The notes under the pieces are model-generated. The model worked only from the letters and a program-made list of their open reading frames with translations. It made no database searches and was not told where the DNA came from. This document shows positions 1-64,000 of a DNA stretch of 64,000 nt, piece after piece. A program made the position numbers and the translations under genes. Source of the DNA: Desulfobaccales bacterium (lineage in GTDB: Bacteria > Desulfobacterota > Desulfobaccia > Desulfobaccales > 0-14-0-80-60-11); contig JBAVAG010000025.1 of the NCBI GenBank assembly GCA_049585595.1, positions 17,632 to 81,631 on the forward strand. Direction: 5' to 3'. How positions within the stretch are numbered: position 1 is the first letter of the stretch; every line of letters starts with the position of its first letter.

Positions 1-176
1 TTCGAAATTGGACTTCCATTTATCCGCAGTTCGGAATATTCACAAATGCGCTGATTGAGAGGTTGCTCGGAAAATAATTTTAGGAATTCCAGCCTTTCCC
101 GGAGCGGGATTCTGAAATAAAGCGGGCTTTCCATCAAAACCGCCAGAAGCTCTCTTCTAACGAATGCAGTCGCCAT
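1..176 (-). CDS. hypothetical protein, N-terminal part only (gene runs off the left edge)
   Basis: Minus-strand ATG at 174-176 with GGGAGG 7 nt upstream. Frame is open to position 1 (MATAFVRRELLAVLMESPLYFRIPLRERLEF...). No family recognised. It is the first ORF downstream of the riboswitch-like leaders. Confidence 0.4.
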   Translation of the reverse strand, partial: MATAFVRRELLAVLMESPLYFRIPLRERLEFLKLFSEQPLNQRICEYSELRINGSPIS

Positions 177-274
177 TTGGGAATTCCTCCCAGCTTATGA
201 GATTTATCTGGTTGGTTTGCCGATGCCTCTTGGGCTTCGCTGGCAATATTGTTCATCGCTGAGAAACCAAAATC

Positions 275-366
275 AAAAAGCCGGGCTGCCCCACCTGCAG
301 GCAACCCGGCTATCTCTTAAAGACCCGTGGTTTTCCGTCCCCACCTCGCGGCGGGTTTGGCTTTTT
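275..366 (-). promoter_or_regulatory. c-di-GMP-I (GEMM-I)-like riboswitch aptamer plus intrinsic terminator, proximal copy
   Basis: The minus strand reads AAGCCAAACC-CGCC-GCGA-GGTG-GGGACGGAAAACCACGGGTC...GATAGCCGGGTTGCC. This resembles the Vc2-type pattern GGCAAACC-hairpin(GNRA)-GGGACGCAAAGCC-CGG...GCGGGGUUACC. It is followed by the hairpin CCGGGTTGCC/GGCAGCCCGG and T5. The 5' arm of the terminator overlaps the 3' strand of the aptamer. Confidence 0.5.
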
Positions 367-399
367 CTTCAGGGTAAAAAAATTATATTTGGTAAACGA

Positions 400-428
400 A
401 TGATAAGTATATATCGAAAGCTTGTAAA
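400..428 (-). promoter_or_regulatory. sigma70-type promoter for the proximal riboswitch unit
   Basis: Minus strand TTTACA (423-428), 17-nt spacer, TATCAT (400-405). It lies about 35 nt upstream of the aptamer. Confidence 0.4.
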
Positions 429-569
429 CCTATAAATGCTAACGGATGATGACGAATTACTCATAACGGCCTTGGGACCAGCGGGGTCAAACGCCGGTTT
501 TAGAGCAGTTACAGAGAGATCAGTCCAGTCTGAACCAAGTCTTGCTCAGATCGCCATGATTAGCCGCAC

Positions 570-663
570 AAAAAAAACCGGTCTGCCTGCATCCAGGCAA
601 CCCGGCTATCTCTTAAAGACCCGTGGCTTTCCGTCCCCCCCTCACGGCGGGTTTGGCTTTTCC
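570..663 (-). promoter_or_regulatory. c-di-GMP-I (GEMM-I)-like riboswitch aptamer plus intrinsic terminator, distal copy
   Basis: About 85% identical to 275-366. The GNRA loop is GTGA with compensatory stem changes. Terminator hairpin CCGGGTTGCCTG/CAGGCAGACCGG followed by T8. Confidence 0.5.
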
Positions 664-672
664 GGCAACATA

Positions 673-701
673 TATTTAAGCCTTACCTCTAAATCCGTCA
701 A
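673..701 (-). promoter_or_regulatory. sigma70-type promoter for the distal riboswitch unit
   Basis: Minus strand TTGACG (696-701), 17-nt spacer, TAAATA (673-678). Confidence 0.4.
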
Positions 702-977
702 GGTTTTTTGAGGAATGATTAAATAATTTTAGGCTCATTATAAAAGGTCTGCCACAGGTTTGGTGAGATAAGCGGCGAGGAGTGTTGCCGGAGGCGTTAC
801 GGCAGCGTGACTGTGAAGAAGAACGTGCCGCCAGGAACAAAGGCGCGAATATATTGCGGCATAAGTTAGGCCTAACCCAATTGCCCAAGGCGGGAGGCGT
901 TTCACTTTCCCGCCCTACGGCTACTGAAGGCGGGACGCGCTTCGCTTTCCGGCCCTACGAGCTTCCACTCTTTGCCA

Positions 978-1175
978 CTAGTATTGTGTCCCACGGAAAC
1001 GTTGCATAAATGTTTTGCCTTTTCCCCTCGTCCTTGAGGGGGCGCCACCGGGTGGGGGTGGTAATTTATTGTTCATTTACCATATGTTGCCACCCTCCCC
1101 CCAACCCCCTCCCCTCTCAGGGAGGGGGGGTTATCCCAAATCTTTTGGTAAGATAATTGTGGGACCTAGTACTAG
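978..1175 (+). mobile_element. 198-bp MITE-like repeat, full-length copy 1
   Basis: Terminal inverted repeats CTAGTATTGTGTCCCAC ... GTGGGACCTAGTACTAG. Two internal CCCCTC/GAGGGG hairpin modules. Near-identical copies at 58071-58268 (same orientation) and 53358-53555 (inverted). Confidence 0.7.
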
Positions 1176-1237
1176 CAATGCGAGGAAAAATGCTTCCATT
1201 TGCAATAATTAGCAATAAAAAAATGGGAATCTTTAAA

Positions 1238-1645
1238 TTAAGGGCCAGTCCTCTGATAGGCAGTGCGATAAATAAATCCCTCGGGATTTATCCAAAACAT
1301 CTCGGTACTGATATGAGATACCATCCCACCCCGGGATGAACCACCCCCGCCGGACCCTCCACCTCGAGAAGAACCACCGCCGGAACCGCCGCCGCTATGT
1401 CGGCCCGTACCACCGCCGCTACCGGAATCAGGGGATAACTCCGATGACGAATATATGAAAATTTTGCCGCCCTGACCGTCGTCCAATTTTTCGTCGGGCG
1501 GTCCCTTGGCAGCAATCAGGTCGTTAAAGTTTTTGCCCTTCCAACCTGCTTCTAACTGCTGGGCCTTCTCGCCGGGGCTGGTGACACAAGCCCCGATGAG
1601 CAGGGCAATAAGAGCCAGAGCCAAGATTTCAATTTTTGCATCCAA
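1238..1645 (-). CDS. small lipoprotein with Gly/Ser-rich C-terminal half
   Basis: Signal peptide with lipobox (LIALLIGAC). GGGSGGG repeats in the C-terminal half. Confidence 0.6.
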   Translation of the reverse strand: MDAKIEILALALIALLIGACVTSPGEKAQQLEAGWKGKNFNDLIAAKGPPDEKLDDGQGGKIFIYSSSELSPDSGSGGGTGRHSGGGSGGGSSRGGGSGGGGSSRGGMVSHISTEMFWINPEGFIYRTAYQRTGP

Positions 1646-1691
1646 CTTCCTAGCCCGTAGGGCTGCCGTTATTGGAACCGGCAGGCCACCA

Positions 1692-2306
1692 TCAAAAATG
1701 GTCGAAGGGGATCCCCAACAGCAGCCTCACATGGTCCTCTACACATTCTTCCAGGACCTCCGGGTTATACCCGCCTTCGAGCACCGTGATCAGCCGGCCT
1801 GAGGCCGTCTCCAGCGCCAGGTCCAGAAGCAACTGCGCCATGTCCCGGTATCCCTGCCTGGTCACCCTCATTTGGGCCAGCGGATCTTTCTCATGGGCGT
1901 CAAATCCCGCAGAGATAAAGACGAGCTGGGGCGCAAACTGCCGCAGCCGGGGCAGCGCCTCGGTTTTCAAGACCTCCAGGTACTTGGCGTCTCCGCTGCG
2001 GGGCGGCAGCGGCAGGTTCAGGGTGAACCCCTTACCTGCGCCAATTCCCTCCTCTTCGCGGTAGCCGGTGCCGGGATAACAATAGCGCGGGTCTTCGTGC
2101 CGTTCCACCCATTCCAGCGGGGCGTAGTCGGGTCTGAGGCGCTCCAGTAACTCCAGCACGGAGTCCATTTCGAGGTCGCTTTGGATGGCCTTCAGCCGGG
2201 CGAGACTTTCCGGATGCCATGAGCCTGGATCGTGCAATAGATAGCGCAGGGCATAAACGTAGCCGGTACGGCGCATAGCTTTCTCCTGGTTTGCCCGCGG
2301 GTCCAT
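1692..2306 (-). CDS. histone deacetylase/acetoin-utilisation (HDAC) family protein with an internal deletion of the catalytic core
   Basis: N-terminus MRRTGYVYALRYLLHDPGSWHPE and C-terminus YPGTG..NLPLP..SAGFDAH..DPL..EGGYN are classic HDAC blocks. The roughly 130 aa between them (HH dyad, DxH zinc ligands) are absent, leaving only 204 aa. Confidence 0.6.
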   Translation of the reverse strand: MDPRANQEKAMRRTGYVYALRYLLHDPGSWHPESLARLKAIQSDLEMDSVLELLERLRPDYAPLEWVERHEDPRYCYPGTGYREEEGIGAGKGFTLNLPLPPRSGDAKYLEVLKTEALPRLRQFAPQLVFISAGFDAHEKDPLAQMRVTRQGYRDMAQLLLDLALETASGRLITVLEGGYNPEVLEECVEDHVRLLLGIPFDHF

Positions 2307-2311
2307 GATAG

Positions 2312-2524
2312 ATGATTTTCATCATAACTCGAAGAGCCGGGCCGGGCAAACCTATCGGTAGGGGCGGCTTTACCACCAAGGTGGGGGGAACCGGTCTGGA
2401 CATGGTCTTTGTGCGGCAGATCATCGACGAACACCGGGGAACCATCGGCTTGGAAAGTGTGGTGGGGCAGGGCACCACCGTTACTATCAGGCTGCCCATC
2501 CGCTTCGCTGAATCTCCGATCTGA
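2312..2524 (+). pseudogene. histidine kinase HATPase_c fragment (C-terminal remnant)
   Basis: FTTKVGGTGLDMVFVRQIIDEHRGTIGLESVVGQGTTVTIRLP matches the G2 box and C-terminus of histidine kinases (compare the intact HK at 46657-48123). No HisKA or sensor part lies upstream. Confidence 0.55.
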
Positions 2525-2690
2525 GTCATGTTCAGGTCTGGCATTCCCGAATTTTCCCCGCCAAAGCGGTAATTGGCGCGCCGCTTCAGCTATCTTAACT
2601 TCGCACAGCGTAGATACGCGGCCATCAGAGTTGGAATCCCATATTCAAAATCTCAGGAGACCTCACTTTTTCCGCACAAGGTGTGCTATC

Positions 2691-4526
2691 ATGGTGCCGG
2701 GGTCCGGCATGAATCATCCAAAGTGGGTTGCCACCATCCAAAAATTCTTCGCTTCCCTGTTCGCGCCGGCGGATGGTGAGCGCTATGGCTGGTCCAGCCA
2801 TGTTCGCTGGCCCCTCCTCAGCATCGTGGTGGGCATCTTTGCGGGGTTGGGGGCCATCTTCTTCGAAGTGCTCCTGAAATATACCCTGCGCCTCCTCCTG
2901 AATCTGCCAACCGGCTACCTGGAACCGGTGAAAGGGTCGGTACCCCTGCTGATCGCCAGCATGGCCCAAACCCGCACCTGGCTCTTTCTGCTCATCCCCA
3001 CTTTGGGCGGCTTGGTTGCCGGCCTTTTGGTCTTTCTGCTGGCGCCGGAGGCGGAAGGGCATGGCACCGACGCCATGATTGACGCCTTCCATCACGCCGG
3101 CGGCTTCATCCGCAAGCGGGTGCCCCTCGTTAAGGTCCTGGCTTCGGCAATCACCATCGGCAGCGGCGGCTCCGCCGGCAAAGAGGGGCCCATCGCCCAG
3201 ATCGGCGCCGGTCTGGGGTCGATTCTGGCCAGCCTGATGAGCCTCCGGCCCCGGGACCGGCGCATCCTGGTGCTGGCCGGCGCCGCCGGGGGCATCGGCG
3301 CCATCTTCCACGCCCCTTTGGGCGCCGCCCTGTTTGCACCGGAGGTCTTGTACCGGGAAACCGAGTTTGAATTTGAGGCCATCATGCCTTGTATCGTGGC
3401 TTCCATCGTGGCTTCGTCGGTATTTGACCAGTACTCCGGCCGGGCCGCCCTCTTTTTCCCGGGAAGGGTTAACTTCGAGCCCAGGGAACTCCTGGCTTAT
3501 CTCGTCTTTGGCTGCGTCTGCGCTTTGATAGGCTATATCTACATTAAGGTATTCTATGGCGCCCGGGACCGGTTTTTCCACCCCCTGAAGATCCCCAGAA
3601 TCTTCAAGCCCGCCCTGGGGGGCCTGATGCTGGGAGTGATCGCCTTTCTGGGCCCACCCATCCTGGACGGCGGCTACGGCTGGATTCAGGTGGCCATGGA
3701 GGGGAAAATCATCTGGAGCACCATGCTGCTGCTGGTCTTCTTGAAGATTGCCGCCACCAGCTGCACCATCAGTTCGGGAGGCAGCGGCGGCGTGTTCGGG
3801 CCCTCGATCTTCATCGGCGCCATGCTGGGCGGGGCCTTCGGCTTTCTGGGGCACAGCCTGGCTCCCTACTGGGTGGTCAATCCCAACTCCTTCGTGTTGG
3901 TGGGCATCGGCGGCTTCTTCGCCGGGGTTGCCAAGGTGCCGGTGGCCTCCATCATCATAGCCTGTGAGATGTGCGCCAGTTACACCTTGCTGGTGCCGCT
4001 GATGCTGGTCTCCGCCATTTCTTACCTGTTCCTGGGCAAGAACAGTCTCTATGAAAAGCAACTGGTCACCCGCCTGGCGTCCCCTGCCCACCTGGGGGAG
4101 TTCGCCCGGGGACTGCTGGAGGAGAGCTTCGTGCGGGACGCCATCCTGCCCCGGAAGGTCATCACCATCCCGGAATCGTTGCCTTTCGGGGAACTTATCA
4201 AGGTCGTCACCGAATCCCCGGACGCCTATTACCCCGTAGTCGATGAGCAGGGCAAGATGACCGGCATCCTGTCCATTAATGATATCCGGGGAGTCCTGTT
4301 TGAAGAGACCCTGGCCCAGGTGATCATCGCCAAGGACGTGGCCACCCCCACCGTCGTCCGGGTCATATGGGATGAATCATTACAGGACGCCCTGGAAAAA
4401 ATGGCCCGGATCAACGTCAACGAATTGCCGGTGGTGCGGCAGGAAGCCCCCAACGAGATCATCGGCATGATCGCCAAACGGGATATCATCAGCTACTACT
4501 ATGAACGCAGCCGGAAATGGGTGTGA
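2691..4526 (+). CDS. ClC-family chloride channel/H+-Cl- antiporter with C-terminal CBS pair
   Basis: GSGGSAGKEGP and GGSGGVFGPS selectivity-filter-type motifs, many TM helices, and two CBS-like repeats at the C-terminus. The start was moved to ATG 2691 because the upstream part of the ORF is non-protein-like. Confidence 0.85.
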   Translation: MVPGSGMNHPKWVATIQKFFASLFAPADGERYGWSSHVRWPLLSIVVGIFAGLGAIFFEVLLKYTLRLLLNLPTGYLEPVKGSVPLLIASMAQTRTWLFLLIPTLGGLVAGLLVFLLAPEAEGHGTDAMIDAFHHAGGFIRKRVPLVKVLASAITIGSGGSAGKEGPIAQIGAGLGSILASLMSLRPRDRRILVLAGAAGGIGAIFHAPLGAALFAPEVLYRETEFEFEAIMPCIVASIVASSVFDQYSGRAALFFPGRVNFEPRELLAYLVFGCVCALIGYIYIKVFYGARDRFFHPLKIPRIFKPALGGLMLGVIAFLGPPILDGGYGWIQVAMEGKIIWSTMLLLVFLKIAATSCTISSGGSGGVFGPSIFIGAMLGGAFGFLGHSLAPYWVVNPNSFVLVGIGGFFAGVAKVPVASIIIACEMCASYTLLVPLMLVSAISYLFLGKNSLYEKQLVTRLASPAHLGEFARGLLEESFVRDAILPRKVITIPESLPFGELIKVVTESPDAYYPVVDEQGKMTGILSINDIRGVLFEETLAQVIIAKDVATPTVVRVIWDESLQDALEKMARINVNELPVVRQEAPNEIIGMIAKRDIISYYYERSRKWV

Positions 4527-4667
4527 TTCCGGGTAGGCCTGCAATAATTTTCCGTCTCCAGCAGCCGTTAAATATGCCAGTTTTAAACTAATCGAAAGGT
4601 TTGTTTTGTAAGGTCCTTGAAATTGCGTTTTGGAAATACACCTCAATTCGGGTCCAGGGAGCGAGTC

Positions 4668-5744
4668 ATGCGTGAATTCAAGATCGCAGCCATCCCGGGT
4701 GATGGCATCGGCAAGGAAGTTGTGGCTGCCGGCCTCGAAGCTCTCGAGGCCCTCGCGCAGCGCGACGGCGGCTTCCGCCTGAAGGTCGAGTCCTTCGACT
4801 GGGGATCGGACTATTACAAGAAGCACGGCGTCATGATGCCGGAGGATGGCCGCGAGACGCTTAAGAAATTCGACGCCATCTACTTCGGGGCGGTGGGCGC
4901 CCCCGACGTGCCCGACCACCTCACGCTGTGGGGCCTGCGTCTCAACATCTGCCAGCCGTTCGACCAGTACGCCAATGTCCGCCCCACCCGCATCCTCCCA
5001 GGTATTAAGAGCCCCCTGGGAGGGGTCCGGCGTCAGGACCTGGACTGGGTTATCGTGCGCGAGAATTCCGAGGGCGAGTATGCCGGCCAAGGCGGGCGTA
5101 CCCATCGAGGCTTTCCCGAGGAGGTCGCCACCGAGGTGGCCATTTTCACCCGGGCCGGTGTCACCCGCATCATGCGCTTCGCTTTCGCACTCGCCCGTTC
5201 GCGGCCGCGCCGGCTGCTGACCGTCGTCACCAAGTCCAATGCCCAGCGCCACGGCATGGTGATGTGGGACGAGATTGCCGCCGCGGTCGCGGCCGAGTTC
5301 CCGGACGTGACCTGGGACAAAATGCTGGTTGACGCCATGACCATGCGGATGACCCTGAACCCGGAAACGCTCGACACCATCGTGGCGACCAACCTCCACG
5401 CCGACATCCTATCCGATCTGGCGGCGGCGCTGGCCGGTTCGCCAGGGATGGCGCCAACCGCCAACCTCAACCCCGAGCGCCAGTTCCCGTCCATGTTCGA
5501 GCCGATCCACGGCTCGGCCTTCGACATCGCCGGCCAGGGCATCGCCAACCCCATCGGCACCTTCTGGACTGCCTGCCTGATGCTGGAGCATCTGGGCGAG
5601 AAGGCGGCTGCCGGCCGGCTGATGCGGGCGATCGAACGGGTGACCGCGGCGCCGTCGCTGCACACGCCCGACCTCGGCGGCACCGCCACCACCCGCCAGG
5701 TCACCGCTGCGGTGATCGCCGCGATCCGGGCCGACGACGAGTAG
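4668..5744 (+). CDS. tartrate dehydrogenase/decarboxylase (D-malate dehydrogenase; isocitrate/isopropylmalate dehydrogenase family)
   Basis: MREFKIAAIPGDGIGKEV...DAIYFGAVG...NVRP...ENSEGEYAG...NLHADILSDLAA pattern typical of the TtuC-type beta-decarboxylating dehydrogenases. Confidence 0.8.
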   Translation: MREFKIAAIPGDGIGKEVVAAGLEALEALAQRDGGFRLKVESFDWGSDYYKKHGVMMPEDGRETLKKFDAIYFGAVGAPDVPDHLTLWGLRLNICQPFDQYANVRPTRILPGIKSPLGGVRRQDLDWVIVRENSEGEYAGQGGRTHRGFPEEVATEVAIFTRAGVTRIMRFAFALARSRPRRLLTVVTKSNAQRHGMVMWDEIAAAVAAEFPDVTWDKMLVDAMTMRMTLNPETLDTIVATNLHADILSDLAAALAGSPGMAPTANLNPERQFPSMFEPIHGSAFDIAGQGIANPIGTFWTACLMLEHLGEKAAAGRLMRAIERVTAAPSLHTPDLGGTATTRQVTAAVIAAIRADDE

Positions 5745-5785
5745 GCGCGGCGGAACGGGGGCAGGTGGCGCCGCCCGTTTGGCCG

Positions 5786-5896
5786 CTAGTGTTATGTCAC
5801 ACAATTATCTTAACCAAAGATTTGAGACACCCCCCATCCAGGGGGAGGGAAAAAGGCAAAGCATTTAGGCACCGTTTCCGTGAGATTCAATACTAG
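5786..5896 (-). mobile_element. MITE-like repeat, 111-bp deletion variant
   Basis: Same termini as the 198-bp family (CTAGTGTTATGTCAC ... GAGATTCAATACTAG), but only one internal hairpin module. Same orientation as the 53358-53555 copy. Confidence 0.6.
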
Positions 5897-6004
5897 ACCG
5901 CCTGACTGCCGAAAGGTGGGAAGATTAGCAAATGTTCAAGGCAGTGGGACTAAGAGTGGGCAATATTTCGATGATTACCCGGTATGGGAGGGAGGTAAAC
6001 CTGT

Positions 6005-7426
6005 ATGGACAAGAAATTGCTTAGAAAGGCGCTGATACCGGTAATGGTCTGGATCGTTCTGATGTTGATCCCGGTTCCCCAGGGTTTACCGCCTCATGCC
6101 TGGTATTATTTTGCCTTATTTGTGGGTGTCATCTTGGGGGTGCTGCTGGAACCGATACCGGCAGCGGCGATAGGCATGATTGGGGTGACGCTCGCGGCTG
6201 CCTTGCAGCTAGTCTCCACTAACCCGGGTAATGCTCTCAAGTGGTCTCTTTCAGGATTTTCCAATGGCACTGTCTGGTTGATCTTTGTGGCCTACATGTT
6301 TGCCCTGGGTTATGAAAAAACCGGTCTGGGCCGCCGCATTGCCCTTTTCCTGGTGAAGCACCTCGGGAAGAAAACCTTGGGGCTGGGTTATGCAATTGCC
6401 CTGTCAGACCTCGTTTTGGCCCCTTTCATTCCGTCCAATACGGCGCGCAGCGGCGGCACCATCTATCCCATTATCGAAAACATTCCCAAATTATACGGGT
6501 CATCTCCGGGGGAGACCTCCCGCAAGATTGGCTCTTATATCATGTGGACTGCCTTAGCCACGACCTGCGTCACCAGTTCCATGTTTCTCACGGGGCTGGC
6601 TCCGAACCTTATGGCCCTGGAATTGGTGAGTAAAACAGTAAAGGTGAGTATTACCTGGCGGGAATGGTTTTTGGGTTTTCTGCCGGTGGGCGCCTTGCTT
6701 CTGATATTCCTCCCTTATCTGGTGTATAAGATTTATCCGCCGGAGATCAAATCGAGCGAGAATGTCCCCGCCTGGGCCCGGGAGGAACTGGCCAAAATGG
6801 GCAAAGTTGCACCAAAAGAGCTAACCATGGCAGGTCTGGCGTTCATGGCGCTGGTGCTGTGGATCTTTGGCGGCAGCTGGTTCGATGCGACGACCGTAGC
6901 CCTGATGGTTTTCTCGCTGATGATTGTGGTGGGTATTATCACGTGGAACGATATCTTGGGTCACAAGCAAGCCTGGAATGTCCTGGTATGGTTTGCCACC
7001 CTGGTCACCCTGGCGGATGGTTTGAGGATCGTTGGCTTTCTCAAATGGTTTGCGGCCATCGCGGCAGACGCCATGAAGGGCATACCTGTCATGTGGATGG
7101 TAGTTATGTTTGTTGCCATCTTTTTCCTGGTCCATTATATGTTTGCCAGCCTTACGGGACACACCACCGCCTTGCTCCCCGTATTTTTGGCAACAGCCAT
7201 GGTGGTCCCCGGGATGCCCATAAAACTGCTTGCCATGCTTCTTTGTTATACGCTGGGGATGATGGGCATTCTCACCCCTTATGCCACAGGGCCGAGCCCT
7301 ATTTACTATGGGAGCGGCTATATTCCGCCTAAAGATTTCTGGAGGTTGGGGCTCATATTCGGCTTGATCTTTCTGGGAGTTTTTCTGGTTGTCGGCGTTC
7401 CTTATTTGGGGTGGTATATCTATTAA
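6005..7426 (+). CDS. DASS-family anion/dicarboxylate transporter (tartrate/succinate-type)
   Basis: 473 aa polytopic protein with the SNTARSGG motif and the overall look of TtdT/YflS-like divalent anion:Na+ symporter family members. Confidence 0.75.
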   Translation: MDKKLLRKALIPVMVWIVLMLIPVPQGLPPHAWYYFALFVGVILGVLLEPIPAAAIGMIGVTLAAALQLVSTNPGNALKWSLSGFSNGTVWLIFVAYMFALGYEKTGLGRRIALFLVKHLGKKTLGLGYAIALSDLVLAPFIPSNTARSGGTIYPIIENIPKLYGSSPGETSRKIGSYIMWTALATTCVTSSMFLTGLAPNLMALELVSKTVKVSITWREWFLGFLPVGALLLIFLPYLVYKIYPPEIKSSENVPAWAREELAKMGKVAPKELTMAGLAFMALVLWIFGGSWFDATTVALMVFSLMIVVGIITWNDILGHKQAWNVLVWFATLVTLADGLRIVGFLKWFAAIAADAMKGIPVMWMVVMFVAIFFLVHYMFASLTGHTTALLPVFLATAMVVPGMPIKLLAMLLCYTLGMMGILTPYATGPSPIYYGSGYIPPKDFWRLGLIFGLIFLGVFLVVGVPYLGWYIY

Positions 7427-7469
7427 AAAAATGGGAATTATATACTTGACTCCCGATTCCATGACGGCC

Positions 7470-7516
7470 GTAGGGGCGGCGTCTCGCCTGCCCTGGGCGG
7501 GGGAACCCCGCCCCTA
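7470..7516. repeat. GTAGGGGCGG...CCGCCCCTAC palindromic hairpin repeat
   Basis: Perfect terminal palindrome. Relatives at 48506-48537, 48548-48576 and 59518-59545. Confidence 0.7.
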
Positions 7517-7564
7517 CAAAAGATAATCGAGGGATTCAAATATATAATTCCCAAAAAAATTCTG

Positions 7565-7712
7565 GGAAGTTTCCCTCAGAGACCTCTGCGAAAACCAACT
7601 TTGTCATCCTGAGCGAAGCGAAGGATCTCGTATTTCTTTAGTATTTATGAGATTCTGCGGTCGCTTCGCTCCCTCAGAATGACAAGAATGGGGACTTTCC
7701 TAGAAGTTTCCT
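7565..7712. repeat. long inverted-repeat element (TGTCATCCTGAGCGAAGCGAAGGATCTC ... GAGATTCTGCGGTCGCTTCGCTCCCTCAGAATGACA)
   Basis: Arms of about 35 bp around a roughly 20-nt AT-rich loop. Second copy at 48300-48432. Confidence 0.7.
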
Positions 7713-7727
7713 TCTGTGCCTGCACCT

Positions 7728-7845
7728 GGCAATTTTCCGGAGGCGAATGGAAGCCGGCGTCACTTCCACCAATTCATCGTGGTTGCTGAACTCCAGGGCT
7801 TCCTCCAGGCTAAAGTGTCTGGCGGGGACGAGCCGCAAGGGGCTT
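7728..7845 (-). pseudogene. displaced 3'-end fragment of typA
   Basis: 51 nt identical and the next roughly 65 nt about 85% identical to 34137-34254, the real typA 3' end. Translates to ...[39 protein letters not shown]. Confidence 0.8.
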
Positions 7846-7939
7846 CCCCGCTCCCTGTTTGCCGTGCCCGCCGCGGGTAATTAACTCATATCGATAATTT
7901 TAGACGCTGCGAAGATCAGTGCTAGTTTTGGCAAGTTAG

Positions 7940-8035
7940 TCGCTACCTGTGCCATGCTCATTTCACTGCTATGACTGGGAACTTATCAAGACTCTGAAAA
8001 CTTCCCCTATCCAGATCATATCCGGAATTTTTTCT
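7940..8035 (-). pseudogene. IS3-family transposase (OrfB, DDE/rve) relic
   Basis: About 80% identical over about 68 nt to 29118-29185. The minus-strand translation contains a D-x-DRGS-like stretch interrupted by stops. Confidence 0.4.
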
Positions 8036-8759
8036 TTCTGATGATGGAGCAATAATTTAATATAAAAAATTTTATATCAATAATTCTTAGCAACAATTTT
8101 CTCTGTCCATATTAGAGCCTTAGCTCTTTTCTTGTCCTTCCCCGTTAGAATCTGTTTGACATAATAATCACAATCTTTTGGTTTGTCACTATTGCCGCAA
8201 TTCCTTATCCTGTATTTTAGGAGGGAAGCCTTATCTTGCATCTTGGGAGGGAAGCTATAAGCTCAAGATTTTCCTAAATTCTATCCAAGCCGCAGGTTGC
8301 ATGAAGAATAAGGATTATGGTTATCTTCCAGACCATTTTGCCATGGTCTCTCGCCGGGATTTCTTCAAGTTCTGTGATTTATCTAGGTCAAGTTCTGCAA
8401 ATTGGTTCGGGTATACGGGGTTTATTAGTTCTCCCGAGCCGCAGGGTTGAGCCGCGGAGGGCCGCGAGAATGGGCCCTCAGGTTCCAGATCCTAGTCAAA
8501 GTTTCGGGTTTATCAAGTTAACTAGATGTCACCCCTTTGCAACTATAAAAAGGAATATTACAAAAATGGGATTTTTAACAGAAATGCAACTTACCTTCTT
8601 GCGCGAACCTCATTCGGACCAAAAGGAGGACTCGTTTACTTTTACAATCTGTAAAAAATATTGACAATTCCCCCGCGGGAGGAACGGGGAGGCTGGGGGG
8701 ACTTGATTAAAGGATATTAATTTTCAACCAGTTGCCCCAGACAACCTTTGCCCGGGGTT

Positions 8760-8775
8760 TGGCACGGCCGTTGCT
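8760..8775 (+). promoter_or_regulatory. sigma54 (-24/-12) promoter
   Basis: TGGCACGGCCGTTGCT matches TGGCACG-N4-TTGCW exactly. It lies about 135 nt upstream of the receiver gene that heads the hdr-met cluster. Confidence 0.6.
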
Positions 8776-8910
8776 ATCCTAAAACCCGGGAGAAGGCGAT
8801 GCCAGTGATCGTCCTACGGAAGAGGGTTATTTTCGATCTAAAAAAGCCGGGGGATAACCTCCCTTACCTGGGTCTTTATCGTTCAAGACAGCATAGGAGC
8901 CTGAGGGCGA

Positions 8911-9306
8911 ATGGCCACAACGGAACGGGTTTTAGTGGTAGATGATGAACTGGATTTTGTGGAGACCATTGTCAAACGCCTGCAGGTCCGAAATATCAAG
9001 GCCAGCGGCGTCGACAGCGGCCCCAGAGCCCTGGAACTGCTTAATGAGCAGGACTTTGACGTGGTAATCCTGGACCTCAAGATGCCGGGGATGGACGGCA
9101 TCGAAACCCTGGTGGAAATGAAAAAAAAGAAGCCCCTGATGCCGGTGATCATGCTCACCGGCCATGCCACGGTGGCATCGGGGATCCAAGGCATGAAGTT
9201 GGGGGCCTTCGCTTACGTGATGAAGCCTGTGGCCCTGGACGAGCTGTTGGAGAAGATCCACAAGGCTCAAGAAAGAAAGCTGATCCAGGAAGGTCAGACT
9301 GAGTGA
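8911..9306 (+). CDS. stand-alone response-regulator receiver (CheY-like)
   Basis: VLVVDDE...DVVILDLKMPGMDG...MLTGH...K pattern. No output domain. Confidence 0.85.
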   Translation: MATTERVLVVDDELDFVETIVKRLQVRNIKASGVDSGPRALELLNEQDFDVVILDLKMPGMDGIETLVEMKKKKPLMPVIMLTGHATVASGIQGMKLGAFAYVMKPVALDELLEKIHKAQERKLIQEGQTE

Positions 9307-9404
9307 CCCTGCCTTTCTCAAAGGCGGGGCGGCCCTTGCTTCCGGGGTTGGTCCATCTTGGGGCCTAATCCCAAACAAATTACCGATTAACGGAAAAAAA
9401 GATA

Positions 9405-10298
9405 ATGAGCCCTGACATGCTAGCAAAACCGACGATCAGCAGCACAGAGAGGTTTTCTGTCAAGCGGGACCGCTCCCTGGCTTCTGAGGTTATTTGGCGG
9501 AGCGGCACGGATTTGAATAAATGTTTTCGCTGCGGCACGTGCGCCAGTGGGTGCCCCTTCATCCAGGCCATGGATTATCCTCCTTTCGGGGTCTTATCGC
9601 TATTGAAGTACGGTATGCGCCAGGAGGCCCTGAGCAGTGTGACGATCTGGATGTGCGTGGGCTGCCATACCTGCTCCAGCCAGTGTCCCATGACCATTGA
9701 CATGGCGGCGGTTATGGATACCCTGCGCCACATGGCCCTGGAGGAAGGGGTGGTCCTGGCTCAGCCGGAGCCCCAGGTGCCGGCGGTGCACCGGCATGGG
9801 TGTGGGCCACTGGAAGTCCTGGTGAGGAACGGCGGTCTGAAAAATATTGCCAAGAGAAAACTCAATGGCTTGAAGTTTGTGCCTAATTACGGGTGCACCT
9901 CCTTTCGGCCACCCCAGTACCATAAGCAGGGGAAATTCATTGAGGGCGAGATGGAACGAGTCCTGATCGCCTTGGGGGCCCAGCCCCTGACCAGGACTTA
10001 CACCAATCGCTGCTGTGGCTCTTTCCTGGCCGCCAGCAGGCCGGATATCGCCACTCCCATGGTCAATACGATCATTGAAGGCGCCCAGGCCGTAGGCGCG
10101 GATTGCATCATCACGGCCTGCGCCACCTGTCAGCTCAATCTGGAGGATCGTTGTACTCTGGAAAAGAAGCTGCCCGTGTTCCATTTTTCAGAAATCCTGG
10201 CTCTGGCCTTGGGGCAAGAGTACGAGGGGTGGCCCCAACACCACCTTGTAGATCCGCAACCAATACTGCAGAAACTGGGATTGGCCAAGGAGCAATAA
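9405..10298 (+). CDS. HdrC-like 2x[4Fe-4S] domain fused to a single HdrB-type CCG domain (paralog 1)
   Basis: CFRCGTCASGCP and CVGCHTCSSQCP ferredoxin motifs, then NYGCT...RCCGSF...ACATCQLNLE (one CCG domain). Confidence 0.75.
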   Translation: MSPDMLAKPTISSTERFSVKRDRSLASEVIWRSGTDLNKCFRCGTCASGCPFIQAMDYPPFGVLSLLKYGMRQEALSSVTIWMCVGCHTCSSQCPMTIDMAAVMDTLRHMALEEGVVLAQPEPQVPAVHRHGCGPLEVLVRNGGLKNIAKRKLNGLKFVPNYGCTSFRPPQYHKQGKFIEGEMERVLIALGAQPLTRTYTNRCCGSFLAASRPDIATPMVNTIIEGAQAVGADCIITACATCQLNLEDRCTLEKKLPVFHFSEILALALGQEYEGWPQHHLVDPQPILQKLGLAKEQ

Positions 10299-10343
10299 GT
10301 TTTTGGGGTAATTTAGTCCGGATAGCTAAACGGAGAAAGGACC

Positions 10344-11243
10344 ATGGCCCAACCCAACATTCCGGCAATACCCATAGACAGCAAGAAAGTAATTTTTCCT
10401 ACCAAGTGGGACCGCTCCCTGGCTACTGAGGTTATTCGACACAGCGGCACGGACCTGAATCAATGTTTTCGCTGCGGCACGTGCGCCAGTGGTTGCCCGT
10501 TCATCCGGGCAATGGATTATCCTCCTTTCGGGGTTTTAATGCTATTGCAGTACGGTTTACGCCAGGAGGCCCTGAGCTGTGCGACGATCTGGATGTGCGT
10601 GGGCTGCAATACCTGCTCCAGCGAGTGTCCCATGGCCATTGACATGGCAGCGGTGATGGATACCCTGCGCCACATGGCCCTGGAGGAAGGGGTGGTCCCG
10701 GCTCATCCGGAGCCCCCGGTGCCGGTGGTGCACCGGCATAGCTGTGGGCCATTGGAACTCCTGGTGAGGGATGTCCAGCGTCTGAAAGATACCGCCAAAA
10801 GGAACCTCAATGGCTTGAAATTTGTGCCTAATTACGGGTGCACTCTCTTTCGCCCACCCTGGCACCAGAGGCAGGGGAAATTCATCTGGGGCGAAATGGA
10901 ACGAGTCCTGAGCGCCTTGGGGGCCCAGCCCCTGCCCAGGGCTTACTCCAATCGCTGCTGTGGTTCTTTCCTGGCCGCCAGCAGGCCGGATATTGCCACT
11001 CCCATGGTCAATATGATCATTGAAGGCGCTCAGGCCGCAGGCGCGGATTGCATCATTACGGCCTGCGCCACCTGTCAGCTCAATCTGGAGAATCGTTGTA
11101 CGCTGGAGAAGAAGCTGCCCGTGTTCCATTTTTCAGAAATCCTGGCCCTGGCCTTGGGGCAAGAATATGAGGGATGGTTCAGCCGCCACCTGGTGGGTTC
11201 GGATCCGCAGCCGATGCTCCAGAAACTGGGATTGGGCGGCTAA
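10344..11243 (+). CDS. HdrC-like 2x[4Fe-4S] domain fused to a single HdrB-type CCG domain (paralog 2, tandem duplicate)
   Basis: Same architecture as 9405-10298 and about 85% identical to it. Confidence 0.75.
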   Translation: MAQPNIPAIPIDSKKVIFPTKWDRSLATEVIRHSGTDLNQCFRCGTCASGCPFIRAMDYPPFGVLMLLQYGLRQEALSCATIWMCVGCNTCSSECPMAIDMAAVMDTLRHMALEEGVVPAHPEPPVPVVHRHSCGPLELLVRDVQRLKDTAKRNLNGLKFVPNYGCTLFRPPWHQRQGKFIWGEMERVLSALGAQPLPRAYSNRCCGSFLAASRPDIATPMVNMIIEGAQAAGADCIITACATCQLNLENRCTLEKKLPVFHFSEILALALGQEYEGWFSRHLVGSDPQPMLQKLGLGG

Positions 11244-11297
11244 CAATTTTTGAGAGGGTCGCCAAATTAGCAACATTTACCAACCTTAGAGGCCTTT

Positions 11298-14200
11298 ATG
11301 AATGACAAATTACTTGGATCTGTAATGGTCGTCGGCGGAGGAATCGCCGGGATGCAGGCCGCCTTAGACATAGCCAATTCAGGCTATTACGTCCACTTGG
11401 TGGAAAAGGGGCCAGCAATCGGCGGGGTCATGGCGCAGCTCGACAAGACCTTCCCCACCAATGACTGTGCCATGTGAATTATCTCTCCCAAGCTGGTCGA
11501 GGTCGGCCGGCATATTAACATTGAGGTGCATCCTCTGACAGAGGTGCAGGAGATTACCGGGGAGCCGGGAAATTTTACAGTCACCTTAGAGAAGCAGCCC
11601 CGGTATGTCGATCTGTCCAAGTGTACGGGCTGCGGGGATTGCGCCAAAGCCTGTCCGGTAGTCATTAAAGATGAATTTAATCTGGGGCTGGCGGATGGTC
11701 GGGCTGCCTATCGCCTCTATCCACAAGCCATTCCCTCGGCCTTTTCCATCCTGAAGGCGTCCCGGGCCCCGTGTACCCGCACCTGTCCCGCCGGGATTAA
11801 TGTTCAGGGTTATGTGCAGCTTATCAAGATGAGGAAATATGAAGAGGCCCTGAAGCTCATTATGGAGCGGCTGCCTTTTCCTGGATCCCTGGGGCGCATT
11901 TGCCCCCATCCCTGCGAGGAAAAATGCCGGCGTCAGGAGATGGATGATCCGATAGCTATTTCCTGCCTGAAGCGGTTCGCGGCTGACCAAGTGGATGTAG
12001 GCCAAATCTCCTTCCCCAAAGCCGATCCCCGGAAAGAAAAGGTGGCCATCATCGGTGCCGGTCCGGCCGGGTTGACCTGCGCCTATCATCTGACCCTGCG
12101 GGGCTATCCGGCCACTGTCTTCGAGGCCCTGCCTAAGCCCGGGGGCATGCTGATGGTAGGGGTTCCGGAATATCGCTTACCCCGAGACGTCTTGGAAAAA
12201 GAGATTAACAACATCCTGAGCCTGGGGGTGGACCTGAAGACCAATATGGCCCTGGGGCGGGACTTTACCCTGAAGGAGCTGTTTGACCAGGGATACAAGG
12301 CAGTTTTCCTGGGCCTAGGTTGCCATAGAGGACTTCCCCTGGGGATTCCGGGAGAGGAAGCCGAGGGGGTCATGCAGGGGGTAGAGCTCCTGCGCCGGCA
12401 TAGTCTGGGACTACCCCTGACGGTGGGCAAACAGGTGGCGGTCATCGGCGGCGGTAACGTGGCTCTGGATGCCGCTTGCACCGCCCGGCGTTACGGCGCC
12501 AACGTCACCATTGTCTATCGCCGCTCCCGGGAGGAGATGCCCGCCCATGCCTGGGAGATCGACCAGGGATTGTGCGAAGGCGTGAGCATCCATTATCTGG
12601 TGGCGCCCTCTAAGGTCTTGTCCGAAAATGGGCGGGTCACCGGGCTGGTCGTTCAGAAAATGGAATTAGGACCGCCGGATGCCTCCGGACGGCGCCGCCC
12701 GGAACCCATCCCGGGATCAGAGTTCGAGCTGCCGTATGACATGGTGGTCCCGGCCATTGGCCAGGCCGCCGGGCTGGATCCTTTAAAGGATGATGGCATT
12801 AAATTCAGCAGTCGTGGAACCATTGAGGTGGACCCGTTGACTTACATGACCTCTCGGATGGGGGTCTTCGCCGCCGGGGATGTCCAATCCGGTCCATGGA
12901 TTGCCGTGGAGGCGATAGGCGGCGCCATTGAGGCGGCGGAGTCCATCCATCGTTATCTCCGGGATATGGATTGGGTTGCCGGTCGCATCAAAGGCGTTGA
13001 TGCCGAGGTCCGCTGGCGGGACCTTCCTAAAGACAGGTGGGGGCGGCCCCGAGAATCTATGGTCACCATCCCCCCGGAGGTCTCTTCCATCTGCTTTGCC
13101 GAGATTGCCCAGGGTTTTACCGAGGAACAGGCCCTGGAGGAAGCGGACCGCTGCATCAACTGCGGCATCTGTTCCGAATGTATGCAGTGTGTGGCAGCCT
13201 GCCAGGCCGGGGCCATCGACCACAGCCAACAGCGCCGGATAATGGACCTTAATGTGGGTTCTGTGGTGCTGGCGCCTGGCTTCCGAGCCTTTGATCCTAG
13301 CGATTATGGAAAATTTCAGTATGCCTCCCATCCCAATGTGGTGACCTCCCTGGAGTTTGAACGGATGCTTTCGGCCGGAGGGCCTTTTGCCGGGCATTTG
13401 ATCCGGCTCTCGGACCATAAAGAGCCCAAAAAGATCGCCTGGTTGCAATGCGTCGGCTCTCGCGACCTGAATCAATGTGAAAAAGGCTATTGTTCCGCGG
13501 TGTGCTGCATGTATGCCGTCAAACAAACAATGATCGCCAAAGAACACAGCAAGGAACCTCTGGATACCGCCATCTTCTTTATGGATATGCGCACTCCTGG
13601 TAAAGGGTTTGAGAAGTATTATTGGCGGGCCCAGGATGAGCTTGGGGTGCGGTTTGTCCGCTCCCGGGTACATAGTATCGAGCCGGTCCCCGGTACCGAT
13701 GATTTGACGGTGAAGTACTGGTCTGAAGACGGCTCTTTAAACACGGAATCCTTTGATATGGTGGTTCTTTCCATCGGGATGGTGATCCCCCCGGACACCG
13801 TGAAAATGGCTAAGAAGTTAGGGATAGAGCTGAGCCCCAATAACTTTGTGAGTGCAAGCTGCTTTGACCCGGTGGCCACTTCCCGGCCCGGGGTTTATAC
13901 CTGTGGAGCGTTTACCGGTCCCAAGGATATCCCTCAGTCGGTCATGGAGGCCAGCGCGGCCGCGTCGGCTTCAACCAGGGCTTTGGCTGCGGCCCGGGGC
14001 ACCTTGCAAAAGAAAAAGGAATTCCCGCCAGAGACGGAAGTGGCAGGGGAGCCAGCCAGAATTGGCGTGTTCGTTTGCAACTGCGGCATTAATATCGGCG
14101 GCATTGCCGACGTACCTGCCATCGTGGAATACGCCAGGACCATTCCCAATGTGGAATACGCGCAAGCCAACCTCTTCAGTTGCTCTCAAGACGCGCAGAA

Positions 14201-15737
14201 GCAGATGGCAGACGTAATCCAGGAACAAAAGCTGAACCGGGTGGTGGTGGCTGCCTGCAGCCCTTCCACTCACCAACCTATCTTCCAGGATATGCTGAGA
14301 AATGCGGCCTTGAACAAATATCTCTTTGAGATGGCCAATATCCGCAATCAGTGCACCTGGTGCCACCAAGCGGAGCCTGAGGCGGCCACGGAAAAATGCA
14401 AGCTCCTGGTCAATATGGCGGTGGCTAAGGCCCGGTTGCTCGAGCCCCTGGAATACATCACGGTGGACGTGACCCATAAGGCCTTGGTAATAGGCGGTGG
14501 CGTGGCGGGCATGGAAGCCAGCTTGGCCCTGGCCGATCAAGGTTATGATGTGCACCTGGTGGAGCGGCAGCCATTCCTGGGAGGTCAGGCTCTCAACCTC
14601 CATAGCACCTGGAAGGGAGAAAAAGTCCGTCCTTATGTCGAGGGTTTGATCGAAAAGGTAGCTAGGCATGACAAGATAGCCGCCCATTTAGGGTCCAACG
14701 TTACCGAGGTCCACGGGGTCGTTGGTAACTTTGCCTCGAAACTCTCCCCTGAGAATGAGGAGATCCATCACGGCATCGTCATTTTTGCCACCGGAGCTGA
14801 ACCTTATGAGCCAGAAGGCCAATTTCTGTATAAGCAAAATCCGAATGTCCTCCTTTCCCTGGACCTGGATCGGGAAATAGCCCAGGAAAGCGAGCGGCTC
14901 AAGAGCGCCGGAGCGGTAGCCTTCATCCAGTGTGTGGGCTCACGCATCCCGGAAAGGCCGTATTGCAGCAAGGTTTGCTGTTCCCATTCCGTGGAGAATG
15001 CTCTGAGGCTTAAAGAGATGAATCCGGAGAAGGATGTCTACATCATCTACCGGGATCTGCGGACCTATGGGGAAAGGGAAACCTTGTATGAAAGGGCTCG
15101 GGAAAAAGGGGTGCTTTTCTTCCGTTATGACCTGGAGGATCCACCCCTGGTGGAAGATGCCGACGGCAAAATAATCATCAAGGTCATGGATCGTGCCCTG
15201 AAGAGGCCGATAGAGCTAACCCCCGACCTCCTGGTTTTGGCTACCGCCATTGTGCCTTATGACAATACCCGCATTTCTGAACTTTACAAGGTTCCGCTTA
15301 GTTCCGAGGGCTTTTTCAATGAGGCGCACGCCAAGATCAGGCCGGTGGACTGTGCCACCGAGGGCATCTTTCTGGCAGGGCTCTGCCATTTCCCCAAACC
15401 CATAGATGAGTCCATTGCCCAGGCATTGGCGTCTGCCTCCAGGGCGTCCACTATATTGTCGAGGGATTCCCTGGAACTGGAATCCACCGTCTCCCGCCCC
15501 ATTGATGAGAACTGCGACGGCTGCGCCTTCTGTATAGACACCTGTCCGTTTAAGGCTATAACGCTGCTAGAATACATGAAAGAGGGAGGGGTGAAGAAGA
15601 CTGTAGAGATTAACGCGATCCTTTGCAAAGGTTGCGGCTCATGTATGGCCACCTGTCCCAAGCAGGGCATCAATATTGCTGGGTTTACGATGGCCCAGTT
15701 GGGTGCCCAGGTAGAGGCGGCGCTCGGATTAATCTAA
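11298..15737 (+). CDS. giant HdrA-like flavoprotein with inserted GltD/NfnB-type NAD(P)H module ('HdrL' type); in-frame TGA (probable selenocysteine) at 11475-11477
   Basis: ATG 11298 is in frame with track ORF 11526-15737. N-terminus MVVGGGIAGMQAAL..TFPTNDCAM-TGA-IISPKL, whereas paralog 17755-22236 has TFPTNDCSTCLISPKL (Cys). Contains GltD-like CPAGINVQGYV..VAIIGAGPAGL, HdrA blocks WLQCVGSRD..CCMYA and FIQCVGSR..CC, and a C-terminal 2x[4Fe-4S] domain. Confidence 0.8.
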
Positions 15738-15758
15738 GGCTAAAAAAGGAGTGCTAAG

Positions 15759-16178
15759 ATGAGCGACCAATATGAACCACTAGTGATCTCCTTCTGTTGC
15801 AACTGGTGTTCCTATGCCGGGGCAGATCTCGCAGGGGTCTCCAGGATTCAGTATCCGCCGAACGCGGTTATCATCCGGGTGATGTGCTCCGGGATGGTCC
15901 ATCCCAATCTGGTGATCGACGCCTTTACCAAAGGAGCTGACGGCGTCCTGGTATGCGGCTGACACCTGGGCGAATGTCATTACCTGGATGGTAATAAAAA
16001 AGCGAAAGACAGGGCAGAAGCTTTAGAGTTAATGTTGGAGGACTTTGGTTTGGAGCCGGAGCGCTTCCGCCTGGAGTGGATTTCTTCCTCGGAGGCCCAG
16101 AAATTCGCGGACGTGATGCGGGATATGATCGAGACGGTGCGGGCCTTGGGCCCCAGCTCTTATAGCACCAGGGCTTGA
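15759..16178 (+). CDS. mvhD: MvhD-type [2Fe-2S] subunit; in-frame TGA (probable selenocysteine) at 15960-15962
   Basis: Track ORF stops at ...[12 protein letters not shown]. The same frame continues [21 protein letters not shown]...[11 protein letters not shown]...LGP to TGA 16176-16178. The TGA occupies the Cys of the MvhD G-C-x3-C-H motif. Confidence 0.75.
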
Positions 16179-16270
16179 CTTGGCGCAGGCAGTTTAAGCC
16201 TGCGGCCACAATCTTTTTTTTATAATGGGAAATAGACCAATCGAGATCTCTTAAACAGGAGTTAATCCTG

Positions 16271-16852
16271 ATGGAAATCAACCTGAACCAACCGCTGGTT
16301 CCTTCTTTTTCCCTACAGGAGCGCCTGGCCGGGGCAGGGGCCACGCCGGTGTCTTCCTGTTATCAGTGTAAGAAGTGCTCCGCGGGCTGTCCTCTGACCT
16401 TTGCCATGGATCTGCTCCCGGACCGGGTCATGCGCCTGGCCATCCTGGGTCAGACGGAAGCGCTCTTGGGCTGCCGGACCATTTGGGTCTGCGCCGCCTG
16501 CGTCACTTGCAGCACCCGCTGTCCCAACGGCATTGACATCGCCGGGGTCATGGACCGGCTCAAGCAAGAGGCGCTCCGGCAGGGCAAAGCCATCGATCAA
16601 CCGGAGGTGGCGGCCTTCCATCGCTTCTTCCTGGACAGCGTCCGCCGGGCTGGCGGCCGCCTACCGGAAATGGCGCTGATGCGCCGCTTTACCCTGTTTA
16701 AACTTCGGCGGCGGCCCCAAATCGGAGAGCTTTGGGAAAATGCCAAACTTGGCTGGGGCCTCTTCAAACGCGGCCGGCTACGTCTATCAGGCCCCCCGGC
16801 CCTCAAGGGGCGGGATGAGATCAAAAAAATCTTTAAGAACACGGGGGCTTAA
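16271..16852 (+). CDS. hdrC: heterodisulfide reductase subunit C-like protein
   Basis: CYQCKKCSAGCP and CAACVTCSTRCP motifs, size about 190 aa. Confidence 0.8.
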   Translation: MEINLNQPLVPSFSLQERLAGAGATPVSSCYQCKKCSAGCPLTFAMDLLPDRVMRLAILGQTEALLGCRTIWVCAACVTCSTRCPNGIDIAGVMDRLKQEALRQGKAIDQPEVAAFHRFFLDSVRRAGGRLPEMALMRRFTLFKLRRRPQIGELWENAKLGWGLFKRGRLRLSGPPALKGRDEIKKIFKNTGA

Positions 16853-16859
16853 GGCACTC

Positions 16860-17696
16860 ATGAAGGTATCCTATTATCCCGGCTGTTCCCTGGAAGGCAC
16901 TGCATCGGATTACGGCGCCTCCATCGCCGCGGTCACTTCCTTGCTGGGGGTGGAGTTGGCGGAGCTGGAGGATTGGAACTGCTGCGGCGCCACCGCTGCT
17001 CACAGCCTCAATCATCAACTCTCTTTCGAGCTTCCGGCCCGCAACCTGGCCCTGGCCCAGAAGGCTGAACGAGACGTGGTGGTGCCGTGTGCCCTGTGTT
17101 TCAATCGGCTCAAGACTGCTGAAAAGGAGCGGCAGCTCCGGGACGAGGTCCTGGGAGATGGCGTCAAGATCTGGGACCTCCTGGACTTTTTCGCCCAGGA
17201 GTCATTTCTGGCCATCCTGAAGAAGAAGATAGTGCGCCCCCTCACCGGGTTGAAGGCGGTGGGCTATTACGGCTGCCTGACATCACGGCCACCGGCCATC
17301 ACCGATAAAGCGGATTGGGAAAACCCTAAAGAAATGGAGCGGTTGCTTAAAGTGCTCCAGGCCGAGCCCCTGGACTGGTCCTACAAGACCGATTGCTGCG
17401 GCGCCGGCCTGGCGATGTCCCGACCGGATCTTATCGATACCCTGGTGAGTCGCCTCTATGACCGGGCCCTGGCGGCCGGGGCGGAGTGTTTCGTGGTCTC
17501 TTGCCAGATGTGCCAGACCAACCTGGACTTAACCCAAGAGCGCATATCAAAGAAATTAAATAAAGATTACTACTTGCCAGTGTTCTATTTTACCGAGCTG
17601 ATCGGCCTGGCCCTGGGGCACCCGGAGGTGGAGGGCTGGCTGGTCCGCCATCTGGTGGACCCGCGCCCCTTGCTGCGGGATAAAGGACTGATGTGA
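16860..17696 (+). CDS. hdrB: heterodisulfide reductase subunit B-like protein (two CCG domains)
   Basis: YYPGCSL...NCCGATA...PCALCFNRL and YYGCLTS...DCCGAGL...SCQMCQTNLD. Start set at ATG 16860, just after the hdrC stop. Confidence 0.85.
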   Translation: MKVSYYPGCSLEGTASDYGASIAAVTSLLGVELAELEDWNCCGATAAHSLNHQLSFELPARNLALAQKAERDVVVPCALCFNRLKTAEKERQLRDEVLGDGVKIWDLLDFFAQESFLAILKKKIVRPLTGLKAVGYYGCLTSRPPAITDKADWENPKEMERLLKVLQAEPLDWSYKTDCCGAGLAMSRPDLIDTLVSRLYDRALAAGAECFVVSCQMCQTNLDLTQERISKKLNKDYYLPVFYFTELIGLALGHPEVEGWLVRHLVDPRPLLRDKGLM

Positions 17697-17754
17697 TGAG
17701 CAGGCGTGGTCTTCCCCTACCGAACCACAACGCCCATCAAAATGGAAAAAACTT

Positions 17755-20700
17755 ATGACTACTGACAAGACGAAAACCGGCGCCATTAGCGTGATAGGGG
17801 GCGGCATCGCCGGCATGCAGGCCGCCCTGGATGCAGCCAATGCCGGTTTCAAGGTCTATCTGGTGGAGAAGGATATCTCCATCGGCGGGGTCATGGCCCA
17901 GTTGGACAAGACCTTTCCCACCAACGATTGCTCCACCTGCTTGATCTCCCCCAAGCTCATCGAGGTGGCCCGGCATCCGGACATCGAAATCATCACGCAG
18001 TCGGAGATCGCCGGCGTGGAGGGTGAGGCGGGCCGTTTCACCATCACCCTGCACCAGGAACCTCGCTACATCGACCCGGCCAAGTGCAACGCCTGCGGAG
18101 CCTGTGCGGAAGCCTGCCCGGTGCACCTGCCTTCGACCTTCGATGAAGGTTTGGGGGTACGCCCCGCCGCCTACCGGCATTTCCCCCAGGCGATTCCCGC
18201 CACCTTTGCCATCATGAAGGCCTCCCGGGCCCCCTGCGTGCGGGCCTGCCCGGCCAATTTGAGCGCCCAGGGCTACGTCCAGTTGATCAAGGAGCACAAA
18301 TTCCCGGAGGCCCTGGCCATTATCATGGACCGGCTGCCGCTGCCGGGGACCATCGGCCGCATCTGCCCGCATCCCTGCGAGGTCGACTGCCGGCGCCAGG
18401 AAGTGGATGAGCCCATCGCCATCTGCAACCTGAAGCGCTTCGTGGCCGACACCGTGGATTGGAGCACCCTGCCGGTGCCCGAAATCCCCCAGAGGAGCGA
18501 AAAGGTGGCCATCCTCGGGGCCGGTCCCTCGGGATTGAGTTGCGCCTACCACCTGGCCAGGAAGGGCATCCAGACGGTGATTTTCGAGGCTGCGCCTGAG
18601 GCTGGCGGCTGGCTGCGCTATGGCATCCCGGAATACCGGCTGCCCAGGAACGTGCTGCAGCAAGAAGTGGACTATATTCAGCGCCTGGGCGTACAGATCA
18701 ACTATAACTCCCCCATCGGCAAAGGCCGCACCATCAACGACCTGCTGACCCGGGACGGCTTCAACGCCGTGTTTATCGGGGTCGGAGCCCAGGATTCGCT
18801 GCGCATTCCGGTTCCCGGCCATGAGGCCCAAGGGGTCCTCTGGGGGGTCGAGTACCTCAAAGACTCGGCCATGGGCAAAAAGCTGGACTTGTCTGGCAAG
18901 AAGGTGCTGGTCATTGGCGGCGGCAACGTCGCCATGGACGCGGCCCGCACTGCGGTGCGGCAGAAGGGTAAAGTCACCCTGATCTGTCTGGAGTCGCCCG
19001 AAGAGATGCCCGCCTCCCCTTGGGAAGTGGAAGAGGCCAGGCACGAAGGCGTGGAGATCGTCACCCGCTGGGGCGTCAAGCAGGTCTTGGAGAAGGGCGG
19101 TAAGGTCACCGGCATCGAACTGAAGGCGGTGGAGCGGGTCTTTGACGAGCAGGGCCGCTTTGCCCCCACCTACTTTGAAGATCAGACCAGGCCCGAGACG
19201 GCCGACGTCATCATTATGGCCATCGGCCAGAAAACTGACCTGAGGTTCCTCACCGAAGCCGATAAAATCCAGCTCACTCCCCGGGGCCTCATCCAGGCGG
19301 ACCCGGTCACCAAGGCCACCAGCTGGGAAGGCGTCTTTGCCGGCGGCGATGTGGAGACCGGCCCCTATATCGCCATTGCCGCGGTGGCCGCGGGCCGCGA
19401 GGCGGCGGAGTCCATTGACCGCTACCTCCAGGGGAAGGATTCGCAGGCCGGCCGCGATCTGCCGCTGCGCCCCCTTCCAAAGGAACAGGGCAATTGGGCG
19501 CCCATCCGGGCCGACATTGAGAAGAAGCCGCGGGCCATGATACAGACCCCGCCGGTGGAAGAATGGATCAAGAGTTTTAAGGAAATCAACCTGGGCTACA
19601 GCGAAGCAGAAGCTGTGGCCGAAGCGGACCGCTGCATCAACTGCGGCATCTGTTCCGAATGTATGCAGTGTGTGGCTGCCTGCCAGGCCGGGGCCATCAA
19701 TCACCAGGATCAGCCCCGGACCCGGCAGCTCGAGGTGGGGGCCATGATCCTGGCCCCGGGCTTCCGGCCCTTCGACGCCGGGGAGAAGCCCGAATACGGT
19801 TACGGCCGCTATCCCAACGTGGTGACCTCGCTACAATTCGAGCGCCTCCTTTCCGCCACCGGGCCTTATGAGGGGCATGTCCTGCGTCCCAGTGACGGCG
19901 CCCCGCCCCGCAAGGTGGCTTGGATCCAGTGCGTGGGCTCCCGGGATGCCTCCTGCGGCCGGGAATACTGTTCCTATGTGTGCTGCATGTACGCCACCAA
20001 GCAGGCTATCATCGCCCGGGAGCACGACCACAACGTAGAACCCACCATTTTTTACATAGACTTACGGGCCCAGGGGAAGGGCTTCGACCGCTACGCCGAG
20101 CGGGCCGAGAAACAACACGGGGTGCGCTATGTCCGTAGTATGGTCTCCCGGGTGGCCCAGGATCCCCGCACTAAAAATCTGGAACTCAGTTTTGTGGATG
20201 ACTCCGGCCAGGTGCAAAGCGAAGTCTTTGACATGGTGGTGCTCTCCGTGGGCCTGAACCCCCATCCGGCTGCCCGGGAAATGGCGGCCAGGTGCGGCAT
20301 CGACACGGACCGCTACGGCTTTGCCGTGAGTCCGCCCCTGGAGCAGCCGTCCACCTCCCGGCCAGGGATCTTCGCCTGCGGCGTCTTCCAGTCTCCCAAG
20401 GACATCCCGGAGACCGTGGGCCAGGCTTCCGGCGCCGCCGGGGCGGCAGCGTCCATGCTCGCCGAGGCCCGGGGCACCCTGCTCACCAAGGAAGAATATC
20501 CTCCGGAAAAGGACATCAGCGGGGAGGCCCCCCGGATCGGCGTCTTTATTTGCCATTGTGGCATCAACATCGCCGGGGTGACGGACGTGGCGGCGGTGAC
20601 CGAATTCGCCCGGACGTTGCCCGACGTGGTCTACGCCGACGACTATACCTTCACCTGCTCCACCGATTCCCTGGACAGGATGCGCCAGGTGATCGAAACC

Positions 20701-22236
20701 GAAAACCTCAACCGGGTGGTGGTGGCCTCCTGCAGCCCCCGGACCCACGAACCCCTGTTCCAGGAGAACCTGCGGAAGGCCGGGTTGAACAAGTACCTCT
20801 TCGAAATGACCAACATCCGGGACCAGGACTCCTGGGTGCACCAGGGAACCCCGGAGTTGGCTACTGAGAAGGCCAAGGAACTGGTGCGCATGTCGGTGGC
20901 CCAGGCCCCCATCCTGGAGCCTTTGGACGACCTGCTCTTCCCGGTTAGCCAGCAGGCCCTGGTGGTGGGCGGCGGCCTGGCCGGCCTGACGGCCGCCCTG
21001 ACCATTGCCGACGGCGGCTACCAGGTCTATCTGGCGGAGTTGGAGGACCGGCTGGGCGGCAGCCTGGCCCGGCGGATGCGCCGCACCTTGGAGGGCCATG
21101 AAGTCCAGCCTTATCTCCAGGAACTGGTGGCCCGGGTGGAAAACCACCCCCGCATTGACTGGTTGCCCAACACCCAGGTCCTAAACGTGAAGGGCCATAT
21201 CGGCAAATTCCAGGGCACCCTGGAATCGGGCGAGGGCCGCCGGGAGGTGGAATTCGGCGCGGTGGTGATTGCCACCGGCGGTGAGGAATATAAACCGGAA
21301 GAATACCTTTACGGCCAGGACCCCCGAGTCCTTACCCAATTGGAAGTGGAGAACCTGCTGGCGGAATCCCCCGAAACCCTAGGCGCCGCTCCCAGGGTGG
21401 TGATGATCCAATGCGTCGGCTCCCGGGAGCCGGAACATCAGTATTGCAGCCGCACTTGCTGCGGCGAGGCCGTCAAGAACGCCATTACCATCAAGGAGCT
21501 CAATCCAGCCGCCCAGGTCTTCATCCTCTACCGGGATATCCGGACCTATGGCCTCAAGGAGATTTTCTACAAGAAGGCCCGGGAGCTGGGGGTGCAGTTC
21601 GTGCGCTTCGAGGTGGAGCAGAAACCGGAAGTGCAGGCCACGGGCCAGGGCCTGGAAATATCGGTCTTCGACCAGTCGTTGCAAGCGAACCTGGCGCTGG
21701 CCGCCGATTACCTGGTGCTCTCGACGGCCATCCGGCCCCATCCGATGAGCCGGAAAATCGCCCGGGTCTTCAAGCTGCCTTTTGACGCCGACGGCTTCTT
21801 CATGGAAGCCCACCTGAAACTGCGGCCCCTGGATTTCGCCGCCAGCGGCATCTTCCTCTGCGGGCTGGCTCACTGTCCCAAGTTTCTGGAGGAAAGCCTG
21901 GCCCAGGCCAAAGGCGCGGCGGCCCGGGCCCTGGGGGTGCTGGCCCACGCGGAGATGTACGTGGCCGGCACGGTGGCCCAGGTAGACCCGCTAAAATGCG
22001 TCGCCTGCCTGACCTGCTTGCGCACCTGTCCCTTCGGGGTCCCCAGGATGGATGAAGGCGAGGGGGTGGTGGTCATCGACCCCGCCTCCTGTCACGGCTG
22101 CGGCAGCTGCGCCAGCGCCTGCCCCCGGAAGGCCATTGCGGTGAGTCACTACCTGGACAACCAATTTAATGCCAAGATTTGCGCCTGCTGCACGCCCTTG
22201 CCCAAGGTCGACTTAAGCGAAAGGATTGGAGCCTGA
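17755..22236 (+). CDS. giant HdrA-like flavoprotein with GltD/NfnB-type module ('HdrL' type), Cys form
   Basis: Same domain order as 11298-15737. Cys sits at the position of the Sec codon in the paralog. Confidence 0.85.
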   Translation: MTTDKTKTGAISVIGGGIAGMQAALDAANAGFKVYLVEKDISIGGVMAQLDKTFPTNDCSTCLISPKLIEVARHPDIEIITQSEIAGVEGEAGRFTITLHQEPRYIDPAKCNACGACAEACPVHLPSTFDEGLGVRPAAYRHFPQAIPATFAIMKASRAPCVRACPANLSAQGYVQLIKEHKFPEALAIIMDRLPLPGTIGRICPHPCEVDCRRQEVDEPIAICNLKRFVADTVDWSTLPVPEIPQRSEKVAILGAGPSGLSCAYHLARKGIQTVIFEAAPEAGGWLRYGIPEYRLPRNVLQQEVDYIQRLGVQINYNSPIGKGRTINDLLTRDGFNAVFIGVGAQDSLRIPVPGHEAQGVLWGVEYLKDSAMGKKLDLSGKKVLVIGGGNVAMDAARTAVRQKGKVTLICLESPEEMPASPWEVEEARHEGVEIVTRWGVKQVLEKGGKVTGIELKAVERVFDEQGRFAPTYFEDQTRPETADVIIMAIGQKTDLRFLTEADKIQLTPRGLIQADPVTKATSWEGVFAGGDVETGPYIAIAAVAAGREAAESIDRYLQGKDSQAGRDLPLRPLPKEQGNWAPIRADIEKKPRAMIQTPPVEEWIKSFKEINLGYSEAEAVAEADRCINCGICSECMQCVAACQAGAINHQDQPRTRQLEVGAMILAPGFRPFDAGEKPEYGYGRYPNVVTSLQFERLLSATGPYEGHVLRPSDGAPPRKVAWIQCVGSRDASCGREYCSYVCCMYATKQAIIAREHDHNVEPTIFYIDLRAQGKGFDRYAERAEKQHGVRYVRSMVSRVAQDPRTKNLELSFVDDSGQVQSEVFDMVVLSVGLNPHPAAREMAARCGIDTDRYGFAVSPPLEQPSTSRPGIFACGVFQSPKDIPETVGQASGAAGAAASMLAEARGTLLTKEEYPPEKDISGEAPRIGVFICHCGINIAGVTDVAAVTEFARTLPDVVYADDYTFTCSTDSLDRMRQVIETENLNRVVVASCSPRTHEPLFQENLRKAGLNKYLFEMTNIRDQDSWVHQGTPELATEKAKELVRMSVAQAPILEPLDDLLFPVSQQALVVGGGLAGLTAALTIADGGYQVYLAELEDRLGGSLARRMRRTLEGHEVQPYLQELVARVENHPRIDWLPNTQVLNVKGHIGKFQGTLESGEGRREVEFGAVVIATGGEEYKPEEYLYGQDPRVLTQLEVENLLAESPETLGAAPRVVMIQCVGSREPEHQYCSRTCCGEAVKNAITIKELNPAAQVFILYRDIRTYGLKEIFYKKARELGVQFVRFEVEQKPEVQATGQGLEISVFDQSLQANLALAADYLVLSTAIRPHPMSRKIARVFKLPFDADGFFMEAHLKLRPLDFAASGIFLCGLAHCPKFLEESLAQAKGAAARALGVLAHAEMYVAGTVAQVDPLKCVACLTCLRTCPFGVPRMDEGEGVVVIDPASCHGCGSCASACPRKAIAVSHYLDNQFNAKICACCTPLPKVDLSERIGA

Positions 22237-22239
22237 GAG

Positions 22240-22680
22240 ATGGAATACAATCCGAGGATACTGGCCTTTGTTTGCACCTACTGCACCTACACGGCCGCAG
22301 ATATGGCGGGGTCGGCCCGGATGCAGTACCCCTACAACGTGCGCATCGTCAAGTTCCTGTGCACCGGCCGGATAGACATCATCCACATTTTGAAGGCCTT
22401 TGAGGCTGGCGCCGACGCCATCTTCGTGGGCGGCTGAGAGTTCGGAAACTGTCATTTCCTGGAAGGAAATCTCAGGGCCCGGGAACGAGTGGAATATGCG
22501 CAACAATTACTGGAAGAGACCGGTCTGGGGGCGGACCGCCTGGCCATGTATGAGATCGGTGCCTCTGAGGCCCCCAAGTGGGTGGCGGCGGTGAACGAAA
22601 TGACGGAAAAAGCTAAAGCTCTGGGGCCCAATCCTTTGAACCCGAGTTGGGGAGTAAAGGCAGTGGTCCCGAAAAACTAG
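22240..22680 (+). CDS. mvhD: MvhD-type [2Fe-2S] subunit; in-frame TGA (probable selenocysteine) at 22435-22437
   Basis: ...GADAIFVGG-TGA-EFGNCHFLEGNLRARERVEYAQQLL... joins track ORFs 22240-22437 and 22489-22680 in one frame. Same position as in the 15759-16178 gene. Confidence 0.75.
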
Positions 22681-22696
22681 AACTGGCGGTGCAAAG

Positions 22697-23377
22697 ATGA
22701 TCATCGCGGAACGGAAGCCCTTTGCGGAAATCAAGACGGCAGTGGCGCCCTTTGAGAAGGTCCTCTTTGTCGGGTGCGGCACCTGTGTGGCGGTTTGCCT
22801 GGCGGGCGGGGAAAAAGAGGTGGGGCTGCTGGCCTCCCAACTGAAGCTCGCCCGGGGACAGGAAGGCAAGCAGCCGAAGATCGGGGAGATCACGGTGGAG
22901 CGCCAGTGCGACCTGGAATTCATCCGGCCCCTGAGCGAGGCGGTCGCCGAGTATGACGCAGTCATTTCCACTGCCTGCGGCGCCGGGGTGCAGTTCCTGG
23001 CGGCCCTGCCCGAAATGAAACCGGTCTTCCCGGCCCTCAACACCACCTTCATCGGGGTCAACGAGGACGCAGGGTTTTATACCGAGCGCTGCCGGGCCTG
23101 CCACCAGTGTTACCTGGGAATCACCGGGGGGATTTGCCCGATGACCATGTGTCCCAAGGGATTGCTCAACGGTCCCTGCGGCGGCAACATCCGGGGCAAG
23201 TGTGAGGTCAATCCCGACCGGGACTGCGCCTGGTGCGAGATTTATGCCAGGCTGGAACGGCAAGGCCGGTTGGGGCAGATCGAACCGATTCTGCCGCTGC
23301 ACCCCTACGGCCGCAGCGTCACCCCGGGCACTGTGATCCACCCGGGTTATAAGAGGAGGTATGGCCTCCATGAGTAA
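22697..23377 (+). CDS. metV: MetV (methylene-THF reductase-associated Cys-rich small subunit)
   Basis: CRACHQCYLGITGGICPMTMCPKGLLNGPCGG motif. Lies directly upstream of metF and overlaps it. Confidence 0.8.
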   Translation: MIIAERKPFAEIKTAVAPFEKVLFVGCGTCVAVCLAGGEKEVGLLASQLKLARGQEGKQPKIGEITVERQCDLEFIRPLSEAVAEYDAVISTACGAGVQFLAALPEMKPVFPALNTTFIGVNEDAGFYTERCRACHQCYLGITGGICPMTMCPKGLLNGPCGGNIRGKCEVNPDRDCAWCEIYARLERQGRLGQIEPILPLHPYGRSVTPGTVIHPGYKRRYGLHE

Positions 23378-24254
23378 GCTCAAGGAAGCTTTGGAAGGTG
23401 GCCAGTTCCCCATCGTCATGGAAATTAAACCTCCTAAGGGCATTGACCTGGAGGGAATGCTGACTCCGGTGAAATCGCTCAACGGGAAGGTGACCGCCTT
23501 TGGGATTCCGGACAATGAAGATGCCAAGATGAAACTCTCGCCCCTGGCAGCGGCCAGGCTGGTCCAAGAGGCCGGAGGTGAACCCTTGCTCTTCATGACC
23601 TGCCGGGATCGCAACCGCCTGGCCCTGGAGAGCGATTTGCTGGGCGCCGGCGCCCTGGGCATAGAAAATATCTTGGCGTTGAGCGGCGATTTCGTCAGCC
23701 TGGGTGATCATCCCGACACCAAGCCGGTCTATGACGCCGACTCGGTACAGCTCCTGCAAATCGCCCGGGGGTTGATGACAGGTCATGATAGCGCCGGTCT
23801 TTCCCTGAAGGGAAACCCCCAATTCTATCTGGGCGCGGTCCTCATCCCGGAGGCCGACCCGGTAGCTCCCCAGCTCCTCAAGGTTAAGAAAAAGCTGGAG
23901 GCAGGAGTCGAATTTTTTATCACGGCACCCATGTTCACCGTGGAGAAGTTCCGCCAGTTCAGGCAATCATTGGGTTCCCCGGCTGTAAAATTTATGGCCT
24001 GCCTCAAGGTCCCCGAGGCCTCGGAAGTGGAGGCGGCTTCCTCGGGCCAGCACCGGAAGGTCTATTCCCTGCCCCCCGATGTAGTCCAGGAACTGGCCGG
24101 GACTGATCCCGAAGAAGTCTTGCAGAAGGGCGCCGCTCTGACCGGCCGTCTGCTCAAAGAGATTAGAGAGCAAAAGCTCGCCGACGGCGTCTATGTGAAA
24201 GCCCGTGGCCGGGGCGACCTGATGGCCCAGATTTTGAAGACCGCGGGTGCCTAA
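23361..24254 (+). CDS. metF: 5,10-methylenetetrahydrofolate reductase MetF
   Basis: TIM-barrel MTHFR pattern: VMEIKPPKG...FGIPDN...FMTCRDRNR...ILALSGD. Confidence 0.85.
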   Translation: MASMSKLKEALEGGQFPIVMEIKPPKGIDLEGMLTPVKSLNGKVTAFGIPDNEDAKMKLSPLAAARLVQEAGGEPLLFMTCRDRNRLALESDLLGAGALGIENILALSGDFVSLGDHPDTKPVYDADSVQLLQIARGLMTGHDSAGLSLKGNPQFYLGAVLIPEADPVAPQLLKVKKKLEAGVEFFITAPMFTVEKFRQFRQSLGSPAVKFMACLKVPEASEVEAASSGQHRKVYSLPPDVVQELAGTDPEEVLQKGAALTGRLLKEIREQKLADGVYVKARGRGDLMAQILKTAGA

Positions 24255-24272
24255 GATAGTGGGGAAACTCTC

Positions 24273-25520
24273 ATGAGAGACGATAAAGTCAATCCGGTGG
24301 TAGTCCTGGGCGGCGGCATTGCTGGGATTACCGCAGCCCTGGAGTTAAGCCGGGCCGGATTGGAGGCGGTCCTGGTGGAGAAGAGCCCCTTTTTCGGCGG
24401 GCGGGCCGCCAGCTTCGGCTGCAAAGCCACCGAGGTCTGCCAGCAATGTGGCGCCTGCCGGGTCGAACAAGGTTTGCGAGACCTGTTTTCGGCGCCGGGC
24501 CTCACCCTTTATGCCCACACGGAGCTGCTGGAAAGCCGGTCTGTTAACGGTTTGCTGCACCTGACCCTGAAGTCGCAGCCCCAGGTAATCGACTCCCACC
24601 GCTGCATCGATTGCGGCCTTTGCCTGGAGGAGTGCCCGGCGCCGGGAGGCGTGATAAGTGCGGCCTCCGCCGAGAACCATCCCCGTTTTGCGGTGAATCC
24701 GGCCGCCTGCCTCTATTTTCAAGACGGCTCCTGCCGCCGCTGCCAGGACCTCTGCCCCACCCAGGCCATCGATCTGGCCAGGTCCGAGACCGTGAGGCAA
24801 CTGGAGACCCCGAGCCTTATCTTGGCTACCGGCTATCAACCTGGGCAGCCTCCCTCCCGGGTGGCTTATACCAATTACTGCTGGCCCAACATCATCACCG
24901 GCCGGGAATTGGAGGAATTGATGCGGCAGGGCGGGCCTCTGCTCAGGCCCGGCGACGACCGGCCGGTGCGGCGTCTGGCCTTCATCCAGTGCGCGGGCAG
25001 CCGGGACCGGGAGCATTCGTATTGCTCCCGGGTCTGCTGCGCCTATGGGTTGCGCCTGGCTCGGCTGATCCACCATCGTTGGCCGGAGTGCCAGGTGACC
25101 ACTTTTTACATGGATCTGCAAAACATCGGCCCGGACCCCGAGAATTTCGAGGCTGCCGCCAGGCGGGAATTAGAATTGATCCGGGCCCTCCCCGGGGACG
25201 TGGTCGCCACGGACGATGGGGCCTTGAAATTGCCCTTTTTGGATGAAGCGAGCAACCGGGTGCGGTTTCGGGTGGTGGACCTCTTGGTCCTGGCAGTGGG
25301 TATCGCTCCTGGGCCAGACAACGTCAAACTGGCGGAAATGCTGCACCTGCAACTGAATCCGGACGGCTTCCTTAAGGACGGTCTGGATGGCACCCGGGCC
25401 GAAGCTCCAGGGATTTTCCTGGCCGGGACCGCCACCGGTCCCCAAAGCATCCTGGAATGCATCGCCCAGGGGACCCGGGCGGTCCGGCAGGTGCGTCAAT
25501 ATCTGGAGGCAAGGACGTGA
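24273..25520 (+). CDS. short HdrA-like FAD/FeS oxidoreductase
   Basis: VVLGGGIAGITAAL FAD fold, CIDCGLCLEECP and CRRCQDLCP clusters, FIQCAGSRD..YCSRVCC HdrA signature. Confidence 0.75.
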   Translation: MRDDKVNPVVVLGGGIAGITAALELSRAGLEAVLVEKSPFFGGRAASFGCKATEVCQQCGACRVEQGLRDLFSAPGLTLYAHTELLESRSVNGLLHLTLKSQPQVIDSHRCIDCGLCLEECPAPGGVISAASAENHPRFAVNPAACLYFQDGSCRRCQDLCPTQAIDLARSETVRQLETPSLILATGYQPGQPPSRVAYTNYCWPNIITGRELEELMRQGGPLLRPGDDRPVRRLAFIQCAGSRDREHSYCSRVCCAYGLRLARLIHHRWPECQVTTFYMDLQNIGPDPENFEAAARRELELIRALPGDVVATDDGALKLPFLDEASNRVRFRVVDLLVLAVGIAPGPDNVKLAEMLHLQLNPDGFLKDGLDGTRAEAPGIFLAGTATGPQSILECIAQGTRAVRQVRQYLEART

Positions 25521-28447
25521 ATATTGCCCATTCCCTGAAACCGGTGAATGTCTTGTTAATGCATGGCCCGGAGCTGGTCGCGGCGGGGCTCGACCCCCAG
25601 GACTTTTGTCAGGCAGTGGCGAGCTTACCGAATTGTCGGGTGTTGCCCGTGGATCCGGCCTGGCCGGCTGCAGAGCAAGAGGAGCAAGTGCGCAGCTTCC
25701 TCAGCCAGGACCAGGAGGTCAATCCGGTTATCCTGGCGGCCAAAGATCCAGAGCATCGGGGGGCCGGGGTAGCCCGCCTGTTACGGGAAGAGCTGGGATT
25801 GAACCCGGAATGCCTCATGGCGGTGGACCTGACCGCAGCCCTGGAACTCCCGGACCAAAGCGCCCGGACCGCGAAAGTGCTGGAAATGATTCGCCTGGCG
25901 GCCTCGCAAGCCAGCATGACCAGGCCCATTATCCCCCAGGCAATCCCGGTCAGCCGTCAAGTTCTGGTTTGGGGCGATTCCATTGCCGGTTTGAAAGCTG
26001 CCTGGGATTTGGCAGAGGTGGGCTATCCGATTATCCTGGCGAACCCCAAGCCGGCTCTCAACCCCTTACCCTTGGAGTATACCGAGGACCCGGCTGAGCT
26101 TAACTCTCTGGCCCGGCAGGTCCAGGAACACCACCTGATCAGGACGGTTTCTGCCGCCCGGGTCAAAGATTTCGGCGGGGTCGCCGGCAATTTCACCCTG
26201 CGTCTGGAGACGTCGCAAGGACGCCTAACCGATAAGGTGGGCGCGGTGGTTTTGGCCCCTGAGCTGGAGATGCAAGAAGCCCCCCACCGTTACCACGCTC
26301 CCGAACATCCCTCGGTGATCTCCCAGACCCAGCTGGAAATGCTGCTGACTGGCGTTTTCGAAGAGGATCTGCCAGAAACTGTGGCCATCCTGGTGGGTCT
26401 GGCCGGGGAGAGCCATCCCCTGGCCCTGGGGAGGGCTCTGAGGGCGGCATCCCGCCTGCTGGCGGCCGGCAGCCGGGTCTACCTGTTGGTGGGCAACGCC
26501 AAGCTGGCGGACCCGGGCCTGCAGCGGGCCCTGCAGGCCAACCAGGAGGCCGGTTTGCAGCTCATCAAGCTGAAAGAGTGCCCTACTGTTAGCGTCATGG
26601 ACGGGGGTCTGGGGGTGGCCTTCTTTGAGCCGGCCATCCGCGAGAATCTGGTTCTGCCAGTTGACCTGGTAGTTTATGATGAACAATACCAAGCCGCCGG
26701 GGGAAACGCCGGGGTGGCCGAACTTCTCCGCCTGCCCTTAGGAGCCGGGGGTTTTCTCCAGTCCGGCAATGTCCACCACACCCCGGTGGCCACCAGCCGA
26801 CGGGGCATTTATGTCATCGGACCAGGCCGGGGGATCATGGACCCGGAAGGGACCGACACCGATATAAGTGTCGCCGTTAATGAGATTCAGAGCCTCCTGG
26901 CCCAGGGCGAAGCCGTCGCGCCCCAGGGACGGGCCTCAGTGGACCGGGGCCGGTGTGTCATCTGCCTGACCTGCTACCGGCTCTGCCCTCACGGTGCCAT
27001 CACCTGGGACAATCGGGCCATCATCAATGAACTGGCCTGCCAGGGCTGCGGCATTTGCGCCAGCCAGTGCCCCAACGACGCCATTCAGGTCTGGAATTTC
27101 ACCGATGACCAAGTGGCGACGCAATTGGCGGCCTTCGATCCCCAATTGAGTCCCCGGATTGTGGCCTTCATGTGCCGCAACTCCGCCTGGGAGGCCTATC
27201 AAACCGCGGTGAAGCTCCATCATGCCTCTCTGCCGCTGGGCTTCACTCCCATCAAAGTGCCTTGTGCCGGCAAGGTTGACCCTGATTATTTGCTGCAGAC
27301 CTTTGCCTCCGGGGCCGACGGCGTGCTGGTCCTCTCCTGTCCCCAGGACAACTGCAAATCCACCCATGGTAACCTGTACGCCGAGTGGGGGGTGGAGCAG
27401 GTCCAGGGGCTCCTGGCTGAAGCCGGCATTGATCCCGGCCGGCTCCTGTTCCGTTCCCTGGCCGCCAACGCCCCCCGAGACTTGATCGACGCGGTGGATC
27501 AGGTGATGGCCAACCTCAGCCTCTCGGCCGCGGAAACGGACGAAGATTATCCTTTCTGGCTGACTACCGGGGCCAGCTTTACCCAGCATTTCAGCGGCGC
27601 CAAGAGTCAGCGTCAGCCCGTTCTCCCTCAGGAAAGCCGGGAGGTCTGCATCGAAATGCATTCCCAGGATGCCCGGGACTTGGGAATTCAGTCGGGAGAA
27701 CCAATCAAGGTTAACAGCCGCCAGGGCGCGATCACGGCCACCGCCCGGTTAACTGATCGGCTCAAGCCGGGCGCGGCCTTTATGCCGAGGCACTTCCTGG
27801 GGGACGTAGTTAACTGCCTGGTCAATTCGCCTCTGGACCCCATCGCCAGGATGCCAGCATATCATGGGTGTGCAGTCAATTTAGAAAAGTTGGTCGAGCA
27901 ACTTGAGGAAGTCTTTGGCATTAAGGTGCCGCCTTCCCGCTACCTCCACCGGGGTCATACCTGGGTGGCCTTGGAGAATGGCGGCAGGGTGCGCCTGGGC
28001 ATGGATGACTTTTCCCAAAAGGTCCTGGGTCCCGGCGATGAAATCAGGCTGCCGCTAATCGGGGAGGAAATTCGCCATGACCAGGCGGCGCTGGCCCTAT
28101 TCCGCCAGGGGAAAAAGGCCGCGGTCCTGGCGCCTCTGGACGGTATCATCGAAGCGGTGAATCCCAAGGTCCTGGCAAGACCGGGGCTGGCCCATGACGA
28201 CCCTTACGGCGAAGGCTGGCTAATGGTCGTCGCCGCCACCAATCTGAAGTCGGACCTGAAAAACCTGGTCTCCGGCGAGGGCAAGGGGCCTTGGCTAGAA
28301 GAGGAGTCCCTCAGGCTCCTGGCCATGCTGGAACCCTCGGTGGGCGCCGCCCTCCAGTCCGACCGGACGATCATCGATGACGTCTACGGTCAGTACCCCG
28401 AATTAGGCTGGGAGCGCCTGGCAAAGGAGTTCCTCCGGTCCGCCTGA
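25517..28447 (+). CDS. 976-aa mosaic protein: degenerate HdrA-like region, 2x[4Fe-4S], MvhD-like domain, molybdopterin-dinucleotide-binding (MopB C-terminal) barrel and GcvH-like domain
   Basis: GTG 25517 overlaps the upstream stop (GTGA); the start is uncertain. Motifs seen: CVICLTCYRLCP and CQGCGICASQCP; RIVAFMCRNSAW..GADGVLVLSCPQDNCKSTHGN; YPFWLTTG...DARDLGIQSGEPIKVNSRQG...PGAAFMP; HTWVALENGGRVRLGMDDF...DDPYGEGWL. Confidence 0.7.
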   Translation: MNIAHSLKPVNVLLMHGPELVAAGLDPQDFCQAVASLPNCRVLPVDPAWPAAEQEEQVRSFLSQDQEVNPVILAAKDPEHRGAGVARLLREELGLNPECLMAVDLTAALELPDQSARTAKVLEMIRLAASQASMTRPIIPQAIPVSRQVLVWGDSIAGLKAAWDLAEVGYPIILANPKPALNPLPLEYTEDPAELNSLARQVQEHHLIRTVSAARVKDFGGVAGNFTLRLETSQGRLTDKVGAVVLAPELEMQEAPHRYHAPEHPSVISQTQLEMLLTGVFEEDLPETVAILVGLAGESHPLALGRALRAASRLLAAGSRVYLLVGNAKLADPGLQRALQANQEAGLQLIKLKECPTVSVMDGGLGVAFFEPAIRENLVLPVDLVVYDEQYQAAGGNAGVAELLRLPLGAGGFLQSGNVHHTPVATSRRGIYVIGPGRGIMDPEGTDTDISVAVNEIQSLLAQGEAVAPQGRASVDRGRCVICLTCYRLCPHGAITWDNRAIINELACQGCGICASQCPNDAIQVWNFTDDQVATQLAAFDPQLSPRIVAFMCRNSAWEAYQTAVKLHHASLPLGFTPIKVPCAGKVDPDYLLQTFASGADGVLVLSCPQDNCKSTHGNLYAEWGVEQVQGLLAEAGIDPGRLLFRSLAANAPRDLIDAVDQVMANLSLSAAETDEDYPFWLTTGASFTQHFSGAKSQRQPVLPQESREVCIEMHSQDARDLGIQSGEPIKVNSRQGAITATARLTDRLKPGAAFMPRHFLGDVVNCLVNSPLDPIARMPAYHGCAVNLEKLVEQLEEVFGIKVPPSRYLHRGHTWVALENGGRVRLGMDDFSQKVLGPGDEIRLPLIGEEIRHDQAALALFRQGKKAAVLAPLDGIIEAVNPKVLARPGLAHDDPYGEGWLMVVAATNLKSDLKNLVSGEGKGPWLEEESLRLLAMLEPSVGAALQSDRTIIDDVYGQYPELGWERLAKEFLRSA

Positions 28448-28523
28448 TAGCGGGTCCGCCAGAGGTTTATGACGGTTTAGGCAGGCTAAAGCCTGCGGCT
28501 ACCAAGGGCATATAGGCAGACGG

Positions 28524-28718
28524 ATGACCACACCACTGGCAAGGAAGTTCGAAGGCAAGAAGTTCATGTGGTATGGCGGCACCTGTGAAGACCCCGGGCA
28601 GGCCAGGCAGGTCATGGAGAACTACGCCAAAGAGGGGTTTGAGGTGCAGATGTTCGAGGAGGATGGCCGCTACTTCATCTATTCCCGCCGGCTAGCGGCG
28701 GCACAAGCGGCGAAATAG
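28524..28718 (+). CDS. small hypothetical protein (64 aa)
   Basis: Protein-like composition (MTTPLARKFEGKKFMWYGGTCEDPGQARQVMENYAKEGFEVQMFEEDGRYFIYSRRL...). No family recognised. Confidence 0.4.
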   Translation: MTTPLARKFEGKKFMWYGGTCEDPGQARQVMENYAKEGFEVQMFEEDGRYFIYSRRLAAAQAAK

Positions 28719-28887
28719 CGGCAAGGGCCAGCGCTCGCCAGCAGCGAGTCCAATTGGCAAGGACCGCTGACTCCCGAGGCTTAACCAAGGAGGAGAAGCG
28801 ATGGCTGCCCTTTGACGCCGACGGCTTCTGGCCCCCGACCAGGAGTGTTTTTGATGGGTGGAATTTCCCACGTTAGGTTAGTTTCCA

Positions 28888-29190
28888 TCAATTCTTGTTG
28901 CCTAATCCAGAATTAGTTCTCATAAACCTCTGCCGGAGTCCTTCATTATAGAAGCGGAAGTAACACCAGACCTCCTGCATAGCCCAAGGCACCGATGCGT
29001 AATCTTTGGGGTGAAATTCCTTATATTTCAAAGAGAGCCCTAAAATTTCGGTGAAGATGTTATCCTTCGCCTGGCCACAACCAAGCATGCTGCCGATAAC
29101 CCCCATAGCGGCTTTCTGCTATGATTCGGGACTTATCAGGAAATTAAAAACTTCCCCTATCCGAATCATATCTGGAATTTTTTCCACACC
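28888..29190 (-). pseudogene. IS3-family transposase OrfB C-terminal relic
   Basis: The minus strand reads ..DRGSFFNFL..*..GSMLGCGQAKDNIFTEILGLSLKYKEF...VWCYFRFYNEGLRQR. This resembles SDRGSQY...SMSRKGNCWDNA..ESFF..LK.E.......YI.FYN..R.H, with stops and a truncation. Confidence 0.5.
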
Positions 29191-29386
29191 ACTGATAAGC
29201 CTCGATCCTGGCAAGTTCTAGAAACTTTCGAATCCAAGATTTTCGCTTTCCCTTTGGCAAACCATCTCTGGCTCGATTTGAACCCCCTTATAACTTAAAA
29301 CTTGGTTAAACTGCCGGGGGCAGGTCAACGACCTTGCTGACCTTTACAAAGTGCTTAATTTATTAATTTTGAAAGGGGATCAATCC

Positions 29387-29485
29387 ATGGACCTTGTTTG
29401 GGTAACTATCACCCTGCTTTTCTTTGTGATTTGCCTGCTGTACGTCGGCTTCCTGGCCAATGAGGGCAAAACATGGAAAACCTGA
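29387..29485 (+). CDS. putative 32-aa hydrophobic peptide upstream of kdpF
   Basis: MDLVWVTITLLFFVICLLYVGFLANEGKTWKT. Overlaps the kdpF start. An analogous peptide gene precedes kdpF of the second operon. Confidence 0.35.
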   Translation: MDLVWVTITLLFFVICLLYVGFLANEGKTWKT

Positions 29486-29556
29486 TCGTGGGCCTGGTGG
29501 CCTTCGCCCTGTTTATCTATCTTTTTGTGGTGCTGCTGCGCCCGCATAAGTTTTAA
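29473..29556 (+). CDS. kdpF: KdpF
   Basis: MENLIVGLVAFALFIYLFVVLLRPHKF, the typical 27-aa KdpF ending RP-x-x-F. Lies 15 nt upstream of kdpA. Confidence 0.7.
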   Translation: MENLIVGLVAFALFIYLFVVLLRPHKF

Positions 29557-29571
29557 CCCGGGGATGCCGTA

Positions 29572-31374
29572 ATGAATGCCAGCGGTTGGACCCAATTAAT
29601 TCTCTTCAGCGTCATCCTGCTGGCCCTCACCAAGCCCATGGGGCTATACCTGGTGCAGGTGCTGGATGCCAACGGCCGGACCTTCCTCGACCCGGTCTTA
29701 AAGCCGGTGGAGCGCCTGATCTATCGCCTGGCGGGCATCGATCCGACCAGGGAGCAGGACTGGAAAGGCTACGCCATCTCCGTCCTGATCTTCAGCCTGG
29801 TCACCATGATGTTGACCTATTTCATCCTGCGGCTGCAATACCTTCTGCCCCTTAACCCCCAGGGTTTTGCCGGGGTGGCCGGGGATCTTTCCTTTGAGAC
29901 CGCGGCCAGCTTCCTCGCCAACGCCAGCTATCAGAACTATATCGGTGAAAACACCATGTCCTACCTCTCCCAGATGGTGGCCCTGGCCTCACACTGCTTT
30001 TTCTCAACGGCCACGGCCATCGCTGTCGCAGCCGCCCTGGTGCGGGGTCTCGCCCGGGATAAGGCTGCGACCCTGGGGAATTTCTGGACCGACATGATCC
30101 GCAGCTGCCTTTACCTGCTGCTGCCCATCTCTCTGGTGTTTGCCGTGTTTTTGGTCTCCCAGGGGATGATCCAGAACTTCAGCGCCTACACCACGGCCCA
30201 GGTGATGGAACCTGTTACCACCCAGGTCGCCAAGAAGGACGCCAGCGGCCAGGAGGTCAAGGACGCCCAGGGCAACACGGTGCTGGAGAATGTTAAGGTG
30301 CGGACCCAGACCATCCCCCAGGGTCCCATGGCCTCCCAGGTATCCATCAAGATGCTGGGAAGCAATGGCGGCGGCTTCACCAACGCCAATGCCGCCCATC
30401 CCTTCGAGAATCCCACGCCGCTGTCGAACTTCATCCAGATGCTGTCCCTCTTCCTGATACCCAGCGGCCTCACTTATTACCTGGGCCGCCAGTTAAGGAA
30501 CCAGAAGCACGGCTGGTCGGTGTGGGCCGCTATGTTTTTACTCTTCCTGGTGGGCGTGCTCATCTGCTGGGGGGCGGAAACCTATGGCGACCCGCGGCTG
30601 ACGGCCCTGGGCCTCGACCCCACCACCAGCGCCATGGAAGGCAAGGAAGTCCGCTTCGGCATCTTTAATTCCGCTCTGTTTGCCACGATAACCACGGACT
30701 CCTCCTGCGGTGCGGTCAACGCCATGCTTGACTCCTTCACGCCCCTGGGCGGCCTGGTGCCGATGTTCAACATCCATCTGGGCGAGGTCATCTTCGGCGG
30801 CGCCGGGGCCGGCCTCTTCGGCATGCTGGTCTACGTGGTCCTGGCCATCTTCCTGGCGGGCCTGATGGTGGGCCGAACCCCGGATTACCTGGGAAAAAAG
30901 ATCGAGTCCTTCGACGTCCAGGTGGCGGCCCTGTCTATTCTGGTGCCCAGCGTCTTCCTGCTTGGCTTCAGCGCCTTGGCCGCCTCCAGCCAGTGGGGCG
31001 TCCAGCCTTTAGGCAATAGCGGACCCCACGGCTTCAGCGAGATACTCTACGCCTTCACTTCCTGTATCGGCAACAACGGCAGTGCCTTTGCGGGCCTGTC
31101 GGCCAACACCCTCTAGTATAACCTGACTCTGGGGCTGGCCACCCTGGTCGGCCGCTTCTTAACCATCGTGCCGGTATTGGCGCTGGCGGGCAGCCTGGGG
31201 GCCAAAAAGACCATGGCGGTGAGCCCCGGCAGTTTTCCGGTTTCCGGGGTCACTTTTACCCTTCTCCTCGTGGGCACCGTCATCATTGTGGGAGCCCTGA
31301 CCTTCTTTCCGGCCGTCAGCCTGGGTCCCATTGTGGAGCACTTCATCATGATTAATTCTAACAAGTTATTCTAA
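29572..31374 (+). pseudogene. kdpA: KdpA (K+-translocating subunit) interrupted by one in-frame TAG at 31114-31116
   Basis: Track ORFs 29572-31116 and 31168-31374 share a frame. The sequence across the stop, GLSANTL-TAG-YNLTLGLATLVGRF...GAKK...GALTFFPAVSLGPIVEH, is the conserved KdpA C-terminus. Confidence 0.7.
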
Positions 31375-31385
31375 GGGCTCCGACG

Positions 31386-33416
31386 ATGGCTGCCAAAGTA
31401 AAAGCACTTTCATTGTTTGATAAGACGATCCTGATCCCGGCGATCGGGGATTCCTTTCGGAAGCTTGACCCCCGCGTGATGGTTCGCAATCCGGTGATGT
31501 TTGTGGCATTGGCGGGAGCTGTGGTGACGACGGCCAAACTCTTTTACACCCCTTTACATGGCGGGTCTTGGGGTTTCTTTCTGCAGATCGCTCTGTGGCT
31601 CTGGTTCACGGTGCTGTTCGCCAACTTTGCCGAGGCCATGGCGGAAGGGCGGGGCAAGGCCCAGGCGGCCACCCTGCGCAAGGCTCGGACCCAGGCCATT
31701 GCCCAGCGTCGGCTGCCCGACGGGGTCATCGAGCCAATCCCGGCAGAGGCCCTGCGTAAAGGCGATATCTTCGTGGTTAAGGCCACTGAGGTGATTCCGG
31801 CAGACGGCGAAATTATCGAAGGCGTAGCCACAGTGAATGAATCGGCCATCACCGGTGAGTCGGCCCCGGTGATTCGCGAGGCCGGCGGCGATCGCAGCGC
31901 CGTTACCGGCGGCACCCTGGTGCTCTCCGACGAGATTGTGGTGCAGGTCACCGCCAACCCCGGGGAGAGCTTCATGGACCGGATGATCGACCTGATCGAA
32001 GGCGCCAGCCGGCAGAAGACCCCCAACGAAATCGCCCTGACCATCCTGCTGGCGGCCCTGACTATCATCTTTCTGGTGGCGATCGTCACCCTGAAGCTCT
32101 TTGGTGCTTATGCGCGGGTGGACTTCTCCGTCCCAGTGCTGGCCGCCCTGCTGGTCTGCCTGATCCCCACCACCATCGGCGGCTTGCTTAGCGCCATCGG
32201 CATCGCCGGCATCGACCGGCTGGTGCGGCAAAACGTCTTGGCCATGAGCGGCCGCGCCGCCGAAGCTGCCGGTGATGTGGACGTGCTCCTGCTGGACAAG
32301 ACCGGCACCATCACCCTGGGCAACCGCCAGGCGGTGGAGTTCCTCCCGGCCCCGGGAGTCGATGTTAAAGAACTGGCCAACGTGGCACAGCTCGCCTCCC
32401 TGATCGATGAAACGCCCGAAGGACGCAGCATCGTGGTACTGGCCAAGCAATACGGCCTTAGGGGGCGGGAGCTGCATGAGTTTCCTGGTGCCGAGTTTGT
32501 CCCCTTTAGCGCCAGGACCCGCATGAGCGGCCTCAATGTCGAGGGCAAGCAATACCGCAAGGGCGCCTCGGATGCCGTACAAGAGTTCGTCGGCAAGCCG
32601 CTGCCTCCGGAGGTAGATGCTGAGATCCAGCGCATCGGCTCCCTGGGCGGCACCCCCCTGGTGGTCGCCAGTGCCGAAACGATCTATGGAGTGGTCTATC
32701 TCAAGGACATCGTCAAGGGCGGCTTGGCGGACCGATTCCTGCGCTACCGGGCCATGGGCATCACCACCATCATGATTACCGGCGACAATCCCCTCACTGC
32801 CGCGGCCATCGCCAAGGAAGCCGGGGTCGATGATTTCCTGGCCCAGGCCAAACCGGAGGACAAGCTGGCCATGATTCACCGGCAACAGGCAGCCGGACAC
32901 CTCGTGGCCATGACCGGCGACGGCACCAACGACGCCCCGGCCCTGGCGCAGGCCGACGTGGGCGTGGCCATGAACACCGGCACCCAGGCGGCCAAAGAGG
33001 CTGGCAACATGGTGGATCTAGATTCTAACCCCACCAAACTTATCGAGATCATGGAGATCGGCAAACAGCTTCTCATGACCCGGGGAGCCCTCACCACCTT
33101 CAGCGTCGCCAACGACGTAGCCAAATACTTTGCCATCATCCCGGCCATGCTGGTGGGGACCTTCCCCCAAATCGCCCCCTTCAATCTTATGAAACTGGCC
33201 TCGCCGGCCAGCGCCATCCTCAGTGCGGTGATCTTCAATGCCCTGATCATCATTGCCCTGATTCCCCTGGCGCTGAAAGGCATCAAGTTCCGCCCCTTGG
33301 GAGCCGCCGCGGTGCTGCGGCGCAATCTGCTGATCTATGGCCTGGGCGGCGTCATCGTGCCGTTTATCAGCATCAAGCTCATCGACTTGACAGTCGCCGC
33401 CCTGCACCTGGTCTGA
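31386..33416 (+). CDS. kdpB: KdpB P-type ATPase subunit
   Basis: DKTGTIT, MITGDN and TGDGTNDAP motifs, 676 aa. Confidence 0.95.
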
Positions 33417-33429
33417 GAGAGAATGAGAT

Positions 33430-34026
33430 ATGAATATCCGAGGACTGCTTCAGGAAATCAAGGTTTCGACCCTGGTCACCCTGGCCCTGGTGATCATCTT
33501 GTGCGGCGTCTATCCCCTGGCAGTTTGGGGCATCGCCCAGGTGGCCTTTCCCAGTCAGGCCAACGGCTCCCTGATATATGTAAAGGGACAGGCCATCGGC
33601 AGCCGCTTGCTGGCGCAGAACTTCAGCGGGCCGCAGTATTTCCACCCGAGGCCCTTGGCCGCCGGCGCTACAGGCTACGACGGCACAAGCTCCGGCGGAA
33701 GCAACCTGGGACCACTGTCCCGGAAGCTCACCGATCAGGTGAAGGAGCGGGTGGAGAAGTATCGCGCCGAAAATAACCTGCCGGCCGGAACCCTGGTTCC
33801 CGCCGATGCCGTGACCGCCTCCGGCAGCGGCCTGGACCCCCACATCAGTCTGCGCAATGCCGCTTTTCAGGCCACTCGGGTTGCCCAGACCAGAAAGTTG
33901 AGTGAAGATCAGGTCAAGGGCCTCCTGCAAAAATATACCGAAGGGCCTGACCTGGGCATCTTGGGAGAGCCCGGGGTCAATGTGCTGCGGCTCAATCTGG
34001 CACTGGACGCACTTCCGGTAAAGTAA
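33430..34026 (+). CDS. kdpC: KdpC
   Basis: Typical 198-aa KdpC: N-terminal TM helix, [18 protein letters not shown]. Confidence 0.9.
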
Positions 34027-34130
34027 GACAGTTTTCGGTAGTAGGGGCATAGGTGGCGATATCTGCTCTATATCTCCGCACTTCACCAGCAGGGTTTTGG
34101 AGTGCTGAAATGCTCATCAGGGCCGCGCCT

Positions 34131-35912
34131 TCATCCGGCAATTTTCCGGAGGCGAATGGAAGCCGGCGTCACTTCCACCAATTCATCCTGGTTGATAAAC
34201 TCCATGGCCTGTTCCAGGCTGAACTGTCTGGCGGGGACGAGCCGTAAGGCCTCATCGGTGCCTGCGGCCCGCATATTGGTGAGTTTCTTCTCCTTGGTAA
34301 TGTTCACCATCATATCTTCGGACCGGGTATTCTCCCCGATAATCATGCCCTTATAAACCGGGTCTCCGGGCTTCACGAAAATAGTCCCCCGGGGCTGCAG
34401 GTGAAAGATGGCATAAGCCACCGCCTTCCCGGGCCGGTCGGCGACCAGGACCCCGTTGGGCCGGCCGCTGATCTCACCCATGACCGGAGTGAAGCCCTCC
34501 AGGATGGTGTTCAAGAGCCCGGTGCCCCGGGTATCGTTCAAAAACTGGCCGCGAAAACCGATCAGACCGCGGGAAGGGATTTCAAACTCCAGGCGCACCC
34601 GGCCGAAGCCGTGATTGATCATCTTGACCATCCTTCCGCAACGGGCGCTCATCTGTTCGGTCACAATCCCGATGAACTCCTCGGGGATGTCCACCACGGC
34701 CAGTTCCACCGGCTCTGACAGCACTCCATCCCGCTCCCGGGTAATAACCCTCGGTTTGGACAGAGACAGCTCAAACCCCTCCCGGCGCATCATCTCTATA
34801 AGCACTGCCAGTTGGAGCTCCCCCCGGGCGCTCACCTTGAAGGCGTCCCGGCTTTCCGCCGGCTCCACTCGGATGCTCACGTTGTAAAGAATTTCCTTAT
34901 CGAGGCGCTCCTTGAGGTGGCGGGAAGTGAGCAGCTTGCCTTCCCGGCCGGCCAAAGGAGAGGTATTCACGGAGAAGACCATGGAAATGGTCGGCTCTTC
35001 CACCTTGATAGGGGGCAGCGGCCGCGGGTCCTCGGGATCGCCCAGGGTGTCGCCGATGAAGGCCTGGGGCACCCCGGCCACCGCGGCGATATCCCCGGCC
35101 GCAATCGCCTCCGGCTCGAGGCGGTCCAGTCCCTCGAAACTGTAAAGGACGGTGAGACGGGCCTTCCCGGCGAGGTCCCCTTGTTTCAACAGAGCTACGT
35201 CCTGGCCCCGGCGCAGCGTGCCGCTCACCAGTTTACCTACGGCGATCAGACCCACATAATCGCTGTAATCGAGGCTGGTGACCAGAAACTGCAAGGGAGA
35301 CGACGGCTCAAAGGACGGGGCGGGGATGGCGGAGAGAATGGCGTCAAACAAGGGCGCCAGGTCCCGGCCCTCCCCGGCCGGGTCATTGAGGGCAATGCCG
35401 GCCTTGGCGTTGGTATAGAGCACCGGAAAATCGAGTTGCTCTTCGGTGGCGTCGAGGTCGATGAACAGATCGTAGATCTCGTCCAGAACCTCCTTGACGC
35501 GGCGGTCGGGGCGATCGATCTTGTTGATGACCACGATTACCGGCAGGGCCTTCTCCAGGGCCTTTCCCAGGACAAACCTGGTTTGGGGCAGCGGGCCTTC
35601 GGTGGCGTCCACCAGCAGCATGACCCCTTCCACCATATTCAGGGTGCGTTCCACCTCGCCTCCGAAATCGGCGTGGCCCGGGGTGTCCACGATATTGATC
35701 TTTACCCCTTTATAAGTGATGGCCATGTTCTTGGCCATGATAGTGATACCCTTTTCCCGCTCCAGGTCCAGGCTGTCCAGGACCCGCTCCGCCACCTGCT
35801 CGTTTTCTCGAAAGATGCCGCTTTGCCAGAGCATGGCATCGGCCAGGGTGGTTTTGCCGTGGTCGACGTGGGCGATAATGGCCAGATTTCGCAAATCTTC
35901 ACGAATACGCAT
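34131..35912 (-). CDS. typA: translational GTPase TypA/BipA
   Basis: [33 protein letters not shown]. Start set at MRIREDL. Confidence 0.95.
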
Positions 35913-36160
35913 GCATATCTCCGGAATAAGAACGGATTTTTGGTTACAGGATCGCCCGGGAGTATGGAGAGGCCTTCCTCTCATCTCGTCAAGGAGGCAG
36001 GATACTCAGCATCCTTAATATTACCGGAAAATTGAGAAAAATGCTGCAACGAGCGGTCCGACAACCCTGGATTTGCCCTTGGCAAATTGGCCTCGTGGGC
36101 CTTCCCCCTCAAGGTATTCCCTTAAAATTCTCATCATGATCTTTTTTGGCGGTTAAGGGG

Positions 36161-36189
36161 TTGACAAAGGAAAACCGGGGGGCTAATCT
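36161..36189 (+). promoter_or_regulatory. sigma70-type promoter of the Mg2+-cluster leader
   Basis: TTGACA (36161-36166), 17-nt spacer, TAATCT (36184-36189). Confidence 0.5.
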
Positions 36190-36368
36190 CACCCCAAGGA
36201 TGCAAATTCAAGAGAGGAGATTCGTCGCTTTATATGGACGACCCTGGCGGTAGTAGCATCATAAGACTGATTAGCAGCGCAGGTCATGGCGATCTGGCGC
36301 TCCGGACAGTCCTCTTGGGGATGCCTATAAGGTAAGCAGGCGCCGTCGGCACCTGACCTTCCTATATA

Positions 36369-36401
36369 CCCCCGTGCAGGCCTGCCCGGGGGTTTCTTTT
36401 T
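36369..36401 (+). terminator. intrinsic terminator inside the 5' leader (attenuator or riboswitch expression platform)
   Basis: CCCCCGTGCAGG-CC-TGCCCGGGGG hairpin followed by TTTCTTTTT. Located about 90 nt upstream of the first ORF of the operon. Confidence 0.6.
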
Positions 36402-36488
36402 CCTGCCACAGGAAAACCCTGCCAGAACCGCTCTTTCCCATGGCGTGAGCTGCGCGTTCCCTCAATTTCGGTAAAGGAGGTGATTGCC

Positions 36489-36848
36489 ATGAATGGAGTA
36501 GTTTCCACCTATGTTCATGCCCTGGAAGGGAGGCTGCGGATCAAACTTCCCGAGATTAAGAGGGCGGCCTTGAAGGCCCGGGAAGTGGAGCGCCATCTTC
36601 ATGGGCTTGCCGGGGTGGAGTCCGTTTCGGCCAATCCCACCACCGGGAACGTGCTGATCCTTTACAACCCTCAAGCCATTGAACAGGAAGAGCTTTTTTT
36701 CTTCCTGATGCAATGGGGATATCTGTCTCCATCCAGGGAAGGGAGCGGGAGGGCCGATTCTCCCTCAGCCCTGGAAAGAACGGCTGCCAGCGTGGCCGCC
36801 ACCATCATGGAGGTCGCCTTCACTCAGTTAATCGGCGCCTTGATCTAA
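36489..36848 (+). CDS. stand-alone HMA_2-like (P-type-ATPase N-terminal-like) domain protein
   Basis: GRLRIKLPEIKRAALKAREVERHLHGLAGVESVSANPTTGNVLILYNP resembles the N-terminal metal-associated-like domain of cation P-type ATPases. AGGAGG lies 7 nt upstream of ATG 36489. Confidence 0.5.
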   Translation: MNGVVSTYVHALEGRLRIKLPEIKRAALKAREVERHLHGLAGVESVSANPTTGNVLILYNPQAIEQEELFFFLMQWGYLSPSREGSGRADSPSALERTAASVAATIMEVAFTQLIGALI

Positions 36849-36901
36849 AGAGGGGTCCATCGGGAAGCGCCGCCGGTTTGGGTTTAACACAGGAGTCGAT
36901 T

Positions 36902-37600
36902 ATGCCCTGGGTAGAATTCTGCTTGAGGCTGGTCTTGGCGCTGATTTTCGGGTGCGTCATCGGCTTCGAAAGGCAACTGCGGCAGCGGCTGGCGGGAATG
37001 CGCACCAACACGCTGGTTTCCGTCGGTTCGGCCTTGTTCGTGTTGATGGGGATGATGACCCCGGGCGACAGCAGCCCCACCCGCATTGCGGGCCAGGTCG
37101 CCTCCGGTATCGGCTTCCTGGGGGCCGGGGTCATCATCTGCCACGGCCTGAATGTCAGGGGTTTGAACACCGCCGCCACCTTGTGGTGCTCCGCGGCCGT
37201 GGGCGTTTTATGCGGGGCAGGATTTAAAACGCAAGCCCTGGTGGGAACTTTCGCAGTCCTGGTGGCCAACATTTTGCTGCGGCCGCTGGCGCAGCGATTC
37301 CCCCGGCATGTGGACAATCGGGCCGAAGGCGAAATGACCTATCGGCTCATAGCCGTCTGTTGAGCCGAAGATGAGCAAAAGATGCGAGCCTTGCTGATGC
37401 AGATGGTTAATGCGAGCCCCTTAATGATCGGCTCGCTCCTCAGCGAAGATACCGACAATCCGGCCAGGGTGGAGATGAGCGCCAAATTGGTCAGCCTTGG
37501 CAACAATCACGCCGCCATGGAGCAGCTCGTCTCCCGCCTCAGCCTCGAGGCTGGGGTCAGCGCCGTAAGTCGGGAAATCGCAGGCCAGGAAGAGATTTAA
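36902..37600 (+). pseudogene. mgtC: MgtC/SapB-family protein with one in-frame TGA at 37361-37363, between the membrane domain and the C-terminal soluble domain
   Basis: GFERQLRQRLAGMRTNTLV...GIGFLGAGVI...RGLNTAATLWCSAAVG, then YRLIAVC-TGA-AEDEQKMRALLMQ...SLLSED...VSRLSLEAGVSAVS, all in one frame (track ORFs 36713-37363 and 37382-37600). Confidence 0.65.
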
Positions 37601-37615
37601 GGAAGGAGGTGAGGC

Positions 37616-37897
37616 ATGAGAATAAAGGACTTGCATGGTATAGAAGGTTTCATCTGGCCTCCCGAATGGGTCGCCAGACTGGGAGGATCTTATGAGAAAT
37701 GGATTTTACAAGAAGTAAAGCTGTATAAGGACCATGATCCGCCTTCTATCTATATCGAGGCTGTATATAAAAGCGATGCTCAAGAAGGTGTAATCTATCT
37801 GGACCCTCATGAGCTTCTTGAGATCCTCTATCAGTTGCTTAATAAAAATATCGGAAAATCCTTAGCAGTGATCGGAGACTTAAAGATAACCTTTTAA
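37616..37897 (+). CDS. hypothetical protein (93 aa), AT-rich
   Basis: GGAGG upstream of the start. About 40% GC versus about 62% in the neighbours. No family recognised. Confidence 0.4.
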   Translation: MRIKDLHGIEGFIWPPEWVARLGGSYEKWILQEVKLYKDHDPPSIYIEAVYKSDAQEGVIYLDPHELLEILYQLLNKNIGKSLAVIGDLKITF

Positions 37898-38032
37898 ATA
37901 TTAACAATATATTAATTGATTAATAGTGAGGCTCAAATAAATATTAATTAAAATGTTGCGGGCTTGCTACTGGATTGATGGAGCGGCTAATATCTCAATC
38001 CGTTCAGCTGACCCAATTTCCCGAGAGTAACC

Positions 38033-39346
38033 ATGTTTTGGCTCAGCAAGGCTATCCACCTCACGAATCGCTTCCGGCGGAGATTGCTCATTTTCCTGGC
38101 GGTGCTGGGACCCGGCATCATCGTGATGGTGGCGGATAACGACGCCGGCGGCATCGCCACCTATGCGGTGACCGGCTCCAAATACGGGTTCTCTCTGCTC
38201 TGGCTGTTCGTCCTGCTGCTCCCCATGGCTTACTATGTCCAGGAAATGACGGTACGCCTGGGATCCGTGACCAAACGGGGACATGCCGAGGCTATCTTTG
38301 ATGGCTTCGGCCCCTTTTGGGGCTGGTTTTCCCTCGGCGACCTGGCCCTGGTTAACTGGTTGACCCTCATCACCGAATATATCGGCATGACTGAAGCTAT
38401 GGCCATGTTCGGCATCCCCCGCTGGATCACCTATATCGGGGTGACCCTTATCCTTTTTGGCGTGGTTATCTCGGGAAAGTATTGGACCTTCGAAAAGGTC
38501 ACCCTGTTTTTCTGTCTCTTTAACCTGGTCTATATCCCCGCGGCCTTTTGGGGGATGAGCATCTCTTACTCTCCGGGATGGGGGAAGGCCATGGAAGGAT
38601 TCATACCCCAGCTCCCCGGCGGCCTCACCGGCGACATGATCTTTATCCTCATGGCGAACGTCGGCACGACCATCGCGCCCTGGATGATCTTTTTTCAGCA
38701 GAGTGCGGTGGTGGATAAGGGCATGGATGTTCACGATATCCCCTACGGCCAGCTTGAGACCTTCCTCGGTTCCATTTCCACCAATGTGGTGGCGGTTTTT
38801 ATCATTCTGACCACCGGGGCGGTGCTCTTTTATCATCATCCACCCATCACCGTGGAAGACGTCAAACAGACCGCCGAAGCCCTGATGCCCCTGATGCCGC
38901 ACGGACAGGGGGACTGGGCCAGGAAACTCTACGCCATCGGCCTTTTTGACGCCGGCTTCCTCGGGTCCCTGTGCATCTCTCTGTCTTCTTCCTGGGCCGT
39001 GGGGGAGGTTTTCGGCTGGGCCCACTCCTTGAACGCTCGGGTCAAGGACGCCATCTGGTTTTATCTGATTTATCTGGGTATGCTCGCCACATCTGGTGCG
39101 GTGGTGCTAATTCCGGGAGCCCCCCTGATCACTATCACCATGTTCGTGCAGGTCATCGCGGTTACTGTGCTGCCGGCAGCCTTAATATTCTTGTTGTTGC
39201 TGTTAAACGACAGGGCCACCATGGGCGACCACGTGAATACGCGGGTGCAAAATATTATGAACTGGTCTATTGTCATCATTGTCTGTGCCGGCTCCACCCT
39301 TTTGGGAATCCAAACGATGTTCCCTATCTGGTTTGGAGGGTCGTAA
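38033..39346 (+). CDS. NRAMP (SLC11)-family transporter of the NRAMP-related Mg2+-transporter type
   Basis: NRAMP fold (GPGIIVMVADNDAGGIATY...). The TM1 motif is D-A-G-G instead of D-P-G-N, and the TM6 motif is G-T-T-I-A-P-W instead of G-A-x-I-M-P-H. Confidence 0.75.
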   Translation: MFWLSKAIHLTNRFRRRLLIFLAVLGPGIIVMVADNDAGGIATYAVTGSKYGFSLLWLFVLLLPMAYYVQEMTVRLGSVTKRGHAEAIFDGFGPFWGWFSLGDLALVNWLTLITEYIGMTEAMAMFGIPRWITYIGVTLILFGVVISGKYWTFEKVTLFFCLFNLVYIPAAFWGMSISYSPGWGKAMEGFIPQLPGGLTGDMIFILMANVGTTIAPWMIFFQQSAVVDKGMDVHDIPYGQLETFLGSISTNVVAVFIILTTGAVLFYHHPPITVEDVKQTAEALMPLMPHGQGDWARKLYAIGLFDAGFLGSLCISLSSSWAVGEVFGWAHSLNARVKDAIWFYLIYLGMLATSGAVVLIPGAPLITITMFVQVIAVTVLPAALIFLLLLLNDRATMGDHVNTRVQNIMNWSIVIIVCAGSTLLGIQTMFPIWFGGS

Positions 39347-40632
39347 TGACAAGCTCTAGACAGCAGGTTTCAGGCCAGGAGCCGCAGGCCAGAAATGGCC
39401 CCTGCCGAATTCTCTTTTTTTCGGAAATGAGCAAGCGGCGGGTTTGCGCCGGGAACATTAAAAATCGTTTGGGGAAGCTCACCGATCTGGTTTTTGCCAT
39501 GGCTGAGCCTTACCCCGAGGCCGCCGGCCTTTACCTGGAGCACGGGTGGAATCAGCCGACGGAATTTATCCCCTGGGATAAGGTGATCAAGATCGATGAC
39601 GACGCCATCTTCGTGGAGCCGCCGGAGGGCGGCAAGTACCCGGCTTTTGTGGACCAGCCCGGATGGATTCTCTTGGATAAGCACTTGATGGGACGCACCA
39701 TAGTGGACCTGGATGGCCGGCGCATTGAAGTGGTTAACGACGTTTCCCTGGTAGAGGCCCGGAGCAAACTTCTCATGGTGGATGTCGACGTCTCTTTCAA
39801 TGGGTTCTGGCGTCGTTGGGGATTGGGCCGGTTGCACCTGGCCAAGAGCCGTTTAATCCCTTGGAAGTACGTCCAACCCTTATCCCTGGAAGATGCGGTA
39901 AACACCGACAAGGTCGCTCTTTCGGTAACCCGCCAGCATTTGGTCGAATTGCCCAGCGAGGACCTGGCGGATGTCTTGGAAGAACTTTCCCGCCATGAAC
40001 AGGAAGCAGTCTTTTCGGCTCTCGATTCAGAGAAGGCCGCGGAAACCTTACTGGAGGTGGAACCCAGGGCTCAACGCCAAATCATCACCCATCTGCGGGA
40101 GGAGCATGCCAAGTCCATTTTCTCGGAAATGACGGTGCCGCAGCTGGCCAATATCTTCTCCATCCTGCCCCACGACGATGTGCAGGACCTGATAAAGGTG
40201 CTCGAACCGGAAACGGCGAAGCGGGTGCAAGCCATTCTCTCGGAACAGGAAACCAGAGCCAGGAGCCTCATGTCCCCTGATTTTTGGGCCAAACCCCCCG
40301 ACGCCAAGGTGGGAGAGGTGGTGGAGGAAATTAGGCGCTCAAGAAGCGAGCCCCACCAGATATCTTATATTTTTGTGGTAGACCAGGATAAGACCCTTTT
40401 GGGGGTGGTGGACTTGCGGGAATTGGTCGTCACCGGGGATGAGAAGAGTTTAAAGGAGATCATGGCCTCACCGGTGGTCCCTGCCGAAGAGAGTGACTTG
40501 CGGGAAGACGTGGCTCAGATTTTTGCCAAATACCACTTTCGCATGCTCCCGGTAGTCGATAGTGCGGACCATATCCTGGGAGTCATCTATTATCAGGACA
40601 TCATGAAAGATTTGGTAATCCGCGTGGCTTAA
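39346..40632 (+). CDS. soluble PRC-barrel / MgtE_N / CBS-pair protein (the MgtE cytoplasmic sensor part without the membrane domain)
   Basis: ATG overlaps the stop of the NRAMP gene (TAATG). Contains the MgtE_N-like helical region LPSEDLADVLEEL..EAVFSAL..AAETL and a C-terminal CBS pair. No TM segments. Confidence 0.7.
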   Translation: MTSSRQQVSGQEPQARNGPCRILFFSEMSKRRVCAGNIKNRLGKLTDLVFAMAEPYPEAAGLYLEHGWNQPTEFIPWDKVIKIDDDAIFVEPPEGGKYPAFVDQPGWILLDKHLMGRTIVDLDGRRIEVVNDVSLVEARSKLLMVDVDVSFNGFWRRWGLGRLHLAKSRLIPWKYVQPLSLEDAVNTDKVALSVTRQHLVELPSEDLADVLEELSRHEQEAVFSALDSEKAAETLLEVEPRAQRQIITHLREEHAKSIFSEMTVPQLANIFSILPHDDVQDLIKVLEPETAKRVQAILSEQETRARSLMSPDFWAKPPDAKVGEVVEEIRRSRSEPHQISYIFVVDQDKTLLGVVDLRELVVTGDEKSLKEIMASPVVPAEESDLREDVAQIFAKYHFRMLPVVDSADHILGVIYYQDIMKDLVIRVA

Positions 40633-40642
40633 GGAGGGGAAA

Positions 40643-40756
40643 ATGCCTCGGGTACAAATGACTCGCACGACTAAGATAGCTCTATATTTCTTAAGGGCCT
40701 ACTTAATATTGTTGGTAATCCTGGTTTTGGTGAGATTCTTAAAGGGTTTTGGTTGA
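40643..40756 (+). CDS. putative 37-aa membrane peptide
   Basis: AAGGAGGGG lies 6 nt upstream. MPRVQMTRTTKIALYFLRAYLILLVILVLVRFLKGFG has one TM helix. Confidence 0.35.
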   Translation: MPRVQMTRTTKIALYFLRAYLILLVILVLVRFLKGFG

Positions 40757-40941
40757 AGATTAATTTTTCGGTGGAGGCCTAGCTATTAATCTCCCAACCC
40801 CTCAAGTCTTCCTGCGCCGGGGCGCCCGACTCCGGCGCAGGAAGCCAGAATACTGTCAACTTCCAGGGAATTCGCGAATAAGCAAATGGGGGTGAAGGCC
40901 AGGGCGCTTGGGCCTGGGCTAACCCTGCCCCCGTCCCGGCT

Positions 40942-41967
40942 TCAGGACGGTGGGGCTCCATAGAGCTTATGCAGTTCGAGATTCACTTCCAGCACGTTCA
41001 CCAACTTCTCCCCCACCAGCCCTTCCCAGGGCGCCGAAGCGTTTTTCTGCAGGATCTGTTCGATCTCCTTCCGCACCTCTTCCGGCGGGCGTTTTAGGTC
41101 GGCGGCCCATTTGGAGGCCACCCGCTCGAGCTGAAACTCGGCGTTCTGAAGCGAGATATGCGGATCGAGCCCGGAGGCGGAAGCGGTAACCAAATCTCCG
41201 GGGAGGTCCTGCAAGTCCACATCCGGGTGGTCCTCACGCCACATCAAGAAGAAAATCGACTGAATGTCCGAGCCCTCACTGACCGGTTCCACCACCTTTT
41301 CCTCCTTGCCGCCGGCTCCCTTGTGGGTGACGATGGAGGGGAACTTTCCGGGGTAGGTCGCGGAGAAGTTCTTGAAGAACACCATGGCCAGGTCTGCTGC
41401 CTGGGGCTTCGGGGTGTCGGGGTTGTCCTTGATAAACTGGGCCACCACCTCGGGATGCGTCTTGGCCCAATTATCGACGTAGGCGGTGTTCATCGGGTCC
41501 GCCTTCACCCAGGCCTGGGCCAGGGAGTTGTGCTGGTCCGCCCATTGGTCCACCAGGTGCGGTTTGCCCGAGTAGGTATCCTGCTGGAACCATTTTTCCA
41601 CATCCGGCGCCACCGGCTTTCCGTTATTAGCCCCGCCGCGGTAGGTCACCAGGGGGCCCAGGGTGCGGGCCACCCGGTCGCGCAGTGCATAGTTGGAGGC
41701 CGCCAGGGCTGACGAAGCCGAGGCCGAGGCGTCGTAGGACGCGGCCGAAGGCCGGGGCTGAAAGTATTCGTCCTTGGTAAACGGCTGGGCGATGAGCCTC
41801 GAGCCCACCGGTTTGCCGTCAGGGCCCGGCACCAGGCTGCCGTTGGCCTGGAAGGGAAAGAAGACCTGTCCCACCACCAATACCGCCAATGGGTAAATGA
41901 CGCAGACGAGGAGCACCGAGACGCACAACAACAGGATGCTCTTGGAAAGAATTTGCCGCATGTTCAT
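40942..41967 (-). CDS. kdpC: KdpC, long form (341 aa, with an insertion of about 150 aa)
   Basis: N-terminal TM helix plus FQANGSL and C-terminal [15 protein letters not shown] are KdpC hallmarks. A large Trp/Asp-rich insertion separates them. Confidence 0.8.
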   Translation of the reverse strand: MNMRQILSKSILLLCVSVLLVCVIYPLAVLVVGQVFFPFQANGSLVPGPDGKPVGSRLIAQPFTKDEYFQPRPSAASYDASASASSALAASNYALRDRVARTLGPLVTYRGGANNGKPVAPDVEKWFQQDTYSGKPHLVDQWADQHNSLAQAWVKADPMNTAYVDNWAKTHPEVVAQFIKDNPDTPKPQAADLAMVFFKNFSATYPGKFPSIVTHKGAGGKEEKVVEPVSEGSDIQSIFFLMWREDHPDVDLQDLPGDLVTASASGLDPHISLQNAEFQLERVASKWAADLKRPPEEVRKEIEQILQKNASAPWEGLVGEKLVNVLEVNLELHKLYGAPPS

Positions 41968-41992
41968 GCCTCCTTGAACCAGGTAAGCTCAG

Positions 41993-44146
41993 CTAAACCA
42001 AATTGATACTTGTCAGGAGAAGATCGATCAGTTTTATGCCGATAAAGGGGATGATCACGCCTCCCAATCCCCAGATCAGCAAATTCCGCCGCAGCAGCGC
42101 ATCGGCGCCCAAGGCCCGGTAGCGGACTCCTTTAAGGGCCACCGGGATGAGGCACGGAATGATAATGGCATTGAAGATCACCGCCGACAGGATGGCCGAA
42201 ACCGGCGAATGCAGGTGCATGATGTCGATCGCCTTCAGCCACGGCAAAGTGCCCGCAAACAGCGCCGGGATGATGGCGAAGTACTTTGCCATGTCGTTGG
42301 CGATGGAGAAGGTGGTCAATGACCCCCGGGTGATCAGGAGCTGCTTGCCGATTTCCACCACCTCGATCAGCTTGGTGGGGTCACTGTCCAGATCCACCAT
42401 GTTGGCCGCTTCCTTGGCAGCCTGGGTGCCGGCGTTCATGGCCAGGGCCACGTCGGCCTGGGCCAGGGCCGGGGCGTCATTGGTGCCGTCCCCCATCATG
42501 GCCACCAATTTCCCTTCGCCCTGCTCCTTCCTTATATAGGCTAGCTTGGTCTCCGGGGTGGCCTGGGCGAGGAAGTCATCGACGCCCGCCTTTTCGGCAA
42601 TGGTCTTGGCCGTCAGGGGGTTGTCCCCGGTGATCATCACGGTCCTAAGGCCCATCTTTCTCAGGCGGTCGAAACGCACGGCCATGTGGGGTTTCAAAAT
42701 GTCCTCCAACACCACCAGGCCCACGATCCGGTTGTCTTCGGCGACCGCCAGAGGGGTGGCGCCTTTGGAGGCGACGCTTTCCACGAAGCCGTTGAGCTCA
42801 TCCGGGATACTGCCCTGGCTGGCCTGGACGAATTCGCCAATGGCGTCCGGGGCTCCTTTGCGGATCCGCTTGCCGTCGGGAAGATCGACGCCGCTCATGC
42901 GCGTTTGGGCGGTGAACGGCACAAACTTCGCCTCCGGCGGCACCAGGATTGGGGTTTTGGTTTCCTCTACGAATAAATCGACGATGCTCTTCCCCTCAGG
43001 CGTCGGATCCGCCTCGGAGGCCAGGGCGGCCAGCCGCCCTACTTCAGCAGCCGAATAGTCGCCGACGGGAATGAACTTGGTGGCATGGCGGTTGCCCACG
43101 GTGATGGTGCCGGTCTTATCGAGCATGACCACGTCGATGTCGCCGGCCAGCTCCACCGACTTGCCGCTCTTGGCGATAATATTGGCCTGGAGGGCGCGAT
43201 CCATGCCGGCGATGCCGATGGCGGCCAGCAAGGCGCCGATGGTGGTGGGAATGAGGCAGACCAGCAGCGCAATCAGGGTCGGCACGTCGGTGCCGAGACT
43301 GTGCAAGGGTTCTTTGAGGCCCAGGTAGCCCATCATGTATTGTTCGGCGTTCCAGGACATGGGCCACAGGGGCATCACCACGATCAGGAAGACCAGGGTA
43401 AAGGCGGAGAGCACCAGGGTCAGGGCGATCTCATTGGGAGACCGCTGCCGGATGGCGCCCTCCACCAGGGCAATCATCCGGTCCAGGAACGAATCGCCGG
43501 CGCCCTGGGTGATCTCCACGACAATCCGGTCGGAAAGCACCACGGTACCCCCGGTCACCCCGGAGCGGTCGGTCCCGGCGGCGCGAATGACCGGCGCCGA
43601 CTCGCCCGTGATGGCCGATTCGTCCACCGAAGCCATGCCCTCGATGATCTCCCCGTCGCCGGGAATAGTCTGTCCCGCCTCCACCACCACCCGGTCACCC
43701 TGTTTTAGGGTCGCCGACGAGACCTCCTCAATGGCGTTGGCTTTATTGAGGCGATAGGCCACGGTATCGTGGCGGGCCCGCCGGAGCGAGTCGGCCTGGG
43801 CCTTACCGCGGGCCTCGGCCAGGGCCGTGGCGAAGTTGGCGAACAGCACGGTCAGGAAGAGCCAGACGTCCACCCAGATGAAATAACTGATGGGCACCTC
43901 GCTCACCGATTTGCCCAGGGCCGCCTGTAAGATAAACAACAGGGTCAGGAAGGCCCCGATCTCGACCACGAACATCACGGGATTATTCCACATGAGGTCA
44001 GGCCTCAGCATGGCGAAGGCCTGCTTCAAGGCCGCCAGCCCGGTTTCCTTCTCCAGCAGTCCTTTGGGTTTCACCCGGCGCTGCGATCCTGGCAGCGTGG
44101 CAGCAATCTCGGCTACAGGTTCCACTTTTATGCCGTTATTATCCAT
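41993..44146 (-). CDS. kdpB: KdpB P-type ATPase subunit (second operon)
   Basis: DKTGTIT, MITGDN and MGDGTNDAP motifs, 717 aa. Confidence 0.95.
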
Positions 44147-44201
44147 TTCGATATCTCTCCATCTGAGGTCTCATCAGGTGAGCCTCAAGGTTGCTCAAAG
44201 T

Positions 44202-46031
44202 TCAGCCCCCGAAGGGGATCGGGCCAAAATGCTCAGCCAACGGCCCCAAGGCAGCCACCGGCAGAAAGAGCAGGGCTTGAATGATCACTACCACCCCGAA
44301 CAACAGGAGGCCGAAGGTGAGGCTGTCGTCCCGCAGGGTCCCCAGGCCGAAGGGGCTCGATTTCTTCTCTCCGAGATAGGCCGCCATGGCCATGGGCGCA
44401 ATAATCGGCAGAAAGCGGGCGAAAATGATAGTGAGGCCCGTGGCAATGTCCCAGGGGATGGCCGTGGGCGACGGGCTCGGGTTGCTTAACAGGCCATAGG
44501 TGACCCCGAGGCCATCGAAGGCCGAGCCGTTATTGGCCGAGGCCGAGGAGAACTGGTAGAGCATCTGGGAAAAACCATGGGCCCCGGGGTTGCTGACGGC
44601 CAGGAGCCCCCAGCTCGTCGCTGCAAAGAGGCCGGTGGGTATGAGGATCATGGCCGGATGGACCAGCAGGGCCAGGACCGCCAGCTTCACCTCCCGGGCC
44701 CCGATCTTTTTGCCCAAATACTCGGGTGTCCGTCCCACCATCATGCCGGCTATGAAGATGCCGATGATGATGAAGATCAGCATATTGATCATGCCCACGC
44801 CTTTGCCACCGAAGAAGCAGTTGTTCCACATGCCCCACATGGGCGATATGGAAGCGACGGGGTTCATGCTATCTTCCTCGGCATTCACCGCACCACAGGT
44901 GACATCGGTGGTGAGTGCATCGAAGGTGGCGCCGGCCGAGGTCCCGAAGCGCATCTCTTTGCCTTCGAGATTGCCCAGGTGCTGGTCCACCGGCAGGCCG
45001 GCAACGGCCGGCAGGGATACCACCTGTTTGCCGCCCGGCGCCTTGGCGTTGGGGACCTCAAAAGTTCGGGCCACCGGATGGGCGGTCAATCCCGGATTCG
45101 GTTGCAGAGTGTCAAAGTAAACCGACCAGACGACCGTGCCCGCCATGAACACCAGCATAACTATGAAAATGACCAGGCCGTGCCGGAAACGGCCCAACAT
45201 GCGGCCGTACATCAGCACCAGGGCGAAGGGGAAGATCATCATGGCCAGGGTGTTGAAAAAGTTTGCCAGGCCAGTGGGATTCTCGAAGGGGTGTGCCGAG
45301 TTCATCCCGAAATAGCCGCCCCCGTTGGTGCCCAGCATCTTCATGGACTCAAAGGCGGCCACCGGTCCCATCGAGATAACCTGCGGCTTCGCCTCGCCTT
45401 TATCCGTGGTTCCCATGGCCGCAGGTTCGAGGGTCGAAACCTTCTGGGAGGCTTGCAGGGTCATGGGGCTGCCTTGCGTGATGAAAATGAGGGCGACAAC
45501 GAAGGCCACCGGCACGAACATATAAGCCAACACCCGCCACATGTCCTGGAAAAAATTGCCGATCAAGGCCTGGCCGCGCAGCAGCCGGATGATGGCGACC
45601 AGGGCGCATAAGCCGATGGCCGCGGACAAGAAGAGATTGGCGTTGGCAAAGAAAATCTGGCTAAAGATCGATAGGGTCTGCTCCCCGGCATAGTGCTGGA
45701 GGTCGGTGTTCGTCATGAACGAGGCCACGCTGTGGAAGATGGTGCTGGGGTTGATCATCCCAAAGCCATCCGGATTGAGCGGCAGCCAGGGCTGGAAGGC
45801 CAGGACCAGAAAGCCGAACACGAACAGGACGGTGTTAAAAATGAGCAGGGAGGCGATATACTGCTTCCAGTTCTGCTGGCCGCTGTCCAGGTGCTTCTCA
45901 ACCCAGCCCAGGACCGGCAGGGGCCGGTATTTCCCCTCCATGATCCAGGTCAAGTACCGGCTTAAGGGGAAGGCGATGACGGTCGCCGCGGCCAAAAGCA
46001 AGAAAGGAAGTAACCAGATTTGCATAAACAT
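44202..46031 (-). CDS. kdpA: KdpA (second operon, divergent subfamily)
   Basis: 609 aa with KdpA blocks NTDLQHYAGE, MLGTNGGGYF and SASANNGSAF. Confidence 0.9.
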   Translation of the reverse strand: MFMQIWLLPFLLLAAATVIAFPLSRYLTWIMEGKYRPLPVLGWVEKHLDSGQQNWKQYIASLLIFNTVLFVFGFLVLAFQPWLPLNPDGFGMINPSTIFHSVASFMTNTDLQHYAGEQTLSIFSQIFFANANLFLSAAIGLCALVAIIRLLRGQALIGNFFQDMWRVLAYMFVPVAFVVALIFITQGSPMTLQASQKVSTLEPAAMGTTDKGEAKPQVISMGPVAAFESMKMLGTNGGGYFGMNSAHPFENPTGLANFFNTLAMMIFPFALVLMYGRMLGRFRHGLVIFIVMLVFMAGTVVWSVYFDTLQPNPGLTAHPVARTFEVPNAKAPGGKQVVSLPAVAGLPVDQHLGNLEGKEMRFGTSAGATFDALTTDVTCGAVNAEEDSMNPVASISPMWGMWNNCFFGGKGVGMINMLIFIIIGIFIAGMMVGRTPEYLGKKIGAREVKLAVLALLVHPAMILIPTGLFAATSWGLLAVSNPGAHGFSQMLYQFSSASANNGSAFDGLGVTYGLLSNPSPSPTAIPWDIATGLTIIFARFLPIIAPMAMAAYLGEKKSSPFGLGTLRDDSLTFGLLLFGVVVIIQALLFLPVAALGPLAEHFGPIPFGG

Positions 46032-46076
46032 ATTTCAAGCTCCTTAAGATATTGCGGGGATTGCCGTGGCCCTGGC

Positions 46077-46157
46077 TCAGAACCATTCCGGCCGGACCAG
46101 GGCCACCACCAGGTAAACGAACAAGAAGATTGCTATAACCGCGGTCAGGTACATCAT
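46077..46157 (-). CDS. kdpF: KdpF (second operon)
   Basis: MMYLTAVIAIFLFVYLVVALVRPEWF. Confidence 0.65.
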   Translation of the reverse strand: MMYLTAVIAIFLFVYLVVALVRPEWF

Positions 46158-46173
46158 GGTCACCACCTCGTTT

Positions 46174-46269
46174 TCAGATTTTTTCGCAGCCTAGCAGGAA
46201 CAGGAAACAGATTCCCATCGCGGCCAGGCCCAAAAGAAACATCGCCGGCAGCCAGATAAATAGGTTCAC
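46174..46269 (-). CDS. putative 31-aa hydrophobic peptide upstream of kdpF (second operon)
   Basis: GTG start with AGGAGG 8 nt upstream. VNLFIWLPAMFLLGLAAMGICFLFLLGCEKI. Confidence 0.4.
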   Translation of the reverse strand: MNLFIWLPAMFLLGLAAMGICFLFLLGCEKI

Positions 46270-46503
46270 TAGGAATTCCTCCTTTTCTTCCTCGAAGATG
46301 GCAATTTTTTAAGTATCTCGTCCCCAAAGGTCAAGGGCGGATCCCATAAAAGCGCCTCGGCATTTTGCAAGGAGCCTGGCGCCTCCCGGTCAAGGAGATT
46401 GGGACCCGGCAAACGCCCCTCAAGCCGAGGACCAGCGGCCTTGCCGCTGGCGTACTGAGTACTGAGATCAATTTGGACGCCATTTTCTCATCCCGGGCTA
46501 TGG

Positions 46504-46519
46504 AGCATAGTTCGTGCCA
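46504..46519 (-). promoter_or_regulatory. sigma54-like promoter upstream of the second kdp operon
   Basis: The minus strand reads TGGCACGAACTATGCT (GG/GC spacing correct; the -12 element is ATGC rather than TTGC). It lies about 235 nt upstream of the first small ORF. Confidence 0.35.
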
Positions 46520-46656
46520 TGCGCTGATTTTAGATATTATTCTGTAAATTACGGTAGTTACTATCATGGAGCCGCGAAACCAGGGGATTGGAGGATTGCA
46601 AAATTCAAGAAAGGGCCATCCGGGGGATTTCAAACTGAAATGAATGGTGAGTTACT

Positions 46657-48123
46657 TCAGGAGGAGGTCAGAGGCAGGCTGATGGTGCAGGTGGTGCCGC
46701 AATTAATCTCGCTGTCGATGGCGATCTCCCCGCGGTGCAGGTCAATCAGGCCCCGGCAGATGGTGAGACCCAGGCCGGTGCCCCCAACCTTCGTGGAGAA
46801 AAACGGGGTGAACAGGGATCTTAAGTGTTCCGGGTCAATGCCCAGACCGTTGTCCGCGATGGTGAGCACCAGGTGGTTCCCCCGGACCGCGGCGCTGACC
46901 CGCAGCACCCCGCCGTGAGGCATGGCCTCCAGGCTATTTTTGAAGAGGTTGATGAGAACCTGGCGAATCTGGCCGGGGTCGAAGGCGAAGGCCGCGATCG
47001 CCTCCGGGGCCGAAAGCTCCAAGGTCACCCCTTGCTCCTGGAAGGCGGCCTCCATCAAGCCCATTACCTGCCGGATCAGCGCCAAAATGTCGCCGGAGAC
47101 CTTTTGGCTGGGGGTGGTGTGGCCAAAGGCGCTCAAATCGGCCAGAAATTTCTCCAGCCGCTGCACTTCCTGGCAGATAAGCTCCAGCCTTTGCCGGGCT
47201 GTTTCGGGAAAATCCTTCTGGCGAGCCAGTTTCTGGGCAAAGCCGCCGATGCTGGCCAAAGGATTCTTGATTTCATGGCTGATATGGGACACCATCATGC
47301 CCAGGGTGGCCAGGCGCTCCTGGCGTACCAGCTCCTCTTCCAGGCGTTTCCGTTCCCGCAGGTCCCGGAAATAGACGATGACTCCCATCTCCCGGCCGTT
47401 TTCCCGGAGGAGGCGGGCCGACAGCCAGACGGGCACCGGAGCGCCGTCTTTAGGGCGCACCAGGGTTTCATAATTTTCCAGGACGCCGGGGCCGCCGTAA
47501 TCCGGGGAGTAGATGAGCTCTTTGATTTCGTGGGCCAGCCCTTCGGGATAGAGAGCATCGATCTTTAATACCCCGATGACCTCTTCCGGCCGGTAGCCCA
47601 GGATGCGAGAGGCGCCTTCGTTAAAGATGAGGACGTTGCCCAACAGGTCGTTGACCACGATGCCATCCATGGAGGCCTGCACCAGCATGCGCTCCAGCTC
47701 ATCCATCTGGCGCACCTGGCACTCCAGGTTAAACATCTGGGTGACATCCCGGAAGTTGCACACCGTCCAGGCTTCTTCCTCACCCCCCTCCAGGTGAAAG
47801 AAGGTGCCTTCATAGATGAATTTCTGGCCGTCCACCTCCCGGGTGAGGATGTAGTGGTCCGGGAAGTAAGCCCCCAGATCCAGGGGGCAGAAGCCCATCT
47901 CGTCGCCGGAGGTGGTTTCAAAGGGGCTCCCCAAATCGAAACAGACCCGCCCGGAGATCGCCGGCCATTCCAGGCCAAAGTGCTCCAGGAAGGAGGCGTT
48001 GGCGTAAACGATGCGCCGCGCCTCATCCAGCACCAGGGTGAAGACATTCGGAAGGCTATCCAGCAACCGGGCAAAGAGTCCGCGGGGTGGGCGCCGCCCG
48101 GCGGCTTCAGGTTTGCACGCCAT
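46657..48123 (-). CDS. PAS-domain sensor histidine kinase
   Basis: Two PAS-like regions, H-box SHISHEIKNPL, N/G boxes, and GGTGLGL at the C-terminus. Confidence 0.85.
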   Translation of the reverse strand: MACKPEAAGRRPPRGLFARLLDSLPNVFTLVLDEARRIVYANASFLEHFGLEWPAISGRVCFDLGSPFETTSGDEMGFCPLDLGAYFPDHYILTREVDGQKFIYEGTFFHLEGGEEEAWTVCNFRDVTQMFNLECQVRQMDELERMLVQASMDGIVVNDLLGNVLIFNEGASRILGYRPEEVIGVLKIDALYPEGLAHEIKELIYSPDYGGPGVLENYETLVRPKDGAPVPVWLSARLLRENGREMGVIVYFRDLRERKRLEEELVRQERLATLGMMVSHISHEIKNPLASIGGFAQKLARQKDFPETARQRLELICQEVQRLEKFLADLSAFGHTTPSQKVSGDILALIRQVMGLMEAAFQEQGVTLELSAPEAIAAFAFDPGQIRQVLINLFKNSLEAMPHGGVLRVSAAVRGNHLVLTIADNGLGIDPEHLRSLFTPFFSTKVGGTGLGLTICRGLIDLHRGEIAIDSEINCGTTCTISLPLTSS

Positions 48124-48299
48124 AGTCTATGTTAAGTCTTAAATCTTCCCGATGCAACCCTGGGCAGGGTGAGACGCAGTAATGTCCGGCCAGGTTTTTG
48201 CGACGAGCCAGACAGTAGAGAATTGTTTTAATTTGAGTATGCACTGGTAGCCGCAGGCTTTAGCCTGCGTGAGAGATGCCCACAATCTAGAAGCTATGG

Positions 48300-48432
48300 C
48301 AAAACTCGATCTGCCCAAAAATGTCATCCTGAGTGAAGCGAAAGATCTCGTATTTCCCTGGTATTTATGAGATTCTTCGGTCGCTTCGCTCCCTCAGAAT
48401 GACAAAAATGGGGACTTTTGCAGAGGTCTCAA
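48300..48432. repeat. long inverted-repeat element, second copy
   Basis: TGTCATCCTGAGTGAAGCGAAAGATCTC ... GAGATTCTTCGGTCGCTTCGCTCCCTCAGAATGACA. Homologous to 7565-7712. Confidence 0.7.
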
Positions 48433-48505
48433 GTCATTTCCCTCTCCCCTTTGGGGGTGTTTGGACCAGGGAGAGGGCAGGGTGAGGGGGGGGTATTAAT
48501 AGTCT

Positions 48506-48576
48506 TGTAGGGGCGCACCCATGTGTGCGCCCCATAGGAAATGCTGGGTAGGGGCGGGTTTTAAACCCGCCCCTAC
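48506..48576. repeat. two adjacent GTAGGGGCG...CGCCCCTA(C) palindromic hairpins
   Basis: TGTAGGGGCGCACCCATGTGTGCGCCCCATAGG and GTAGGGGCGGGTTTTAAACCCGCCCCTAC. Confidence 0.7.
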
Positions 48577-48777
48577 GAAAAACCATGCGAAGCAAACCCC
48601 AACCCTATCACTTTTAAAAACCCCCCAGGGCAGAGGGATTTAGTCGCATCGATACAAGATGTTGATAATATCGTTGAATTTAGAATGGGATAGAGCTTAG
48701 CTCCTATCTAGTGTAATCTTCCGCAGGCAATTTTGCGGCGGCCGCTACGGGGTGAGACGTGATTCCTGCGGCCCATC

Positions 48778-49425
48778 CTAAAAGAAGTCGGTGAGATAGG
48801 GGTTGTGCAGTTTTTCGCGGCCCAGGGTGGAGGTGGGGGTCTCCCCGTAGTCATGGCCGGGCCAGACCCGGGTGTCATCGGGCAGGGGCATGATCTTCTC
48901 CTCCAGGGAGGCGAGGAGCCGGGAAAGGGAGCCGCCCGGGAGGTCGGTGCGGCCCGCGGCTCCCACGAACAGGGTGTCGCCGGTAAAGAGGTGGCCCGGG
49001 AAATAGAGGCAGATGGAGCCGGGGGTGTGACCCGGGGTGTGCAGGACCTGCGCCTCCTCCATTCCCAGGGGTAGGCGCTCGCCGTCCTCCAGCAGCAGAT
49101 CGGCCCGGGTCAGGGGCGGGTAGCCCTCGGCCAGGGCCTCGGCCTGCCTCTCCGGGCTCCTGAAGAACTCCCAGTCCAGTCGCTGGATGGCGATGCGGGC
49201 TTCGGTCTCTGCGGCCCAAAGGTCGTTGCCGGCGGTGTGGTCGGCGTGGCCATGGGTGTTGATGATCCAGGAAAGGCGCCAGCCTTTCTGGTACAGGCGC
49301 TTGGCCAGAATCCGGGCCGGGCCCCCCGGGTCGATGAGCAGAGCCTCCCGGCTTTCGGAACAGGCCACCAGGTAGGTGAACACCCTTTGAGGCCCGGAAG
49401 GTTCGGCGAAGATGCTCAGGGGCAA
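48778..49425 (-). CDS. MBL-fold metallo-hydrolase (glyoxalase II-like)
   Basis: THGHADHTAGN (HxHxDH) and a downstream HTPGHTPGS motif. Confidence 0.8.
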   Translation of the reverse strand: MPLSIFAEPSGPQRVFTYLVACSESREALLIDPGGPARILAKRLYQKGWRLSWIINTHGHADHTAGNDLWAAETEARIAIQRLDWEFFRSPERQAEALAEGYPPLTRADLLLEDGERLPLGMEEAQVLHTPGHTPGSICLYFPGHLFTGDTLFVGAAGRTDLPGGSLSRLLASLEEKIMPLPDDTRVWPGHDYGETPTSTLGREKLHNPYLTDFF

Positions 49426-49438
49426 GGGCTAAACCGGA

Positions 49439-49993
49439 TCATTTGGCCAAAAAGCTGAAGAGCATCTGGTCCGTGCGCAGGGCGTAAATCATGGCCTTGA
49501 TGCTGCGGACTTCCGCCTGCTCATTCTCTGACTCGGCCTCCCGCATCAACCGGTTGTAGGTCTCCGGCTGGCTAGTCCCCAGCAAGGTGGCCTTCTTAAA
49601 CTTCTCCTCGGCGGATTTCGCCAGGTTATCGGCTTGAGTCTGTTCATCCGAGGTCATCTTCTGGTTGATGGCTTCCTGCTGCAGCTCTTTGGGGGTCAAG
49701 AGACGGTCTTTCTGATCCTGGCCGCATTCCTTCTGCAGGATGGCGAACAGGGACTTGGCCTCTTTGGCCATGGACTTGGCCTCTGCGGTATAGTGGCCGT
49801 TCAGTTTCTTCTCGGCGTCGTCCAGCAGGGTTACCGCTCGTTTATAAATGATCTGGTGATCAGGACCGCAGGGCACCTTGGAGTCCGGGGATAGCGGGGG
49901 CGTCCCGGGTTGGCTCAGGGCCGCGCCCACCACGGGGAAGGCCAGCATGAGACATAACACCATGGGTAGAATACGTAATTGGCTCATGAGCAT
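49439..49993 (-). CDS. secreted hypothetical protein
   Basis: Signal peptide MLMSQLRILPMVLCLMLAFPVVGAALS, followed by a helical, Lys/Glu-rich region. Confidence 0.5.
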   Translation of the reverse strand: MLMSQLRILPMVLCLMLAFPVVGAALSQPGTPPLSPDSKVPCGPDHQIIYKRAVTLLDDAEKKLNGHYTAEAKSMAKEAKSLFAILQKECGQDQKDRLLTPKELQQEAINQKMTSDEQTQADNLAKSAEEKFKKATLLGTSQPETYNRLMREAESENEQAEVRSIKAMIYALRTDQMLFSFLAK

Positions 49994-50003
49994 ATCCTTT
50001 GCC

Positions 50004-50261
50004 TTAGTGAAGTTTGAAGGTCTCGGTGATGGCCCGCTGAAACCGGGGCCGATAGATGATGTCAAAGGCGGTCTCCTTGCCGGGAAACAACCCCAAGGCC
50101 TGGGAGCGGACGTTTTCGACCACCTGTTCCGCCTGCTCCAGGGTAAAGGTGCCGGCCCGAATCTCCGCCAGGGCCAGGTCCACTAAAAAGCGCAAGTATC
50201 TCAGGTTGCGGTTCTCCTCCCGGATGGCCTGCATTTGCGTCGGATCGTCCCAGTAGGACAA
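50004..50261 (-). CDS. small hypothetical protein (85 aa)
   Basis: Clean ORF with protein-like composition. No family recognised. Confidence 0.4.
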   Translation of the reverse strand: MSYWDDPTQMQAIREENRNLRYLRFLVDLALAEIRAGTFTLEQAEQVVENVRSQALGLFPGKETAFDIIYRPRFQRAITETFKLH

Positions 50262-50320
50262 GGGGATTCTCCCGGATGGCCCAGGTAGGAGAACTGGATT
50301 TAAACCCGGCCCCCAGCTCT

Positions 50321-51307
50321 CTATTCTACCTTGGGTTTAGGGGGCTGTAAAGGAGAAAGCTGGACCTCCTGAGGGCTGGTGCGTTTGGCCGGAGAGGGCT
50401 GCAAGGGCAACGGCTGGGGCGAGCCCTTGGTGATCTCCCGGGCGATGCCTTCCTTGGCCTTCAGGATGGCGGGGACCTTATCCCAATCGATGCGGTCGCC
50501 CAATTGGTAGTGCTCCGCCAAGTCCCGGAGGTAATCGAGGGGCGCATCCTCCATTAAATCATAGATATCGGGGTGCGCTTCCAGAAAGACGCGGCCCTCC
50601 GGAGTGACCGCCAGTTTGATGGGGCGGTAGATGATCTTCACCGGGGTGCCCACCGCTATCTGGGGATAGAGCTGGACCATCTCATCGGGCAGCATGCGGA
50701 TGCAGCCGTGGGACACGTAGCGACCTATGCTATAGGGGTTGTTGGTGGCGTGGATGCCTATCCCCGAGGCGGAGGTCTCCATATAATAATGGCCCAGGGG
50801 GTTCTTGGGCCCCGGCGGCACCTTTTCCCTCACCTCCAGGCCCTCCTCCTCCATCTCATCCTGAATGGAGGGCGGCACGTTCCAGGTGGGGTTGGTGCGC
50901 TTATCCTCGATCTTGTAGGTTCCGGTGGGGGTCTGCCAGGTAGGCTTGCCCAGGGCCAGGGAATAGCAGCGCTGGTAAACGCCCTTTTCGAAATGGTACA
51001 TCAATAACTCCGGCAGGTTGATGACCAAGCCGTTGTCCAGCTCCGCCGGGACGATATGGGCCGTGTTGATCCTCAAAACCATGCCCGGCTTTAATCTATA
51101 AGGGTCCTTCAGACCGTTGCGCCTGGCCACCACCGTAAATTTCACCCCTTTTTCGGCGGCCAGCAGGCCCAGGGTGGTCTTGCCCGGAACCTGGTAATCC
51201 TCCGGTCCGCCCACCACCTGGTGATAGAGGGGTGGGGGCTGGCTGGCTCCAGCCCAGGCGCTTTGGGCCAGCAGGATCATCAGTAGTAAGCTTAAGCGGC
51301 GTGCCAT
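50321..51307 (-). CDS. L,D-transpeptidase (YkuD domain) with LysM-like region
   Basis: Signal peptide, and the SHGCIRM catalytic motif. Confidence 0.85.
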   Translation of the reverse strand: MARRLSLLLMILLAQSAWAGASQPPPLYHQVVGGPEDYQVPGKTTLGLLAAEKGVKFTVVARRNGLKDPYRLKPGMVLRINTAHIVPAELDNGLVINLPELLMYHFEKGVYQRCYSLALGKPTWQTPTGTYKIEDKRTNPTWNVPPSIQDEMEEEGLEVREKVPPGPKNPLGHYYMETSASGIGIHATNNPYSIGRYVSHGCIRMLPDEMVQLYPQIAVGTPVKIIYRPIKLAVTPEGRVFLEAHPDIYDLMEDAPLDYLRDLAEHYQLGDRIDWDKVPAILKAKEGIAREITKGSPQPLPLQPSPAKRTSPQEVQLSPLQPPKPKVE

Positions 51308-51309
51308 GG

Positions 51310-52071
51310 CTAAAGATCCGCCTCCGCTTCATAAGGAAAATGATCGGAAGGATAGCGGTTATCCTGATGGTCGGTGACGATGGCCACCCGGCGGACCCGG
51401 AAGGCCGGGGTCGCCAGAATCCAGTCGATCCTGGCCCCCCGGGGCTTGCCGTCAAAATAGTGCAGGGTGGTGGCTTCCTCCCCCTCAGGGTGCAAGGCCC
51501 GCCAGGTATCGAGAAATGGCCGGCCCTCCCCGACCAATTCCCGATAAACCGGAGCCTCCGGCGGTTCGTTGAAGTCGCCGGCCAGAATCAGGGGGCGGCT
51601 TAAAGGACCGAAACGGTCCCGGATCATCCTGGCCCCCTGGAGGCGGGCCTCCGGGGAGATGTTGTCCAGGTGGGTATCGATAAAATAGAAGGGCTCGGTC
51701 GACTCGGCTCTCCGGAACAGGCCATAGGTGGCCAGGCGGGGAAAGGCGCTGTCCCAACTGCGGCTGCGGTGCACCTCCGGGGTCTGGGAGAGCCAGAACT
51801 CCCCGCTCTCCTCTACGGTAAAGCCCTCGGCCCGGTAAAAAATGGTGGGATACTGGCAGGTTTCATCCACCTGGCGGTGGGCCGTCAGGGGCAGGTATTC
51901 CGGCAAATTTGCCGCAAGTTCGCGCAGCATGGGCACGGTGCCTTCCTGGGTGCCCAGGAGGTCCGGCCGGCGCCGGCGAATGACGTCTGCCACCAGGTCC
52001 CGGCGAAACTGCCATTCGTTGGGACCGTCCAGGGGGGTGGCAAAGCGCAGGTTAAAGGTCATGACCAGCAT
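51310..52071 (-). CDS. endonuclease/exonuclease/phosphatase (EEP) family protein
   Basis: MTFNLRF...GTQE...GDFN...SDH pattern. Confidence 0.75.
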   Translation of the reverse strand: MLVMTFNLRFATPLDGPNEWQFRRDLVADVIRRRRPDLLGTQEGTVPMLRELAANLPEYLPLTAHRQVDETCQYPTIFYRAEGFTVEESGEFWLSQTPEVHRSRSWDSAFPRLATYGLFRRAESTEPFYFIDTHLDNISPEARLQGARMIRDRFGPLSRPLILAGDFNEPPEAPVYRELVGEGRPFLDTWRALHPEGEEATTLHYFDGKPRGARIDWILATPAFRVRRVAIVTDHQDNRYPSDHFPYEAEADL

Positions 52072-52078
52072 AATATCC

Positions 52079-53242
52079 TTAAATGAACCCGGCCCGCAAG
52101 GGCTGCGGGAAGAAGAGTTCCTGCGAGGTGCGCAAAAAATAGGCGTCGGTCATGGAGGCCAGAAAATCCCGGACGATCTCCGCAGGCTGGTGGGACTCCC
52201 GATAGGCGGGGTCCAGGGGGGCCAGGAACTCCCGGTAGATGGGCGAGTCGCGCCGGTCTTGGGCCAGGTCCTCCAAAAACCGCTGGAACAGTCGCTGGCA
52301 CAGGGCCTCGATCTTGGAGGTTTGCTCCTTGATGCGGGGATTGTTATAGATCCGCTGGTAATTGAACTCCTTGAGCTCTCTCAACAATGCCCCCACCTCG
52401 GGGCTGTATCCCACGTAGTTCTTGTCAAAACTGTGGCGCAGCAGGTCGGTCACCAGGCTGTAAACGATGGCGCCGTTGGTGCGGCCCAGGCGGCCCGCCA
52501 CCTCCGGGGGCAGCTCCTCCCGCTTGACCAGCGACAGGGTGATGGCGTCCTCCAGGTCCCGGCCGATGTAGCTAATGGTATCCGCCAGCCGGACCACGCA
52601 GCCCTCCAGGGTCATGGGCTTCAGAGAAAGCCCCGGGTCAGCCGTCTTGCTGCGAATCTCCTCCTCCAGATGGGCGAAGGTCTTGTCCCGCTGAGGGGAG
52701 AGGCGCTCCAGGTGGGTCTCCCCGTCGTGGCACAGGATGCCGTCCAGCACTTGCAGGGAGAGATTGAGGCCCCGGCCGTTTTTCTCCAGGCGGTCGAGAA
52801 AGCGCACTCCCTGGATGCTGTGGATAAAGGGGCCGATGCCGTGGGCCTGGCAGAGGACGGAGAGGATTCGTTCTCCGTCGTGGCCGAAAGGCGGATGGCC
52901 GATATCGTGGCCCAGGGCGATCGCCTCCAGCAGGTCTTCATTCAGCCGCAAAAACTTGCCGATGGTGCGGGCGATCTTGGATAGGAGCTGCACGTGCAGC
53001 ACCCGGTGGCTGATGTGTTCATGCTCGACGAGATAAAAGACCTGGGTCTTGTCAATATAACGGGTGTAGGCCCGGGAGTGGAGGATGCGGTCGGCATCCA
53101 CCGCGAACTCCTGACGGTGGCCCCGGGCCACGGACTCTTCAAAGCGGCGGCGGGATGCCTGGACCGAGCGGGTGGCGTACGGCGACAGCCAGGTTTCCTC
53201 CTGCTGCTCCAAGATTTGCCGTAGTTCCGATAGCTTGACCAT
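52079..53242 (-). CDS. dGTPase-like HD-domain phosphohydrolase
   Basis: RVLHVQ...ALGHDIGHPPFGHDGE motif. Start set at MVKLSEL. Confidence 0.8.
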   Translation of the reverse strand: MVKLSELRQILEQQEETWLSPYATRSVQASRRRFEESVARGHRQEFAVDADRILHSRAYTRYIDKTQVFYLVEHEHISHRVLHVQLLSKIARTIGKFLRLNEDLLEAIALGHDIGHPPFGHDGERILSVLCQAHGIGPFIHSIQGVRFLDRLEKNGRGLNLSLQVLDGILCHDGETHLERLSPQRDKTFAHLEEEIRSKTADPGLSLKPMTLEGCVVRLADTISYIGRDLEDAITLSLVKREELPPEVAGRLGRTNGAIVYSLVTDLLRHSFDKNYVGYSPEVGALLRELKEFNYQRIYNNPRIKEQTSKIEALCQRLFQRFLEDLAQDRRDSPIYREFLAPLDPAYRESHQPAEIVRDFLASMTDAYFLRTSQELFFPQPLRAGFI

Positions 53243-53357
53243 TGAGGTGCTATTTCCCGAATCACTATCATAGCACAAGAGCCGGCGCCCCTCAATAGCG
53301 GCAGGTTCTGGTAGCCGCAGACTTTAGCCCGCGCTCATCGAGCTTTTGCCCTAGCTG

Positions 53358-53555
53358 CTAGTGCTATGTCCTACAATTATCTTACCAAAAGATTTGAGAT
53401 AACCCCCCCTCCCTGAGAGGGGAGGGGGTTGGGGGGAGGGTGGCAACATATGGTAAATGAAAGATAAATTACCACCCACACCCGGTGTCGCCCCCTCAAG
53501 GGGGAGGGAAAAAGGGAAAGCGTTTATGCAACGTTTTCGTGGGACACAATACTAG
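53358..53555 (-). mobile_element. 198-bp MITE-like repeat, inverted copy
   Basis: Reverse complement of the 978-1175 / 58071-58268 family, with the same TIRs. Confidence 0.7.
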
Positions 53556-53708
53556 CAACCACCTAATCCACCCGCAGATTCGGGGCAGCGGACCGGCCTC
53601 CCGAGAATTGTTTGGTATTATGGCAAAGGTATGATATTTATTAAGTTTCATGGAATTTCAGACCGCCGGGGTTTAAGGTATTTTGGGCGCCGGCGCCGGG
53701 CCGAACAG

Positions 53709-54629
53709 ATGGACGACCGCGCTTATCTGGATGATTTTCTGCGCTACCTGCGGGTGGAGCGTCAGATGTCGCCCCACACCCTGCGGAGCTATCGTCTCGA
53801 TATCGGCCAGTTTTTGGAGTTTTACCGCTCCCGTCCGGGAAACCCTGATTTGCGGGAGGTGGCCTACCCGGACCTGCGGGCCTTCCTGGCCCAGGCCCTT
53901 AAGGGCCGGCGCAAGGCCACGGTGGCCCGGAAGCTCTCGGCCCTGCGCACCTTCTGCAAGTACTTGCAGCGCCAGGGGGTGTTGGCCGCCAACCCCGCCA
54001 GGCTGGCCCCCAGCCCCAAGCTGGAGAAGCCCCTGCCCCATTTTCTGACGGTGGACGAGGCCTTTCATTTGCTGGGCGCCTGCGGCGGCGACGCCTTCGG
54101 GGCCTGCCGGGACCGGGCCATTTTGGAGGTCTTTTACGGCGGCGGTTTGCGGCTGTCGGAATTGGCCGGTCTCGACCTGGGGGACCTGGACCTGGATCAG
54201 GGGGTGCTGCGGGTCTGGGGCAAGGGCGGCAAGGAGAGGCTGGCCTTTCTGGGGAAGCCGGCCCGGGAGGCGGTGGCCGCCTATCTGGCCCGGCGCCTGG
54301 CCCTGGCGGCCAAAACGGCCGGGGTGGCCTGGACCGAAGCGCGAGAGGCTGCTCCCCTGTTCCTGAACCGGCGGGGCGGCCGCCTCAGCTCCCGTTCCGT
54401 GGCCCGCCTGGTGGGCAAGTGGGCGCGGCTGGCCGGCCTCTCCCAGGCCCTGACCCCCCACGGCCTGCGCCACAGCTTTGCCACCCACCTGCTGGAGGGC
54501 CGGGCCGACTTGCGCACCGTCCAGGAGCTGCTGGGGCACGCCTCCATCTCCAGCACCCAGCGGTATTTGCATACGGACCTCGATTACCTGATGGAGGAAT
54601 ACGACAAGGCGCATCCCCGGAGCAAATGA
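53709..54629 (+). CDS. xerC: tyrosine recombinase XerC/XerD
   Basis: Phage-integrase SAM-like N-terminal domain (YLRVERQMSPHTLRSY), and HGLRHSFATHLL...LGHASISSTQRY with the catalytic Tyr. Classic xerC-hslVU neighbourhood. Confidence 0.9.
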   Translation: MDDRAYLDDFLRYLRVERQMSPHTLRSYRLDIGQFLEFYRSRPGNPDLREVAYPDLRAFLAQALKGRRKATVARKLSALRTFCKYLQRQGVLAANPARLAPSPKLEKPLPHFLTVDEAFHLLGACGGDAFGACRDRAILEVFYGGGLRLSELAGLDLGDLDLDQGVLRVWGKGGKERLAFLGKPAREAVAAYLARRLALAAKTAGVAWTEAREAAPLFLNRRGGRLSSRSVARLVGKWARLAGLSQALTPHGLRHSFATHLLEGRADLRTVQELLGHASISSTQRYLHTDLDYLMEEYDKAHPRSK

Positions 54630-54804
54630 CCAATATAGCGGTAGCACAGGCGTCTCGCCTGGGCGGCGCAGGTTTTTTGCCAGGACCCGCGGCTACCAAT
54701 AACCGATTTTGATCTCGTTCCCAAGTTCCACTTGGGACCGAGCCATTCACGATTCAGGGGACCACCCAAAACCATGAAAATCTTTGAAGTCTGAGGTTTT
54801 AAGT

Positions 54805-54915
54805 CCCCCCTCCCTGAGAGGGGAGGGGGTTTAGGGGGAGGGTGGCGGTCGCCTTTCGTAGCTGCACAGGAGACGCCACCCCCTTCCCAACCCTCCCCCC
54901 TCAAGGGGGAGGGAG
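54805..54915. repeat. internal-module-only relative of the MITE family (paired CCCCTCC/GGAGGGG hairpins)
   Basis: CCCCCCTCCCTGAGAGGGGAGGGGG ... CCCTCCCCCCTCAAGGGGGAGGG, without the GTCCCAC termini. Confidence 0.5.
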
Positions 54916-55021
54916 TTGAACCGCTACGGTCCTGAGGGACTAGCGGTATTAGCGCCGCGAACCAATTTCAGAGGAAAAAGCTTTTCTTGGCGCCCTTGGC
55001 GTCTTGGCGTGAGGTCATCCC

Positions 55022-55567
55022 ATGGACCAGGATATGAAAAAATTCCGCGGCACCACCATCCTCATGGTGCGCCGGGGGGATCAGGTGGCGGTGGCCGGCG
55101 ACGGCCAGGTGAGCCTGGGTGATATGATCATGAAGCAGCGGGCCAAAAAGGTGCGCCGCCTCTACCACGGCAAGATCATCGCCGGCTTCGCCGGTTCGGC
55201 GGCCGACGCCCTCACCCTGTTCGAGCGCCTGGAGGCCAAGCTGGAGGCCCACCAGGGGAACCTCACCCGGGCGGTGGTGGAGTTGGCCAAGGATTGGCGC
55301 ACCGACCGCATCCTGAGGCGCCTGGAGGCGATGCTGCTCACCGTGGACTTGAGCGGGGCCTTTCTCATCTCCGGCACCGGCGACGTCATCGAGCCGGATG
55401 AAGGGGTGATGGGCATCGGCTCCGGCGGGGCCTACGCCCTGGCCGCGGCCCGGGCCCTGCTGGCCCATACCGATCTCGCCCCCGCGGCCATCTGCCGGGA
55501 GGCCCTGGAGATCGCCGCCTCGCTATGAGTTTATACCAATAACGAAATTGTGATTGAGGAGTTGTAA
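55022..55567 (+). CDS. hslV: HslV peptidase subunit; in-frame TGA at 55526-55528 followed by 12 conserved codons
   Basis: GTTILMVRR...GFAGSAADA...GSGG pattern. The track ORF ends ...[12 protein letters not shown], and the same frame continues [15 protein letters not shown] (compare the E. coli end DICIYTNHFHTIEEL). The tail is 31% GC versus about 70% upstream. Confidence 0.8.
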
Positions 55568-55578
55568 TTTCATTAAAA

Positions 55579-56430
55579 ATGAATATTTTTTATTTAGATA
55601 CAAGTGCTATAAATAGGCTTTATGATAATCCAAAGATTCCGGAACTGAAAAATGCAATTATATTTAAGGGGAAGATATTTTTAAGTATTTTTAATATAGT
55701 CGAACTTGCTTCAGAATCAAATAAAGAGCGCCGAGAAGGACTACTTAAACTAGCTAGAGATATTGGTTGTAATTATCGCCCACTTGCGATGCCTAATGAA
55801 ATTCTCAAGAGAGCGGTAGAGGCAGTTAGGGTTTTAGCTCGTGATATGAATTATTCTATGGGGGAAGAATGGGATGAAGTTTGGGTTATATTGAAGGAGC
55901 CAGAGCAAATAGATCTAGAAGCATATGATAAGATAATAAAATGGAAGAAAAAACAGGAGCAATGGTATCAAGAATTACATGATAGAGGCCGCAATCTTTG
56001 GCAGGACAAGATATCTGATCTGTCTAAGGAGGAACGTCATACCTTTACGTCTAATTTTTCGAAATTGATAAAAACATACAGGCCAGAATTTATTGCAAGT
56101 TTTGTATCTAACCTCGCAAATAAAGGGGCTAATTTGACAATAAATGATGAACTTGCTAAGAGAATAGTTAGGCACTCTGAACATTGGAGATTCTTTCTAT
56201 TCAGTATGACATATGGTATGTTTGTGAGGTCTATTAGAACAAGCAATTTTGCCAAATCTAAGACACCTGGAAGCATTGACATACAACAATCAATTTATTT
56301 AGCAAATTGTGATATCTTTATAACTGCGGATGATGCTCAATATGCTATGCTTCGCTTAATTAACCAGTTCGGTCATAGAAAGAGAAAAGTATGGAAAGCT
56401 GCAAGATTCATAGAGTGGCTTTTGAACTAA
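55579..56430 (+). CDS. PIN-like nuclease-domain protein with a large central insertion (283 aa), AT-rich cargo gene
   Basis: N-terminus IFYLDTSAINRL and NIVELAS, C-terminus DIQQSIYLANCDIFITADD, giving PIN-type acidic residues D/E/D/D. About 33% GC. Sits exactly in the hslV-hslU spacer. Confidence 0.5.
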   Translation: MNIFYLDTSAINRLYDNPKIPELKNAIIFKGKIFLSIFNIVELASESNKERREGLLKLARDIGCNYRPLAMPNEILKRAVEAVRVLARDMNYSMGEEWDEVWVILKEPEQIDLEAYDKIIKWKKKQEQWYQELHDRGRNLWQDKISDLSKEERHTFTSNFSKLIKTYRPEFIASFVSNLANKGANLTINDELAKRIVRHSEHWRFFLFSMTYGMFVRSIRTSNFAKSKTPGSIDIQQSIYLANCDIFITADDAQYAMLRLINQFGHRKRKVWKAARFIEWLLN

Positions 56431-56452
56431 TACACTTGAAGGACTTTGAATT

Positions 56453-57830
<1,378 letters not shown>

Positions 57831-57832
<2 letters not shown>

Positions 57833-57858
57833 GCAGTGAGCGGTGAGCAGTGAGCAGT
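57831..57858 (+). repeat. tandem heptamer repeat (GAGCAGT x4) starting at the hslU stop codon
   Basis: GAGCAGT GAGCGGT GAGCAGT GAGCAGT, followed by a string of short GC hairpins (57859-58020). Confidence 0.7.
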
Positions 57859-58070
57859 AGGGTGCGCCCTGCGCACCGAAAAATGGGCGCGACCGTCTTC
57901 AAAAGAAATGTGGCGCCGCCGCCCTCGGCGGCGGAAGCAAGGTAGCCGCAGGCTTTAGCCTGCGCCGCACAGGCGGGACGCCTGTGCCACCCAAAGAAAA
58001 CCTGGGGCGGCCTGTGGCCGCCGGAAAAGCATATCCTGGAAAGAGGAACATCGCTGGCTGAAGCCTGCAG

Positions 58071-58268
58071 CTATTACTGTGTCCCATGGAAACGTTGCAT
58101 AAATGCTTTGCCTTTTCCCCTCCCCCTTGAGGGGGCGACACCGGGTGGGGGTGGTAATTAATCTTCCATTTACCATATGTTGCCACCCTCCCCCCAACCC
58201 CCTCCCCTCAAGGGAGGGGGGGTTATCTCAAATCTTTTATTTAAGATAATTGTGGGACATCACACTAG
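58071..58268 (+). mobile_element. 198-bp MITE-like repeat, full-length copy
   Basis: About 90% identical to 978-1175 with the same TIRs. Confidence 0.7.
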
Positions 58269-58334
58269 CTAATGATGCCGGAATCCTCAACGTTTTTGCT
58301 GACCGCTGAATGCTGATAGCCGCGAGGGACTTAA

Positions 58335-59522
58335 GTGAAGCAGAACTGGATGCCACGCGCCGATAAGGTGGTCATGAACACTTACGGCCGCCAGCCCCTG
58401 GTGTTGGTGAAGGGGGAAGGCTGCCGGGTGTGGGATGATCAGGGGATAGAGTACCTCGATTTGGTGGCCGGCCTGGCGGTCTGCAACCTGGGCCACGCCC
58501 ATCCGGAGGTGGCCCGGGCCGCGGCGGCGCAACTGGCGCAGTTGGTCCACGTCTCCAATCTCTACTACAGCACCCCCATGGTGGAGCTGGCGGAGTTGCT
58601 GGTGCGCCTCTCCTTTGCGGACCGGGTCTTTTTCGCCAACAGCGGCGCCGAAGTGAACGAAGGGGCCATCAAGCTGGTGCGCCGCTACTCCCGGGAGCGC
58701 TTCGGGCCCGGCCGGCACCGCATCATCTGCATGGAGAACTCCTTCCACGGCCGCACCCTGGGCGCCCTGTCCGCCACCGGCCAGTCCAAATTCTGGCAGG
58801 GTTTCGACCCCTTGCTGGAAGGCTTTTTGTTTGTGCCCTTCAATGACCTGAAGGCCCTGGCCGCGGCGGTGGACCACAGCGTTTGCGCAGTGCTCTTGGA
58901 GCCCATCCAGGGAGAGGGCGGCGTCTGCCTGCCGGACGCCGATTATTTAAAGGGCGTGCGCCGGCTGTGTGCGGAGAAGCAACTGCTGCTGGTCGTAGAT
59001 GAGATTCAGACCGGTCTGGGCCGCACCGGGCGGCTCTTCGCCCACGAGCACTTCGGCATCCAGCCCGATGTGATGACCCTGGCCAAGGCCCTGGCGGGCG
59101 GCCTGCCCATGGGAGCGCTGTTGGCCACCGCGGAAGTGGCCGGGGCCTTCATCCCCGGAACTCACGCCAGCACCTTCGGGGGCGGGCCGGTGATCGCCGC
59201 CGCCGCCACCGCCGCCGTATCCATCTTGAGCGACGCCAAGTTGCTGGCGGAGGTGCGCGCCCAGGGCGATTATCTGCAAAAGGCCCTCTTGAAGCTTAAG
59301 GCCGCCTTTCCCGTCATCCGCCAGGTACGGGGTCTGGGCCTCATGTGGGGCCTGGAGCTGGCCCGGGAAGGGGGGCCCCTGGTGGCCGCCTGCCGGGAGC
59401 GGGGAGTCTTGGTCAATTGCACCCAGGGCAACGTCATCCGGCTGCTGCCGCCCTTGATCGTCACTACGGATGAGCTAAACCGGGGATTGCAGGTCCTGGA
59501 GGAGGTCTTGGGTTCATTGTAG
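58335..59522 (+). CDS. argD: acetylornithine aminotransferase
   Basis: Class-III aminotransferase: [33 protein letters not shown]. Located next to argF. Confidence 0.9.
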
Positions 59523-59583
59523 GGGCGGGTTTTAAACCCGCCTCCCTGCTCAGCGAAGCAGGCGCCATGAAAGAAGAAAGCCC

Positions 59584-60492
59584 ATGAAACGTGATCTGTT
59601 GACCATCCTGGATCTAAGCCGGGAGGAGATTGAAACCCTGCTGGCCCGAGCCCGGGAGTTAAAGGCCCTCCAGGTTCGCCGGGTGGAGCACGCTTCCCTG
59701 AGGGGCAAGTCCCTGGCCCTGATCTTCGACAAACCCTCCACCCGCACCCGGGTCTCCTTCGAGGTGGGCATGGCGCAGTTGGGGGGCGTCAGCCTCTACC
59801 TGGGTCCGGGGCAGACCCAGATGGCCCGCCAGGAACCCATCCCCGACACCGCCCGGGTCCTGTCCCGCTACGTGGACGGGGTGGTGGTGCGCACCTTTGC
59901 CCAGGAAACCGTGGCCGAGCTGGCCCGGCACGCCACCATCCCCGTCATCAACGGCCTCACCGACGCCCACCACCCCTGCCAGGTGCTCAGCGACCTGATG
60001 ACCATGGAGGAGCGCTTCGGCCGGCTCTCCGGTCTGGAGGTGGCCTGGGTGGGGGACGGCAACAACATGGCCAACTCCTGGATCACCGCGGCCATGCACC
60101 TCGATTTTGCCCTGCGCCTGGCCTGCCCCAAGGGTTATGAGCCCGACCCTGCCCTGCTGGAAGCGGCCCAAAGGAGCGGACGCCAAATCCATCTTTCCCA
60201 GGCCCCCCGCCAGGCGGTGCAGGGGGTCCACGTGATCAACACCGATGTCTGGACCTCCATGGGCCAGGAAGACGAAGCCGCAGCCCGGCGGCAGATCTTC
60301 AAACCCTACCAGGTCAACGCCGGCCTCCTGAACCTGGCCCGGCCCGAGGCCATCGTGCTCCACTGCCTGCCCGCCCACCGGGGCGAGGAGATCACCGCCG
60401 AGGTGCTGGAAGGGCCCCAAAGCGCCGCCTGGGACCAGGCGGAAAACCGCCTCCACTTCCAAAAGGCCCTGCTGGAGTGGCTGCTGGGTTGA
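59584..60492 (+). CDS. argF: ornithine carbamoyltransferase
   Basis: FDKPSTRTRVSFE, HPCQ, GDGNNMANS, HCLPAHRGEE. Confidence 0.95.
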   Translation: MKRDLLTILDLSREEIETLLARARELKALQVRRVEHASLRGKSLALIFDKPSTRTRVSFEVGMAQLGGVSLYLGPGQTQMARQEPIPDTARVLSRYVDGVVVRTFAQETVAELARHATIPVINGLTDAHHPCQVLSDLMTMEERFGRLSGLEVAWVGDGNNMANSWITAAMHLDFALRLACPKGYEPDPALLEAAQRSGRQIHLSQAPRQAVQGVHVINTDVWTSMGQEDEAAARRQIFKPYQVNAGLLNLARPEAIVLHCLPAHRGEEITAEVLEGPQSAAWDQAENRLHFQKALLEWLLG

Positions 60493-60493
60493 G

Positions 60494-60528
60494 GATCAGT
60501 GATCAGTGATCAGTGATCAGTGGCCAGT
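60494..60528 (+). repeat. tandem heptamer repeat (GATCAGT x4 plus GGCCAGT) immediately after the argF stop
   Basis: GATCAGT GATCAGT GATCAGT GATCAGT GGCCAGT, followed by hairpins GCACAGGCTTCCAGCCTGTGC and GGGTGCGTCTTACGCACCC. Confidence 0.7.
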
Positions 60529-60687
60529 AAGAAAAATAGACCTGGTGGCACAGGCTTCCAGCCTGTGCAAAATGTCGGGTGCGTCTTACGCACCCATAAA
60601 AAAGGCTGGTTAGCCGGACGTTAACCCGGCCCCCAGCCTTTCTCTTATTGCCTCAAGGGATGAAAAGAGGGCCAGGGCCCTCGGCCA

Positions 60688-61983
60688 CTAGCCCTCTTCT
60701 CCGGGTTCCTTTTCCCTTCCCTCTCCACCGCGTCGCCGGTGGCGGCGGTTGCGCCGGCGCCTGGGCTTGGCGGCCCTGGCCTGGGGCGGCCGGGGCGGGA
60801 CCTGTTCCGGGGCGCAGCGCTCCAGCAATTCGGCTTCCGGGGCTTCCTTGATCTGGACCAGCATCCAGGACTCGGGGTAGAGGGCCAGGCGGGCCAGGCG
60901 GGCCGGCAGAGGCCGCGCGTCCCGCAGCAGCGGGGCTATCCGGGCTTCCAGGGCCAGAATCTGGGAGACGTCGTCATGGCGTTGCCGGGGGAATTCGATG
61001 CCCCCCAGGGCTTCCTTGATCCCATCATGGATGAACTCCCGCAGGTCCTTGAAATCTTCCGGAAATTCGGGGCCCTGTTCCAAAAACGGGGTTAAAAAGA
61101 CGGCCCAGAGGAGACTGTCGGAGATGGGGCGCTCTCCCAGCATCAACAGGTCCAGGCGGTGGCAGAGATCCAGGAGGCGCGCCCTGCCGCTGGCGCCCAG
61201 GCGCCTTTCCCAGGCGGGGAAGATGGCGTAAAAGAGGGAGGAGGACAGCATCAGTTTAAAGAAGGGGGCGGCTGCGGCGCTGCGGAAGTCTTTGAGCAAT
61301 TCATCCCGCACCCGGGACGGGGAACAGGTCCGGATCAGGGGACCCTTGGACAAGATCTCCCGCCAGGCGCCGGCCTCGATGCTGAAGCCGGTGCGAGCCG
61401 CGTGGCGCAGGGTCCGCAGCATGCGCACCGGGTCGCGCTCGAAGCGCGCGGCGGGCTCGCCGATGACCCGGATGACCCGATTTTCCAGGTCCGTCAGGCC
61501 CCCCACATAATCGACCAGGGAGAAATCGCTGATGTCGTAAAACAGGGCGTTGATGGTCAGGTCCCGGCGCTCGGCGTCCTCGGCCGGCGTGCCGAAGGTC
61601 TGTTCCCGGATCGGAGCGCCTGCCGGGTTCGGCTCCTCCTCAAACTCCGAGCGGCGCCGGAAGGTGGAGACCTCAACGATGCGGCCGCCTCGGAAAAAGA
61701 CTTGCACCAGCCGGAACCGCCGGCCGATGATCCGGCTGTTGCGGAAGAGTTTGCGCAACTCCCCGGGGCGGGCGTTGGTGACCACGTCGAAATCCTTTGG
61801 CCTTTTCCCCAGGAGCAGGTCCCGCACCCCGCCGCCCACCAGATAGACGGTATAACCGGCGTGCAGCAGCCGGTAGAGAACCTTAAGGGCCTCCACATCG
61901 ATATCTTTTCGGGAGACGGTGTGTTGCGGCCGGGGGATGATGCGGGGCAGGAGTTCTGCCGGTTCAGGGCTGTTAAACCGCAT
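60688..61983 (-). CDS. pcnB: poly(A) polymerase / tRNA nucleotidyltransferase family protein (PcnB-like) with Arg-rich tail
   Basis: VYLVGGGVRDLLLGKRPKDFDVVT...RRDLTINALFYD. Confidence 0.85.
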   Translation of the reverse strand: MRFNSPEPAELLPRIIPRPQHTVSRKDIDVEALKVLYRLLHAGYTVYLVGGGVRDLLLGKRPKDFDVVTNARPGELRKLFRNSRIIGRRFRLVQVFFRGGRIVEVSTFRRRSEFEEEPNPAGAPIREQTFGTPAEDAERRDLTINALFYDISDFSLVDYVGGLTDLENRVIRVIGEPAARFERDPVRMLRTLRHAARTGFSIEAGAWREILSKGPLIRTCSPSRVRDELLKDFRSAAAAPFFKLMLSSSLFYAIFPAWERRLGASGRARLLDLCHRLDLLMLGERPISDSLLWAVFLTPFLEQGPEFPEDFKDLREFIHDGIKEALGGIEFPRQRHDDVSQILALEARIAPLLRDARPLPARLARLALYPESWMLVQIKEAPEAELLERCAPEQVPPRPPQARAAKPRRRRNRRHRRRGGEGREKEPGEEG

Positions 61984-62180
61984 GGAGCTATTATAGGCGA
62001 AATCTCCAAATTGTTTAACCTCTTATTTAATAAATACCGCAAATACCGCGGTTCCCGGCCCAAGCCGCGAAAATTCGCGGTGCCAGGCGGGATTATTGAC
62101 AAGCGGCGCCAATCCAGATATTTCTAAACTGTCAGAGATATACCTGGGACGAGGAGGAGAACCTGGGGGGTAAAAGGCTG

Positions 62181-62630
62181 GTGCTGGCCCTGGCCACCTG
62201 GGGGGGAGTGGGCTTGCTGCCGGGCGCCCCGGGCACCTGGGGGACCCTGGCGGCCCTGCCCCTCTGGTGGGCTTTGGCGCACCTGGGTCCCTGGGGCTAC
62301 GGCCTGGGGACGACGGCGGTTATCCTGGCGGGCTGGTGGGCCGCGGGCCCGGCCCAGGATTATCTGGGGCAGGCTGACCACCCCACCATCGTCATCGATG
62401 AAGTGGCGGGCCTGTTGATCACCCTGGCCGGGGCGCCGCTTTCCTGGGCCGCCGCGGGCATTGGCTTTATCTTATTCCGGACCCTGGATATCCTGAAACC
62501 GCCTCCCATTCGCTGGTTCACTTCCGGAGAATCCGGAGGCCTGGAAGTGATGGTGGACGACGTGGTGGCGGGGGTGCTGGCGCGGCTGATTTTGGAGATT
62601 GTCCATGCGTTCAAAATATTCCCGGGATGA
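62181..62630 (+). CDS. pgpA: phosphatidylglycerophosphatase A
   Basis: GGVGLLPGAPGTWGTL...DHPTIVIDEVAG...FRTLDILKPPP. GTG start. Confidence 0.85.
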   Translation: MLALATWGGVGLLPGAPGTWGTLAALPLWWALAHLGPWGYGLGTTAVILAGWWAAGPAQDYLGQADHPTIVIDEVAGLLITLAGAPLSWAAAGIGFILFRTLDILKPPPIRWFTSGESGGLEVMVDDVVAGVLARLILEIVHAFKIFPG

Positions 62631-62841
62631 TATACTGATCACTAAATTATCTTTTGAAGGGGATGTCTTGCAGGTCTTCCTTGCCGATAGCCGGGAAATG
62701 CGCGTGCCCCTGGAGTGGTTTCCCAAGCTGCGGGACGCCTCACCGGAAGTGCGCCGGCATTGGCGGCTTATCGGCAAGTCCATTGGCGTCCATTGGCCGG
62801 AAGTGGATGAGGACCTATCCCTGGAAGGGTTATTGCATTAG
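62599..62841 (+). CDS. DUF2442-like small protein
   Basis: ...RVPLEWFPKLRDASPEVRRHWRLIGKSIGVHWPEVDEDLSLEGLL is the typical DUF2442 C-terminal pattern. Confidence 0.6.
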   Translation: MSMRSKYSRDDILITKLSFEGDVLQVFLADSREMRVPLEWFPKLRDASPEVRRHWRLIGKSIGVHWPEVDEDLSLEGLLH

Positions 62842-62920
62842 GTAACTCCGGAACAAGCCGGCCGATTTTACGGTCCTTTGTGGCTGCTGGCTACTGGCAA
62901 CCAGGAACTGGCAACTGAAC

Positions 62921-64000
62921 ATGCAAGGTGAGATCATCGCCACCGGCACGGAGCTGATCACCGGGCGGGTGCCAGATTTTAACGCCCGCTACGCCGCCCG
63001 GCGGCTCCACGAAGCGGGCCTGACCGTGCAGTGGCTCACCATCTTGGGGGATGAGCCGCCGCGGTTCCGAAGGATCCTGCTGCGGGCGCTGGGCCGTTCC
63101 CGGTTTATCATCATCACCGGAGGGCTGGGGGCCACCGAAGATGACGTCACCGTGGCCGCCGCCGCCGAGGCCCTGGGGTTGCCGCTCCTCCTGGACGAGG
63201 GCCTGCTGGCCCGCATCCGCCGCTCTCTGGAGGAGCGCCAAACCCCCTGGCTGGAACGCTATAGCCGCCTGGCCCTGATTCCCCGGGGCGCCGTGGTCCT
63301 GGACACAGGCTCCCTGGCCTGCTGCGGCTTTTCCCTGGAACACGGCGGCGCCCGCCTCTTTTTCCTGCCCGGGGTCCCCTCCGAGATGCAGGCCCTGTTT
63401 GACGCCTATGTGCTCCCCAGCCTGGTGGAGGGCGCCGGAGACGCGGGCGCCCTGGCTCAGCGCACCTTGCGGCTGTTCGGCATCTCCGAAACCCAGTTGC
63501 AGGAAGTAGTCTCCAAAATTCCGGAATTCCAGCAAGGCGTGCGCGTGGGTTTTTACCCCAATTTCCCCGAAAACCACCTCAGCCTGACGGTGCGCGGCCG
63601 GGACCGCAGAATTCTGGAGGAGACCCTGGACCGCCTGACCGCGGCCCTGGCCCAGGAGGTGGGCGACGTGCTCTTGGGGCCGGATGGGACGCCGCTGGAA
63701 GAGCTGGTGGGGCGCCAGTTGCGAGACCGCGGCCTCACCCTGGGCCTGGCCGAGTCCTGCACCGGCGGCCTCATCGGCCACCGCCTCACCAACGTGGCCG
63801 GCTCCTCGGATTATTTCCTGGGCGGGGTGGTCTGCTACGGCAACCAGGCTAAGATGGACCTGCTGCGGGTGGCCCCGGAGGTCCTGGCGGAATGGGGGGC
63901 GGTGAGCCCGGAGACGGCCCAGGAGATGGCCCGGGGAGCGCAGACAGCCTTCGGCGCTCACCTGGGTCTGGCGGTCACCGGCATCGCCGGCCCCAGCGGC
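62921..64000 (+). CDS. cinA: CinA (MoCF-binding domain plus PncC-type nicotinamide-nucleotide amidase), 3' end outside the window
   Basis: MQGEIIATGTELITGRVPDFNA...IIITGGLGATEDDVT...LAESCTGGLIGHRLTNVAGSSDYF...AVTGIAGPSG. The frame stays open to the window end, and the gene is absent from the ORF track. Confidence 0.85.
   Translation, partial: MQGEIIATGTELITGRVPDFNARYAARRLHEAGLTVQWLTILGDEPPRFRRILLRALGRSRFIIITGGLGATEDDVTVAAAAEALGLPLLLDEGLLARIRRSLEERQTPWLERYSRLALIPRGAVVLDTGSLACCGFSLEHGGARLFFLPGVPSEMQALFDAYVLPSLVEGAGDAGALAQRTLRLFGISETQLQEVVSKIPEFQQGVRVGFYPNFPENHLSLTVRGRDRRILEETLDRLTAALAQEVGDVLLGPDGTPLEELVGRQLRDRGLTLGLAESCTGGLIGHRLTNVAGSSDYFLGGVVCYGNQAKMDLLRVAPEVLAEWGAVSPETAQEMARGAQTAFGAHLGLAVTGIAGPSG

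What the first reader, a model, noticed from the sequence alone, without database searches (positions are those of the whole stretch)
217..701. Two complete promoter / GEMM-I-like aptamer / terminator units in tandem upstream of an unknown gene
**Observation.** On the minus strand there are two roughly 90-nt elements, about 85% identical. They look like c-di-GMP-I riboswitches: a ..CCAAACC segment, a 6-bp hairpin capped by a GNRA loop (GCGA in one copy, GTGA in the other, with compensatory stem changes), GGGACGGAAA(A/G)CCACGGG, and ..GCCGGGTTGCC.

**Expression platform.** Each is followed by a strong terminator whose 5' arm reuses the 3' strand of the aptamer, the layout expected for mutually exclusive structures.

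**Promoters.** Each unit has its own good sigma70-type promoter (TTGACG-17-TAAATA and TTTACA-17-TATCAT).

**Arrangement.** The distal unit has no ORF of its own. It ends about 140 nt before the promoter of the proximal unit, which leads into the partial gene at 176-1.

**Possible roles.** Two-input or digital control, a riboswitch-derived sRNA, or a recent duplication. I cannot judge ligand specificity (c-di-GMP versus the cGAMP-type GEMM-Ib known from Geobacter) by eye.
Basis: partly seen in the sequence, partly recalled or inferred. Interest (0 to 1): 0.6.

Follow-up and report, generated by a model that had tools for sequence, protein, structure and literature searches.

The report
Two c-di-GMP riboswitches in series
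Two complete copies of the common RNA sensor for the bacterial signal c-di-GMP, each with its own stop signal, sit one behind the other ahead of a tiny gene of unknown function; this layout is already well documented, so the find is real but ordinary.

Summary
On the minus strand there are two c-di-GMP-I (GEMM-I) aptamers, at 370-296 and 666-592. Rfam E-values are 3e-15 and 4e-13. The aptamers are 91% identical, and 85% over the 91-nt repeat. Each is followed by an intrinsic terminator whose 5' arm is the aptamer's 3' strand, so both are ON switches.

Rfam's best label, "c-di-GMP-I-GGC", is misleading. Both copies carry A, not G, at the position that defines that variant. The ligand-contact triplet is the canonical G20/A47/C92, so c-di-GMP is expected rather than cGAMP.

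The regulated gene encodes a 63-aa protein from an uncharacterised family with no Pfam match.

In related metagenomic loci a single promoter-aptamer-terminator unit lies downstream of this gene. The window's proximal unit, including its -35 box and a remnant of the neighbouring gene's 3' end, is the counterpart of that unit. A third, decayed copy lies just beyond the window. The tandem therefore arose by local duplication and deletion.

Tandem c-di-GMP-I riboswitches are well known (347 doublets published). This is a new member of a known kind.

The parts
673..701 (-). Distal promoter-like site, TTGACG-17-TAAATA. The -10 hexamer ends 6 nt before the distal aptamer.
   Evidence: Read from the sequence. 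The scan did not call it because the -10 hexamer matches only 3/6. The position relative to the aptamer matches the TTGACA-17-TAATTA promoter of the closest single-unit relative, L081.
592..666 (-). Distal c-di-GMP-I aptamer. G20 equivalent at 657, A47 equivalent at 630, C92 equivalent at 597. It has a G.G mismatch in the GUGA-capped hairpin, and its P1 stem pairs in a shifted register.
   Evidence: RF03167 65.2 bits, E 3.7e-13. Own model R1 78.8 bits. Coordinates.
570..606 (-). Distal intrinsic terminator: a 6+6-bp interrupted stem followed by U8. Its 5' arm is the aptamer's 3' strand.
   Evidence: -21.3 kcal/mol; coordinates.
441..569 (-). Spacer with no credible ORF. The part from about 500 to 457 is a remnant of the 3' end of an excisionase-type HTH_17 gene; one frame reads ...SQGRYE*.
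   Evidence: ORF list. 479-395 is 79-81% identical to the 3' end of HTH_17 plus the intergenic region in L153, L154, L156 and L166. Translation. HTH_17 identity of the L153 gene.
400..428 (-). Proximal promoter-like site, TTTACA-17-TATCAT. The -35 box is conserved in related loci. A 19-nt insertion here separates it from the ancestral -10 hexamer.
   Evidence: Scan score 10/12. Alignment A7 shows TTTACA-17-TATTAT conserved in L153, L166, L132 and L133.
382..387 (-). TATAAT, the counterpart of the relatives' -10 hexamer, 11 nt upstream of the proximal aptamer.
296..370 (-). Proximal c-di-GMP-I aptamer. G20 equivalent at 361, A47 equivalent at 334, C92 equivalent at 301. GCGA tetraloop.
   Evidence: RF03167 72.6 bits, E 2.8e-15. 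R1 84.9 bits. Coordinates.
269..311 (-). Proximal intrinsic terminator: a 13-bp stem followed by UUUUUGAUUUU. Its 5' arm is the aptamer's P2/P1 3' strand.
   Evidence: -26.5 kcal/mol; coordinates.
177..268 (-). Leader of the small gene, conserved in homologous loci that lack a riboswitch. The Shine-Dalgarno GGAGG is at 190-186.
   Evidence: Alignments A3 and A6; coordinates.
1..176 (-). First 58 of 63 codons of a small protein of unknown function (P0001). It is predicted to form two helices and has no Pfam or NCBIfam match.
   Evidence: The full gene is seen in L001 at 4635-4826.

Best explanation
**What it is.** Two canonical c-di-GMP-I (GEMM-I) riboswitches lie in series upstream of a 63-aa protein gene. 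Each is a transcriptional ON switch.

**How each unit works.** Without ligand, the 3' strand of the aptamer pairs into a strong intrinsic terminator and transcription stops. With c-di-GMP bound, the aptamer holds that strand and RNA polymerase reads through.

**How the pair works.**
- Transcripts that start upstream of the distal unit must pass both checkpoints. Their yield rises roughly with the square of aptamer occupancy. This is the published 'pseudo-cooperative', more digital behaviour.
- Transcripts that start at the conserved promoter just upstream of the proximal aptamer pass only one checkpoint.
- Output is therefore approximately (P_distal x readthrough1 + P_proximal) x readthrough2.

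**How it arose.** The arrangement came from local segmental duplication and deletion of one ancestral promoter-aptamer-terminator unit. In relatives that unit sits downstream of this gene.

**Shown versus inferred.**
- Shown: family membership, the ligand-contact nucleotides, the aptamer/terminator overlap, the identity of the downstream gene, and the shared ancestry of the proximal unit.
- Inferred: ligand binding, promoter use, co-transcription of the two units, and the shape of the dose-response.
For: **Family membership.** Both aptamers exceed curated Rfam thresholds, and two further hits from the same clan also pass their own thresholds. On 61 related aptamers the structure pairs in 96.3% of cells. 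The G-C/C-G pair at columns 11/36 covaries perfectly, 34 to 27.

**Ligand contacts.** G, A and C occupy the positions that contact c-di-GMP in Vc2, namely G20, A47 and C92 (PMC4744006, PMC6140456). The interhelical C and G (aptamer positions 34 and 61) are present in both copies and invariant in alignment A5.

**Expression platform.** The terminators fold at -26.5 and -21.3 kcal/mol and share 11-16 nt with their aptamers. The closest relatives have the same aptamer-then-terminator layout.

**Downstream gene.** It is a real protein family. There are 113 clusters at E<=1e-3, and the differences between homologues are mostly synonymous.

**Proximal promoter.** The -35 box and its flank are conserved in L153, L166, L132 and L133.

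**Duplication history.** There is an HTH_17 3' remnant in the spacer. A third, decayed copy with an intact terminator lies 300 nt downstream of the gene: L001 5116-5197, 18 bits in Rfam and 29 bits with R1.

**Stability.** The tandem is identical in five independent assemblies.

**Precedent.** 347 doublets and 12 triplets of c-di-GMP-I riboswitches are published (PMC9481103). A characterised triple tandem is more stringent and digital than single units (PMC4759541). A tandem with an internal promoter has been described (PMC9481103).
Against: - There is no transcript or binding data.
- The distal copy is slightly degraded: a G.G mismatch in the tetraloop hairpin, a shifted P1 stem, a lower score and a weaker terminator.
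- Its promoter is weak by consensus, and promoter-like sites are not enriched over shuffles.
- The internal promoter would let much of the transcription bypass the distal unit and blunt any digital effect.
- The remnant -10 hexamer of the gene's own ancestral promoter (AATATT, 250-245) might still drive some riboswitch-independent expression.
- None of 80 related loci has a riboswitch upstream of this gene. The arrangement is therefore lineage-specific and could be evolutionarily transient.
Confidence: 0.72

Rival explanations
1. Only the proximal unit regulates the gene. The distal unit is a decaying by-product of the segmental duplications that reshaped this locus and contributes nothing measurable.
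For: - The distal copy has a G.G mismatch, a shifted P1 stem and a lower score (65.2 against 72.6 bits).
- Its terminator is interrupted and weaker, and its promoter is poor.
- A third copy in the same locus has already decayed.
- Only the proximal unit has counterparts with conserved flanks in other loci.
- A promoter lies between the two units.
Against: - The distal copy still scores above the curated threshold and keeps all three ligand-contact bases.
- Its P2 region is 100% identical to the proximal copy, and it keeps a U8 terminator tail.
- It is unchanged across five assemblies.
- An intact terminator 300 nt upstream will in any case block readthrough from upstream at low c-di-GMP.
Confidence: 0.18
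2. The distal promoter-aptamer-terminator module is a transcription unit of its own. It makes a roughly 100-nt riboswitch RNA that acts in trans or buffers free c-di-GMP.
For: - The module looks complete and has no ORF.
- It is separated from the next unit by 141 nt and a promoter.
- There is precedent for a GEMM-I aptamer being part of a small RNA: Vc2 in Vibrio cholerae (bioRxiv 10.1101/617340, seen).
Against: - There is no conservation outside this lineage.
- The unit is explained more simply by duplication.
- No candidate target was identified.
- A single-copy RNA is unlikely to buffer a second messenger.
Confidence: 0.06
3. The aptamers belong to a variant class with a different ligand: the 'GGC' variant that Rfam names, or the cGAMP-sensing GEMM-Ib.
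For: RF03167 (c-di-GMP-I-GGC) is the best-scoring Rfam family for both copies. Relatives come from Thermodesulfobacteriota, the deltaproteobacterial lineage in which cGAMP riboswitches were described.
Against: - Model position 37, a conserved G in the RF03167 consensus, is A in both copies.
- The same label is given to 18 of 19 control aptamers from many phyla that carry A at position 47.
- PMC9943018 notes that these models recognise the same sequences.
- Position 20 is G, whereas cGAMP riboswitches have A there (PMC6140456, PMC9481103).
Confidence: 0.04

Closest known systems
Tandem ('pseudo-cooperative') c-di-GMP-I riboswitches, for example Bc3-5 of Bacillus thuringiensis, and the 347 doublets catalogued by Sherlock et al. 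2022 (PMC9481103, PMC4759541)
   Same: Two complete riboswitches of the same class lie on one strand with no gene between them. Each has its own intrinsic terminator and both sit upstream of one gene. The expected consequence is a steeper, more stringent response to c-di-GMP.
   Different: - The spacer is long: 296 nt start to start.
- It contains a pseudogene remnant and a conserved promoter, so part of the transcription sees only one switch.
- The regulated gene is an uncharacterised 63-aa protein rather than a surface, motility or signalling protein.
- In my own sample, 8 of 100 GEMM-I loci had a second same-strand copy within 1.4 kb, at spacings of 160-1365 nt. The spacing here is therefore not exceptional.
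Adenine / T-box(Tyr) tandem of Clostridium botulinum, which has a second promoter between the two elements (PMC9481103)
   Same: There are promoter-like -35 and -10 boxes both upstream of the first element and between the two. The number of checkpoints a transcript meets therefore depends on which promoter is used.
   Different: That system combines two different ligands into a logic gate. Here both elements sense the same ligand.
Single promoter-GEMM-I-terminator units of Thermodesulfobacteriota, for example L081 (Desulfobaccales MAG) and L085 (delta MAG) upstream of PEP-CTERM proteins
   Same: The aptamers are nearly identical (L081 is 88% identical over 91 nt to the distal unit). The P1b closing pair is flipped to C-G in the same way. 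The terminator design and the promoter placement just upstream of the aptamer also match. L085 is likewise a tandem, made by duplication of a whole unit of about 490 nt.
   Different: The downstream genes differ (secreted PEP-CTERM proteins). In L085 the whole unit including its flanks is duplicated, whereas in the window only the 91-nt core is still similar.
c-di-GMP-I-GGC variant (Rfam RF03167; Weinberg et al. 2017, recalled from memory because the paper is not in the library)
   Same: It is the best-scoring Rfam model for both copies, and the overall fold is the same.
   Different: The defining G at the A47 position is absent, so these are not members of the variant.

Membership tests
c-di-GMP-I (GEMM-I) riboswitch, Rfam clan CL00126 | Covariance-model score above the curated gathering threshold | tested here: met
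   72.6 and 65.2 bits against a gathering score of 59. Two lower-scoring matches from the same clan also passed their own thresholds.
c-di-GMP-I (GEMM-I) riboswitch, Rfam clan CL00126 | Two-helix architecture on a P1 stem, with a GNRA-capped hairpin | tested here: met
   cmscan aligns both copies end to end, with loops GCGA and GUGA. The same structure pairs in 96.3% of cells with covariation on 61 relatives. The distal copy has one G.G mismatch and a shifted P1 stem.
c-di-GMP-I (GEMM-I) riboswitch, Rfam clan CL00126 | Ligand-contact nucleotides G20, A47 and C92 (Vc2 numbering) | tested here: met
   G at 361/657, A at 334/630 and C at 301/597. The contacts are taken from PMC4744006 and PMC6140456. 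The mapping to Vc2 numbering is by alignment to the model consensus.
c-di-GMP-I (GEMM-I) riboswitch, Rfam clan CL00126 | Conserved interhelical C-G pair | tested here: met
   The C of GGGAC (aptamer position 34) and the G of AGCC (position 61) are present in both copies and invariant in A5. That the pair is conserved across the family is stated in PMC4744006. The position mapping is inferred.
c-di-GMP-I (GEMM-I) riboswitch, Rfam clan CL00126 | Selective binding of c-di-GMP | not testable with these tools
   This needs in-line probing, isothermal titration calorimetry or equilibrium dialysis.
c-di-GMP-I-GGC variant (RF03167) | G instead of A at the position equivalent to Vc2 A47 (model position 37) | tested here: not met
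   Both copies have A there, and the cmscan match line is blank at that column. 18 of 19 control aptamers carrying A47 get the same label, so the label is not diagnostic. The meaning of 'GGC' is inferred from the model consensus and from memory of Weinberg et al. 2017.
c-AMP-GMP (GEMM-Ib) riboswitch | A at the position equivalent to Vc2 G20 | tested here: not met
   G at 361 and at 657. The criterion comes from PMC6140456 and PMC9481103.
Tandem pseudo-cooperative riboswitch | Two complete same-class riboswitches on one strand with no intervening ORF, each with its own expression platform | tested here: met
   This is the criterion used in PMC9481103.
Tandem pseudo-cooperative riboswitch | Both units lie on one transcript and give a steeper dose-response than one unit | not testable with these tools
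   A promoter-like site, conserved in relatives, lies between the units. Transcript mapping and reporter assays are needed.

The most novel reading that the evidence does not exclude
A compact promoter-aptamer-terminator cassette has been copied and moved within one locus. In doing so it replaced the operator-like palindrome and the -35 box that control this small-protein gene in relatives. A conserved small regulatory protein, normally paired or fused with an excisionase-type DNA-binding domain, was thereby rewired to direct c-di-GMP control. The orphan distal cassette would act as an independent c-di-GMP-gated RNA.
Probability: 0.12. Interest if true: 0.55.

Novelty: new member of a known kind. 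Interest (0 to 1): 0.3.

Why it matters
**Modest value.**
- It adds one well-dissected example to the large set of tandem c-di-GMP-I riboswitches. Here the evolutionary origin can be read directly from related loci: segmental duplication of a whole regulatory unit, followed by decay.
- It links c-di-GMP to an uncharacterised small-protein family of 113 sequence clusters. That family is otherwise found next to, or fused with, an excisionase-type helix-turn-helix domain. This gives a handle for studying the family.

**Practical caution.** Rfam's clan competition labels ordinary aptamers carrying A47 as the 'GGC' variant. Variant calls should be checked at the diagnostic nucleotide.

Tried and rejected
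1. **Taking the Rfam label at face value.** Rejected. The diagnostic position is A, and 18 of 19 control aptamers from many phyla get the same label.

2. **Dispersed-repeat explanation.** Rejected. The window has only two copies, plus one decayed copy in the same locus.

3. **Riboswitches are generally upstream of this gene family.** Rejected. None of 80 metagenomic loci, nor L007-L012, has one upstream. Six have one 300-380 nt downstream.

4. **A conserved RNA structure in the gene's leader.** RNAalifold found no consensus structure on 27 leaders. By eye there is a possible covarying helix in the divergent subgroup, which I did not pursue.

5. **An upstream small ORF in the leader.** Its ATG lies upstream of the likely -10 hexamer in near relatives, so it is probably not translated there. 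Left as a note.

6. **Function of the 63-aa protein.** No Pfam or NCBIfam hit. The AlphaFold model is only a two-helix hairpin with pLDDT 72, too simple for a fold search.

7. **Naming the organism.**
   - Taxonomy is inferred only from the closest aptamers (Thermodesulfobacteriota / Desulfobaccales MAGs) and from the anaerobe-type genes in the window.

8. **The paper defining the GGC variant.** It could not be retrieved.

Full report
**1. What is in the sequence**

Read on the minus strand, window 701-176 contains two matching modules. The repeat finder reports one 91-nt direct repeat, 275-365 and 571-661. It is 85% identical, with 296 nt from start to start. The flanks on either side do not align.

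Rfam cmscan of the whole window returns exactly two hits at gathering level, both full-length aptamers of clan CL00126:
- 370-296, 72.6 bits, E 2.8e-15.
- 666-592, 65.2 bits, E 3.7e-13.

A covariance model I built from 61 related aptamers (R1) also finds only these two in the 64 kb, at 84.9 and 78.8 bits. Aptamer-only identity is 68/75.

Each aptamer is followed by an intrinsic terminator:
- Proximal, 311-269: a 13-bp stem, then UUUUUGAUUUU, -26.5 kcal/mol.
- Distal, 606-570: a 6+6-bp stem, then U8, -21.3 kcal/mol.

In both, the terminator's 5' arm is the 3' strand of the aptamer's P2 and P1 helices. The two structures are therefore mutually exclusive. The full-length minimum-energy fold contains the terminator. 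A ligand-stabilised aptamer acts as the anti-terminator, which makes both units ON switches.

**2.

- The hairpin difference is not compensatory. Only position 28 differs (U against G). The proximal copy has a G-U pair and the distal copy has a G.G mismatch. The distal P1 stem also pairs one register off.
- The proximal promoter TTTACA-17-TATCAT (428-400) scores 10/12.
- The distal TTGACG-17-TAAATA (701-673) fails the scan's -10 criterion.
- The number of promoter-like sites in 1-1500 equals the shuffle expectation.
- Independent support for the proximal promoter comes from conservation (section 5).
- For the distal one there is only an analogy. The nearest single-unit relative, L081, has TTGACA-17-TAATTA at the same distance from its aptamer.

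**3. Ligand class**

The best Rfam family is RF03167, 'c-di-GMP-I-GGC'. In both cmscan alignments, however, model position 37 is a mismatch. It is a conserved G in the RF03167 consensus, at the place of A47 in the Vibrio Vc2 aptamer. Both copies have A there.

I tested whether the label means anything.
- *Pattern scan.* A pattern scan of GTDB representative genomes that allowed A or G at this position returned 123 matches. All had A.
- *Control cmscan.* cmscan on 18 of those loci, from Actinomycetota, Chloroflexota, Planctomycetota, Sericytochromatia and Thermodesulfobacteriota, labelled 18 of 19 aptamers RF03167. The label is therefore a by-product of picking the highest bit score within a clan.
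- *Literature.* PMC9943018 makes the same remark about these models.

The three ligand-contact positions are as follows. The contacts are from PMC4744006 and PMC6140456.

| Vc2 position | Base | Proximal copy | Distal copy |
|---|---|---|---|
| 20 | G | 361 | 657 |
| 47 | A | 334 | 630 |
| 92 | C | 301 | 597 |

cGAMP-sensing relatives have A at position 20 (PMC6140456, PMC9481103). On sequence grounds, both copies are ordinary c-di-GMP sensors.

The closing pair of the first helix is flipped to C-G. That flip covaries perfectly across relatives: 34 G-C against 27 C-G, with no mixed cases.

**4. The regulated gene**

The partial ORF at 176-1 has a Shine-Dalgarno GGAGG 9 nt upstream of its start. 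It is the first 58 codons of a 63-aa protein, P0001.

- Contigs from five assemblies carry the identical locus (L001-L005). All have both aptamers unchanged.
- The protein has no Pfam or NCBIfam match.
- The model is a two-helix hairpin with pLDDT 72.
- It is a real family. A profile search of 1.84 billion representatives finds 113 clusters at E<=1e-3. They share a conserved core, ILAVLMESPLYFTIPLxKRLEF. DNA differences between homologues are mainly synonymous.
- One homologue (P0004, locus L007) lies among PilZ, GGDEF, HD-GYP and PAS-kinase genes.

**5. Where the tandem came from**

None of the homologous loci L007-L012 has a GEMM element upstream. None of 80 metagenomic loci of this family does either.

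Six of those loci (L132, L133, L153, L154, L156, L166) instead have one GEMM-I unit 300-380 nt downstream of the small gene, on the same strand. It follows an excisionase-type HTH_17 gene, which is fused to the small protein in L132. It precedes a 35-aa hydrophobic peptide gene.

The flank upstream of the window's proximal aptamer (479-395) is 79-81% identical to the flank upstream of that unit in L153, L154, L156 and L166. In those loci the flank is the last codons of HTH_17 plus a promoter, TTTACA-17-TATTAT. The window keeps three traces of it:
- a frame reading ...SQGRYE* (compare FQGRSE* in L153);
- the -35 box;
- the counterpart of the -10 hexamer (TATAAT, 387-382).

Just beyond the window, L001 shows more of the same history:
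- a remnant of the HTH_17 start after the small gene;
- a 77-aa CxxCxGxG ORF;
- a third, decayed GEMM-I at 5116-5197 (18 bits in Rfam, 29 bits with R1) with an intact terminator;
- the matching 31-aa peptide gene.

The simplest history is this. The ancestral order was small gene, HTH_17, promoter-GEMM-terminator, peptide. Repeated local duplication with deletions left two units upstream of the small gene and a decaying one downstream.

In relatives, the sequence just upstream of the conserved leader is a palindrome, ATCAGG-N5-CCTGAT, followed by TTTACC-17-CATATT. In the window the proximal terminator occupies that place. Only the -10-like AATATT (250-245) remains, with the nearest -35-like hexamer 20 nt away.

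**6. Mechanism and how sure I am**

At low c-di-GMP both terminators form, and little transcript reaches the gene. At high c-di-GMP, transcripts from the distal start need two readthrough events. Transcripts from the conserved proximal promoter need one.

The mixture gives low basal expression and a response steeper than one switch alone. How much steeper depends on the strength of the internal promoter.

This matches the published 'pseudo-cooperative' class: 347 c-di-GMP-I doublets (PMC9481103) and an experimentally more digital triple tandem (PMC4759541). The same review also describes an internal promoter between tandem elements.

In my own sample, 8 of 100 GEMM-I loci have a second same-strand copy within 1.4 kb, at spacings of 160-1365 nt. 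L085 is a whole-unit duplication of about 490 nt.

I put 0.72 on this account. The main rival, at 0.18, is that the distal copy is a functionless relic. The sRNA idea and the alternative-ligand idea are minor.

**7. Verdict**

It is a new member of a known class.

It has two points of modest interest. The output gene is an uncharacterised small protein. The duplication history is unusually legible.

Noticed in passing
L001 5116-5197 (same organism; about 300 nt beyond window position 1, minus-strand direction): A third, decayed GEMM-I copy: 18 bits in Rfam and 29 bits with my own model. Its first hairpin is destroyed but its terminator is intact (GCCGGGTTGCCGAGGATTGGGCAATCCGG followed by T7). 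It probably now serves as the terminator of the small-gene transcript.
   Followed up: partly
L001 4941-5174: A 77-aa ORF with CxxCxGxG repeats (DnaJ_CXXCXGXG, 25 bits, below the Pfam cut-off). It sits where relatives have the HTH_17 gene, and its 3' end runs into the decayed riboswitch. The public gene call covers only its last 30 codons.
   Followed up: partly
L153 2492-3325; also L132, L133, L154, L156, L166: Conserved gene order: small protein, then excisionase-type HTH_17 (fused in L132), then promoter-GEMM-I-terminator, then a hydrophobic peptide gene (35 aa in L153, ...WYVILxGGIFLAVIAIVFGK; 31 aa in L001). The ancestral riboswitch target here appears to be a tiny membrane peptide.
   Followed up: partly
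window 177-268; L134, L141, L153, L007 and others, about 130 nt upstream of the small gene: The leader of the small-protein gene is conserved across the family. Near relatives have a palindrome, ATCAGG-N5-CCTGAT, followed by TTTACC-17-CATATT. In the window the riboswitch terminator replaces these. More divergent members show a possible covarying helix of 6-7 bp (AATCCGT/ACGGATT, AATCAG/CTGATT), although RNAalifold gave no consensus.
   Followed up: partly
window 134-304, minus strand: An ORF out of frame with the small gene and overlapping its start. Read from the ATG at 256 it gives MNNIASEAQEASANQPDKSHKLGG... In near relatives the corresponding 23-codon ORF ends before the gene. It has no Shine-Dalgarno sequence and is probably not translated.
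   Followed up: no
window 887-919 and 927-959; also L001 5470-5505, L176, L189, L204: A pair of 33-nt REP-like hairpin elements (GGCGGGAnGCGnTTyrCTTTCCsGCCCTA), 88% identical and absent from shuffles. Next to them is a 21-codon ORF (862-797), MPQYIRAFVPGGTFFFTVTLP, which weakly matches the N-terminus of REP-associated tyrosine transposases (E 0.08).
   Followed up: partly
window 1087-1128: A 42-nt G/C-rich palindromic element (CCCCTCCCTGAGAGGGGAGGGGG...) is 97.6% identical to L007 4297-4338, in a different genome of the same sample series. It may be another dispersed repeat.
   Followed up: no
window 1238-1645, minus strand: A 135-aa ORF with a lipoprotein-like N-terminus and a Gly/Ser-rich internally repeated tract (direct repeats at 1326-1421). 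It has no family match and is not called as a gene in the public assemblies.
   Followed up: no
Rfam RF03167 against RF01051 (loci L019-L129): Clan competition by bit score labels canonical GEMM-I aptamers carrying A47, from at least five phyla, as 'c-di-GMP-I-GGC'. Annotation pipelines that take the top clan hit will over-call this variant.
   Followed up: yes
window 29572-33416 (+) and 41993-46031 (-): Two kdpA-kdpB pairs in opposite orientation. The first KdpA ORF covers only profile positions 2-470 of 548 and is followed by a 270-nt gap, so it may be truncated or frameshifted.
   Followed up: no
window 11526-15737, 17755-22236, 25457-28447: Two ORFs of about 1400-1500 aa resembling HdrA (repeated Pyr_redox_2 plus 4Fe-4S domains). 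There is also a 996-aa fusion of FlpD/MvhD, a molybdopterin-binding domain and a glycine-cleavage H domain. These are typical of an anaerobe with flavin-based electron bifurcation.
   Followed up: no

Follow-up and report, generated by a model that had tools for sequence, protein, structure and literature searches.

Whether the 26.4 kb of DNA lying downstream of typA in a Desulfobaccales bacterium entered the genome as one integrative island is the question raised by this locus. Islands and integrative conjugative elements found at the 3′ end of tRNA, tmRNA or protein genes lie between direct repeats of this 3′ end. Such a repeat of the typA tail is present in the window, which is the whole analysed stretch of 64,000 nt, and the first-pass annotation had taken it as a sign of site-specific integration, by which an electron-bifurcating MTHFR module and a kdp operon could have arrived as one block. 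In the literature searched, we found no report of typA as an integration target.

A relic of the typA tail

The gene typA/bipA (34131–35984, minus strand) is intact and encodes a translational GTPase of 617 aa with GTP_EFTU, EFG_C and BipA_C domains. Its 3′ end, called copy B here (34127–34254, minus strand), is repeated as a pseudo-fragment, copy A (7718–7875, minus strand), which corresponds to TypA residues 573–616 and the position of the stop codon. The alignment of 7718–7840 with 34127–34249 is gap-free over 123 nt, with 89% identity, in direct orientation and at an offset of 26,409 nt; the direct repeats are thus derived from the target gene itself, as attL and attR would be. Within copy A, a perfect tract of exactly 51 nt (7728–7778, identical to 34137–34187), which begins 6 nt upstream of the last base of the typA stop codon (TGA at 34131–34133, minus strand), is followed by a diverged arm (7779–7845) with 10 mismatches in 67 nt (85% identity) and by an indel-bearing start (7846–7875). 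Homology at the protein level extends to about 7875, where residue 573 (AAGT) is reached with a 5-codon indel. Both the division into an identical and an 85% identical part and the peptide differences in the arm, checked by translating both copies, agreed with what had been noted at first.

Since the blastn E-value is about 1e-40, the repeat is not a matter of chance. Copy A by itself scores as a TypA C-terminus, matching positions 70–106 of 110 in Pfam BipA_C (E = 1.6e-9) and positions 550–593 of 594 in NCBIfam TypA_BipA. Nor is it an assembly artefact, because both copies are unchanged in at least 5 independent same-species assemblies and one contig of 30.8 kb spans the distance from DASS to typA; the integrated arrangement is present in all same-species contigs. 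Copy A lacks a start codon, has an in-frame stop just upstream and contains no ORF. A lineage-specific LVPAR (GCC) state is common to copy A, the typA of the window and the typA of a related genome (R1), which indicates that copy A was derived from this lineage's own typA. From its sequence, copy A appears to be a non-functional relic of the last ~45 codons of that gene.

Several small elements adjoin the two copies. A short non-typA segment, X (7876–7936, minus strand), is fused to the 5′ side of copy A. The spacer downstream of typA, Z (34068–34130, minus strand), is common to the typA of the sister species (R2), and the Z part of copy A is replaced by a MITE-like hairpin repeat (7595–7710, strand not assigned), other copies of which occur at 48315–48430 and in relatives.

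Occurrence of the fragment in related species

The sister species R2 has 94% amino acid identity in the DASS anion transporter (6005–7426, plus strand) and about 93% nucleotide identity over CLC-IDH-DASS, and synteny over these genes stops at DASS. R2 carries the fragment at the same DASS junction and in the same orientation (contig L101, 14751–14971; 87% identity over 223 nt including X), because of which the fragment predates the split between R2 and the species of the window. The R2 fragment retains Z, that is, about 65 nt of the typA downstream spacer. On the 3.45-Mb contig of R2, typA lies at 3.36 Mb (plus strand) and the fragment at 0.40 Mb (minus strand), 2.96 Mb apart and inverted; to the right of the fragment, our comparison covers 6.4 kb.

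In a third species, R3, typA is followed after 7.7 kb by X and the first ~15 nt of the arm in direct orientation (81.5% identity over 119 nt, E = 9e-25), and the genes in between encode a NERD protein, hypothetical proteins and an IS1595 transposase. In R1, about 50 nt of the junction lie ~6.3 kb downstream of typA, a short match whose identification is less certain. R1 and R3 are 95–97% identical upstream of typA, whereas they are only 78% identical at the remnant; on this contrast in sequence identity, the remnant may possibly travel with exchangeable DNA rather than be strictly orthologous. The outer edge of X is sharp in the window, R2 and R3, in all of which X is conserved, and pure neutral decay does not account for its retention with the same edge in all three.

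The junction of X with the typA tail is therefore present in three related Desulfobaccales species, and in R3 and R1 it is found around unrelated cargo downstream of typA. The bracket formed by typA and the X-fragment marker holds unrelated genes in the window (26.4 kb), R3 (7.7 kb) and R1 (~6.3 kb), which is what is expected of a variable region. The DNA downstream of typA differs among the window, R1, R2 and R3, and synteny with every relative ends at the typA stop codon; at the opposite end, synteny with relatives stops at the fragment. Because the junction recurs downstream of typA around unrelated cargo, we conclude that the 3′ end of typA is an old insertion spot or variable spot.

These comparisons bear directly on the reading in which all 26.4 kb belong to a single integrative island, which entered site-specifically at the typA 3′ end and has since lost its integrase, the 51 bp being its att core and the arm of copy A its own mimic of typA. 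In agreement with it, direct repeats of the gene's 3′ end flank the DNA immediately downstream, a perfect tract adjoins a diverged arm, and the nearest relatives do not have this content downstream of either typA or DASS; the best HdrA homologue on the 3.45-Mb contig of R2 is only 63% identical. Against it, the fragment and its junction with DASS are older than the R2 split. Since the fragment was already beside DASS in the common ancestor with R2, the scar is older than the present 26-kb cargo and is not that cargo's own scar.

We also considered that no insertion at typA ever occurred, and that some unrelated rearrangement, such as a duplication at a breakpoint produced by IS or MITE sequences or by an inversion, gave rise to the fragment as a by-product, with the 26-kb spacing produced by later shuffling. 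Repeats and IS relics are numerous in the region, and the two copies in R2 are inverted and 2.96 Mb apart. Furthermore, the first-pass annotation had proposed, as a check, to see whether relatives have typA directly adjacent to DASS, and among the relatives compared we found no such empty site; they have different cargo there or, in the case of R2, a fragment with no typA close by. The recurrent placement speaks against a mere by-product: in the window, R3 and probably R1, the remnant is directly oriented and 6–26 kb downstream of typA, and on a genome of ~3.5 Mb any one placement with this orientation and within 26 kb has, by our estimate, a chance probability below 1%. We regard this explanation as unlikely, while an ancestral insertion at the 3′ end of typA is, we infer, the most economical origin of the fragment, because a true duplicate of the typA 3′ end flanks variable DNA and the junction recurs near typA in relatives. 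As no relative has typA directly beside DASS, this insertion falls short of being demonstrated.

Probable gene conversion between the relic and typA

The distribution of identity along the two copies was examined by permutation tests of identity runs, which cover ~110–180 nt with few substitutions in two species, the window species and R2. In the window pair, the longest run is the 51 nt in the supposed core (alignment columns 118–168; P = 0.004, or 0.019 with arm plus core only). In the R2 pair, it is a run of 74 nt over the arm (columns 61–134; P = 0.0002, or 0.001 with arm plus core only), and five mismatches of this pair fall inside the 51-nt core of the window. In both pairs the tracts exceed the length expected from overall divergence, while the differences between the orthologous fragments of the window and R2 are spread evenly (P = 0.51). 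The possibility that the 51-nt tract is a conserved att core, which the first-pass annotation had favoured and the single-island reading assumes, was rejected on the position of the R2 tract and these five mismatches.

The tract instead fits gene conversion between the relic and typA, which sequence comparison favours over a recombinase core because the longest perfect tract of R2 sits elsewhere. Paralogues within one genome share derived states that differ from those of the orthologues, at sites that are few in number. R2 typA and the R2 fragment share GGCTGG at the C-terminus, and both have G at alignment column 167 and T at column 169. The typA of the window has G at 34170 (column 135), which is the state of both fragments, while the typA genes of R1, R2 and R3 have A. 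The Z of the R2 fragment is closest to the Z of the window, which differs from it at 9 of 69 positions and from the Z of R2 typA at 18 of 69. The direction of conversion is what we infer from very few sites.

Gene content and composition of the bracket

Upstream of a response-regulator (RR) gene, an AT-rich non-coding stretch with GC 0.43 and an excess of promoter-like sites occupies 7937–8848 (strand not assigned). It is followed by a conserved block of 19.6 kb (8849–28467, plus strand) with the order RR-hdrCB-hdrA-mvhD-hdrCB-hdrA-mvhD-metV-metF-FAD/FeS-mvhD fusion, by a second spacer, and by kdpFABC copy 1 (29473–34026, plus strand). The kdpA of this copy carries an in-frame TAG at 31114–31116, fixed in all same-species contigs. 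ORF and domain searches thus bore out the gene inventory given in the first-pass annotation, including the gene-poor AT-rich stretch and the kdpA stop codon.

Its proposal that the MTHFR module and kdp form one block did not hold. The block at 8849–28467 is 93% identical over 19.1 kb to two other contigs (L113 and L114), in which the flanks differ on both sides and kdp is absent; homology ends within 62 nt on the RR side and within 20 nt beyond the final gene, and three different downstream neighbours are found in three genomes. Because the block recurs with other neighbours and without kdp, movement of the bracket as one block is not demonstrable, and the age of the fragment relative to the R2 split also speaks against it. 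The bracket of the window is a mosaic of an AT-rich spacer, the 19.6-kb RR-hdr-metVF-mvhD block, a second spacer and a divergent kdpFABC whose kdpA contains a nonsense codon.

Composition gives no sign of foreign DNA such as is expected of an integrative island. The GC content of the bracket, 0.591, is equal to that of the whole window, and comparison of tetranucleotides with the flanks, another check suggested at first, gave correlations of 0.90–0.96 for 10–34 kb, with deviation only in the non-coding 7.4–8.9 kb. Pfam searches of all major ORFs in 2.4–36 kb found no integrase, excisionase or transposase domain in the bracket, as the first-pass annotation had stated for integrase and excisionase; six-frame scans with Pfam and NCBIfam found no recombinase in the non-coding stretches, and no conjugation genes were found in the bracket. 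The sole tyrosine recombinase of the window is XerC-like (53631–54629) and lies beside hslVU. The only mobile-type sequences in the bracket are IS3 relics and MITE-like repeats.

The divergence of kdpFABC copy 1 from kdp copy 2 (40942–46031), only 36–56% identity, is compatible with arrival of a paralogue on an island. Against one island of 26.4 kb stand the matching composition of bracket and flanks, the lack of integrase, excisionase and conjugation genes, the different place of the perfect tract in R2, the sharp edges of the hdr-metVF block, which has other neighbours and no kdp linkage elsewhere, and the IS3 relics by which that block is flanked within the bracket. On this balance we consider a single island quite unlikely, somewhat below the rearrangement by-product, and conclude that the bracketed 26 kb is a patchwork of native-looking gene blocks and not one jointly arrived mobile island.

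The two IS3 relics reported at first were recovered with weak scores. Relic A is a 69-nt OrfB-like piece (7966–8034, minus strand), 84% identical to 29116–29184; relic B (28894–29184, minus strand) represents the C-terminal third of IS3 OrfB, with a profile match at ~28942–29109 (E = 0.003), and its extent also includes the 69-nt repeat at 29116–29184, its low end being extrapolated. They lie in the same orientation and flank 8849–28467, so that an IS3 composite transposon might have carried in the hdr-metVF block without any connection to the typA repeat, and the sharp boundaries and variable neighbours of the block in other genomes would suit such a history. Relic A is only 69 nt long, though, and the E-value of relic B, ~100 aa of OrfB, is no better than 0.003; neither terminal inverted repeats nor target-site duplications were recognised around them, and no IS3 was found in the readable flanks of the block in other genomes. 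Such a transposon is very unlikely in our judgement.

Comparison with known systems

As in islands located at gene 3′ ends, a partial copy of the target gene is present at the far edge, the gene itself is intact and the cargo varies between related genomes. Unlike them, the locus lacks integrase, excisionase and transfer genes in all four species, its composition is native, its identity tract shifts between species and its scar is older than its cargo. Flexible or replacement islands at a hotspot resemble it in having typA on one side, the X-plus-fragment marker on the other and unrelated genes between (window, R3 and R1), but here the right flank past the marker is not conserved in all species and the flanks in R2 are split by a large rearrangement; any exchange via flanking homology at this locus would be putative. 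Pseudogene relics under ectopic gene conversion show the same patchy, significantly long and lineage-specific tracts, derived states shared within a genome and no ORF, although the tracts here are short (51–74 nt) and come from two species only. IS3-family composite transposons share two same-orientation IS3 relics around a 20-kb gene block; the relics here are tiny, inverted repeats and target duplications were not found, and the kinship is tentative.

Origin and significance of the locus

The history that we consider fairly probable is that of an ordinary ancient scar, in which copy A is the relic of an ancestral insertion at the typA 3′ end, the interval later became a variable region, a tract was converted and the bracket grew into a mosaic. 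The relic would have arisen before the divergence of the window species, R2, R3 and probably R1. Most likely, DNA entered by recombination at the typA 3′ end, through a site-specific event or a Campbell-type single crossover; the typA tail would thereby have been duplicated, and the displaced copy, joined to the short foreign segment X, would have stayed at the far end of the insert. The interval between typA and the relic would then have become a variable region, with cargo wholly different among the four species, interrupted since by IS3 and MITE-like repeats, and a large inversion in R2 would have placed typA and the relic far apart and inverted. What stood of the proposed site-specific integration is the true 3′ duplicate, the breaks in synteny and the recurring junction; what did not stand is the 51-bp core.

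Nothing at the locus is mobile now. The repeats could still support only RecA-dependent conversion, or deletion of the 26 kb. It is conceivable but highly improbable that an unrecognised family of islands without an integrase has the X-arm-core-Z arrangement as its attachment region, targets the typA 3′ end in Desulfobaccales and is mobilised in trans by a recombinase encoded elsewhere. If this were true, large metabolic modules would be exchanged among species by way of these islands, and the 20-kb selenoprotein-containing HdrA-MvhD-MetVF block for electron-bifurcating MTHFR would be one of them.

A typA pseudogene fragment beside the DASS gene

The direct repeat aligns 7718-7840 with 34127-34249 over 123 nt without gaps, at 89% identity and an offset of 26,409 nt; a perfect tract of 51 nt (7728-7778 and 34137-34187) is followed by 10 mismatches over the next 67 nt. 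Alignment of both copies gave the typA-tail repeat, its 51-nt perfect part and the peptide pair just as the first-pass annotation had described them. Copy B belongs to an intact typA/bipA gene (34131-35984, minus strand), of which it forms the 3' end; the gene encodes GTP_EFTU, EFG_C and BipA_C domains, and its start is placed so as to give 593 aa in databases and a 617-aa ORF here. Copy A, beside the DASS transporter gene, by itself matches Pfam BipA_C (positions 70-106 of 110, E = 1.6e-9) and NCBIfam TypA_BipA (positions 550-593 of 594), and its homology extends to TypA residue 573 (about 7875) when one five-codon indel is allowed. Upstream of residue 573, no typA homology was found in the fragments of the window or of two relatives, R2 (the sister species) and R3, and in none of them was the fragment demonstrably longer.

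Because copy A has no start codon and an in-frame stop lies just upstream, it is a gene fragment; some pipelines annotate it as a 40-aa "BipA_C" ORF, and the proper annotation is a typA pseudogene fragment. Both copies are unchanged in several independent assemblies of the same species, one 30.8-kb contig spanning the DASS gene to typA, so the structure is not an assembly artefact. Neither junction of the repeat gave a tRNA, tmRNA or known RNA in searches with Rfam and ARAGORN, and the whole window has no tRNA or tmRNA; promoter and terminator scans showed nothing decisive at copy A or at Z, the short spacer downstream of typA.

Genes for a CLC channel, an isocitrate/isopropylmalate dehydrogenase (IDH) and the DASS transporter (6005-7426) lie left of copy A, and the interval from DASS to copy A holds a terminator-like palindrome and a MITE-like hairpin at 7595-7710. 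This hairpin belongs to a family (arms GTCATYCTGAGSGARCGAAG...) with another copy at 48315-48430 and further copies in loci of relatives (L116 18603-18714; L105 about 19650-19720; L018 about 18300-18370). A second dispersed family of about 200 nt, with G/C-rich palindromic cores (CCCCCCTCCCTGAGAGGGGAGGGGG) and 83-93% identity, occurs in both orientations at 973-1176, 53356-53555 and 58066-58269, and partially at 5782-5896. The left end of the window also carries a tandem pair of c-di-GMP-I-GGC riboswitch variants, two Rfam matches at 296-370 and 592-666 (minus strand) whose scores of 72.6 and 65.2 bits exceed the gathering score; each aptamer lies within one copy of a 91-nt direct repeat (family D10), the copies being 296 nt apart.

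Contents of the bracketed 26 kb

The gene content that had been claimed for the bracket, the roughly 26 kb between copy A and typA, is present: an AT-rich gap, the hdr-mvhD-metVF cluster, kdpFABC with a stop codon in kdpA and, weakly matched, two IS3 relics. Copy A is followed by X, a short non-typA segment (7876-7936), and by an AT-rich non-coding stretch (7937-8848, GC 0.43) that contains the first IS3 relic, 69 nt long (7966-8034). X was considered as part of this relic and ruled out, since homology between the relics ends at 69 nt. A response regulator gene and the hdr, mvhD and metVF genes come next, and then a 1-kb spacer with the relic of an IS3 OrfB C-terminus at about 28942-29109 (minus strand), a weak match to positions 298-353 of 369 of NF033516 (E = 0.003), adjoined by a second copy of the 69-nt repeat. 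The last unit is kdpFABC copy 1, whose kdpA has an in-frame TAG at 31114-31116. This codon is identical in all same-species contigs examined and the frame is intact beyond it; the TAG is a nonsense mutation that has become fixed, or else a position that is recoded.

Three other in-frame stops, TGA codons at conserved Cys positions, occur in the first large hdrA (11475, plus strand; NDCAM[TGA]IISPK) and in two small mvhD/FlpD genes (15960 and 22435, plus strand; VCG[TGA]HLGECH and VGG[TGA]EFGNCH). These are probably selenocysteine codons, and so ORF lists, like several database annotations, show the genes in pieces. The last gene of the hdr block (25457-28447) encodes a 996-aa fusion of ferredoxin, MvhD/FlpD, molybdopterin-dinucleotide-binding and glycine-cleavage-H-like domains; its counterpart in locus L126 of the relative R4 has 789 aa and no GCV_H match on record. 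In kdp copy 2, upstream of typA, KdpC (40942-41967, minus strand) has 341 aa versus 198 aa in copy 1, two stretches of it match the KdpC profile, and this long form is kept in the relatives R1 and R3.

Comparison with related genomes

The window comes from an uncultured Desulfobaccales bacterium, and the comparators were R1 (L018), R3 (L105, L106), R2 (L098-L103, L107) and R4 (L113, L114, L126). TypA is 91-96% similar to that of the window in R1 and 96% in R3, and R1 and R3 share 95-97% nucleotide identity upstream of typA. On this upstream side R1 and R3 follow the gene order of the window (sensor kinase, kdpABC copy 2, typA), and their colinearity with it stops 18-33 nt past the typA stop codon. 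Beyond this point R1 has hypothetical proteins, carbonic anhydrase, DUF308 and ABC ATPases, and R3 has a NERD protein, a 556-aa protein and an IS1595 transposase. About 50 nt of the junction between X and the arm, which is the diverged part of the repeat, are found in R1, 6.3 kb downstream of typA, followed by the MITE-like repeat. R3 retains X and the first 15 nt or so of the arm (81.5% over 119 nt, E = 9e-25) in direct orientation, 7.7 kb downstream of typA, ended by a MITE of the same type.

The R2 genome shares the other flank. Its sensor kinase, CLC, IDH and DASS genes are colinear with those of the window (about 93% nucleotide identity for CLC-IDH-DASS, 94% amino acid identity for DASS) up to the DASS stop codon; past it come a TIR_2/AAA_16/TPR gene and then a typA fragment oriented as in the window (L101 14751-14971, 87% identity over 223 nt, X included), and HGD-D/BcrAD/radical-SAM genes take the place of the hdr block. 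The R2 fragment is more complete than copy A because it retains about 65 nt of Z, which is present downstream of typA in both the window and R2; in copy A the Z portion has been replaced by the MITE-like repeat. Within one 3.45-Mb contig of R2, typA at 3.36 Mb (plus strand), with a guanylate cyclase gene among its neighbours, and the fragment at 0.40 Mb (minus strand) have opposite orientations and a distance of 2.96 Mb along the contig; joining the contig ends would shorten it to about 0.48 Mb.

X was absent from the more distant relatives examined, and a metagenome scan with the 22-nt X-arm junction returned the R2 contig and three chance matches without further homology. The fragment is also absent after DASS in outgroups of 86-87% nucleotide identity, within 0.5-1.9 kb of sequence.

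Several further features were seen around these junctions. MITE-like copies abut the typA fragment in the window, R1 and R3, and part of the fragment has been removed each time. The X-arm junctions of R1 (L018, about 18215-18265) and R3 (L105, about 19575-19610) form a perfect hairpin with a T-rich run, GGCGGGGGAGCC-loop-GGCTCCCCCGCC-TTTGTTG, which looks like an intrinsic terminator made partly from former typA coding sequence. Defence-type genes occur in R2 between DASS and the fragment (the TIR_2/AAA_16/TPR protein, L101 11785-14589) and in R3 directly after typA (the NERD-domain protein, 1141 aa, L105 11899-15324). The HMA_2/MgtC/Nramp/MgtE genes between typA and kdp copy 2 (36000-40900) are missing there in R1 and R3 and stand beside typA in R2, which indicates indel polymorphism also upstream of typA.

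The perfect tract as a probable trace of gene conversion

The first-pass annotation had taken the 51-nt perfect tract as the core of a site-specific integration, and comparison with R2 speaks against this. Between the window fragment and the window typA there are 9 mismatches in the arm (57 nt) and 0 in the "core" (51 nt), and between the R2 fragment and the R2 typA there are 0 in the arm and 5 in the "core". The longest perfect run is 51 nt at alignment columns 118-168 in the window pair (permutation P = 0.004; 0.019 for arm and core only) and 74 nt at columns 61-134 in the R2 pair (P = 0.0002; 0.001 for arm and core only), while differences between the two orthologous fragments are spread evenly along their length (P = 0.51). 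A true recombinase core should keep one position across att pairs; the position of the tract differs, and hence it is not such a core.

In each of two species the relic has kept identity with its parent gene over part of its length, at different places in the two, which looks like ectopic gene conversion. Both typA and the fragment of R2 end with GGCTGG, and all the other sequences with GCC(G/A)G(A/G). At position 34170 the window typA has G, as have both fragments, versus A in the typA of R1, R2 and R3; window Z differs at 9 of 69 positions from the Z of the R2 fragment and at 18 of 69 from that of the R2 typA. Those tests for a conversion-homogenised gene fragment that are applicable here all gave the result expected of one. 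Our firm reading of these few sites, which we do not present as proven, is that the relic and its parent typA underwent ectopic conversion independently in both lineages, and in the window lineage the direction was probably from the relic to the last codons of typA and the spacer.

Composition, mobility genes and unity of the bracket

Profile searches found no integrase, excisionase, transposase domain or transfer gene in the bracket, so the first reading was right in reporting neither integrase nor excisionase there. The 64 kb encode a single tyrosine recombinase, an XerC-like protein (320 bits versus TIGR02224) whose gene lies in a classic xerC-hslV-hslU arrangement at 53.6-57.8 kb. GC content of the bracket (0.591) equals that of the whole window. 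Between 10 and 34 kb, tetranucleotide profiles of 4-kb windows correlate with the whole-window profile at 0.90-0.96, as they do in the flanks. The sole outlier is the non-coding region at about 7.4-8.9 kb (r = 0.71 and GC 0.51 for 6-10 kb). GC and tetranucleotides in 4-kb windows thus give no compositional sign of foreign DNA, and the proposal of a foreign bracket meets a native profile from 10 to 34 kb.

The proposal that the MTHFR module and kdp moved as one block found no supporting evidence, and part of the evidence points the other way: the hdr block recurs with other neighbours. The stretch 8849-28467 has 93% nucleotide identity over 19.1 kb to L113 and L114 of R4; homology begins 62 nt before the response regulator gene and ends 20 nt past the last gene, and the sequences are unrelated beyond. 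Downstream of the block, L113 has a second response regulator, another MTHFR gene and NuoEF-like genes, L126, a third variant read on the downstream side only, has a P-type ATPase, and the window has the IS3 relic and kdp. None of the window hdr-block proteins is identical to its L113 counterpart. These sharp limits and differing neighbours mark the hdr block as a unit of its own. It lies between the two IS3 relics, which have the same orientation, and a composite IS3 transposon may have brought it in, a possible origin to which the relics lend weak support. Nothing ties the history of kdp copy 1, which is 36-56% identical to copy 2 and carries the nonsense codon, to that of the hdr block. The hdr block is not between typA and the fragment within the R2 DNA read, and on the 3.45-Mb contig the best HdrA homologue among the matches listed is 63% identical and in an unrelated context; either R2 has no hdr block or it carries the block on DNA other than that read.

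Origin of the scar and its meaning

Judged from these alignments, the X-fused fragment is older than the split of the window lineage from R2 and R3, and probably older than that from R1. The window and R3, and probably R1 as well, have it some kilobases downstream of typA and in direct orientation, and the genes that lie between are unrelated. The simplest reading would be an ancestral DNA insertion at the typA 3' end, in which recombination duplicated the tail, either through site-specific integration of an element bearing a typA mimic or through a single homologous crossover with a circle bearing a typA fragment. Since then the interval between typA and the fragment would have behaved as a variable region. 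The "empty" order, with typA directly beside DASS, for which synteny with relatives was to be checked, occurs in no relative genome examined, and either the order of the window or that of R2 may be the ancestral one.

Of the original insertion reading, the idea of an old insertion spot at the end of typA is right in essence, and what it says on how old the scar is, on what the perfect tract means and on the 26 kb as a single and foreign unit is wrong. The architecture resembles the scar of an island that entered a housekeeping gene at its 3' end, and the spot downstream of typA resembles a "flexible island" hotspot; our literature searches turned up no paper that describes typA as a target of integration. 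An integrative element is expected to have an integrase and mobility genes, a core at a fixed position, an empty site in relatives and a composition of its own. The present 26 kb departs from this on all five points, and therefore we do not file it as an island, and the bracket should not carry a genomic-island label. We regard the locus as an evolutionary scar of an ordinary kind that bears a neat signature of gene conversion.

The locus shows the end of typA to be a long-lived variable spot in one clade of Desulfobaccales. We found no evidence that the hdr-metVF block travelled with kdp or on a mobile element, and this block, part of the methyl branch, is not tied to one chromosomal neighbourhood in the clade, a point that bears on the distribution of Wood-Ljungdahl modules.

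Follow-up and report, generated by a model that had tools for sequence, protein, structure and literature searches.

An array of some 20 kb in a Desulfobaccales bacterium places two differing HdrL modules, both with selenoproteins, beside the folate reductase MetVF, and it raises the question of whether these genes form one enzyme system or two. The first-pass annotation had taken the HdrL–MvhD units as duplicates fused into one sigma54-driven supercluster. We favor, with a probability of roughly 0.6, a composite reading, in which two Hdr-type modules for flavin-based electron bifurcation, unlike in ancestry, are arranged head to tail with a REP-like palindrome at their junction. The array is a variant of a known and widespread enzyme system, not a new kind of system, and was apparently built through module shuffling.

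Identities of 14 genes were assigned from Pfam and NCBIfam domain matches in the window, the 64,000-nucleotide stretch of DNA that was analysed (table 1). Every gene previously listed was found at its place on the forward strand, in the order receiver, two HdrC/half-HdrB fusions, HdrL1–MvhD1, HdrC–HdrB, HdrL2–MvhD2, MetV–MetF, short HdrA, and mosaic protein; the extra Hdr-like genes and the receiver-only protein are thus among those present. Inclusion of a conserved 64-aa gene moves the 3′ limit of the system from 28447 to 28718. Module A comprises 8911–16178 plus this small gene, and module B comprises 16271–28447.

Table 1. Features of the array, in window coordinates
Feature	Coordinates	Strand	Basis or remarks
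Sigma54-type -24/-12 motif TGGCACGGCCGTTGCT (= TGGCACGgccgTTGCT)	8760..8775	+	Exact consensus match
Stand-alone receiver (REC), 131 aa, NtrC-family-like	8911..9306	+	PF00072 only
HdrC-like (2x[4Fe-4S]) plus one CCG domain (C-terminal half of HdrB), copy 1	9405..10298	+	Fer4_8 plus CCG
HdrC-like/CCG fusion, copy 2 (tandem duplicate)	10344..11243	+	Fer4_8 plus CCG; 80% identical to copy 1
HdrL1, 1479 aa, putative selenoprotein	11298..15737	+	TGA 11475-11477 in FPTNDCAM-U-IISPKL
MvhD1, 139 aa, putative selenoprotein	15759..16178	+	FlpD E = 9e-54; TGA 15960-15962, G-U-HLGECHY
REP-like palindrome GCAGGC-N7-GCCTGC, then T8 run; A/B junction	16185..16203	.	Fold and breakpoint
HdrC, 193 aa	16271..16852	+	Fer4 dicluster families; HdrC/QmoC-type models
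HdrB, 278 aa, two CCG domains	16860..17696	+	Two CCG stretches; TIGR03288 matches 2-288
HdrL2, 1493 aa	17755..22236	+	Two HdrA-like halves plus inserted GltD/NfnB/StnA-like NAD(P)H-FAD module
MvhD2, 146 aa, putative selenoprotein	22240..22680	+	FlpD E = 2e-47; TGA 22435-22437, G-U-EFGNCHF
MetV, 226 aa	22697..23377	+	PF12225, E = 3e-34
MetF (methylene-THF reductase), 294-297 aa	23361..24254	+	PF02219, E = 5e-20
Short HdrA-like flavoprotein, 415 aa	24273..25520	+	HdrA2 model positions 141-560; Pfam FAD and Fer4
Mosaic protein, 976 aa	25517..28447	+	HdrA-like part, 2x[4Fe-4S], FlpD/MvhD, Molydop_binding, GCV_H (GcvH-like), conserved tail
REP-like palindrome GCAGGCTAAAGCCTGC	28481..28496	.	Second boundary of module B
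Conserved 64-aa protein	28524..28718	+	Usual place directly 3′ of mvhD in HdrL1-type modules

By its domain matches and gene order, module B can be described as the Desulfobaccales HdrL form of the Moorella-type MetFV-HdrCBA-MvhD methylene-tetrahydrofolate reductase (Mock et al. 2014, taken here as summarised in PMC5861303), a locus type that the first-pass annotation had recognized. As in Moorella thermoacetica, hdrC, hdrB, an HdrA-type gene, mvhD, metV, and metF are adjacent and in the same order, with metV and metF overlapping (22697–24254; gene callers start MetF at 23370), and NAD(P)H presumably carries the hydride, with methylene-THF as the partner of high potential. For Moorella, the complex is described as using methylene-H4F with 2 NADH; its second acceptor was never identified, and its HdrA holds 2 FAD (PMC5861303). 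Unlike in Moorella, the MvhD is a predicted selenoprotein, metF is followed by two further conserved genes, another HdrL module precedes the block, and an HdrL takes the place of HdrA. Because HdrL2 does not have the size or architecture of an ordinary HdrA, we regard the locus as a variant of the Moorella type.

HdrL2 is predicted to be a built-in pseudo-dimer, with both HdrA-like halves in one chain. A segment map against HdrA (8rvu_a) places the insert at approximately residues 157–640 (roughly 480 aa), at the site of the inserted ferredoxin domain in the first half, and the insert includes a Fer4_20 cluster domain and both dinucleotide folds. It matches 9bov_A, 8oh5_C (StnA, 2e-97), 9n5u_A (NfnA, 6e-94), and 4ylf_B (NfnB, 3e-73). 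The earlier placement of a GltD/NfnB-like NAD(P)H module in the HdrA position therefore stands; its companion statement that the electron donors cannot be predicted was fair, but the closeness of the insert to the NADP(H)-binding StnA, NfnA, and NfnB narrows the mechanism. In the NfnAB, NfnABC(Bfu), and StnABC transhydrogenases the module is a subunit of the enzyme, whereas here it is inserted inside an HdrA-type protein. Orthologs of HdrL2 across Desulfobaccales metagenome-assembled genomes are 60–89% identical.

Both HdrL1 and HdrL2 agree with the HdrL family of Strittmatter et al. (2009), large HdrA-like proteins with a glutamate-synthase/NADH-binding module (PMC2702500), in having that module and an mvhD gene directly after (gaps of 21 and 3 nt, respectively). 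The HdrL of Desulfobacterium (Desulforapulum) autotrophicum HRM2 (PMC2702500) and the HdrABC/HdrL of Syntrophobacter fumaroxidans (PMC5947623) likewise combine a large HdrA/glutamate-synthase-type fusion with a following mvhD and have selenocysteine forms of both, whereas the present array holds two paralogous units, one of them with HdrC/single-CCG fusions. Those reports tie HdrL mainly to sulfite/DsrC reduction and give no biochemical function. Similarities also extend to the methanogen MvhADG-HdrABC complex (5ODC, 8RVU): all HdrA segments are recognizable in HdrL, MvhD is the adaptor, HdrB carries a pair of CCG domains, and selenocysteine falls at a conserved HdrA cysteine. In contrast to the methanogen system, there is no hydrogenase in the locus (the relative L061 has MvhG/MvhA), a fused two-half chain replaces the HdrA dimer, and bacteria lack CoM-S-S-CoB.

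Downstream of metF lie two lineage-specific accessories. The short HdrA consists of an HdrA core with its inserted ferredoxin, without N-terminal or C-terminal domains, and is kept 3′ of MetF across module B loci. Its stop codon is overlapped by the GTG start of the mosaic gene, which is called at its full 976 aa and whose C-terminal module has a free-standing homolog in locus L079. A GcvH-like domain is also genetically tied to an Hdr-like system in the sHdr-LbpA systems of sulfur oxidizers. Unlike there, the mosaic orthologs differ at the position of the lipoyl lysine (GKK in the window; GEK, GGT, GAG, NER, GNQ, and SAK in the others), which makes a lipoate-carrier role unlikely.

Module A is a second, paralogous HdrL–MvhD selenoprotein unit. 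HdrL1 carries the same Fer4_20, Pyr_redox_2, and GltD-type matches as HdrL2, but the two are only 47% identical and differ in partner subunits and distribution, so that "duplicated" does not suit them; they are old paralogs. The sole recent tandem duplication in the array is that of the HdrC/half-HdrB fusions, for which the term holds. In copy 1 the HdrC model covers residues 38–122 and HdrB model positions 131–290 correspond to residues 145–291, and its translation shows the CCG motif C...CCG...CxxC. Both copies are found in each of L001, L056, L057, and L059, and two such proteins could pair, imitating the two-CCG site of HdrB. The partners of module A orthologs suggest a general plug-in module, since its neighbor elsewhere is an Mvh-type [NiFe] hydrogenase (MvhG, MvhA, and HycI in L061), a DsrC-like protein (in tandem, with a receiver, in L064), or another MetF (MetF2 in L057 and L072). 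Homologs of the 64-aa protein come after HdrL1–MvhD1 in L060–65, L082, L124, and L132–134. The protein has 33 database homologs, none of them named, and a confidently predicted beta-beta-alpha-beta-beta structure (pLDDT 87.5), with which a structural search gave no significant match.

The first-pass annotation had pointed to comparative genomics of hdrL-metVF clusters. Of 133 related loci, 53 have HdrL, MvhD, and MetV side by side, with HdrC–HdrB directly upstream in 18 of those; one, in a Desulforapulum autotrophicum metagenome-assembled genome (L035), has HdrC-HdrB-HdrL-MvhD-MetV-MetF. Module B stays together as one block in at least 12 loci, which belong to Desulfobaccales, Syntrophobacterales, and Desulfarculaceae. 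Module A adjoins module B only in the window and in L001, L056, L058, and L059, and most relatives have module B without it, which argues against a single supercluster. One pattern counts against the composite reading: A and B both recur near MetF or MetVF in unrelated lineages (L024, L028, and L044, as well as the tandem HdrL-MvhD-HdrL-MvhD-MetVF of L079, L081, and L131), so that module A may be a genuine MetVF partner rather than a neighbor that works independently.

The junctions between the modules are marked by REP-like palindromes, of which the window has four copies where 0.16 would be expected; at least those at 16185 and 28481 are intergenic. The hairpin at 16185 folds with -20.1 kcal/mol (z = -2.5), and in L001 the same place between mvhD1 and hdrC holds a hairpin with a T-rich run immediately behind it. 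L057 is colinear with the window only to 16205, diverging inside the first palindrome, and the colinearity of L001 ends at 28465, just before the second. Directly 5′ of the small gene the motif GCAGGCTAAAGCCTGCGGCTACCA is conserved in other loci. In L061, at the junction that corresponds to the first palindrome, inverted copies of it flank a Y1_Tnp gene (PF01797) between mvhD and the small gene; this RAYT/Y1 association was observed only once, and no Y1 transposase gene was seen in the window. From these breakpoints we infer a REP-mediated insertion of module B, which sits, bounded by REP-like elements, between mvhD1 and the 64-aa gene. A further point against the composite reading is the 92-nt gap between the modules: the ribosome-binding-site region excepted, it bears little resemblance to what lies 5′ of HdrC in relatives without module A, so that module B here may rely on read-through from module A.

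It is unlikely that the whole 20-kb array is instead one sigma54 operon, served by a distant enhancer-binding protein and encoding one super-complex in which both HdrL–MvhD pairs, HdrCB, and the fusions serve MetVF. The genes are all on one strand and either overlap or lie a short distance apart, and the perfect sigma54 motif reported earlier is indeed there, 136 nt before the receiver gene: an intergenic, correctly oriented GG-N10-GC with the TGGCAC / TTGCW consensus, the single exact match in the window and matched in none of 100 window shuffles. Imperfect inverted repeat arms (8745–8760 and 8781–8796) enclose it. The receiver has its best NCBIfam matches to the receivers of AtoC, GlrR, NtrC, and ZraR, is 90–94% conserved in L001, L056, and L059, and has a 57% homolog after HdrL1–MvhD1 and the small gene in L064. 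Among non-orthologous HdrL loci, L079–81 and L130 have sigma54 motifs, and in the distant L079, L080, and L081 a PAS kinase and an NtrC-type activator occur along with the motif upstream of the HdrL cluster, the enhancer-binding protein gene adjoining the analogous L079 locus. The cluster reads HdrL-MvhD-HdrL-MvhD-MetVF in L079 and L081, an arrangement also seen in L131, and stops after the first HdrL–MvhD pair in L080; two HdrL–MvhD pairs occur together with MetV in 12 loci. The motif of the window, however, falls outside the block colinear with the closest relatives (8838–28465). It is absent from the orthologous L001, L057, and L059, where homology starts at 8838 and no correctly spaced GG-N10-GC is found, and the closest relatives carry TGCTATAAT-type sequence in its place. 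No Sigma54_activat domain was detected among the window ORFs scanned, as the first-pass annotation had stated, and the stable hairpin with its T8 run separates mvhD1 from hdrC. The claim of a fused, sigma54-driven unit is accordingly unproven, and the partnering of module A with other genes elsewhere also speaks against it.

In the composite reading, NAD(P)(H) would bind at the inserted module of HdrL2 and the HdrA flavin would split or merge electron pairs. MvhD2 and MetV would wire one branch to the flavin of MetF (methylene/methyl-THF, -200 mV); on the other, electrons would reach ferredoxin by way of the C-terminal ferredoxin domain. Overall, the reversible reaction would be 2 NAD(P)H + methylene-THF + Fd(ox) <-> 2 NAD(P)+ + methyl-THF + Fd(red). 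Cultured members of the order Desulfobaccales oxidize acetate, and the reaction in this host therefore probably runs in reverse, where reduced ferredoxin would help to pull the endergonic oxidation of methyl-THF. The window lacks the Wood–Ljungdahl and sulfate-reduction genes from which the physiological direction could be read.

We consider it quite unlikely that the system does not bifurcate at all, with HdrL2 passing NAD(P)H electrons via MvhD and MetV to MetF (or the reverse), or with HdrB/CCG subunits coupling the oxidation of methyl-THF to the disulfide of a protein, for example DsrC, in sulfate respiration. The unnamed second acceptor of the Moorella enzyme would fit such a scheme, as would the array's three separate CCG-type subunits and the DsrC-like tandem after the HdrL1-type module of L064. 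In S. fumaroxidans, HdrABC/HdrL was detected only with sulfate and a DsrC link has been proposed (PMC5947623). Nevertheless, both HdrL proteins retain the N-terminal and C-terminal ferredoxin-type domains of bifurcating HdrA, there is no DsrC gene in or beside the cluster within the window, and oxidation of methyl-THF by NAD(P)+ alone would be endergonic judged from standard potentials (-200 versus -320 mV, PMC5861303).

Both modules appear to depend on selenocysteine, since HdrL1, MvhD1, and MvhD2 are full length only if their three in-frame TGA codons (at 11475, 15960, and 22435) encode it. The HdrL sizes first proposed accordingly stand for HdrL2 as it is and for HdrL1 only on this decoding, which is well supported by comparison with homologs. 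The TGA of HdrL1 aligns with a cysteine of HdrL2, and its column in homologs holds cysteine in 126 cases and a stop in 41; for MvhD1 the counts are 99 and 49. Reading frames are conserved downstream of each TGA, and SECIS-like hairpins with GG in the loop start 17–19 nt after each UGA (17 nt, with an AGGU loop, in HdrL1), their folding energies being ordinary relative to shuffles. No tRNA gene is present in the window. NCBI records give MvhD2 as a single 146-aa product, and some gene callers split it in two. This splitting, the stops themselves, and the one shared flank and differing downstream sequence of L057 and L059 could suggest a chimeric assembly or decaying pseudogenes, a reading effectively refuted by the confinement of all stops to TGA at cysteine-or-stop columns, with hairpins following and intact frames beyond, and by recurrence of the same order in L001, L056, and L059 and in at least eight independent assemblies.

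Judged from its sequence, the locus belongs most naturally with the Hdr-linked MetFV reductases, as a variant built from portable HdrL modules, HdrL being an HdrA-type flavoprotein with an inserted GltD/NfnB-like NAD(P)H module, and not as a new type of system. ORF listing, translation and Pfam and NCBIfam scans placed every gene listed in the first-pass annotation on the forward strand. For comparison we divide the array into module A (the receiver, two HdrC/single-CCG fusions and HdrL1-MvhD1, together with a small gene encoding a 64-aa protein) and module B (HdrC through the mosaic protein). The two fusions are 80% identical, and MetF is 294 aa in public records (start 23370) vs 297 aa as called here. 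HdrA2 models gave the best fit to the short HdrA and the mosaic protein, and a reading of these two as a QmoAB-like pair was set aside.

Genes of the array, in-frame TGA codons, and segments of HdrL2 matched to solved structures (HdrA is 8rvu_a)
Feature	Position	Strand	Description
Receiver-only response regulator	8911-9306	+	131 aa
Fusion 1	9405-10298	+	297 aa; HdrC-like dicluster and single CCG, the CCG matching the C-terminal half of HdrB
Fusion 2	10344-11243	+	299 aa; HdrC-like dicluster and single CCG, the CCG matching the C-terminal half of HdrB
HdrL1	11298-15737	+	TGA at 11475-11477
MvhD1	15759-16178	+	TGA at 15960-15962
HdrC	16271-16852	+	
HdrB	16860-17696	+	two CCG domains
HdrL2	17755-22236	+	
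MvhD2	22240-22680	+	TGA at 22435-22437
MetV	22697-23377	+	
MetF	23361-24254	+	
Short HdrA	24273-25520	+	415 aa; HdrA core
Mosaic protein	25517-28447	+	976 aa; HdrA-like part, two [4Fe-4S] motifs, MvhD, Molydop_binding, GcvH-like
64-aa protein	28524-28718		
HdrL2 segment	residues 12-153		HdrA 155-296
HdrL2 segment	residues 157-640		StnA 8oh5_C, related oxidoreductase 9bov_A, Bfu-type NfnA 9n5u_A, NfnB 4ylf_B; E 1e-117 to 1e-73
HdrL2 segment	residues 629-849		HdrA 297-517
HdrL2 segment	residues 918-1086		HdrA 4-172 (N-terminal domain)
HdrL2 segment	residues 1340-1479		HdrA 516-653 (C-terminal ferredoxin domain)

Upstream of the cluster lie genes for a CLC channel, isocitrate dehydrogenase and a Na/sulfate symporter, and kdp genes lie on its other side; none of these is related to it. 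The order from HdrL2 through the mosaic protein and small gene to kdp recurs in at least eight independent assemblies, and the nearest relatives of HdrL2 in the genome collection are found in Desulfobaccales MAGs (60-89% identity), which together argue that the array is not an assembly artefact. An Rfam search over 7400-29600 and a tRNA search returned no matches. The window holds two kdpABC operons (29572-34026, forward strand; 40942-46031, reverse strand), the second preceded by a one-mismatch sigma54-like motif (46504-46519) and a PAS histidine kinase gene (46657-48123), both on the reverse strand.

Mapping HdrL2 segments against the solved HdrA structure indicates that HdrL comprises two HdrA-like halves in one chain, and in the first half the predicted NAD(P)H-FAD module replaces the inserted ferredoxin domain. 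HdrL1 shares this layout and is 47% identical to HdrL2, so the two are old paralogs and not the products of a recent duplication of the HdrL-MvhD module.

The protein sizes reported in the first-pass annotation hold, but they require read-through of three in-frame TGA codons that it did not mention. Each codon falls opposite a cysteine in a conserved motif (FPTNDCxxC in HdrL2, G-C-x-x-G-x-C-H-Y/F in MvhD), and in 134 related loci the aligned column is always cysteine or stop (126 and 41, respectively, at the HdrL N-terminus, 99 and 49 for MvhD1, and 99 and 48 for MvhD2). SECIS-like hairpins with GG in the loop, of folding energy similar to that of shuffled sequence, begin 17-19 nt past each UGA, and MvhD2 is a single 146-aa product in NCBI records. 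The aligned cysteines in particular make it well supported that HdrL1, MvhD1 and MvhD2 are encoded by genuine selenoprotein genes, in agreement with the selenocysteine forms of HdrL and MvhD already reported in 2009 from Desulfobacterium autotrophicum (PMC2702500). Chimeric assembly and pseudogenes are ruled out by the cysteine-or-stop columns and by the recurrence in independent assemblies.

We compared 14 window proteins with the 134 related loci by tblastn and counted adjacencies over 133 loci. This comparative genomics of hdrL-metVF clusters, proposed in the first-pass annotation, found module B recurring as a block and module A with varying partners. Module B is kept intact in at least 12 loci from Desulfobaccales, Syntrophobacterales and Desulfarculaceae; the HdrL-MvhD-MetV adjacency occurs in 53/133 loci, with HdrC-HdrB directly upstream in 18 of these, including a Desulforapulum autotrophicum MAG (L035). 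Judging from two loci of related Desulfobacca MAGs (L022 and L052), Desulfobacca acetoxidans probably carries module B as well. Modules A and B are neighbors only in the window and in L001, L056, L058 and L059, its closest relatives. A MetF paralog comes after the same module A (91% identity) in L057 and L072. HdrL1-type modules precede the small gene, MvhG, MvhA and HycI protease in L061, and in L064 the small gene, a 57%-identical receiver and a tandem DsrC-like protein. Two Dehalococcoidia loci (L024 and L028) have the order HdrA-MvhD-MetV-MetF-HdrC/CCG fusion-HdrL-MvhD, and L079, L081 and L131 the order HdrL-MvhD-HdrL-MvhD-MetV-MetF. Both HdrL paralog types are thus linked to MetF repeatedly, although not always. 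Because partners differ between loci, HdrL-MvhD behaves as a portable module that is joined to a hydrogenase in one locus and to a DsrC-like protein or MetF in others, and REP-like palindromes mark the junctions. The L061 arrangement (6475-10021) includes both small and large subunits of the Mvh-type [NiFe] hydrogenase, and the L064 protein, encoded with the receiver at 5691-6916, has two DsrC domains. In the closest MAG (L001, 21344-24149) a second and longer MetF paralog (362 aa) comes after the mosaic gene, together with a NuoE-like double [2Fe-2S] protein; the window has the small gene and kdp at this point instead.

In syntrophic sulfate reducers, Murali et al. (2023) noted metF beside HdrABC as well as tandem copies of HdrABC, whose function is not known, and the MetF of Desulfobacca acetoxidans is among the putative bifurcating Met enzymes of Poudel et al. 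(2018). We found no paper dissecting the replacement of HdrA by HdrL or the two-module arrangement, some key papers lying outside the search.

Nucleotide colinearity with the window extends only from 8838 to 28465 in L001 and over 8849-16205 in L057, which diverges beyond. A palindrome, GCAGGC-N7-GCCTGC (16185-16203), ends shortly before the 16205 breakpoint, and another copy (28481-28496) is found a few nucleotides after the one at 28465, immediately 5' of the small gene. With further copies at 48253-48268 and 57948-57963, the REP-like palindrome GCAGGC-N(4-7)-GCCTGC occurs four times in the window against 0.16 expected, and two copies bound module B. An extended motif, GCAGGCTAAAGCCTGCGGCTACCA, is kept upstream of the small gene in other loci, where homologs of this gene lie directly 3' of mvhD in HdrL1-type modules; in L061 (5638-6179) an IS200-type Y1 transposase separates mvhD from the small gene and is bracketed by two inverted palindrome copies. 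From the breakpoints we infer an ancestral order mvhD1-REP-small gene, with module B now sitting between two REP-like elements.

An exact sigma54 consensus, TGGCACGGCCGTTGCT, is present in the right orientation upstream of the array (8760-8775), as first described, and had no exact match in 100 window shuffles. The sequence around it is specific to the window; in the closest relatives another neighbor lies upstream and no sigma54 motif was found at this place, which shows a TGCTATAAT sequence and no correctly spaced GG-N10-GC. The absence of an enhancer-binding protein also stands, no sigma54-interaction domain being detected in the scanned window ORFs (most of those of at least 150 aa outside the cluster). 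L079, L080 and L081 each encode a PAS kinase together with an NtrC-type activator (REC-Sigma54_activat-HTH_8) and also have a sigma54 motif, and the window receiver resembles NtrC-family receivers. Sigma54 control of the array is plausible. A single sigma54 transcript across it is unproven: between mvhD1 and hdrC lies a REP hairpin (-20.1 kcal/mol, z = -2.5) with a T8 run and TATAAT downstream of it, and L001 likewise has a hairpin at this position with a T-rich run directly after. Pointing the other way, the 92-nt gap has little in common, outside the ribosome-binding site and its surroundings, with what precedes hdrC in relatives without module A. The locus is real and correctly described, and its initial interpretation as a duplicated, fused, sigma54-driven supercluster has only partial support.

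The roughly 1.4 kb of non-coding sequence 5' of the cluster (7400-8838) carries a palindromic stretch (7432-7553) and copies of several dispersed repeats (7602-7698 paired with 48322-48418, 7718-7840 with 34127-34249, and 7966-8034 with 29116-29184), some of which occur in other Desulfobaccales loci too. An imperfect 16-nt inverted repeat (81% complementary; 8745-8796) flanks the sigma54 motif, placing it in the loop of a possible hairpin. The head of the L079 cluster (4067-9239; L080 and L081 are similar) includes an M54 peptidase besides the kinase, activator and exact-type motif.

Bacteria that run the Wood-Ljungdahl pathway in reverse have to pay for methyl-THF oxidation. The window locus and its 50-odd relatives suggest that the usual solution in Desulfobacterota is an NfnB-type NAD(P)H module hard-wired into a fused two-half HdrA, an architecture that predicts a concrete and testable electron path. 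In module B, NAD(P)(H) would bind at the NfnB-like module of HdrL2, the HdrA flavin would be the bifurcating or confurcating site, MvhD2 and MetV would wire it to the MetF flavin, and the C-terminal ferredoxin domain of HdrL2 would wire it to ferredoxin. Cultured Desulfobaccales oxidise acetate via the acetyl-CoA pathway, which suggests the direction methyl-THF + Fd(red) + 2 NAD(P)+ -> methylene-THF + Fd(ox) + 2 NAD(P)H, where the input of reduced ferredoxin would overcome the gap between -200 and -320 mV. The two single-CCG fusions of module A may act as a pair that mimics the two-CCG site in HdrB.

It is possible, at roughly one chance in eight, that both HdrL-MvhD units, HdrCB, the paired HdrC/single-CCG proteins and MetVF form one mega-complex that makes methyl-THF oxidation feasible in acetate-oxidising sulfate reducers. 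Its two fused NfnB-like sites would merge electrons of methyl-THF and reduced ferredoxin onto NAD(P)+, and electrons would also pass to a protein disulfide. The Moorella MetFV-HdrABC-MvhD enzyme uses 2 NADH and methylene-H4F and has an HdrA with two FAD, its second acceptor not having been identified (PMC5861303); a mega-complex of this kind would reveal the second redox partner that has long been missing for Hdr-linked MetFV enzymes. The main alternative to the ferredoxin-coupled path inferred for module B is that a disulfide such as that of DsrC is the partner of HdrBC or the single-CCG fusions, as favored by the tandem DsrC-like protein of L064 and by the DsrC link proposed for the HdrABC/HdrL of S. 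fumaroxidans, which are abundant with sulfate (PMC5947623). A lipoyl-disulfide source for HdrB in the GcvH-like domain of the mosaic protein was rejected as unlikely, its lysine not being conserved among orthologs.

The array adds two little-studied conserved parts. The 64-aa protein, identical to a protein of Desulfobaccales MAGs, has 33 database homologs, none of them named, and a confidently modeled beta-beta-alpha-beta-beta fold; it had no family match, and a structure search with the predicted model gave no informative match. In the mosaic protein, the GcvH-like domain is conserved together with a tail of about 55 aa as one module (27950-28447, residues about 810-976), which also occurs as a stand-alone Cys-rich protein (36% identity) heading the L079 cluster, its gene lying, at least there, between the sigma54 motif and the HdrL genes. 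This module family is tied to HdrL/MetVF loci, and in L021 two extra stand-alone copies are found upstream of the cluster (6498-7879, reverse strand).

Follow-up and report, generated by a model that had tools for sequence, protein, structure and literature searches.

Probable selenocysteine codons in an HdrL gene and two MvhD genes of a Desulfobaccales-type Hdr locus

Why do three genes for Hdr-type electron-transfer proteins carry an in-frame TGA, at 11475 in hdrL1, 15960 in mvhD1 and 22435 in mvhD2, in reading frames that are otherwise open? In the 64-kb window (the whole stretch of DNA analysed), the list of open reading frames splits each of them at this codon. We propose that all three TGAs are very probably selenocysteine (Sec) codons, a reading drawn from comparative sequence data, in which selenium would be inserted at each position. 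The first-pass annotation of this DNA had suggested the same, and the sequences and coordinates that it quoted for the three genes proved exact.

As that annotation had recognised, hdrL1 begins at ATG 11298. Its frame stays open across the TGA to the TAA at 15737 (11298..15737, + strand; 1479 codons including one predicted Sec codon), and its orthologues match residues 1-1479. The TGA (11475..11477, +) is predicted to encode Sec60 in a C57-x-x-U60 motif (TFPTNDCAM-U-IISPKL). The mvhD1 gene (15759..16178, +) has 139 codons, one of them the predicted Sec68 codon (15960..15962, +) in the motif G-U-x-x-G-x-C-H, and its product contains an FlpD domain (PF02662) at residues 9-131 (E 8.7e-54), with 5ODC_D and 8RVU_F as structural relatives. 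In mvhD2 (22240..22680, +; 146 codons including one predicted Sec codon), the TGA at 22435..22437 (+) would specify Sec66 (IFVGG-U-EFGNCHFLEGN), and PF02662 spans residues 7-129 (E 1.7e-46). Both MvhD read-through products thus match FlpD end to end, across the TGA. Among all TGAs flanked on either side by 40 or more open codons, ranked by codon usage, these three fell within the window's top five; the remaining two are a junction between genes and the mgtC nonsense codon.

Paralogues in the window carry Cys at the same positions. The hdrL2 gene (17755..22236, +), whose product is 47% identical to HdrL1, has TGC (17938-17940, +) in the Sec column (TFPTNDCSTC-LISPKL), and an MvhD-like (FlpD) domain (27158..27517, +), residues 568-687 of a 996-aa multidomain protein (25457-28447), aligns its Cys628 codon, TGT at 27338-27340 (+), with the MvhD Sec codons, as previously noted. 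This Sec/Cys pairing extends to 80 related loci, in which the HdrA column holds 90 Cys codons and 10 TGA and the MvhD column 54 Cys codons and 41 TGA, with no other residue in either; of 91 distinct MvhD sequences, 52 have Cys and 39 have U in this column. These TGAs come from independent assemblies, several studies and two phyla, and the counts, like those for the hairpins below, are phylogenetically non-independent, the TGA-HdrL forms all belonging to one Desulfobaccales-like clade. The closest relatives of the locus are Desulfobaccales-type metagenome-assembled genomes. The nearest of these, L002, an independent assembly with 85-94% amino acid identity, keeps all three TGAs, and on both flanks of each its differences from the window are mostly third-position or synonymous; in hdrL1, the stretch of 59 codons that precedes the TGA has 4 changes, 4/4 of them synonymous.

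Hairpins of the bacterial SECIS type follow each TGA. After the hdrL1 codon, the minimum-free-energy structure is an 8-bp stem with a 4-nt loop, GCUGGUCG-AGGU-CGGCCGGC (11492..11511, +; -12.5 kcal/mol alone), of which 7-8 of the 8 pairs are kept in 8/8 distinct TGA orthologues. The mvhD1 minihelix AUUACC-UGGAU-GGUAAU (15979..15995, +; 6 bp) and its mvhD2 counterpart AUUUCC-UGGAA-GGAAAU (22454..22470, +; 6-7 bp, loop (U)GGA(A)) differ by a compensatory A-U to U-A change. All three begin 14-16 nt past the last UGA base, with a spacing of 22-23 nt, and place a GG at +27/+28 from the U of UGA. The published bacterial model asks for a loop of 3-9 nt, a stem of 4-16 bp, a G in the first two loop positions, a spacing of 16-37 nt and a minimum free energy <= -7.5 kcal/mol (PMC13188914). 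All three hairpins lie within these limits, MvhD1 reaching the energy threshold only with flanking pairs (-11.6 for 66 nt, -7.1 for 45 nt), as the MvhD minihelix by itself is weak (-4.3 to -4.7 kcal/mol). Stability alone is not discriminating, since the 66-nt regions downstream of the TGAs are no more stable than shuffled sequences (z = -1.18, -0.47 and +0.27).

What discriminates is the distribution of the hairpin, which is associated specifically with the TGA forms and not with the protein family. All 6 MvhD pairs are present in 35/35 distinct TGA-MvhD sequences vs 4/54 Cys-MvhD sequences (Fisher p = 1e-20), and the HdrL hairpin in 8/8 TGA forms vs 13/90 Cys forms (p = 1e-6). In the window, hdrL2 forms only 4/8 pairs in the hairpin register; in the FlpD domain of the 996-aa protein, 2/6 pairs form in register and the TGT is followed by no hairpin. 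Part of the MvhD hairpin conservation is a protein constraint, as it overlaps the conserved motif CH[YF]L[ED]GN; synonymous sites are nevertheless fixed in the TGA forms only, His being CAT in 35/35 vs 23/54 Cys forms and Asn AAT in 35/35 vs 27/54. Tyr-TAC pairs with Gly-GGT and Phe-TTC with Gly-GGA, a single compensatory pair found in 4 sequences, and covariation is confined to this 1/6 of the helix pairs. A simple SECIS-like rule is passed by all three TGAs and by 44/1787 (2.5%) of all TGA triplets; the hairpin follows 0/16 genuine terminator TGAs of the window and is absent after the mgtC nonsense TGA.

The genes form two hdrL-mvhD sets with different neighbours. Upstream of hdrL1 lie two adjoining HdrC/HdrB-fusion (HdrD-like) genes (9405-10298 and 10344-11243, +), both with Fer4_8 and CCG domains, which likely encode its partner subunits. 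Between mvhD1 and hdrL2 are an hdrC-like gene (16271-16852, +; Fer4_17) and an hdrB-like ORF (16740-17696, +; two CCG domains). Directly 3' of mvhD2 comes metV (22697-23377, +; PF12225), followed by metF (23361-24254, +; PF02219), which places the hdrL2-mvhD2 set in a methylene-tetrahydrofolate reductase gene cluster of the Moorella type.

Could the TGAs instead be nonsense mutations or assembly errors, TGC or TGT having become TGA, so that the genes are pseudogenes or yield truncated or split products? The ORF list does split them, a mechanical outcome, and the window holds two further in-frame stops to which this explanation applies. In mgtC, the TGA at 37361 stands where Arg is almost invariant (CGA to TGA), and other conserved columns of that gene show R-to-C and W-to-R changes; kdpA is interrupted by TAG at 31114. 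Both are plain nonsense codons, so the assembly or the genome does carry disrupted genes. For hdrL1, mvhD1 and mvhD2 this explanation is most improbable and, judging from the comparative data, already contradicted by the same-column TGAs of the independent assemblies, by their retention in L002 (3/3), by in-frame purifying selection on both flanks of each TGA and by a specific hairpin that goes with TGA and not with Cys codons; truncation, moreover, would cut the FAD-binding fold of HdrL1 from the remainder and split the invariant Cys set of MvhD. It is also very unlikely that UGA is decoded here as a standard amino acid outside the Sec pathway, whether by code reassignment (to Trp or Gly), by suppressor tRNA or by near-cognate read-through (Trp or Cys). 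[quoted passage not shown] Against such decoding, TGA terminates 16 of the 37 genes checked in the window, from which it follows that the code is not reassigned; the homologue columns hold Cys exclusively, never Trp or Gly; and the hairpins fit a SelB-dependent SECIS model (PMC13188914). A relative with the same TGAs in hdrL and mvhD, L004, carries tRNA-Sec on that contig too (ARAGORN; Rfam RF01852, 78.3 bits), and we infer that the source genome is competent for Sec.

A further possibility accepts the Sec codons and takes the Sec and Cys forms for a switch that responds to selenium, as Vhu/Vhc do in Methanococcus: under selenium shortage, ribosomes would terminate at the UGAs, leaving the Cys-HdrL2 complex as the only one made. 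Cys-HdrL2 is indeed encoded 6 kb downstream of Sec-HdrL1, and in Desulfobacterium autotrophicum the Hdr and Mvh paralogues with Sec and Cys have been proposed to replace one another functionally when selenium is limiting (PMC2702500). We nevertheless regard a switch as unlikely. HdrL2 is itself paired with Sec-MvhD2, which would leave the downstream set still dependent on selenium, and the window has no separate Cys-MvhD gene, the domain of the 996-aa protein being the only Cys version. The partners also differ, two HdrCB fusions for HdrL1 and separate hdrC, hdrB and metVF for HdrL2, which, together with an identity of only 47%, marks HdrL1 and HdrL2 as old paralogues and not matched Sec/Cys isoforms. 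The first-pass annotation had called the locus a compact natural experiment on Sec/Cys usage; the paralogues do share a locus, and the comparison is weakened by their divergence, their different gene contexts and the D. autotrophicum precedent.

If the TGAs are Sec codons, the established bacterial mechanism would have the hairpin within each coding sequence recruit SelB carrying Sec-tRNA(Sec), its apical loop presenting the GG, and the ribosome would insert Sec instead of terminating. The arrangement recalls Escherichia coli fdhF, whose SECIS is an in-frame hairpin directly after the UGA with a small apical GG/GU loop needed for SelB binding. The hairpins here are likewise in frame, immediately downstream of the UGA and capped by a small loop with GG; they differ in that the fdhF GG lies at +22/+23 from the U of UGA as opposed to +27/+28, that a bulged U is not evident and that the MvhD helix is only 6 bp long and A/U-rich. 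The predicted products are HdrL1 at its full length of 1479 aa and two complete MvhD proteins, whose invariant G-[C/U]-x-x-G-x-C-H motif would contain Sec.

Pfam matches and mapping to the HdrA structures 5ODC and 8RVU show that HdrL1 consists of an HdrA-like flavin module, which lacks the N-terminal FeS domain and has an NfnB/GltD-like NAD(P)H module inserted, followed by a complete second HdrA module; HdrL2 has the identical domain series. U60 aligns with Cys197 of HdrA (5ODC_A), an inter-subunit FeS ligand (PMC9012536) whose counterpart in Methanococcus maripaludis is Sec197 (PMC13518236), and Sec60 is probably its equivalent. In solved complexes residue 197 has one of two roles: it is a ligand of the [4Fe-4S] cluster in the N-terminal domain of the partner subunit, or it makes a Cys-Sec bridge that links this cluster to the bifurcating FAD. 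The HdrL1 modules are complementary, the first having the Sec motif and lacking the N-terminal domain, so the cluster that Sec60 serves is most likely the one in the second module, and the single polypeptide would act as a built-in pseudo-heterodimer. In MvhD, a [2Fe-2S] electron-transfer protein, Sec would occupy one of five invariant Cys positions, probably at or adjoining the cluster. The locus probably encodes flavin-based electron-bifurcating Hdr-type complexes, of which hdrC-hdrB-hdrL2-mvhD2-metV-metF would be a methylene-tetrahydrofolate reductase of the Wood-Ljungdahl pathway.

Reading the three TGAs as probable Sec codons is a correct and ordinary fix to the annotation. Sec-HdrA, Sec-MvhD/FrhD and Sec-HdrL with Cys paralogues have been published from 2006-2009 onward, as the first-pass annotation had stated for HdrA and MvhD, and few selenoprotein families of bacteria are commoner than HdrA and FrhD/MvhD (PMC1794560). 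D. autotrophicum HRM2 has Sec-HdrL1/HdrL3 and Sec-MvhD1/2/3/5 alongside Cys paralogues (Strittmatter et al. 2009, PMC2702500). Both loci have a large HdrA/NAD(P)H-oxidoreductase fusion with mvhD directly after it, HdrL and MvhD that can both be selenoproteins, and Sec and Cys paralogues in one genome. Unlike HRM2, the present lineage is Desulfobaccales-type and its two hdrL-mvhD sets stand in tandem, the second joined to metV-metF; in HRM2, dsrABC comes after HdrL1 (PMC2702500). With the HdrA selenoproteins the locus shares Sec in the residue-197 column of 5ODC_A and the motif DKTFPTNDC-x-x-U (PMC13518236, PMC13188914, PMC1794560). The host differs, being a 1479-aa double-HdrA fusion with the inserted NfnB/GltD-like module, in which the N-terminal FeS domain served by archaeal Cys197 belongs to the second module of the one polypeptide, and its predicted SECIS is a bacterial in-frame hairpin as opposed to an archaeal 3'-UTR element. 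The MvhD proteins resemble the MvhD/FrhD/VhuD family in their full-length FlpD domain (PF02662; PMC1794560, PMC13188914), in having relatives at the 46-52 % level whose structures are solved (5ODC_D, 8RVU_F, 7BKB_F) and in following an hdrA-type gene directly; they differ in that the hydrogenase large and small subunit genes mvhA and mvhG are absent from the locus and that each has one Sec, against up to two in archaeal VhuD (review table).

Moorella thermoacetica has an HdrCBA-MvhD-MetVF methylene-tetrahydrofolate reductase cluster (PMC5736913, PMC9012536, PMC7911925), and hdrC, hdrB, hdrA-type, mvhD, metV and metF genes are likewise contiguous here. Its HdrA is also a two-module fusion in which Cys197 and the N-terminal domain are lost in complementary fashion (PMC9012536); the HdrA-type subunit here adds the NAD(P)H module that makes it an HdrL. 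The Moorella selenoproteome comprises one HdrA and one FrhD (PMC1794560), whereas in the Moorella-type set described here HdrL2 is the Cys form and the predicted Sec lies in MvhD2 only.

The first-pass annotation had drawn attention to three genes, hdrL1, mvhD1 and mvhD2, each broken at an in-frame TGA in the list of open reading frames. The breaks are indeed at these codons, and translation places them at exactly the positions it had given (11475, 15960 and 22435), each being the sole interruption of its frame. In hdrL1 (11298-15737, + strand; 1479 codons), the TGA (11475-11477) stands in the context DKTFPTNDCAM-TGA-IISPKLVEVGR. The mvhD1 gene (15759-16178, +), which starts 22 nt past the hdrL1 stop, carries its TGA at 15960-15962, and mvhD2 (22240-22680, +) carries one at 22435-22437 within GADAIFVGG-TGA-EFGNCHFLEGN. 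The FlpD/MvhD domain (Pfam PF02662) runs across the TGA in both MvhD1 and MvhD2, covering positions 1-123 of the 123-position profile with E values of 8.7e-54 and 1.7e-46, respectively. As expected of a selenocysteine (Sec, U) codon, all three genes show an open frame with homology on both sides of the TGA, and the three codons rank within the top five of a codon-usage scan of all window TGAs with open flanks. The Cys-containing paralogues had also been named correctly: hdrL2 (17755-22236, +) has TGC at 17938, and the corresponding codon in the FlpD domain of a 996-residue protein (25457-28447, +) is TGT, at 27338. Gene callers will fragment hdrL1, mvhD1 and mvhD2, for which the right models are a 1479-residue HdrL1 (U60), a 139-residue MvhD1 (U68) and a 146-residue MvhD2 (U66).

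A single scan of the GTDB species-representative genomes with HdrL1 as the query returned 80 loci (L001-L080). The closest two, L001 and L002, encode an HdrL 91% identical to HdrL1, and the remainder belong to Desulfobaccales, Syntrophobacterales, Desulfarculaceae, Adiutrix, Anaerolineae and Dehalococcoidia assemblies. Searched by motif, the 80 loci yielded 100 sites of the HdrA type and 95 that are genuinely MvhD. At the column of interest, the former hold a Cys codon in 90 cases and TGA in 10, the latter a Cys codon in 54 and TGA in 41, with no other residue in either family. When 91 distinct MvhD sequences are aligned with MAFFT, positions 14, 17, 43, 68 and 73 emerge as the invariant Cys positions, with position 68 occupied by C in 52 sequences and by U in 39. 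TGA-containing hdrL genes occur in L001-L004, L007, L011, L019 and L080; Sec-MvhD is far commoner than Sec-HdrL in the 80 loci, spanning Desulfobacterota and Chloroflexota, with carriers in Desulfobacterota, Anaerolineae and Dehalococcoidales assemblies. The close relative L002 retains all three TGAs, including that of its MvhD2 orthologue, which escaped the motif search because the His of the motif is a Tyr there. Nucleotide changes between the window and L002 flank each TGA on both sides and are mostly third-position or synonymous; the 59 codons preceding the hdrL1 TGA contain four changes, all four of them synonymous. At the level of sequence, this combination of column pattern and conservation, with TGA orthologues in other organisms, is the classical signature of a Sec/Cys pair.

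Folding of the region downstream of each TGA, a check that the first-pass annotation had suggested, revealed a hairpin in all three cases that conforms to the bacterial SECIS model (loop of 3-9 nt, upper stem of 4-16 bp, G in loop positions 1-2, UGA-to-loop distance of 16-37 nt and minimum free energy of at most -7.5 kcal/mol; PMC13188914, Fig. 2 legend), the MvhD1 hairpin reaching the energy threshold only with flanking pairs. These predictions were obtained by folding 66 nt past the TGA. The HdrL1 hairpin, GCUGGUCG-AGGU-CGGCCGGC, has 8 bp, the loop AGGU, a spacing of 22 nt and an energy of -12.5 kcal/mol. The MvhD1 hairpin (15979-15995, +), AUUACC-UGGAU-GGUAAU, comprises 6 bp and the loop UGGAU at a spacing of 22 nt; the minihelix by itself has an energy of -4.7 kcal/mol, which falls to -7.1 with 45 nt folded and to -11.6 with 66 nt. 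That of MvhD2 (22454-22470, +), AUUUCC-UGGAA-GGAAAU, comprises 6-7 bp and the loop (U)GGA(A) at a spacing of 22-23 nt, with an energy of -14 kcal/mol including flanks. The two MvhD helices share a common register, and GG lies at +27/+28 from the U of UGA in all three hairpins.

The 66 nt after each TGA have no stability advantage over shuffled controls (z = -1.2 to +0.3), and the argument was therefore built on specificity, namely register-specific pairing and the comparison of TGA with Cys forms. Among TGA-containing MvhD genes, the six pairs are complete in 35/35 distinct sequences and GG is present in 34/35, as opposed to complete pairing in only 4 of 54 Cys forms (Fisher p = 1e-20). For HdrL, 7-8 of the 8 pairs are held in all eight distinct TGA sequences versus 13/90 Cys forms (p = 1e-6); the counts in both comparisons lack phylogenetic independence. 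In the SECIS register, the window's own Cys paralogues pair at only 4/8 and 2/6 positions. Synonymous sites in the MvhD hairpin are fixed as RNA sites in the TGA forms only, His always being CAT and Asn always AAT. A compensatory A-U/U-A pair (Tyr-TAC with Gly-GGT, Phe-TTC with Gly-GGA; four sequences from at least three lineages) is the one pair that covaries, in a hairpin that overlaps with a conserved protein motif. A simple SECIS-like rule, which asks for a stem of 6 bp or more and a GG-containing loop beginning 24-30 nt from the U, accepts all three TGAs and 2.5% of TGA triplets overall; it rejects each of 16 true terminator TGAs as well as the nonsense TGA of an mgtC gene in the window. 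Pairs 17:39 and 18:38, which would lengthen the lower stem of the MvhD hairpin, were discarded, being largely unpaired across orthologues. An Rfam scan of the window matched no SECIS family and found two c-di-GMP riboswitches only, a result that has no bearing on the hairpins.

The genome or its assembly does hold disrupted genes, as two further in-frame stops in the window show, and under the same tests these stops provide the contrast of true nonsense codons. One is the TGA at 37361-37363 in mgtC/sapB (36899-37597, +), a CGA-to-TGA change at a nearly invariant Arg (VC-R-AEDE). It was rejected as a fourth Sec codon: it occupies an Arg column, full-length homologues reach 93% identity (the one at 93% being labelled Desulfobaccales), and no hairpin follows it. 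Conserved columns of this copy are also altered by R-to-C and W-to-R substitutions, and the gene is likely a pseudogene or lies in an error-prone region. The other is a TAG (31114-31116; ANTL-TAG-YNL) in kdpA (29572-31385, +) of a kdpABC operon, after which the frame runs on to a normal C-terminus; the codon itself, and its alignment with a Pro of the other kdpA copy in the window, part of an intact kdp operon (40942-46031, - strand), discount it as Sec. As an explanation for the TGAs in hdrL1, mvhD1 and mvhD2, random nonsense mutation is excluded by columns that contain only Cys or TGA, by the retention of the codons in L002 and by the synonymous changes that flank them there. A reassigned genetic code is excluded as well, since TGA is an ordinary terminator in the window, closing 16 of the 37 genes checked.

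Decoding of UGA as Sec depends on dedicated machinery, for which the 64-kb window offers no tRNA gene of any kind and no SelA, SelB or SelD domain among its ORFs; the large GTPase (34131-35984) is BipA. The 80 loci contain one tRNA-Sec, at 3487-3580 (-) of L004, with anticodon TCA (ARAGORN; Rfam RF01852, 78.3 bits). It adjoins a tRNA-Gln; the same contig holds an hdrL with TGA (L004:10178), to which the tRNA-Sec gene lies about 6.6 kb upstream, and an mvhD with TGA (L004:15115). The genes around the tRNA-Sec encode GlnRS, PFK-like and FKBP proteins, with no selA or selB beside it. The presence of tRNA-Sec and orthologous TGAs on one contig indicates that at least one organism with such TGAs is Sec-competent. 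The Sec/Cys columns, the conservation in L002 and the TGA-specific hairpins thus bear out the original proposal, and we predict that the three TGAs are very probably Sec codons.

HdrL1 and HdrL2 have a common domain series: an HdrA-type FAD domain, a Fer4_20 plus Pyr_redox_2 insert, a second HdrA-type domain and C-terminal ferredoxins. In HdrL1, the insert spans residues 144-540, enclosed by the HdrA-type domains (Pfam), and residues 142-231 match the structures of NfnA, NfnB and GltD. This make-up, HdrA domains plus a GltD/NfnB-like NAD(P)H module with mvhD next, is that of the HdrL subtype (PMC2702500). Alignment with solved HdrA structures places U60 at residue 197 of 5ODC_A, the position of Sec197 in Methanococcus maripaludis (PMC13518236). 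The residue lies in the DKTFPT[NL]DC-x-x-[C/U] sequence of the thioredoxin-reductase-like FAD domain, consistent with the CxxU motif listed for the HdrA family (PMC13188914). Position 197 has been described as the Cys ligand that one HdrA gives to the cluster of its partner's N-terminal domain, and in fused HdrAs, Cys197 and the N-terminal domain are lost in complementary fashion (PMC9012536). HdrL1 displays such complementary modules in one chain. Its first module (residues 1 to ~900) has the FAD fold from the very start and bears C57-x-x-U60; the second (~917-1479) aligns to complete HdrA, N-terminal FeS domain included, and reads LNLHSTWKGEKV where the DKTFPTxDCxxC motif would stand. From this complementarity we infer that HdrL1 may be an intramolecular pseudo-heterodimer, in which Sec60 would serve the cluster of module 2.

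Cryo-EM of the M. maripaludis complex showed density for a Cys-Sec bridge from the A3 [4Fe-4S] cluster to the FAD, whose role the study left open (PMC13518236). For the methanogen Hdr super-assembly, the question was put in 2026 whether residue 197 (Sec or Cys) is a static ligand of the [4Fe-4S] cluster in the N-terminal domain or a redox-active Cys-Sec relay from that cluster to the bifurcating FAD. HdrL1 could, though this is rather doubtful, be a single-polypeptide model for this question. If Sec60 were a selenylsulfide relay in the pseudo-heterodimer, it would give a bacterial test system for the contribution of selenium to flavin-based electron bifurcation. The colinear Cys paralogue HdrL2 adjoins HdrL1; the pair is 47% identical and has different partner genes, and the two are old paralogues rather than matched Sec/Cys isoenzymes.

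MvhD1 comprises a full FlpD domain with Sec at an invariant Cys position, U68 aligning with Cys67 of 5ODC_D; the family has five invariant Cys/Sec positions versus four [2Fe-2S] ligand sites. In the PDB sequences of M. maripaludis VhuD, examined for archaeal Sec positions, the alignment prints Cys throughout, an outcome that carries no information on where Sec lies. The motif [YF]-L-[ED]-G-N is present in 34/35 TGA-containing MvhD sequences, and in the Cys forms no fewer than 25 different tripeptides occupy the corresponding positions. The SECIS element appears to constrain this protein motif, which, if so, would be a clean case of an RNA signal shaping protein sequence.

That Sec forms of HdrA and MvhD are established, as the first-pass annotation had stated, is documented. 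By 2006, HdrA and FrhD/MvhD already ranked third and fourth in number among bacterial selenoprotein families, with multiple copies in Syntrophobacter, Syntrophus, Moorella and others (PMC1794560). The paper of 2009 on the Desulfobacterium autotrophicum genome, which defined HdrL, described Sec-HdrL1/L3 and Sec-MvhD1/2/3/5, each group also with Cys paralogues (PMC2702500), and both families and their motifs appear in a 2026 review (PMC13188914). By its gene order, hdrC-hdrB-hdrL2-mvhD2-metV-metF (16271-24254, all +), the hdrL2 set of the window matches the Moorella-type methylene-tetrahydrofolate reductase cluster, with hdrL2 as the hdrA-type gene. This Desulfobaccales-like organism probably puts selenium into its electron-bifurcating Hdr/MetFV machinery, in common with other energy-limited anaerobes. 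Neither the selenoprotein families nor the mode of recoding nor the class of enzyme is new, and a specialist would not be surprised; the practical value lies in the right gene models and in a comparative data set on MvhD/HdrL SECIS elements, and the sole mildly new angle is HdrL as a single-chain setting for the role of residue 197.

Several observations concern the related loci. Sec usage in them is asymmetric: wherever a TGA-containing hdrL has an mvhD in view downstream, the latter contains a TGA as well (L002, L003, L004, L007, L011 and L080). The combination of Cys-hdrL with TGA-mvhD is also frequent, and hdrL2/mvhD2 of the window is an instance of it. The TGA-mvhD hairpin is nearly identical between Desulfobacterota and Chloroflexota. 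A few forms with a Cys codon nonetheless keep every pair of the hairpin in the SECIS register (L051:10178, L032:14872, L075:19474, L028:14863 and L077:5240), with the identical GCTGGTCG-AGGT-CGGCCGGC in the L051 hdrL; these are possibly fossil SECIS elements from recent Sec-to-Cys conversions. L001 is a 4.5-kb contig (JBEKVC010000117.1) labelled 'Terriglobia bacterium', whose hdrL has the same TGA as that of the window. Other near relatives of the window genes are labelled Deltaproteobacteria or Desulfobaccales, and the contig is probably mis-binned.

The 996-residue protein is an unusual fusion encoded directly after metF and an hdrA-like gene, combining an HdrA-like C-terminal part, two 4Fe-4S motifs and FlpD, molybdopterin-dinucleotide-binding and glycine-cleavage-H-like domains. 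Upstream of hdrL1 lie two adjacent, closely similar HdrC/HdrB fusion genes (9405-10298 and 10344-11243, +), encoding proteins of 297 and 299 residues with an HdrC-like 4Fe-4S dicluster and a single CCG (HdrB-like) domain. The two riboswitches, of the c-di-GMP-I-GGC class (RF03167; 72.6 and 65.2 bits), are arranged in tandem about 300 nt apart near the window start, at 296-370 and 592-666 (-).
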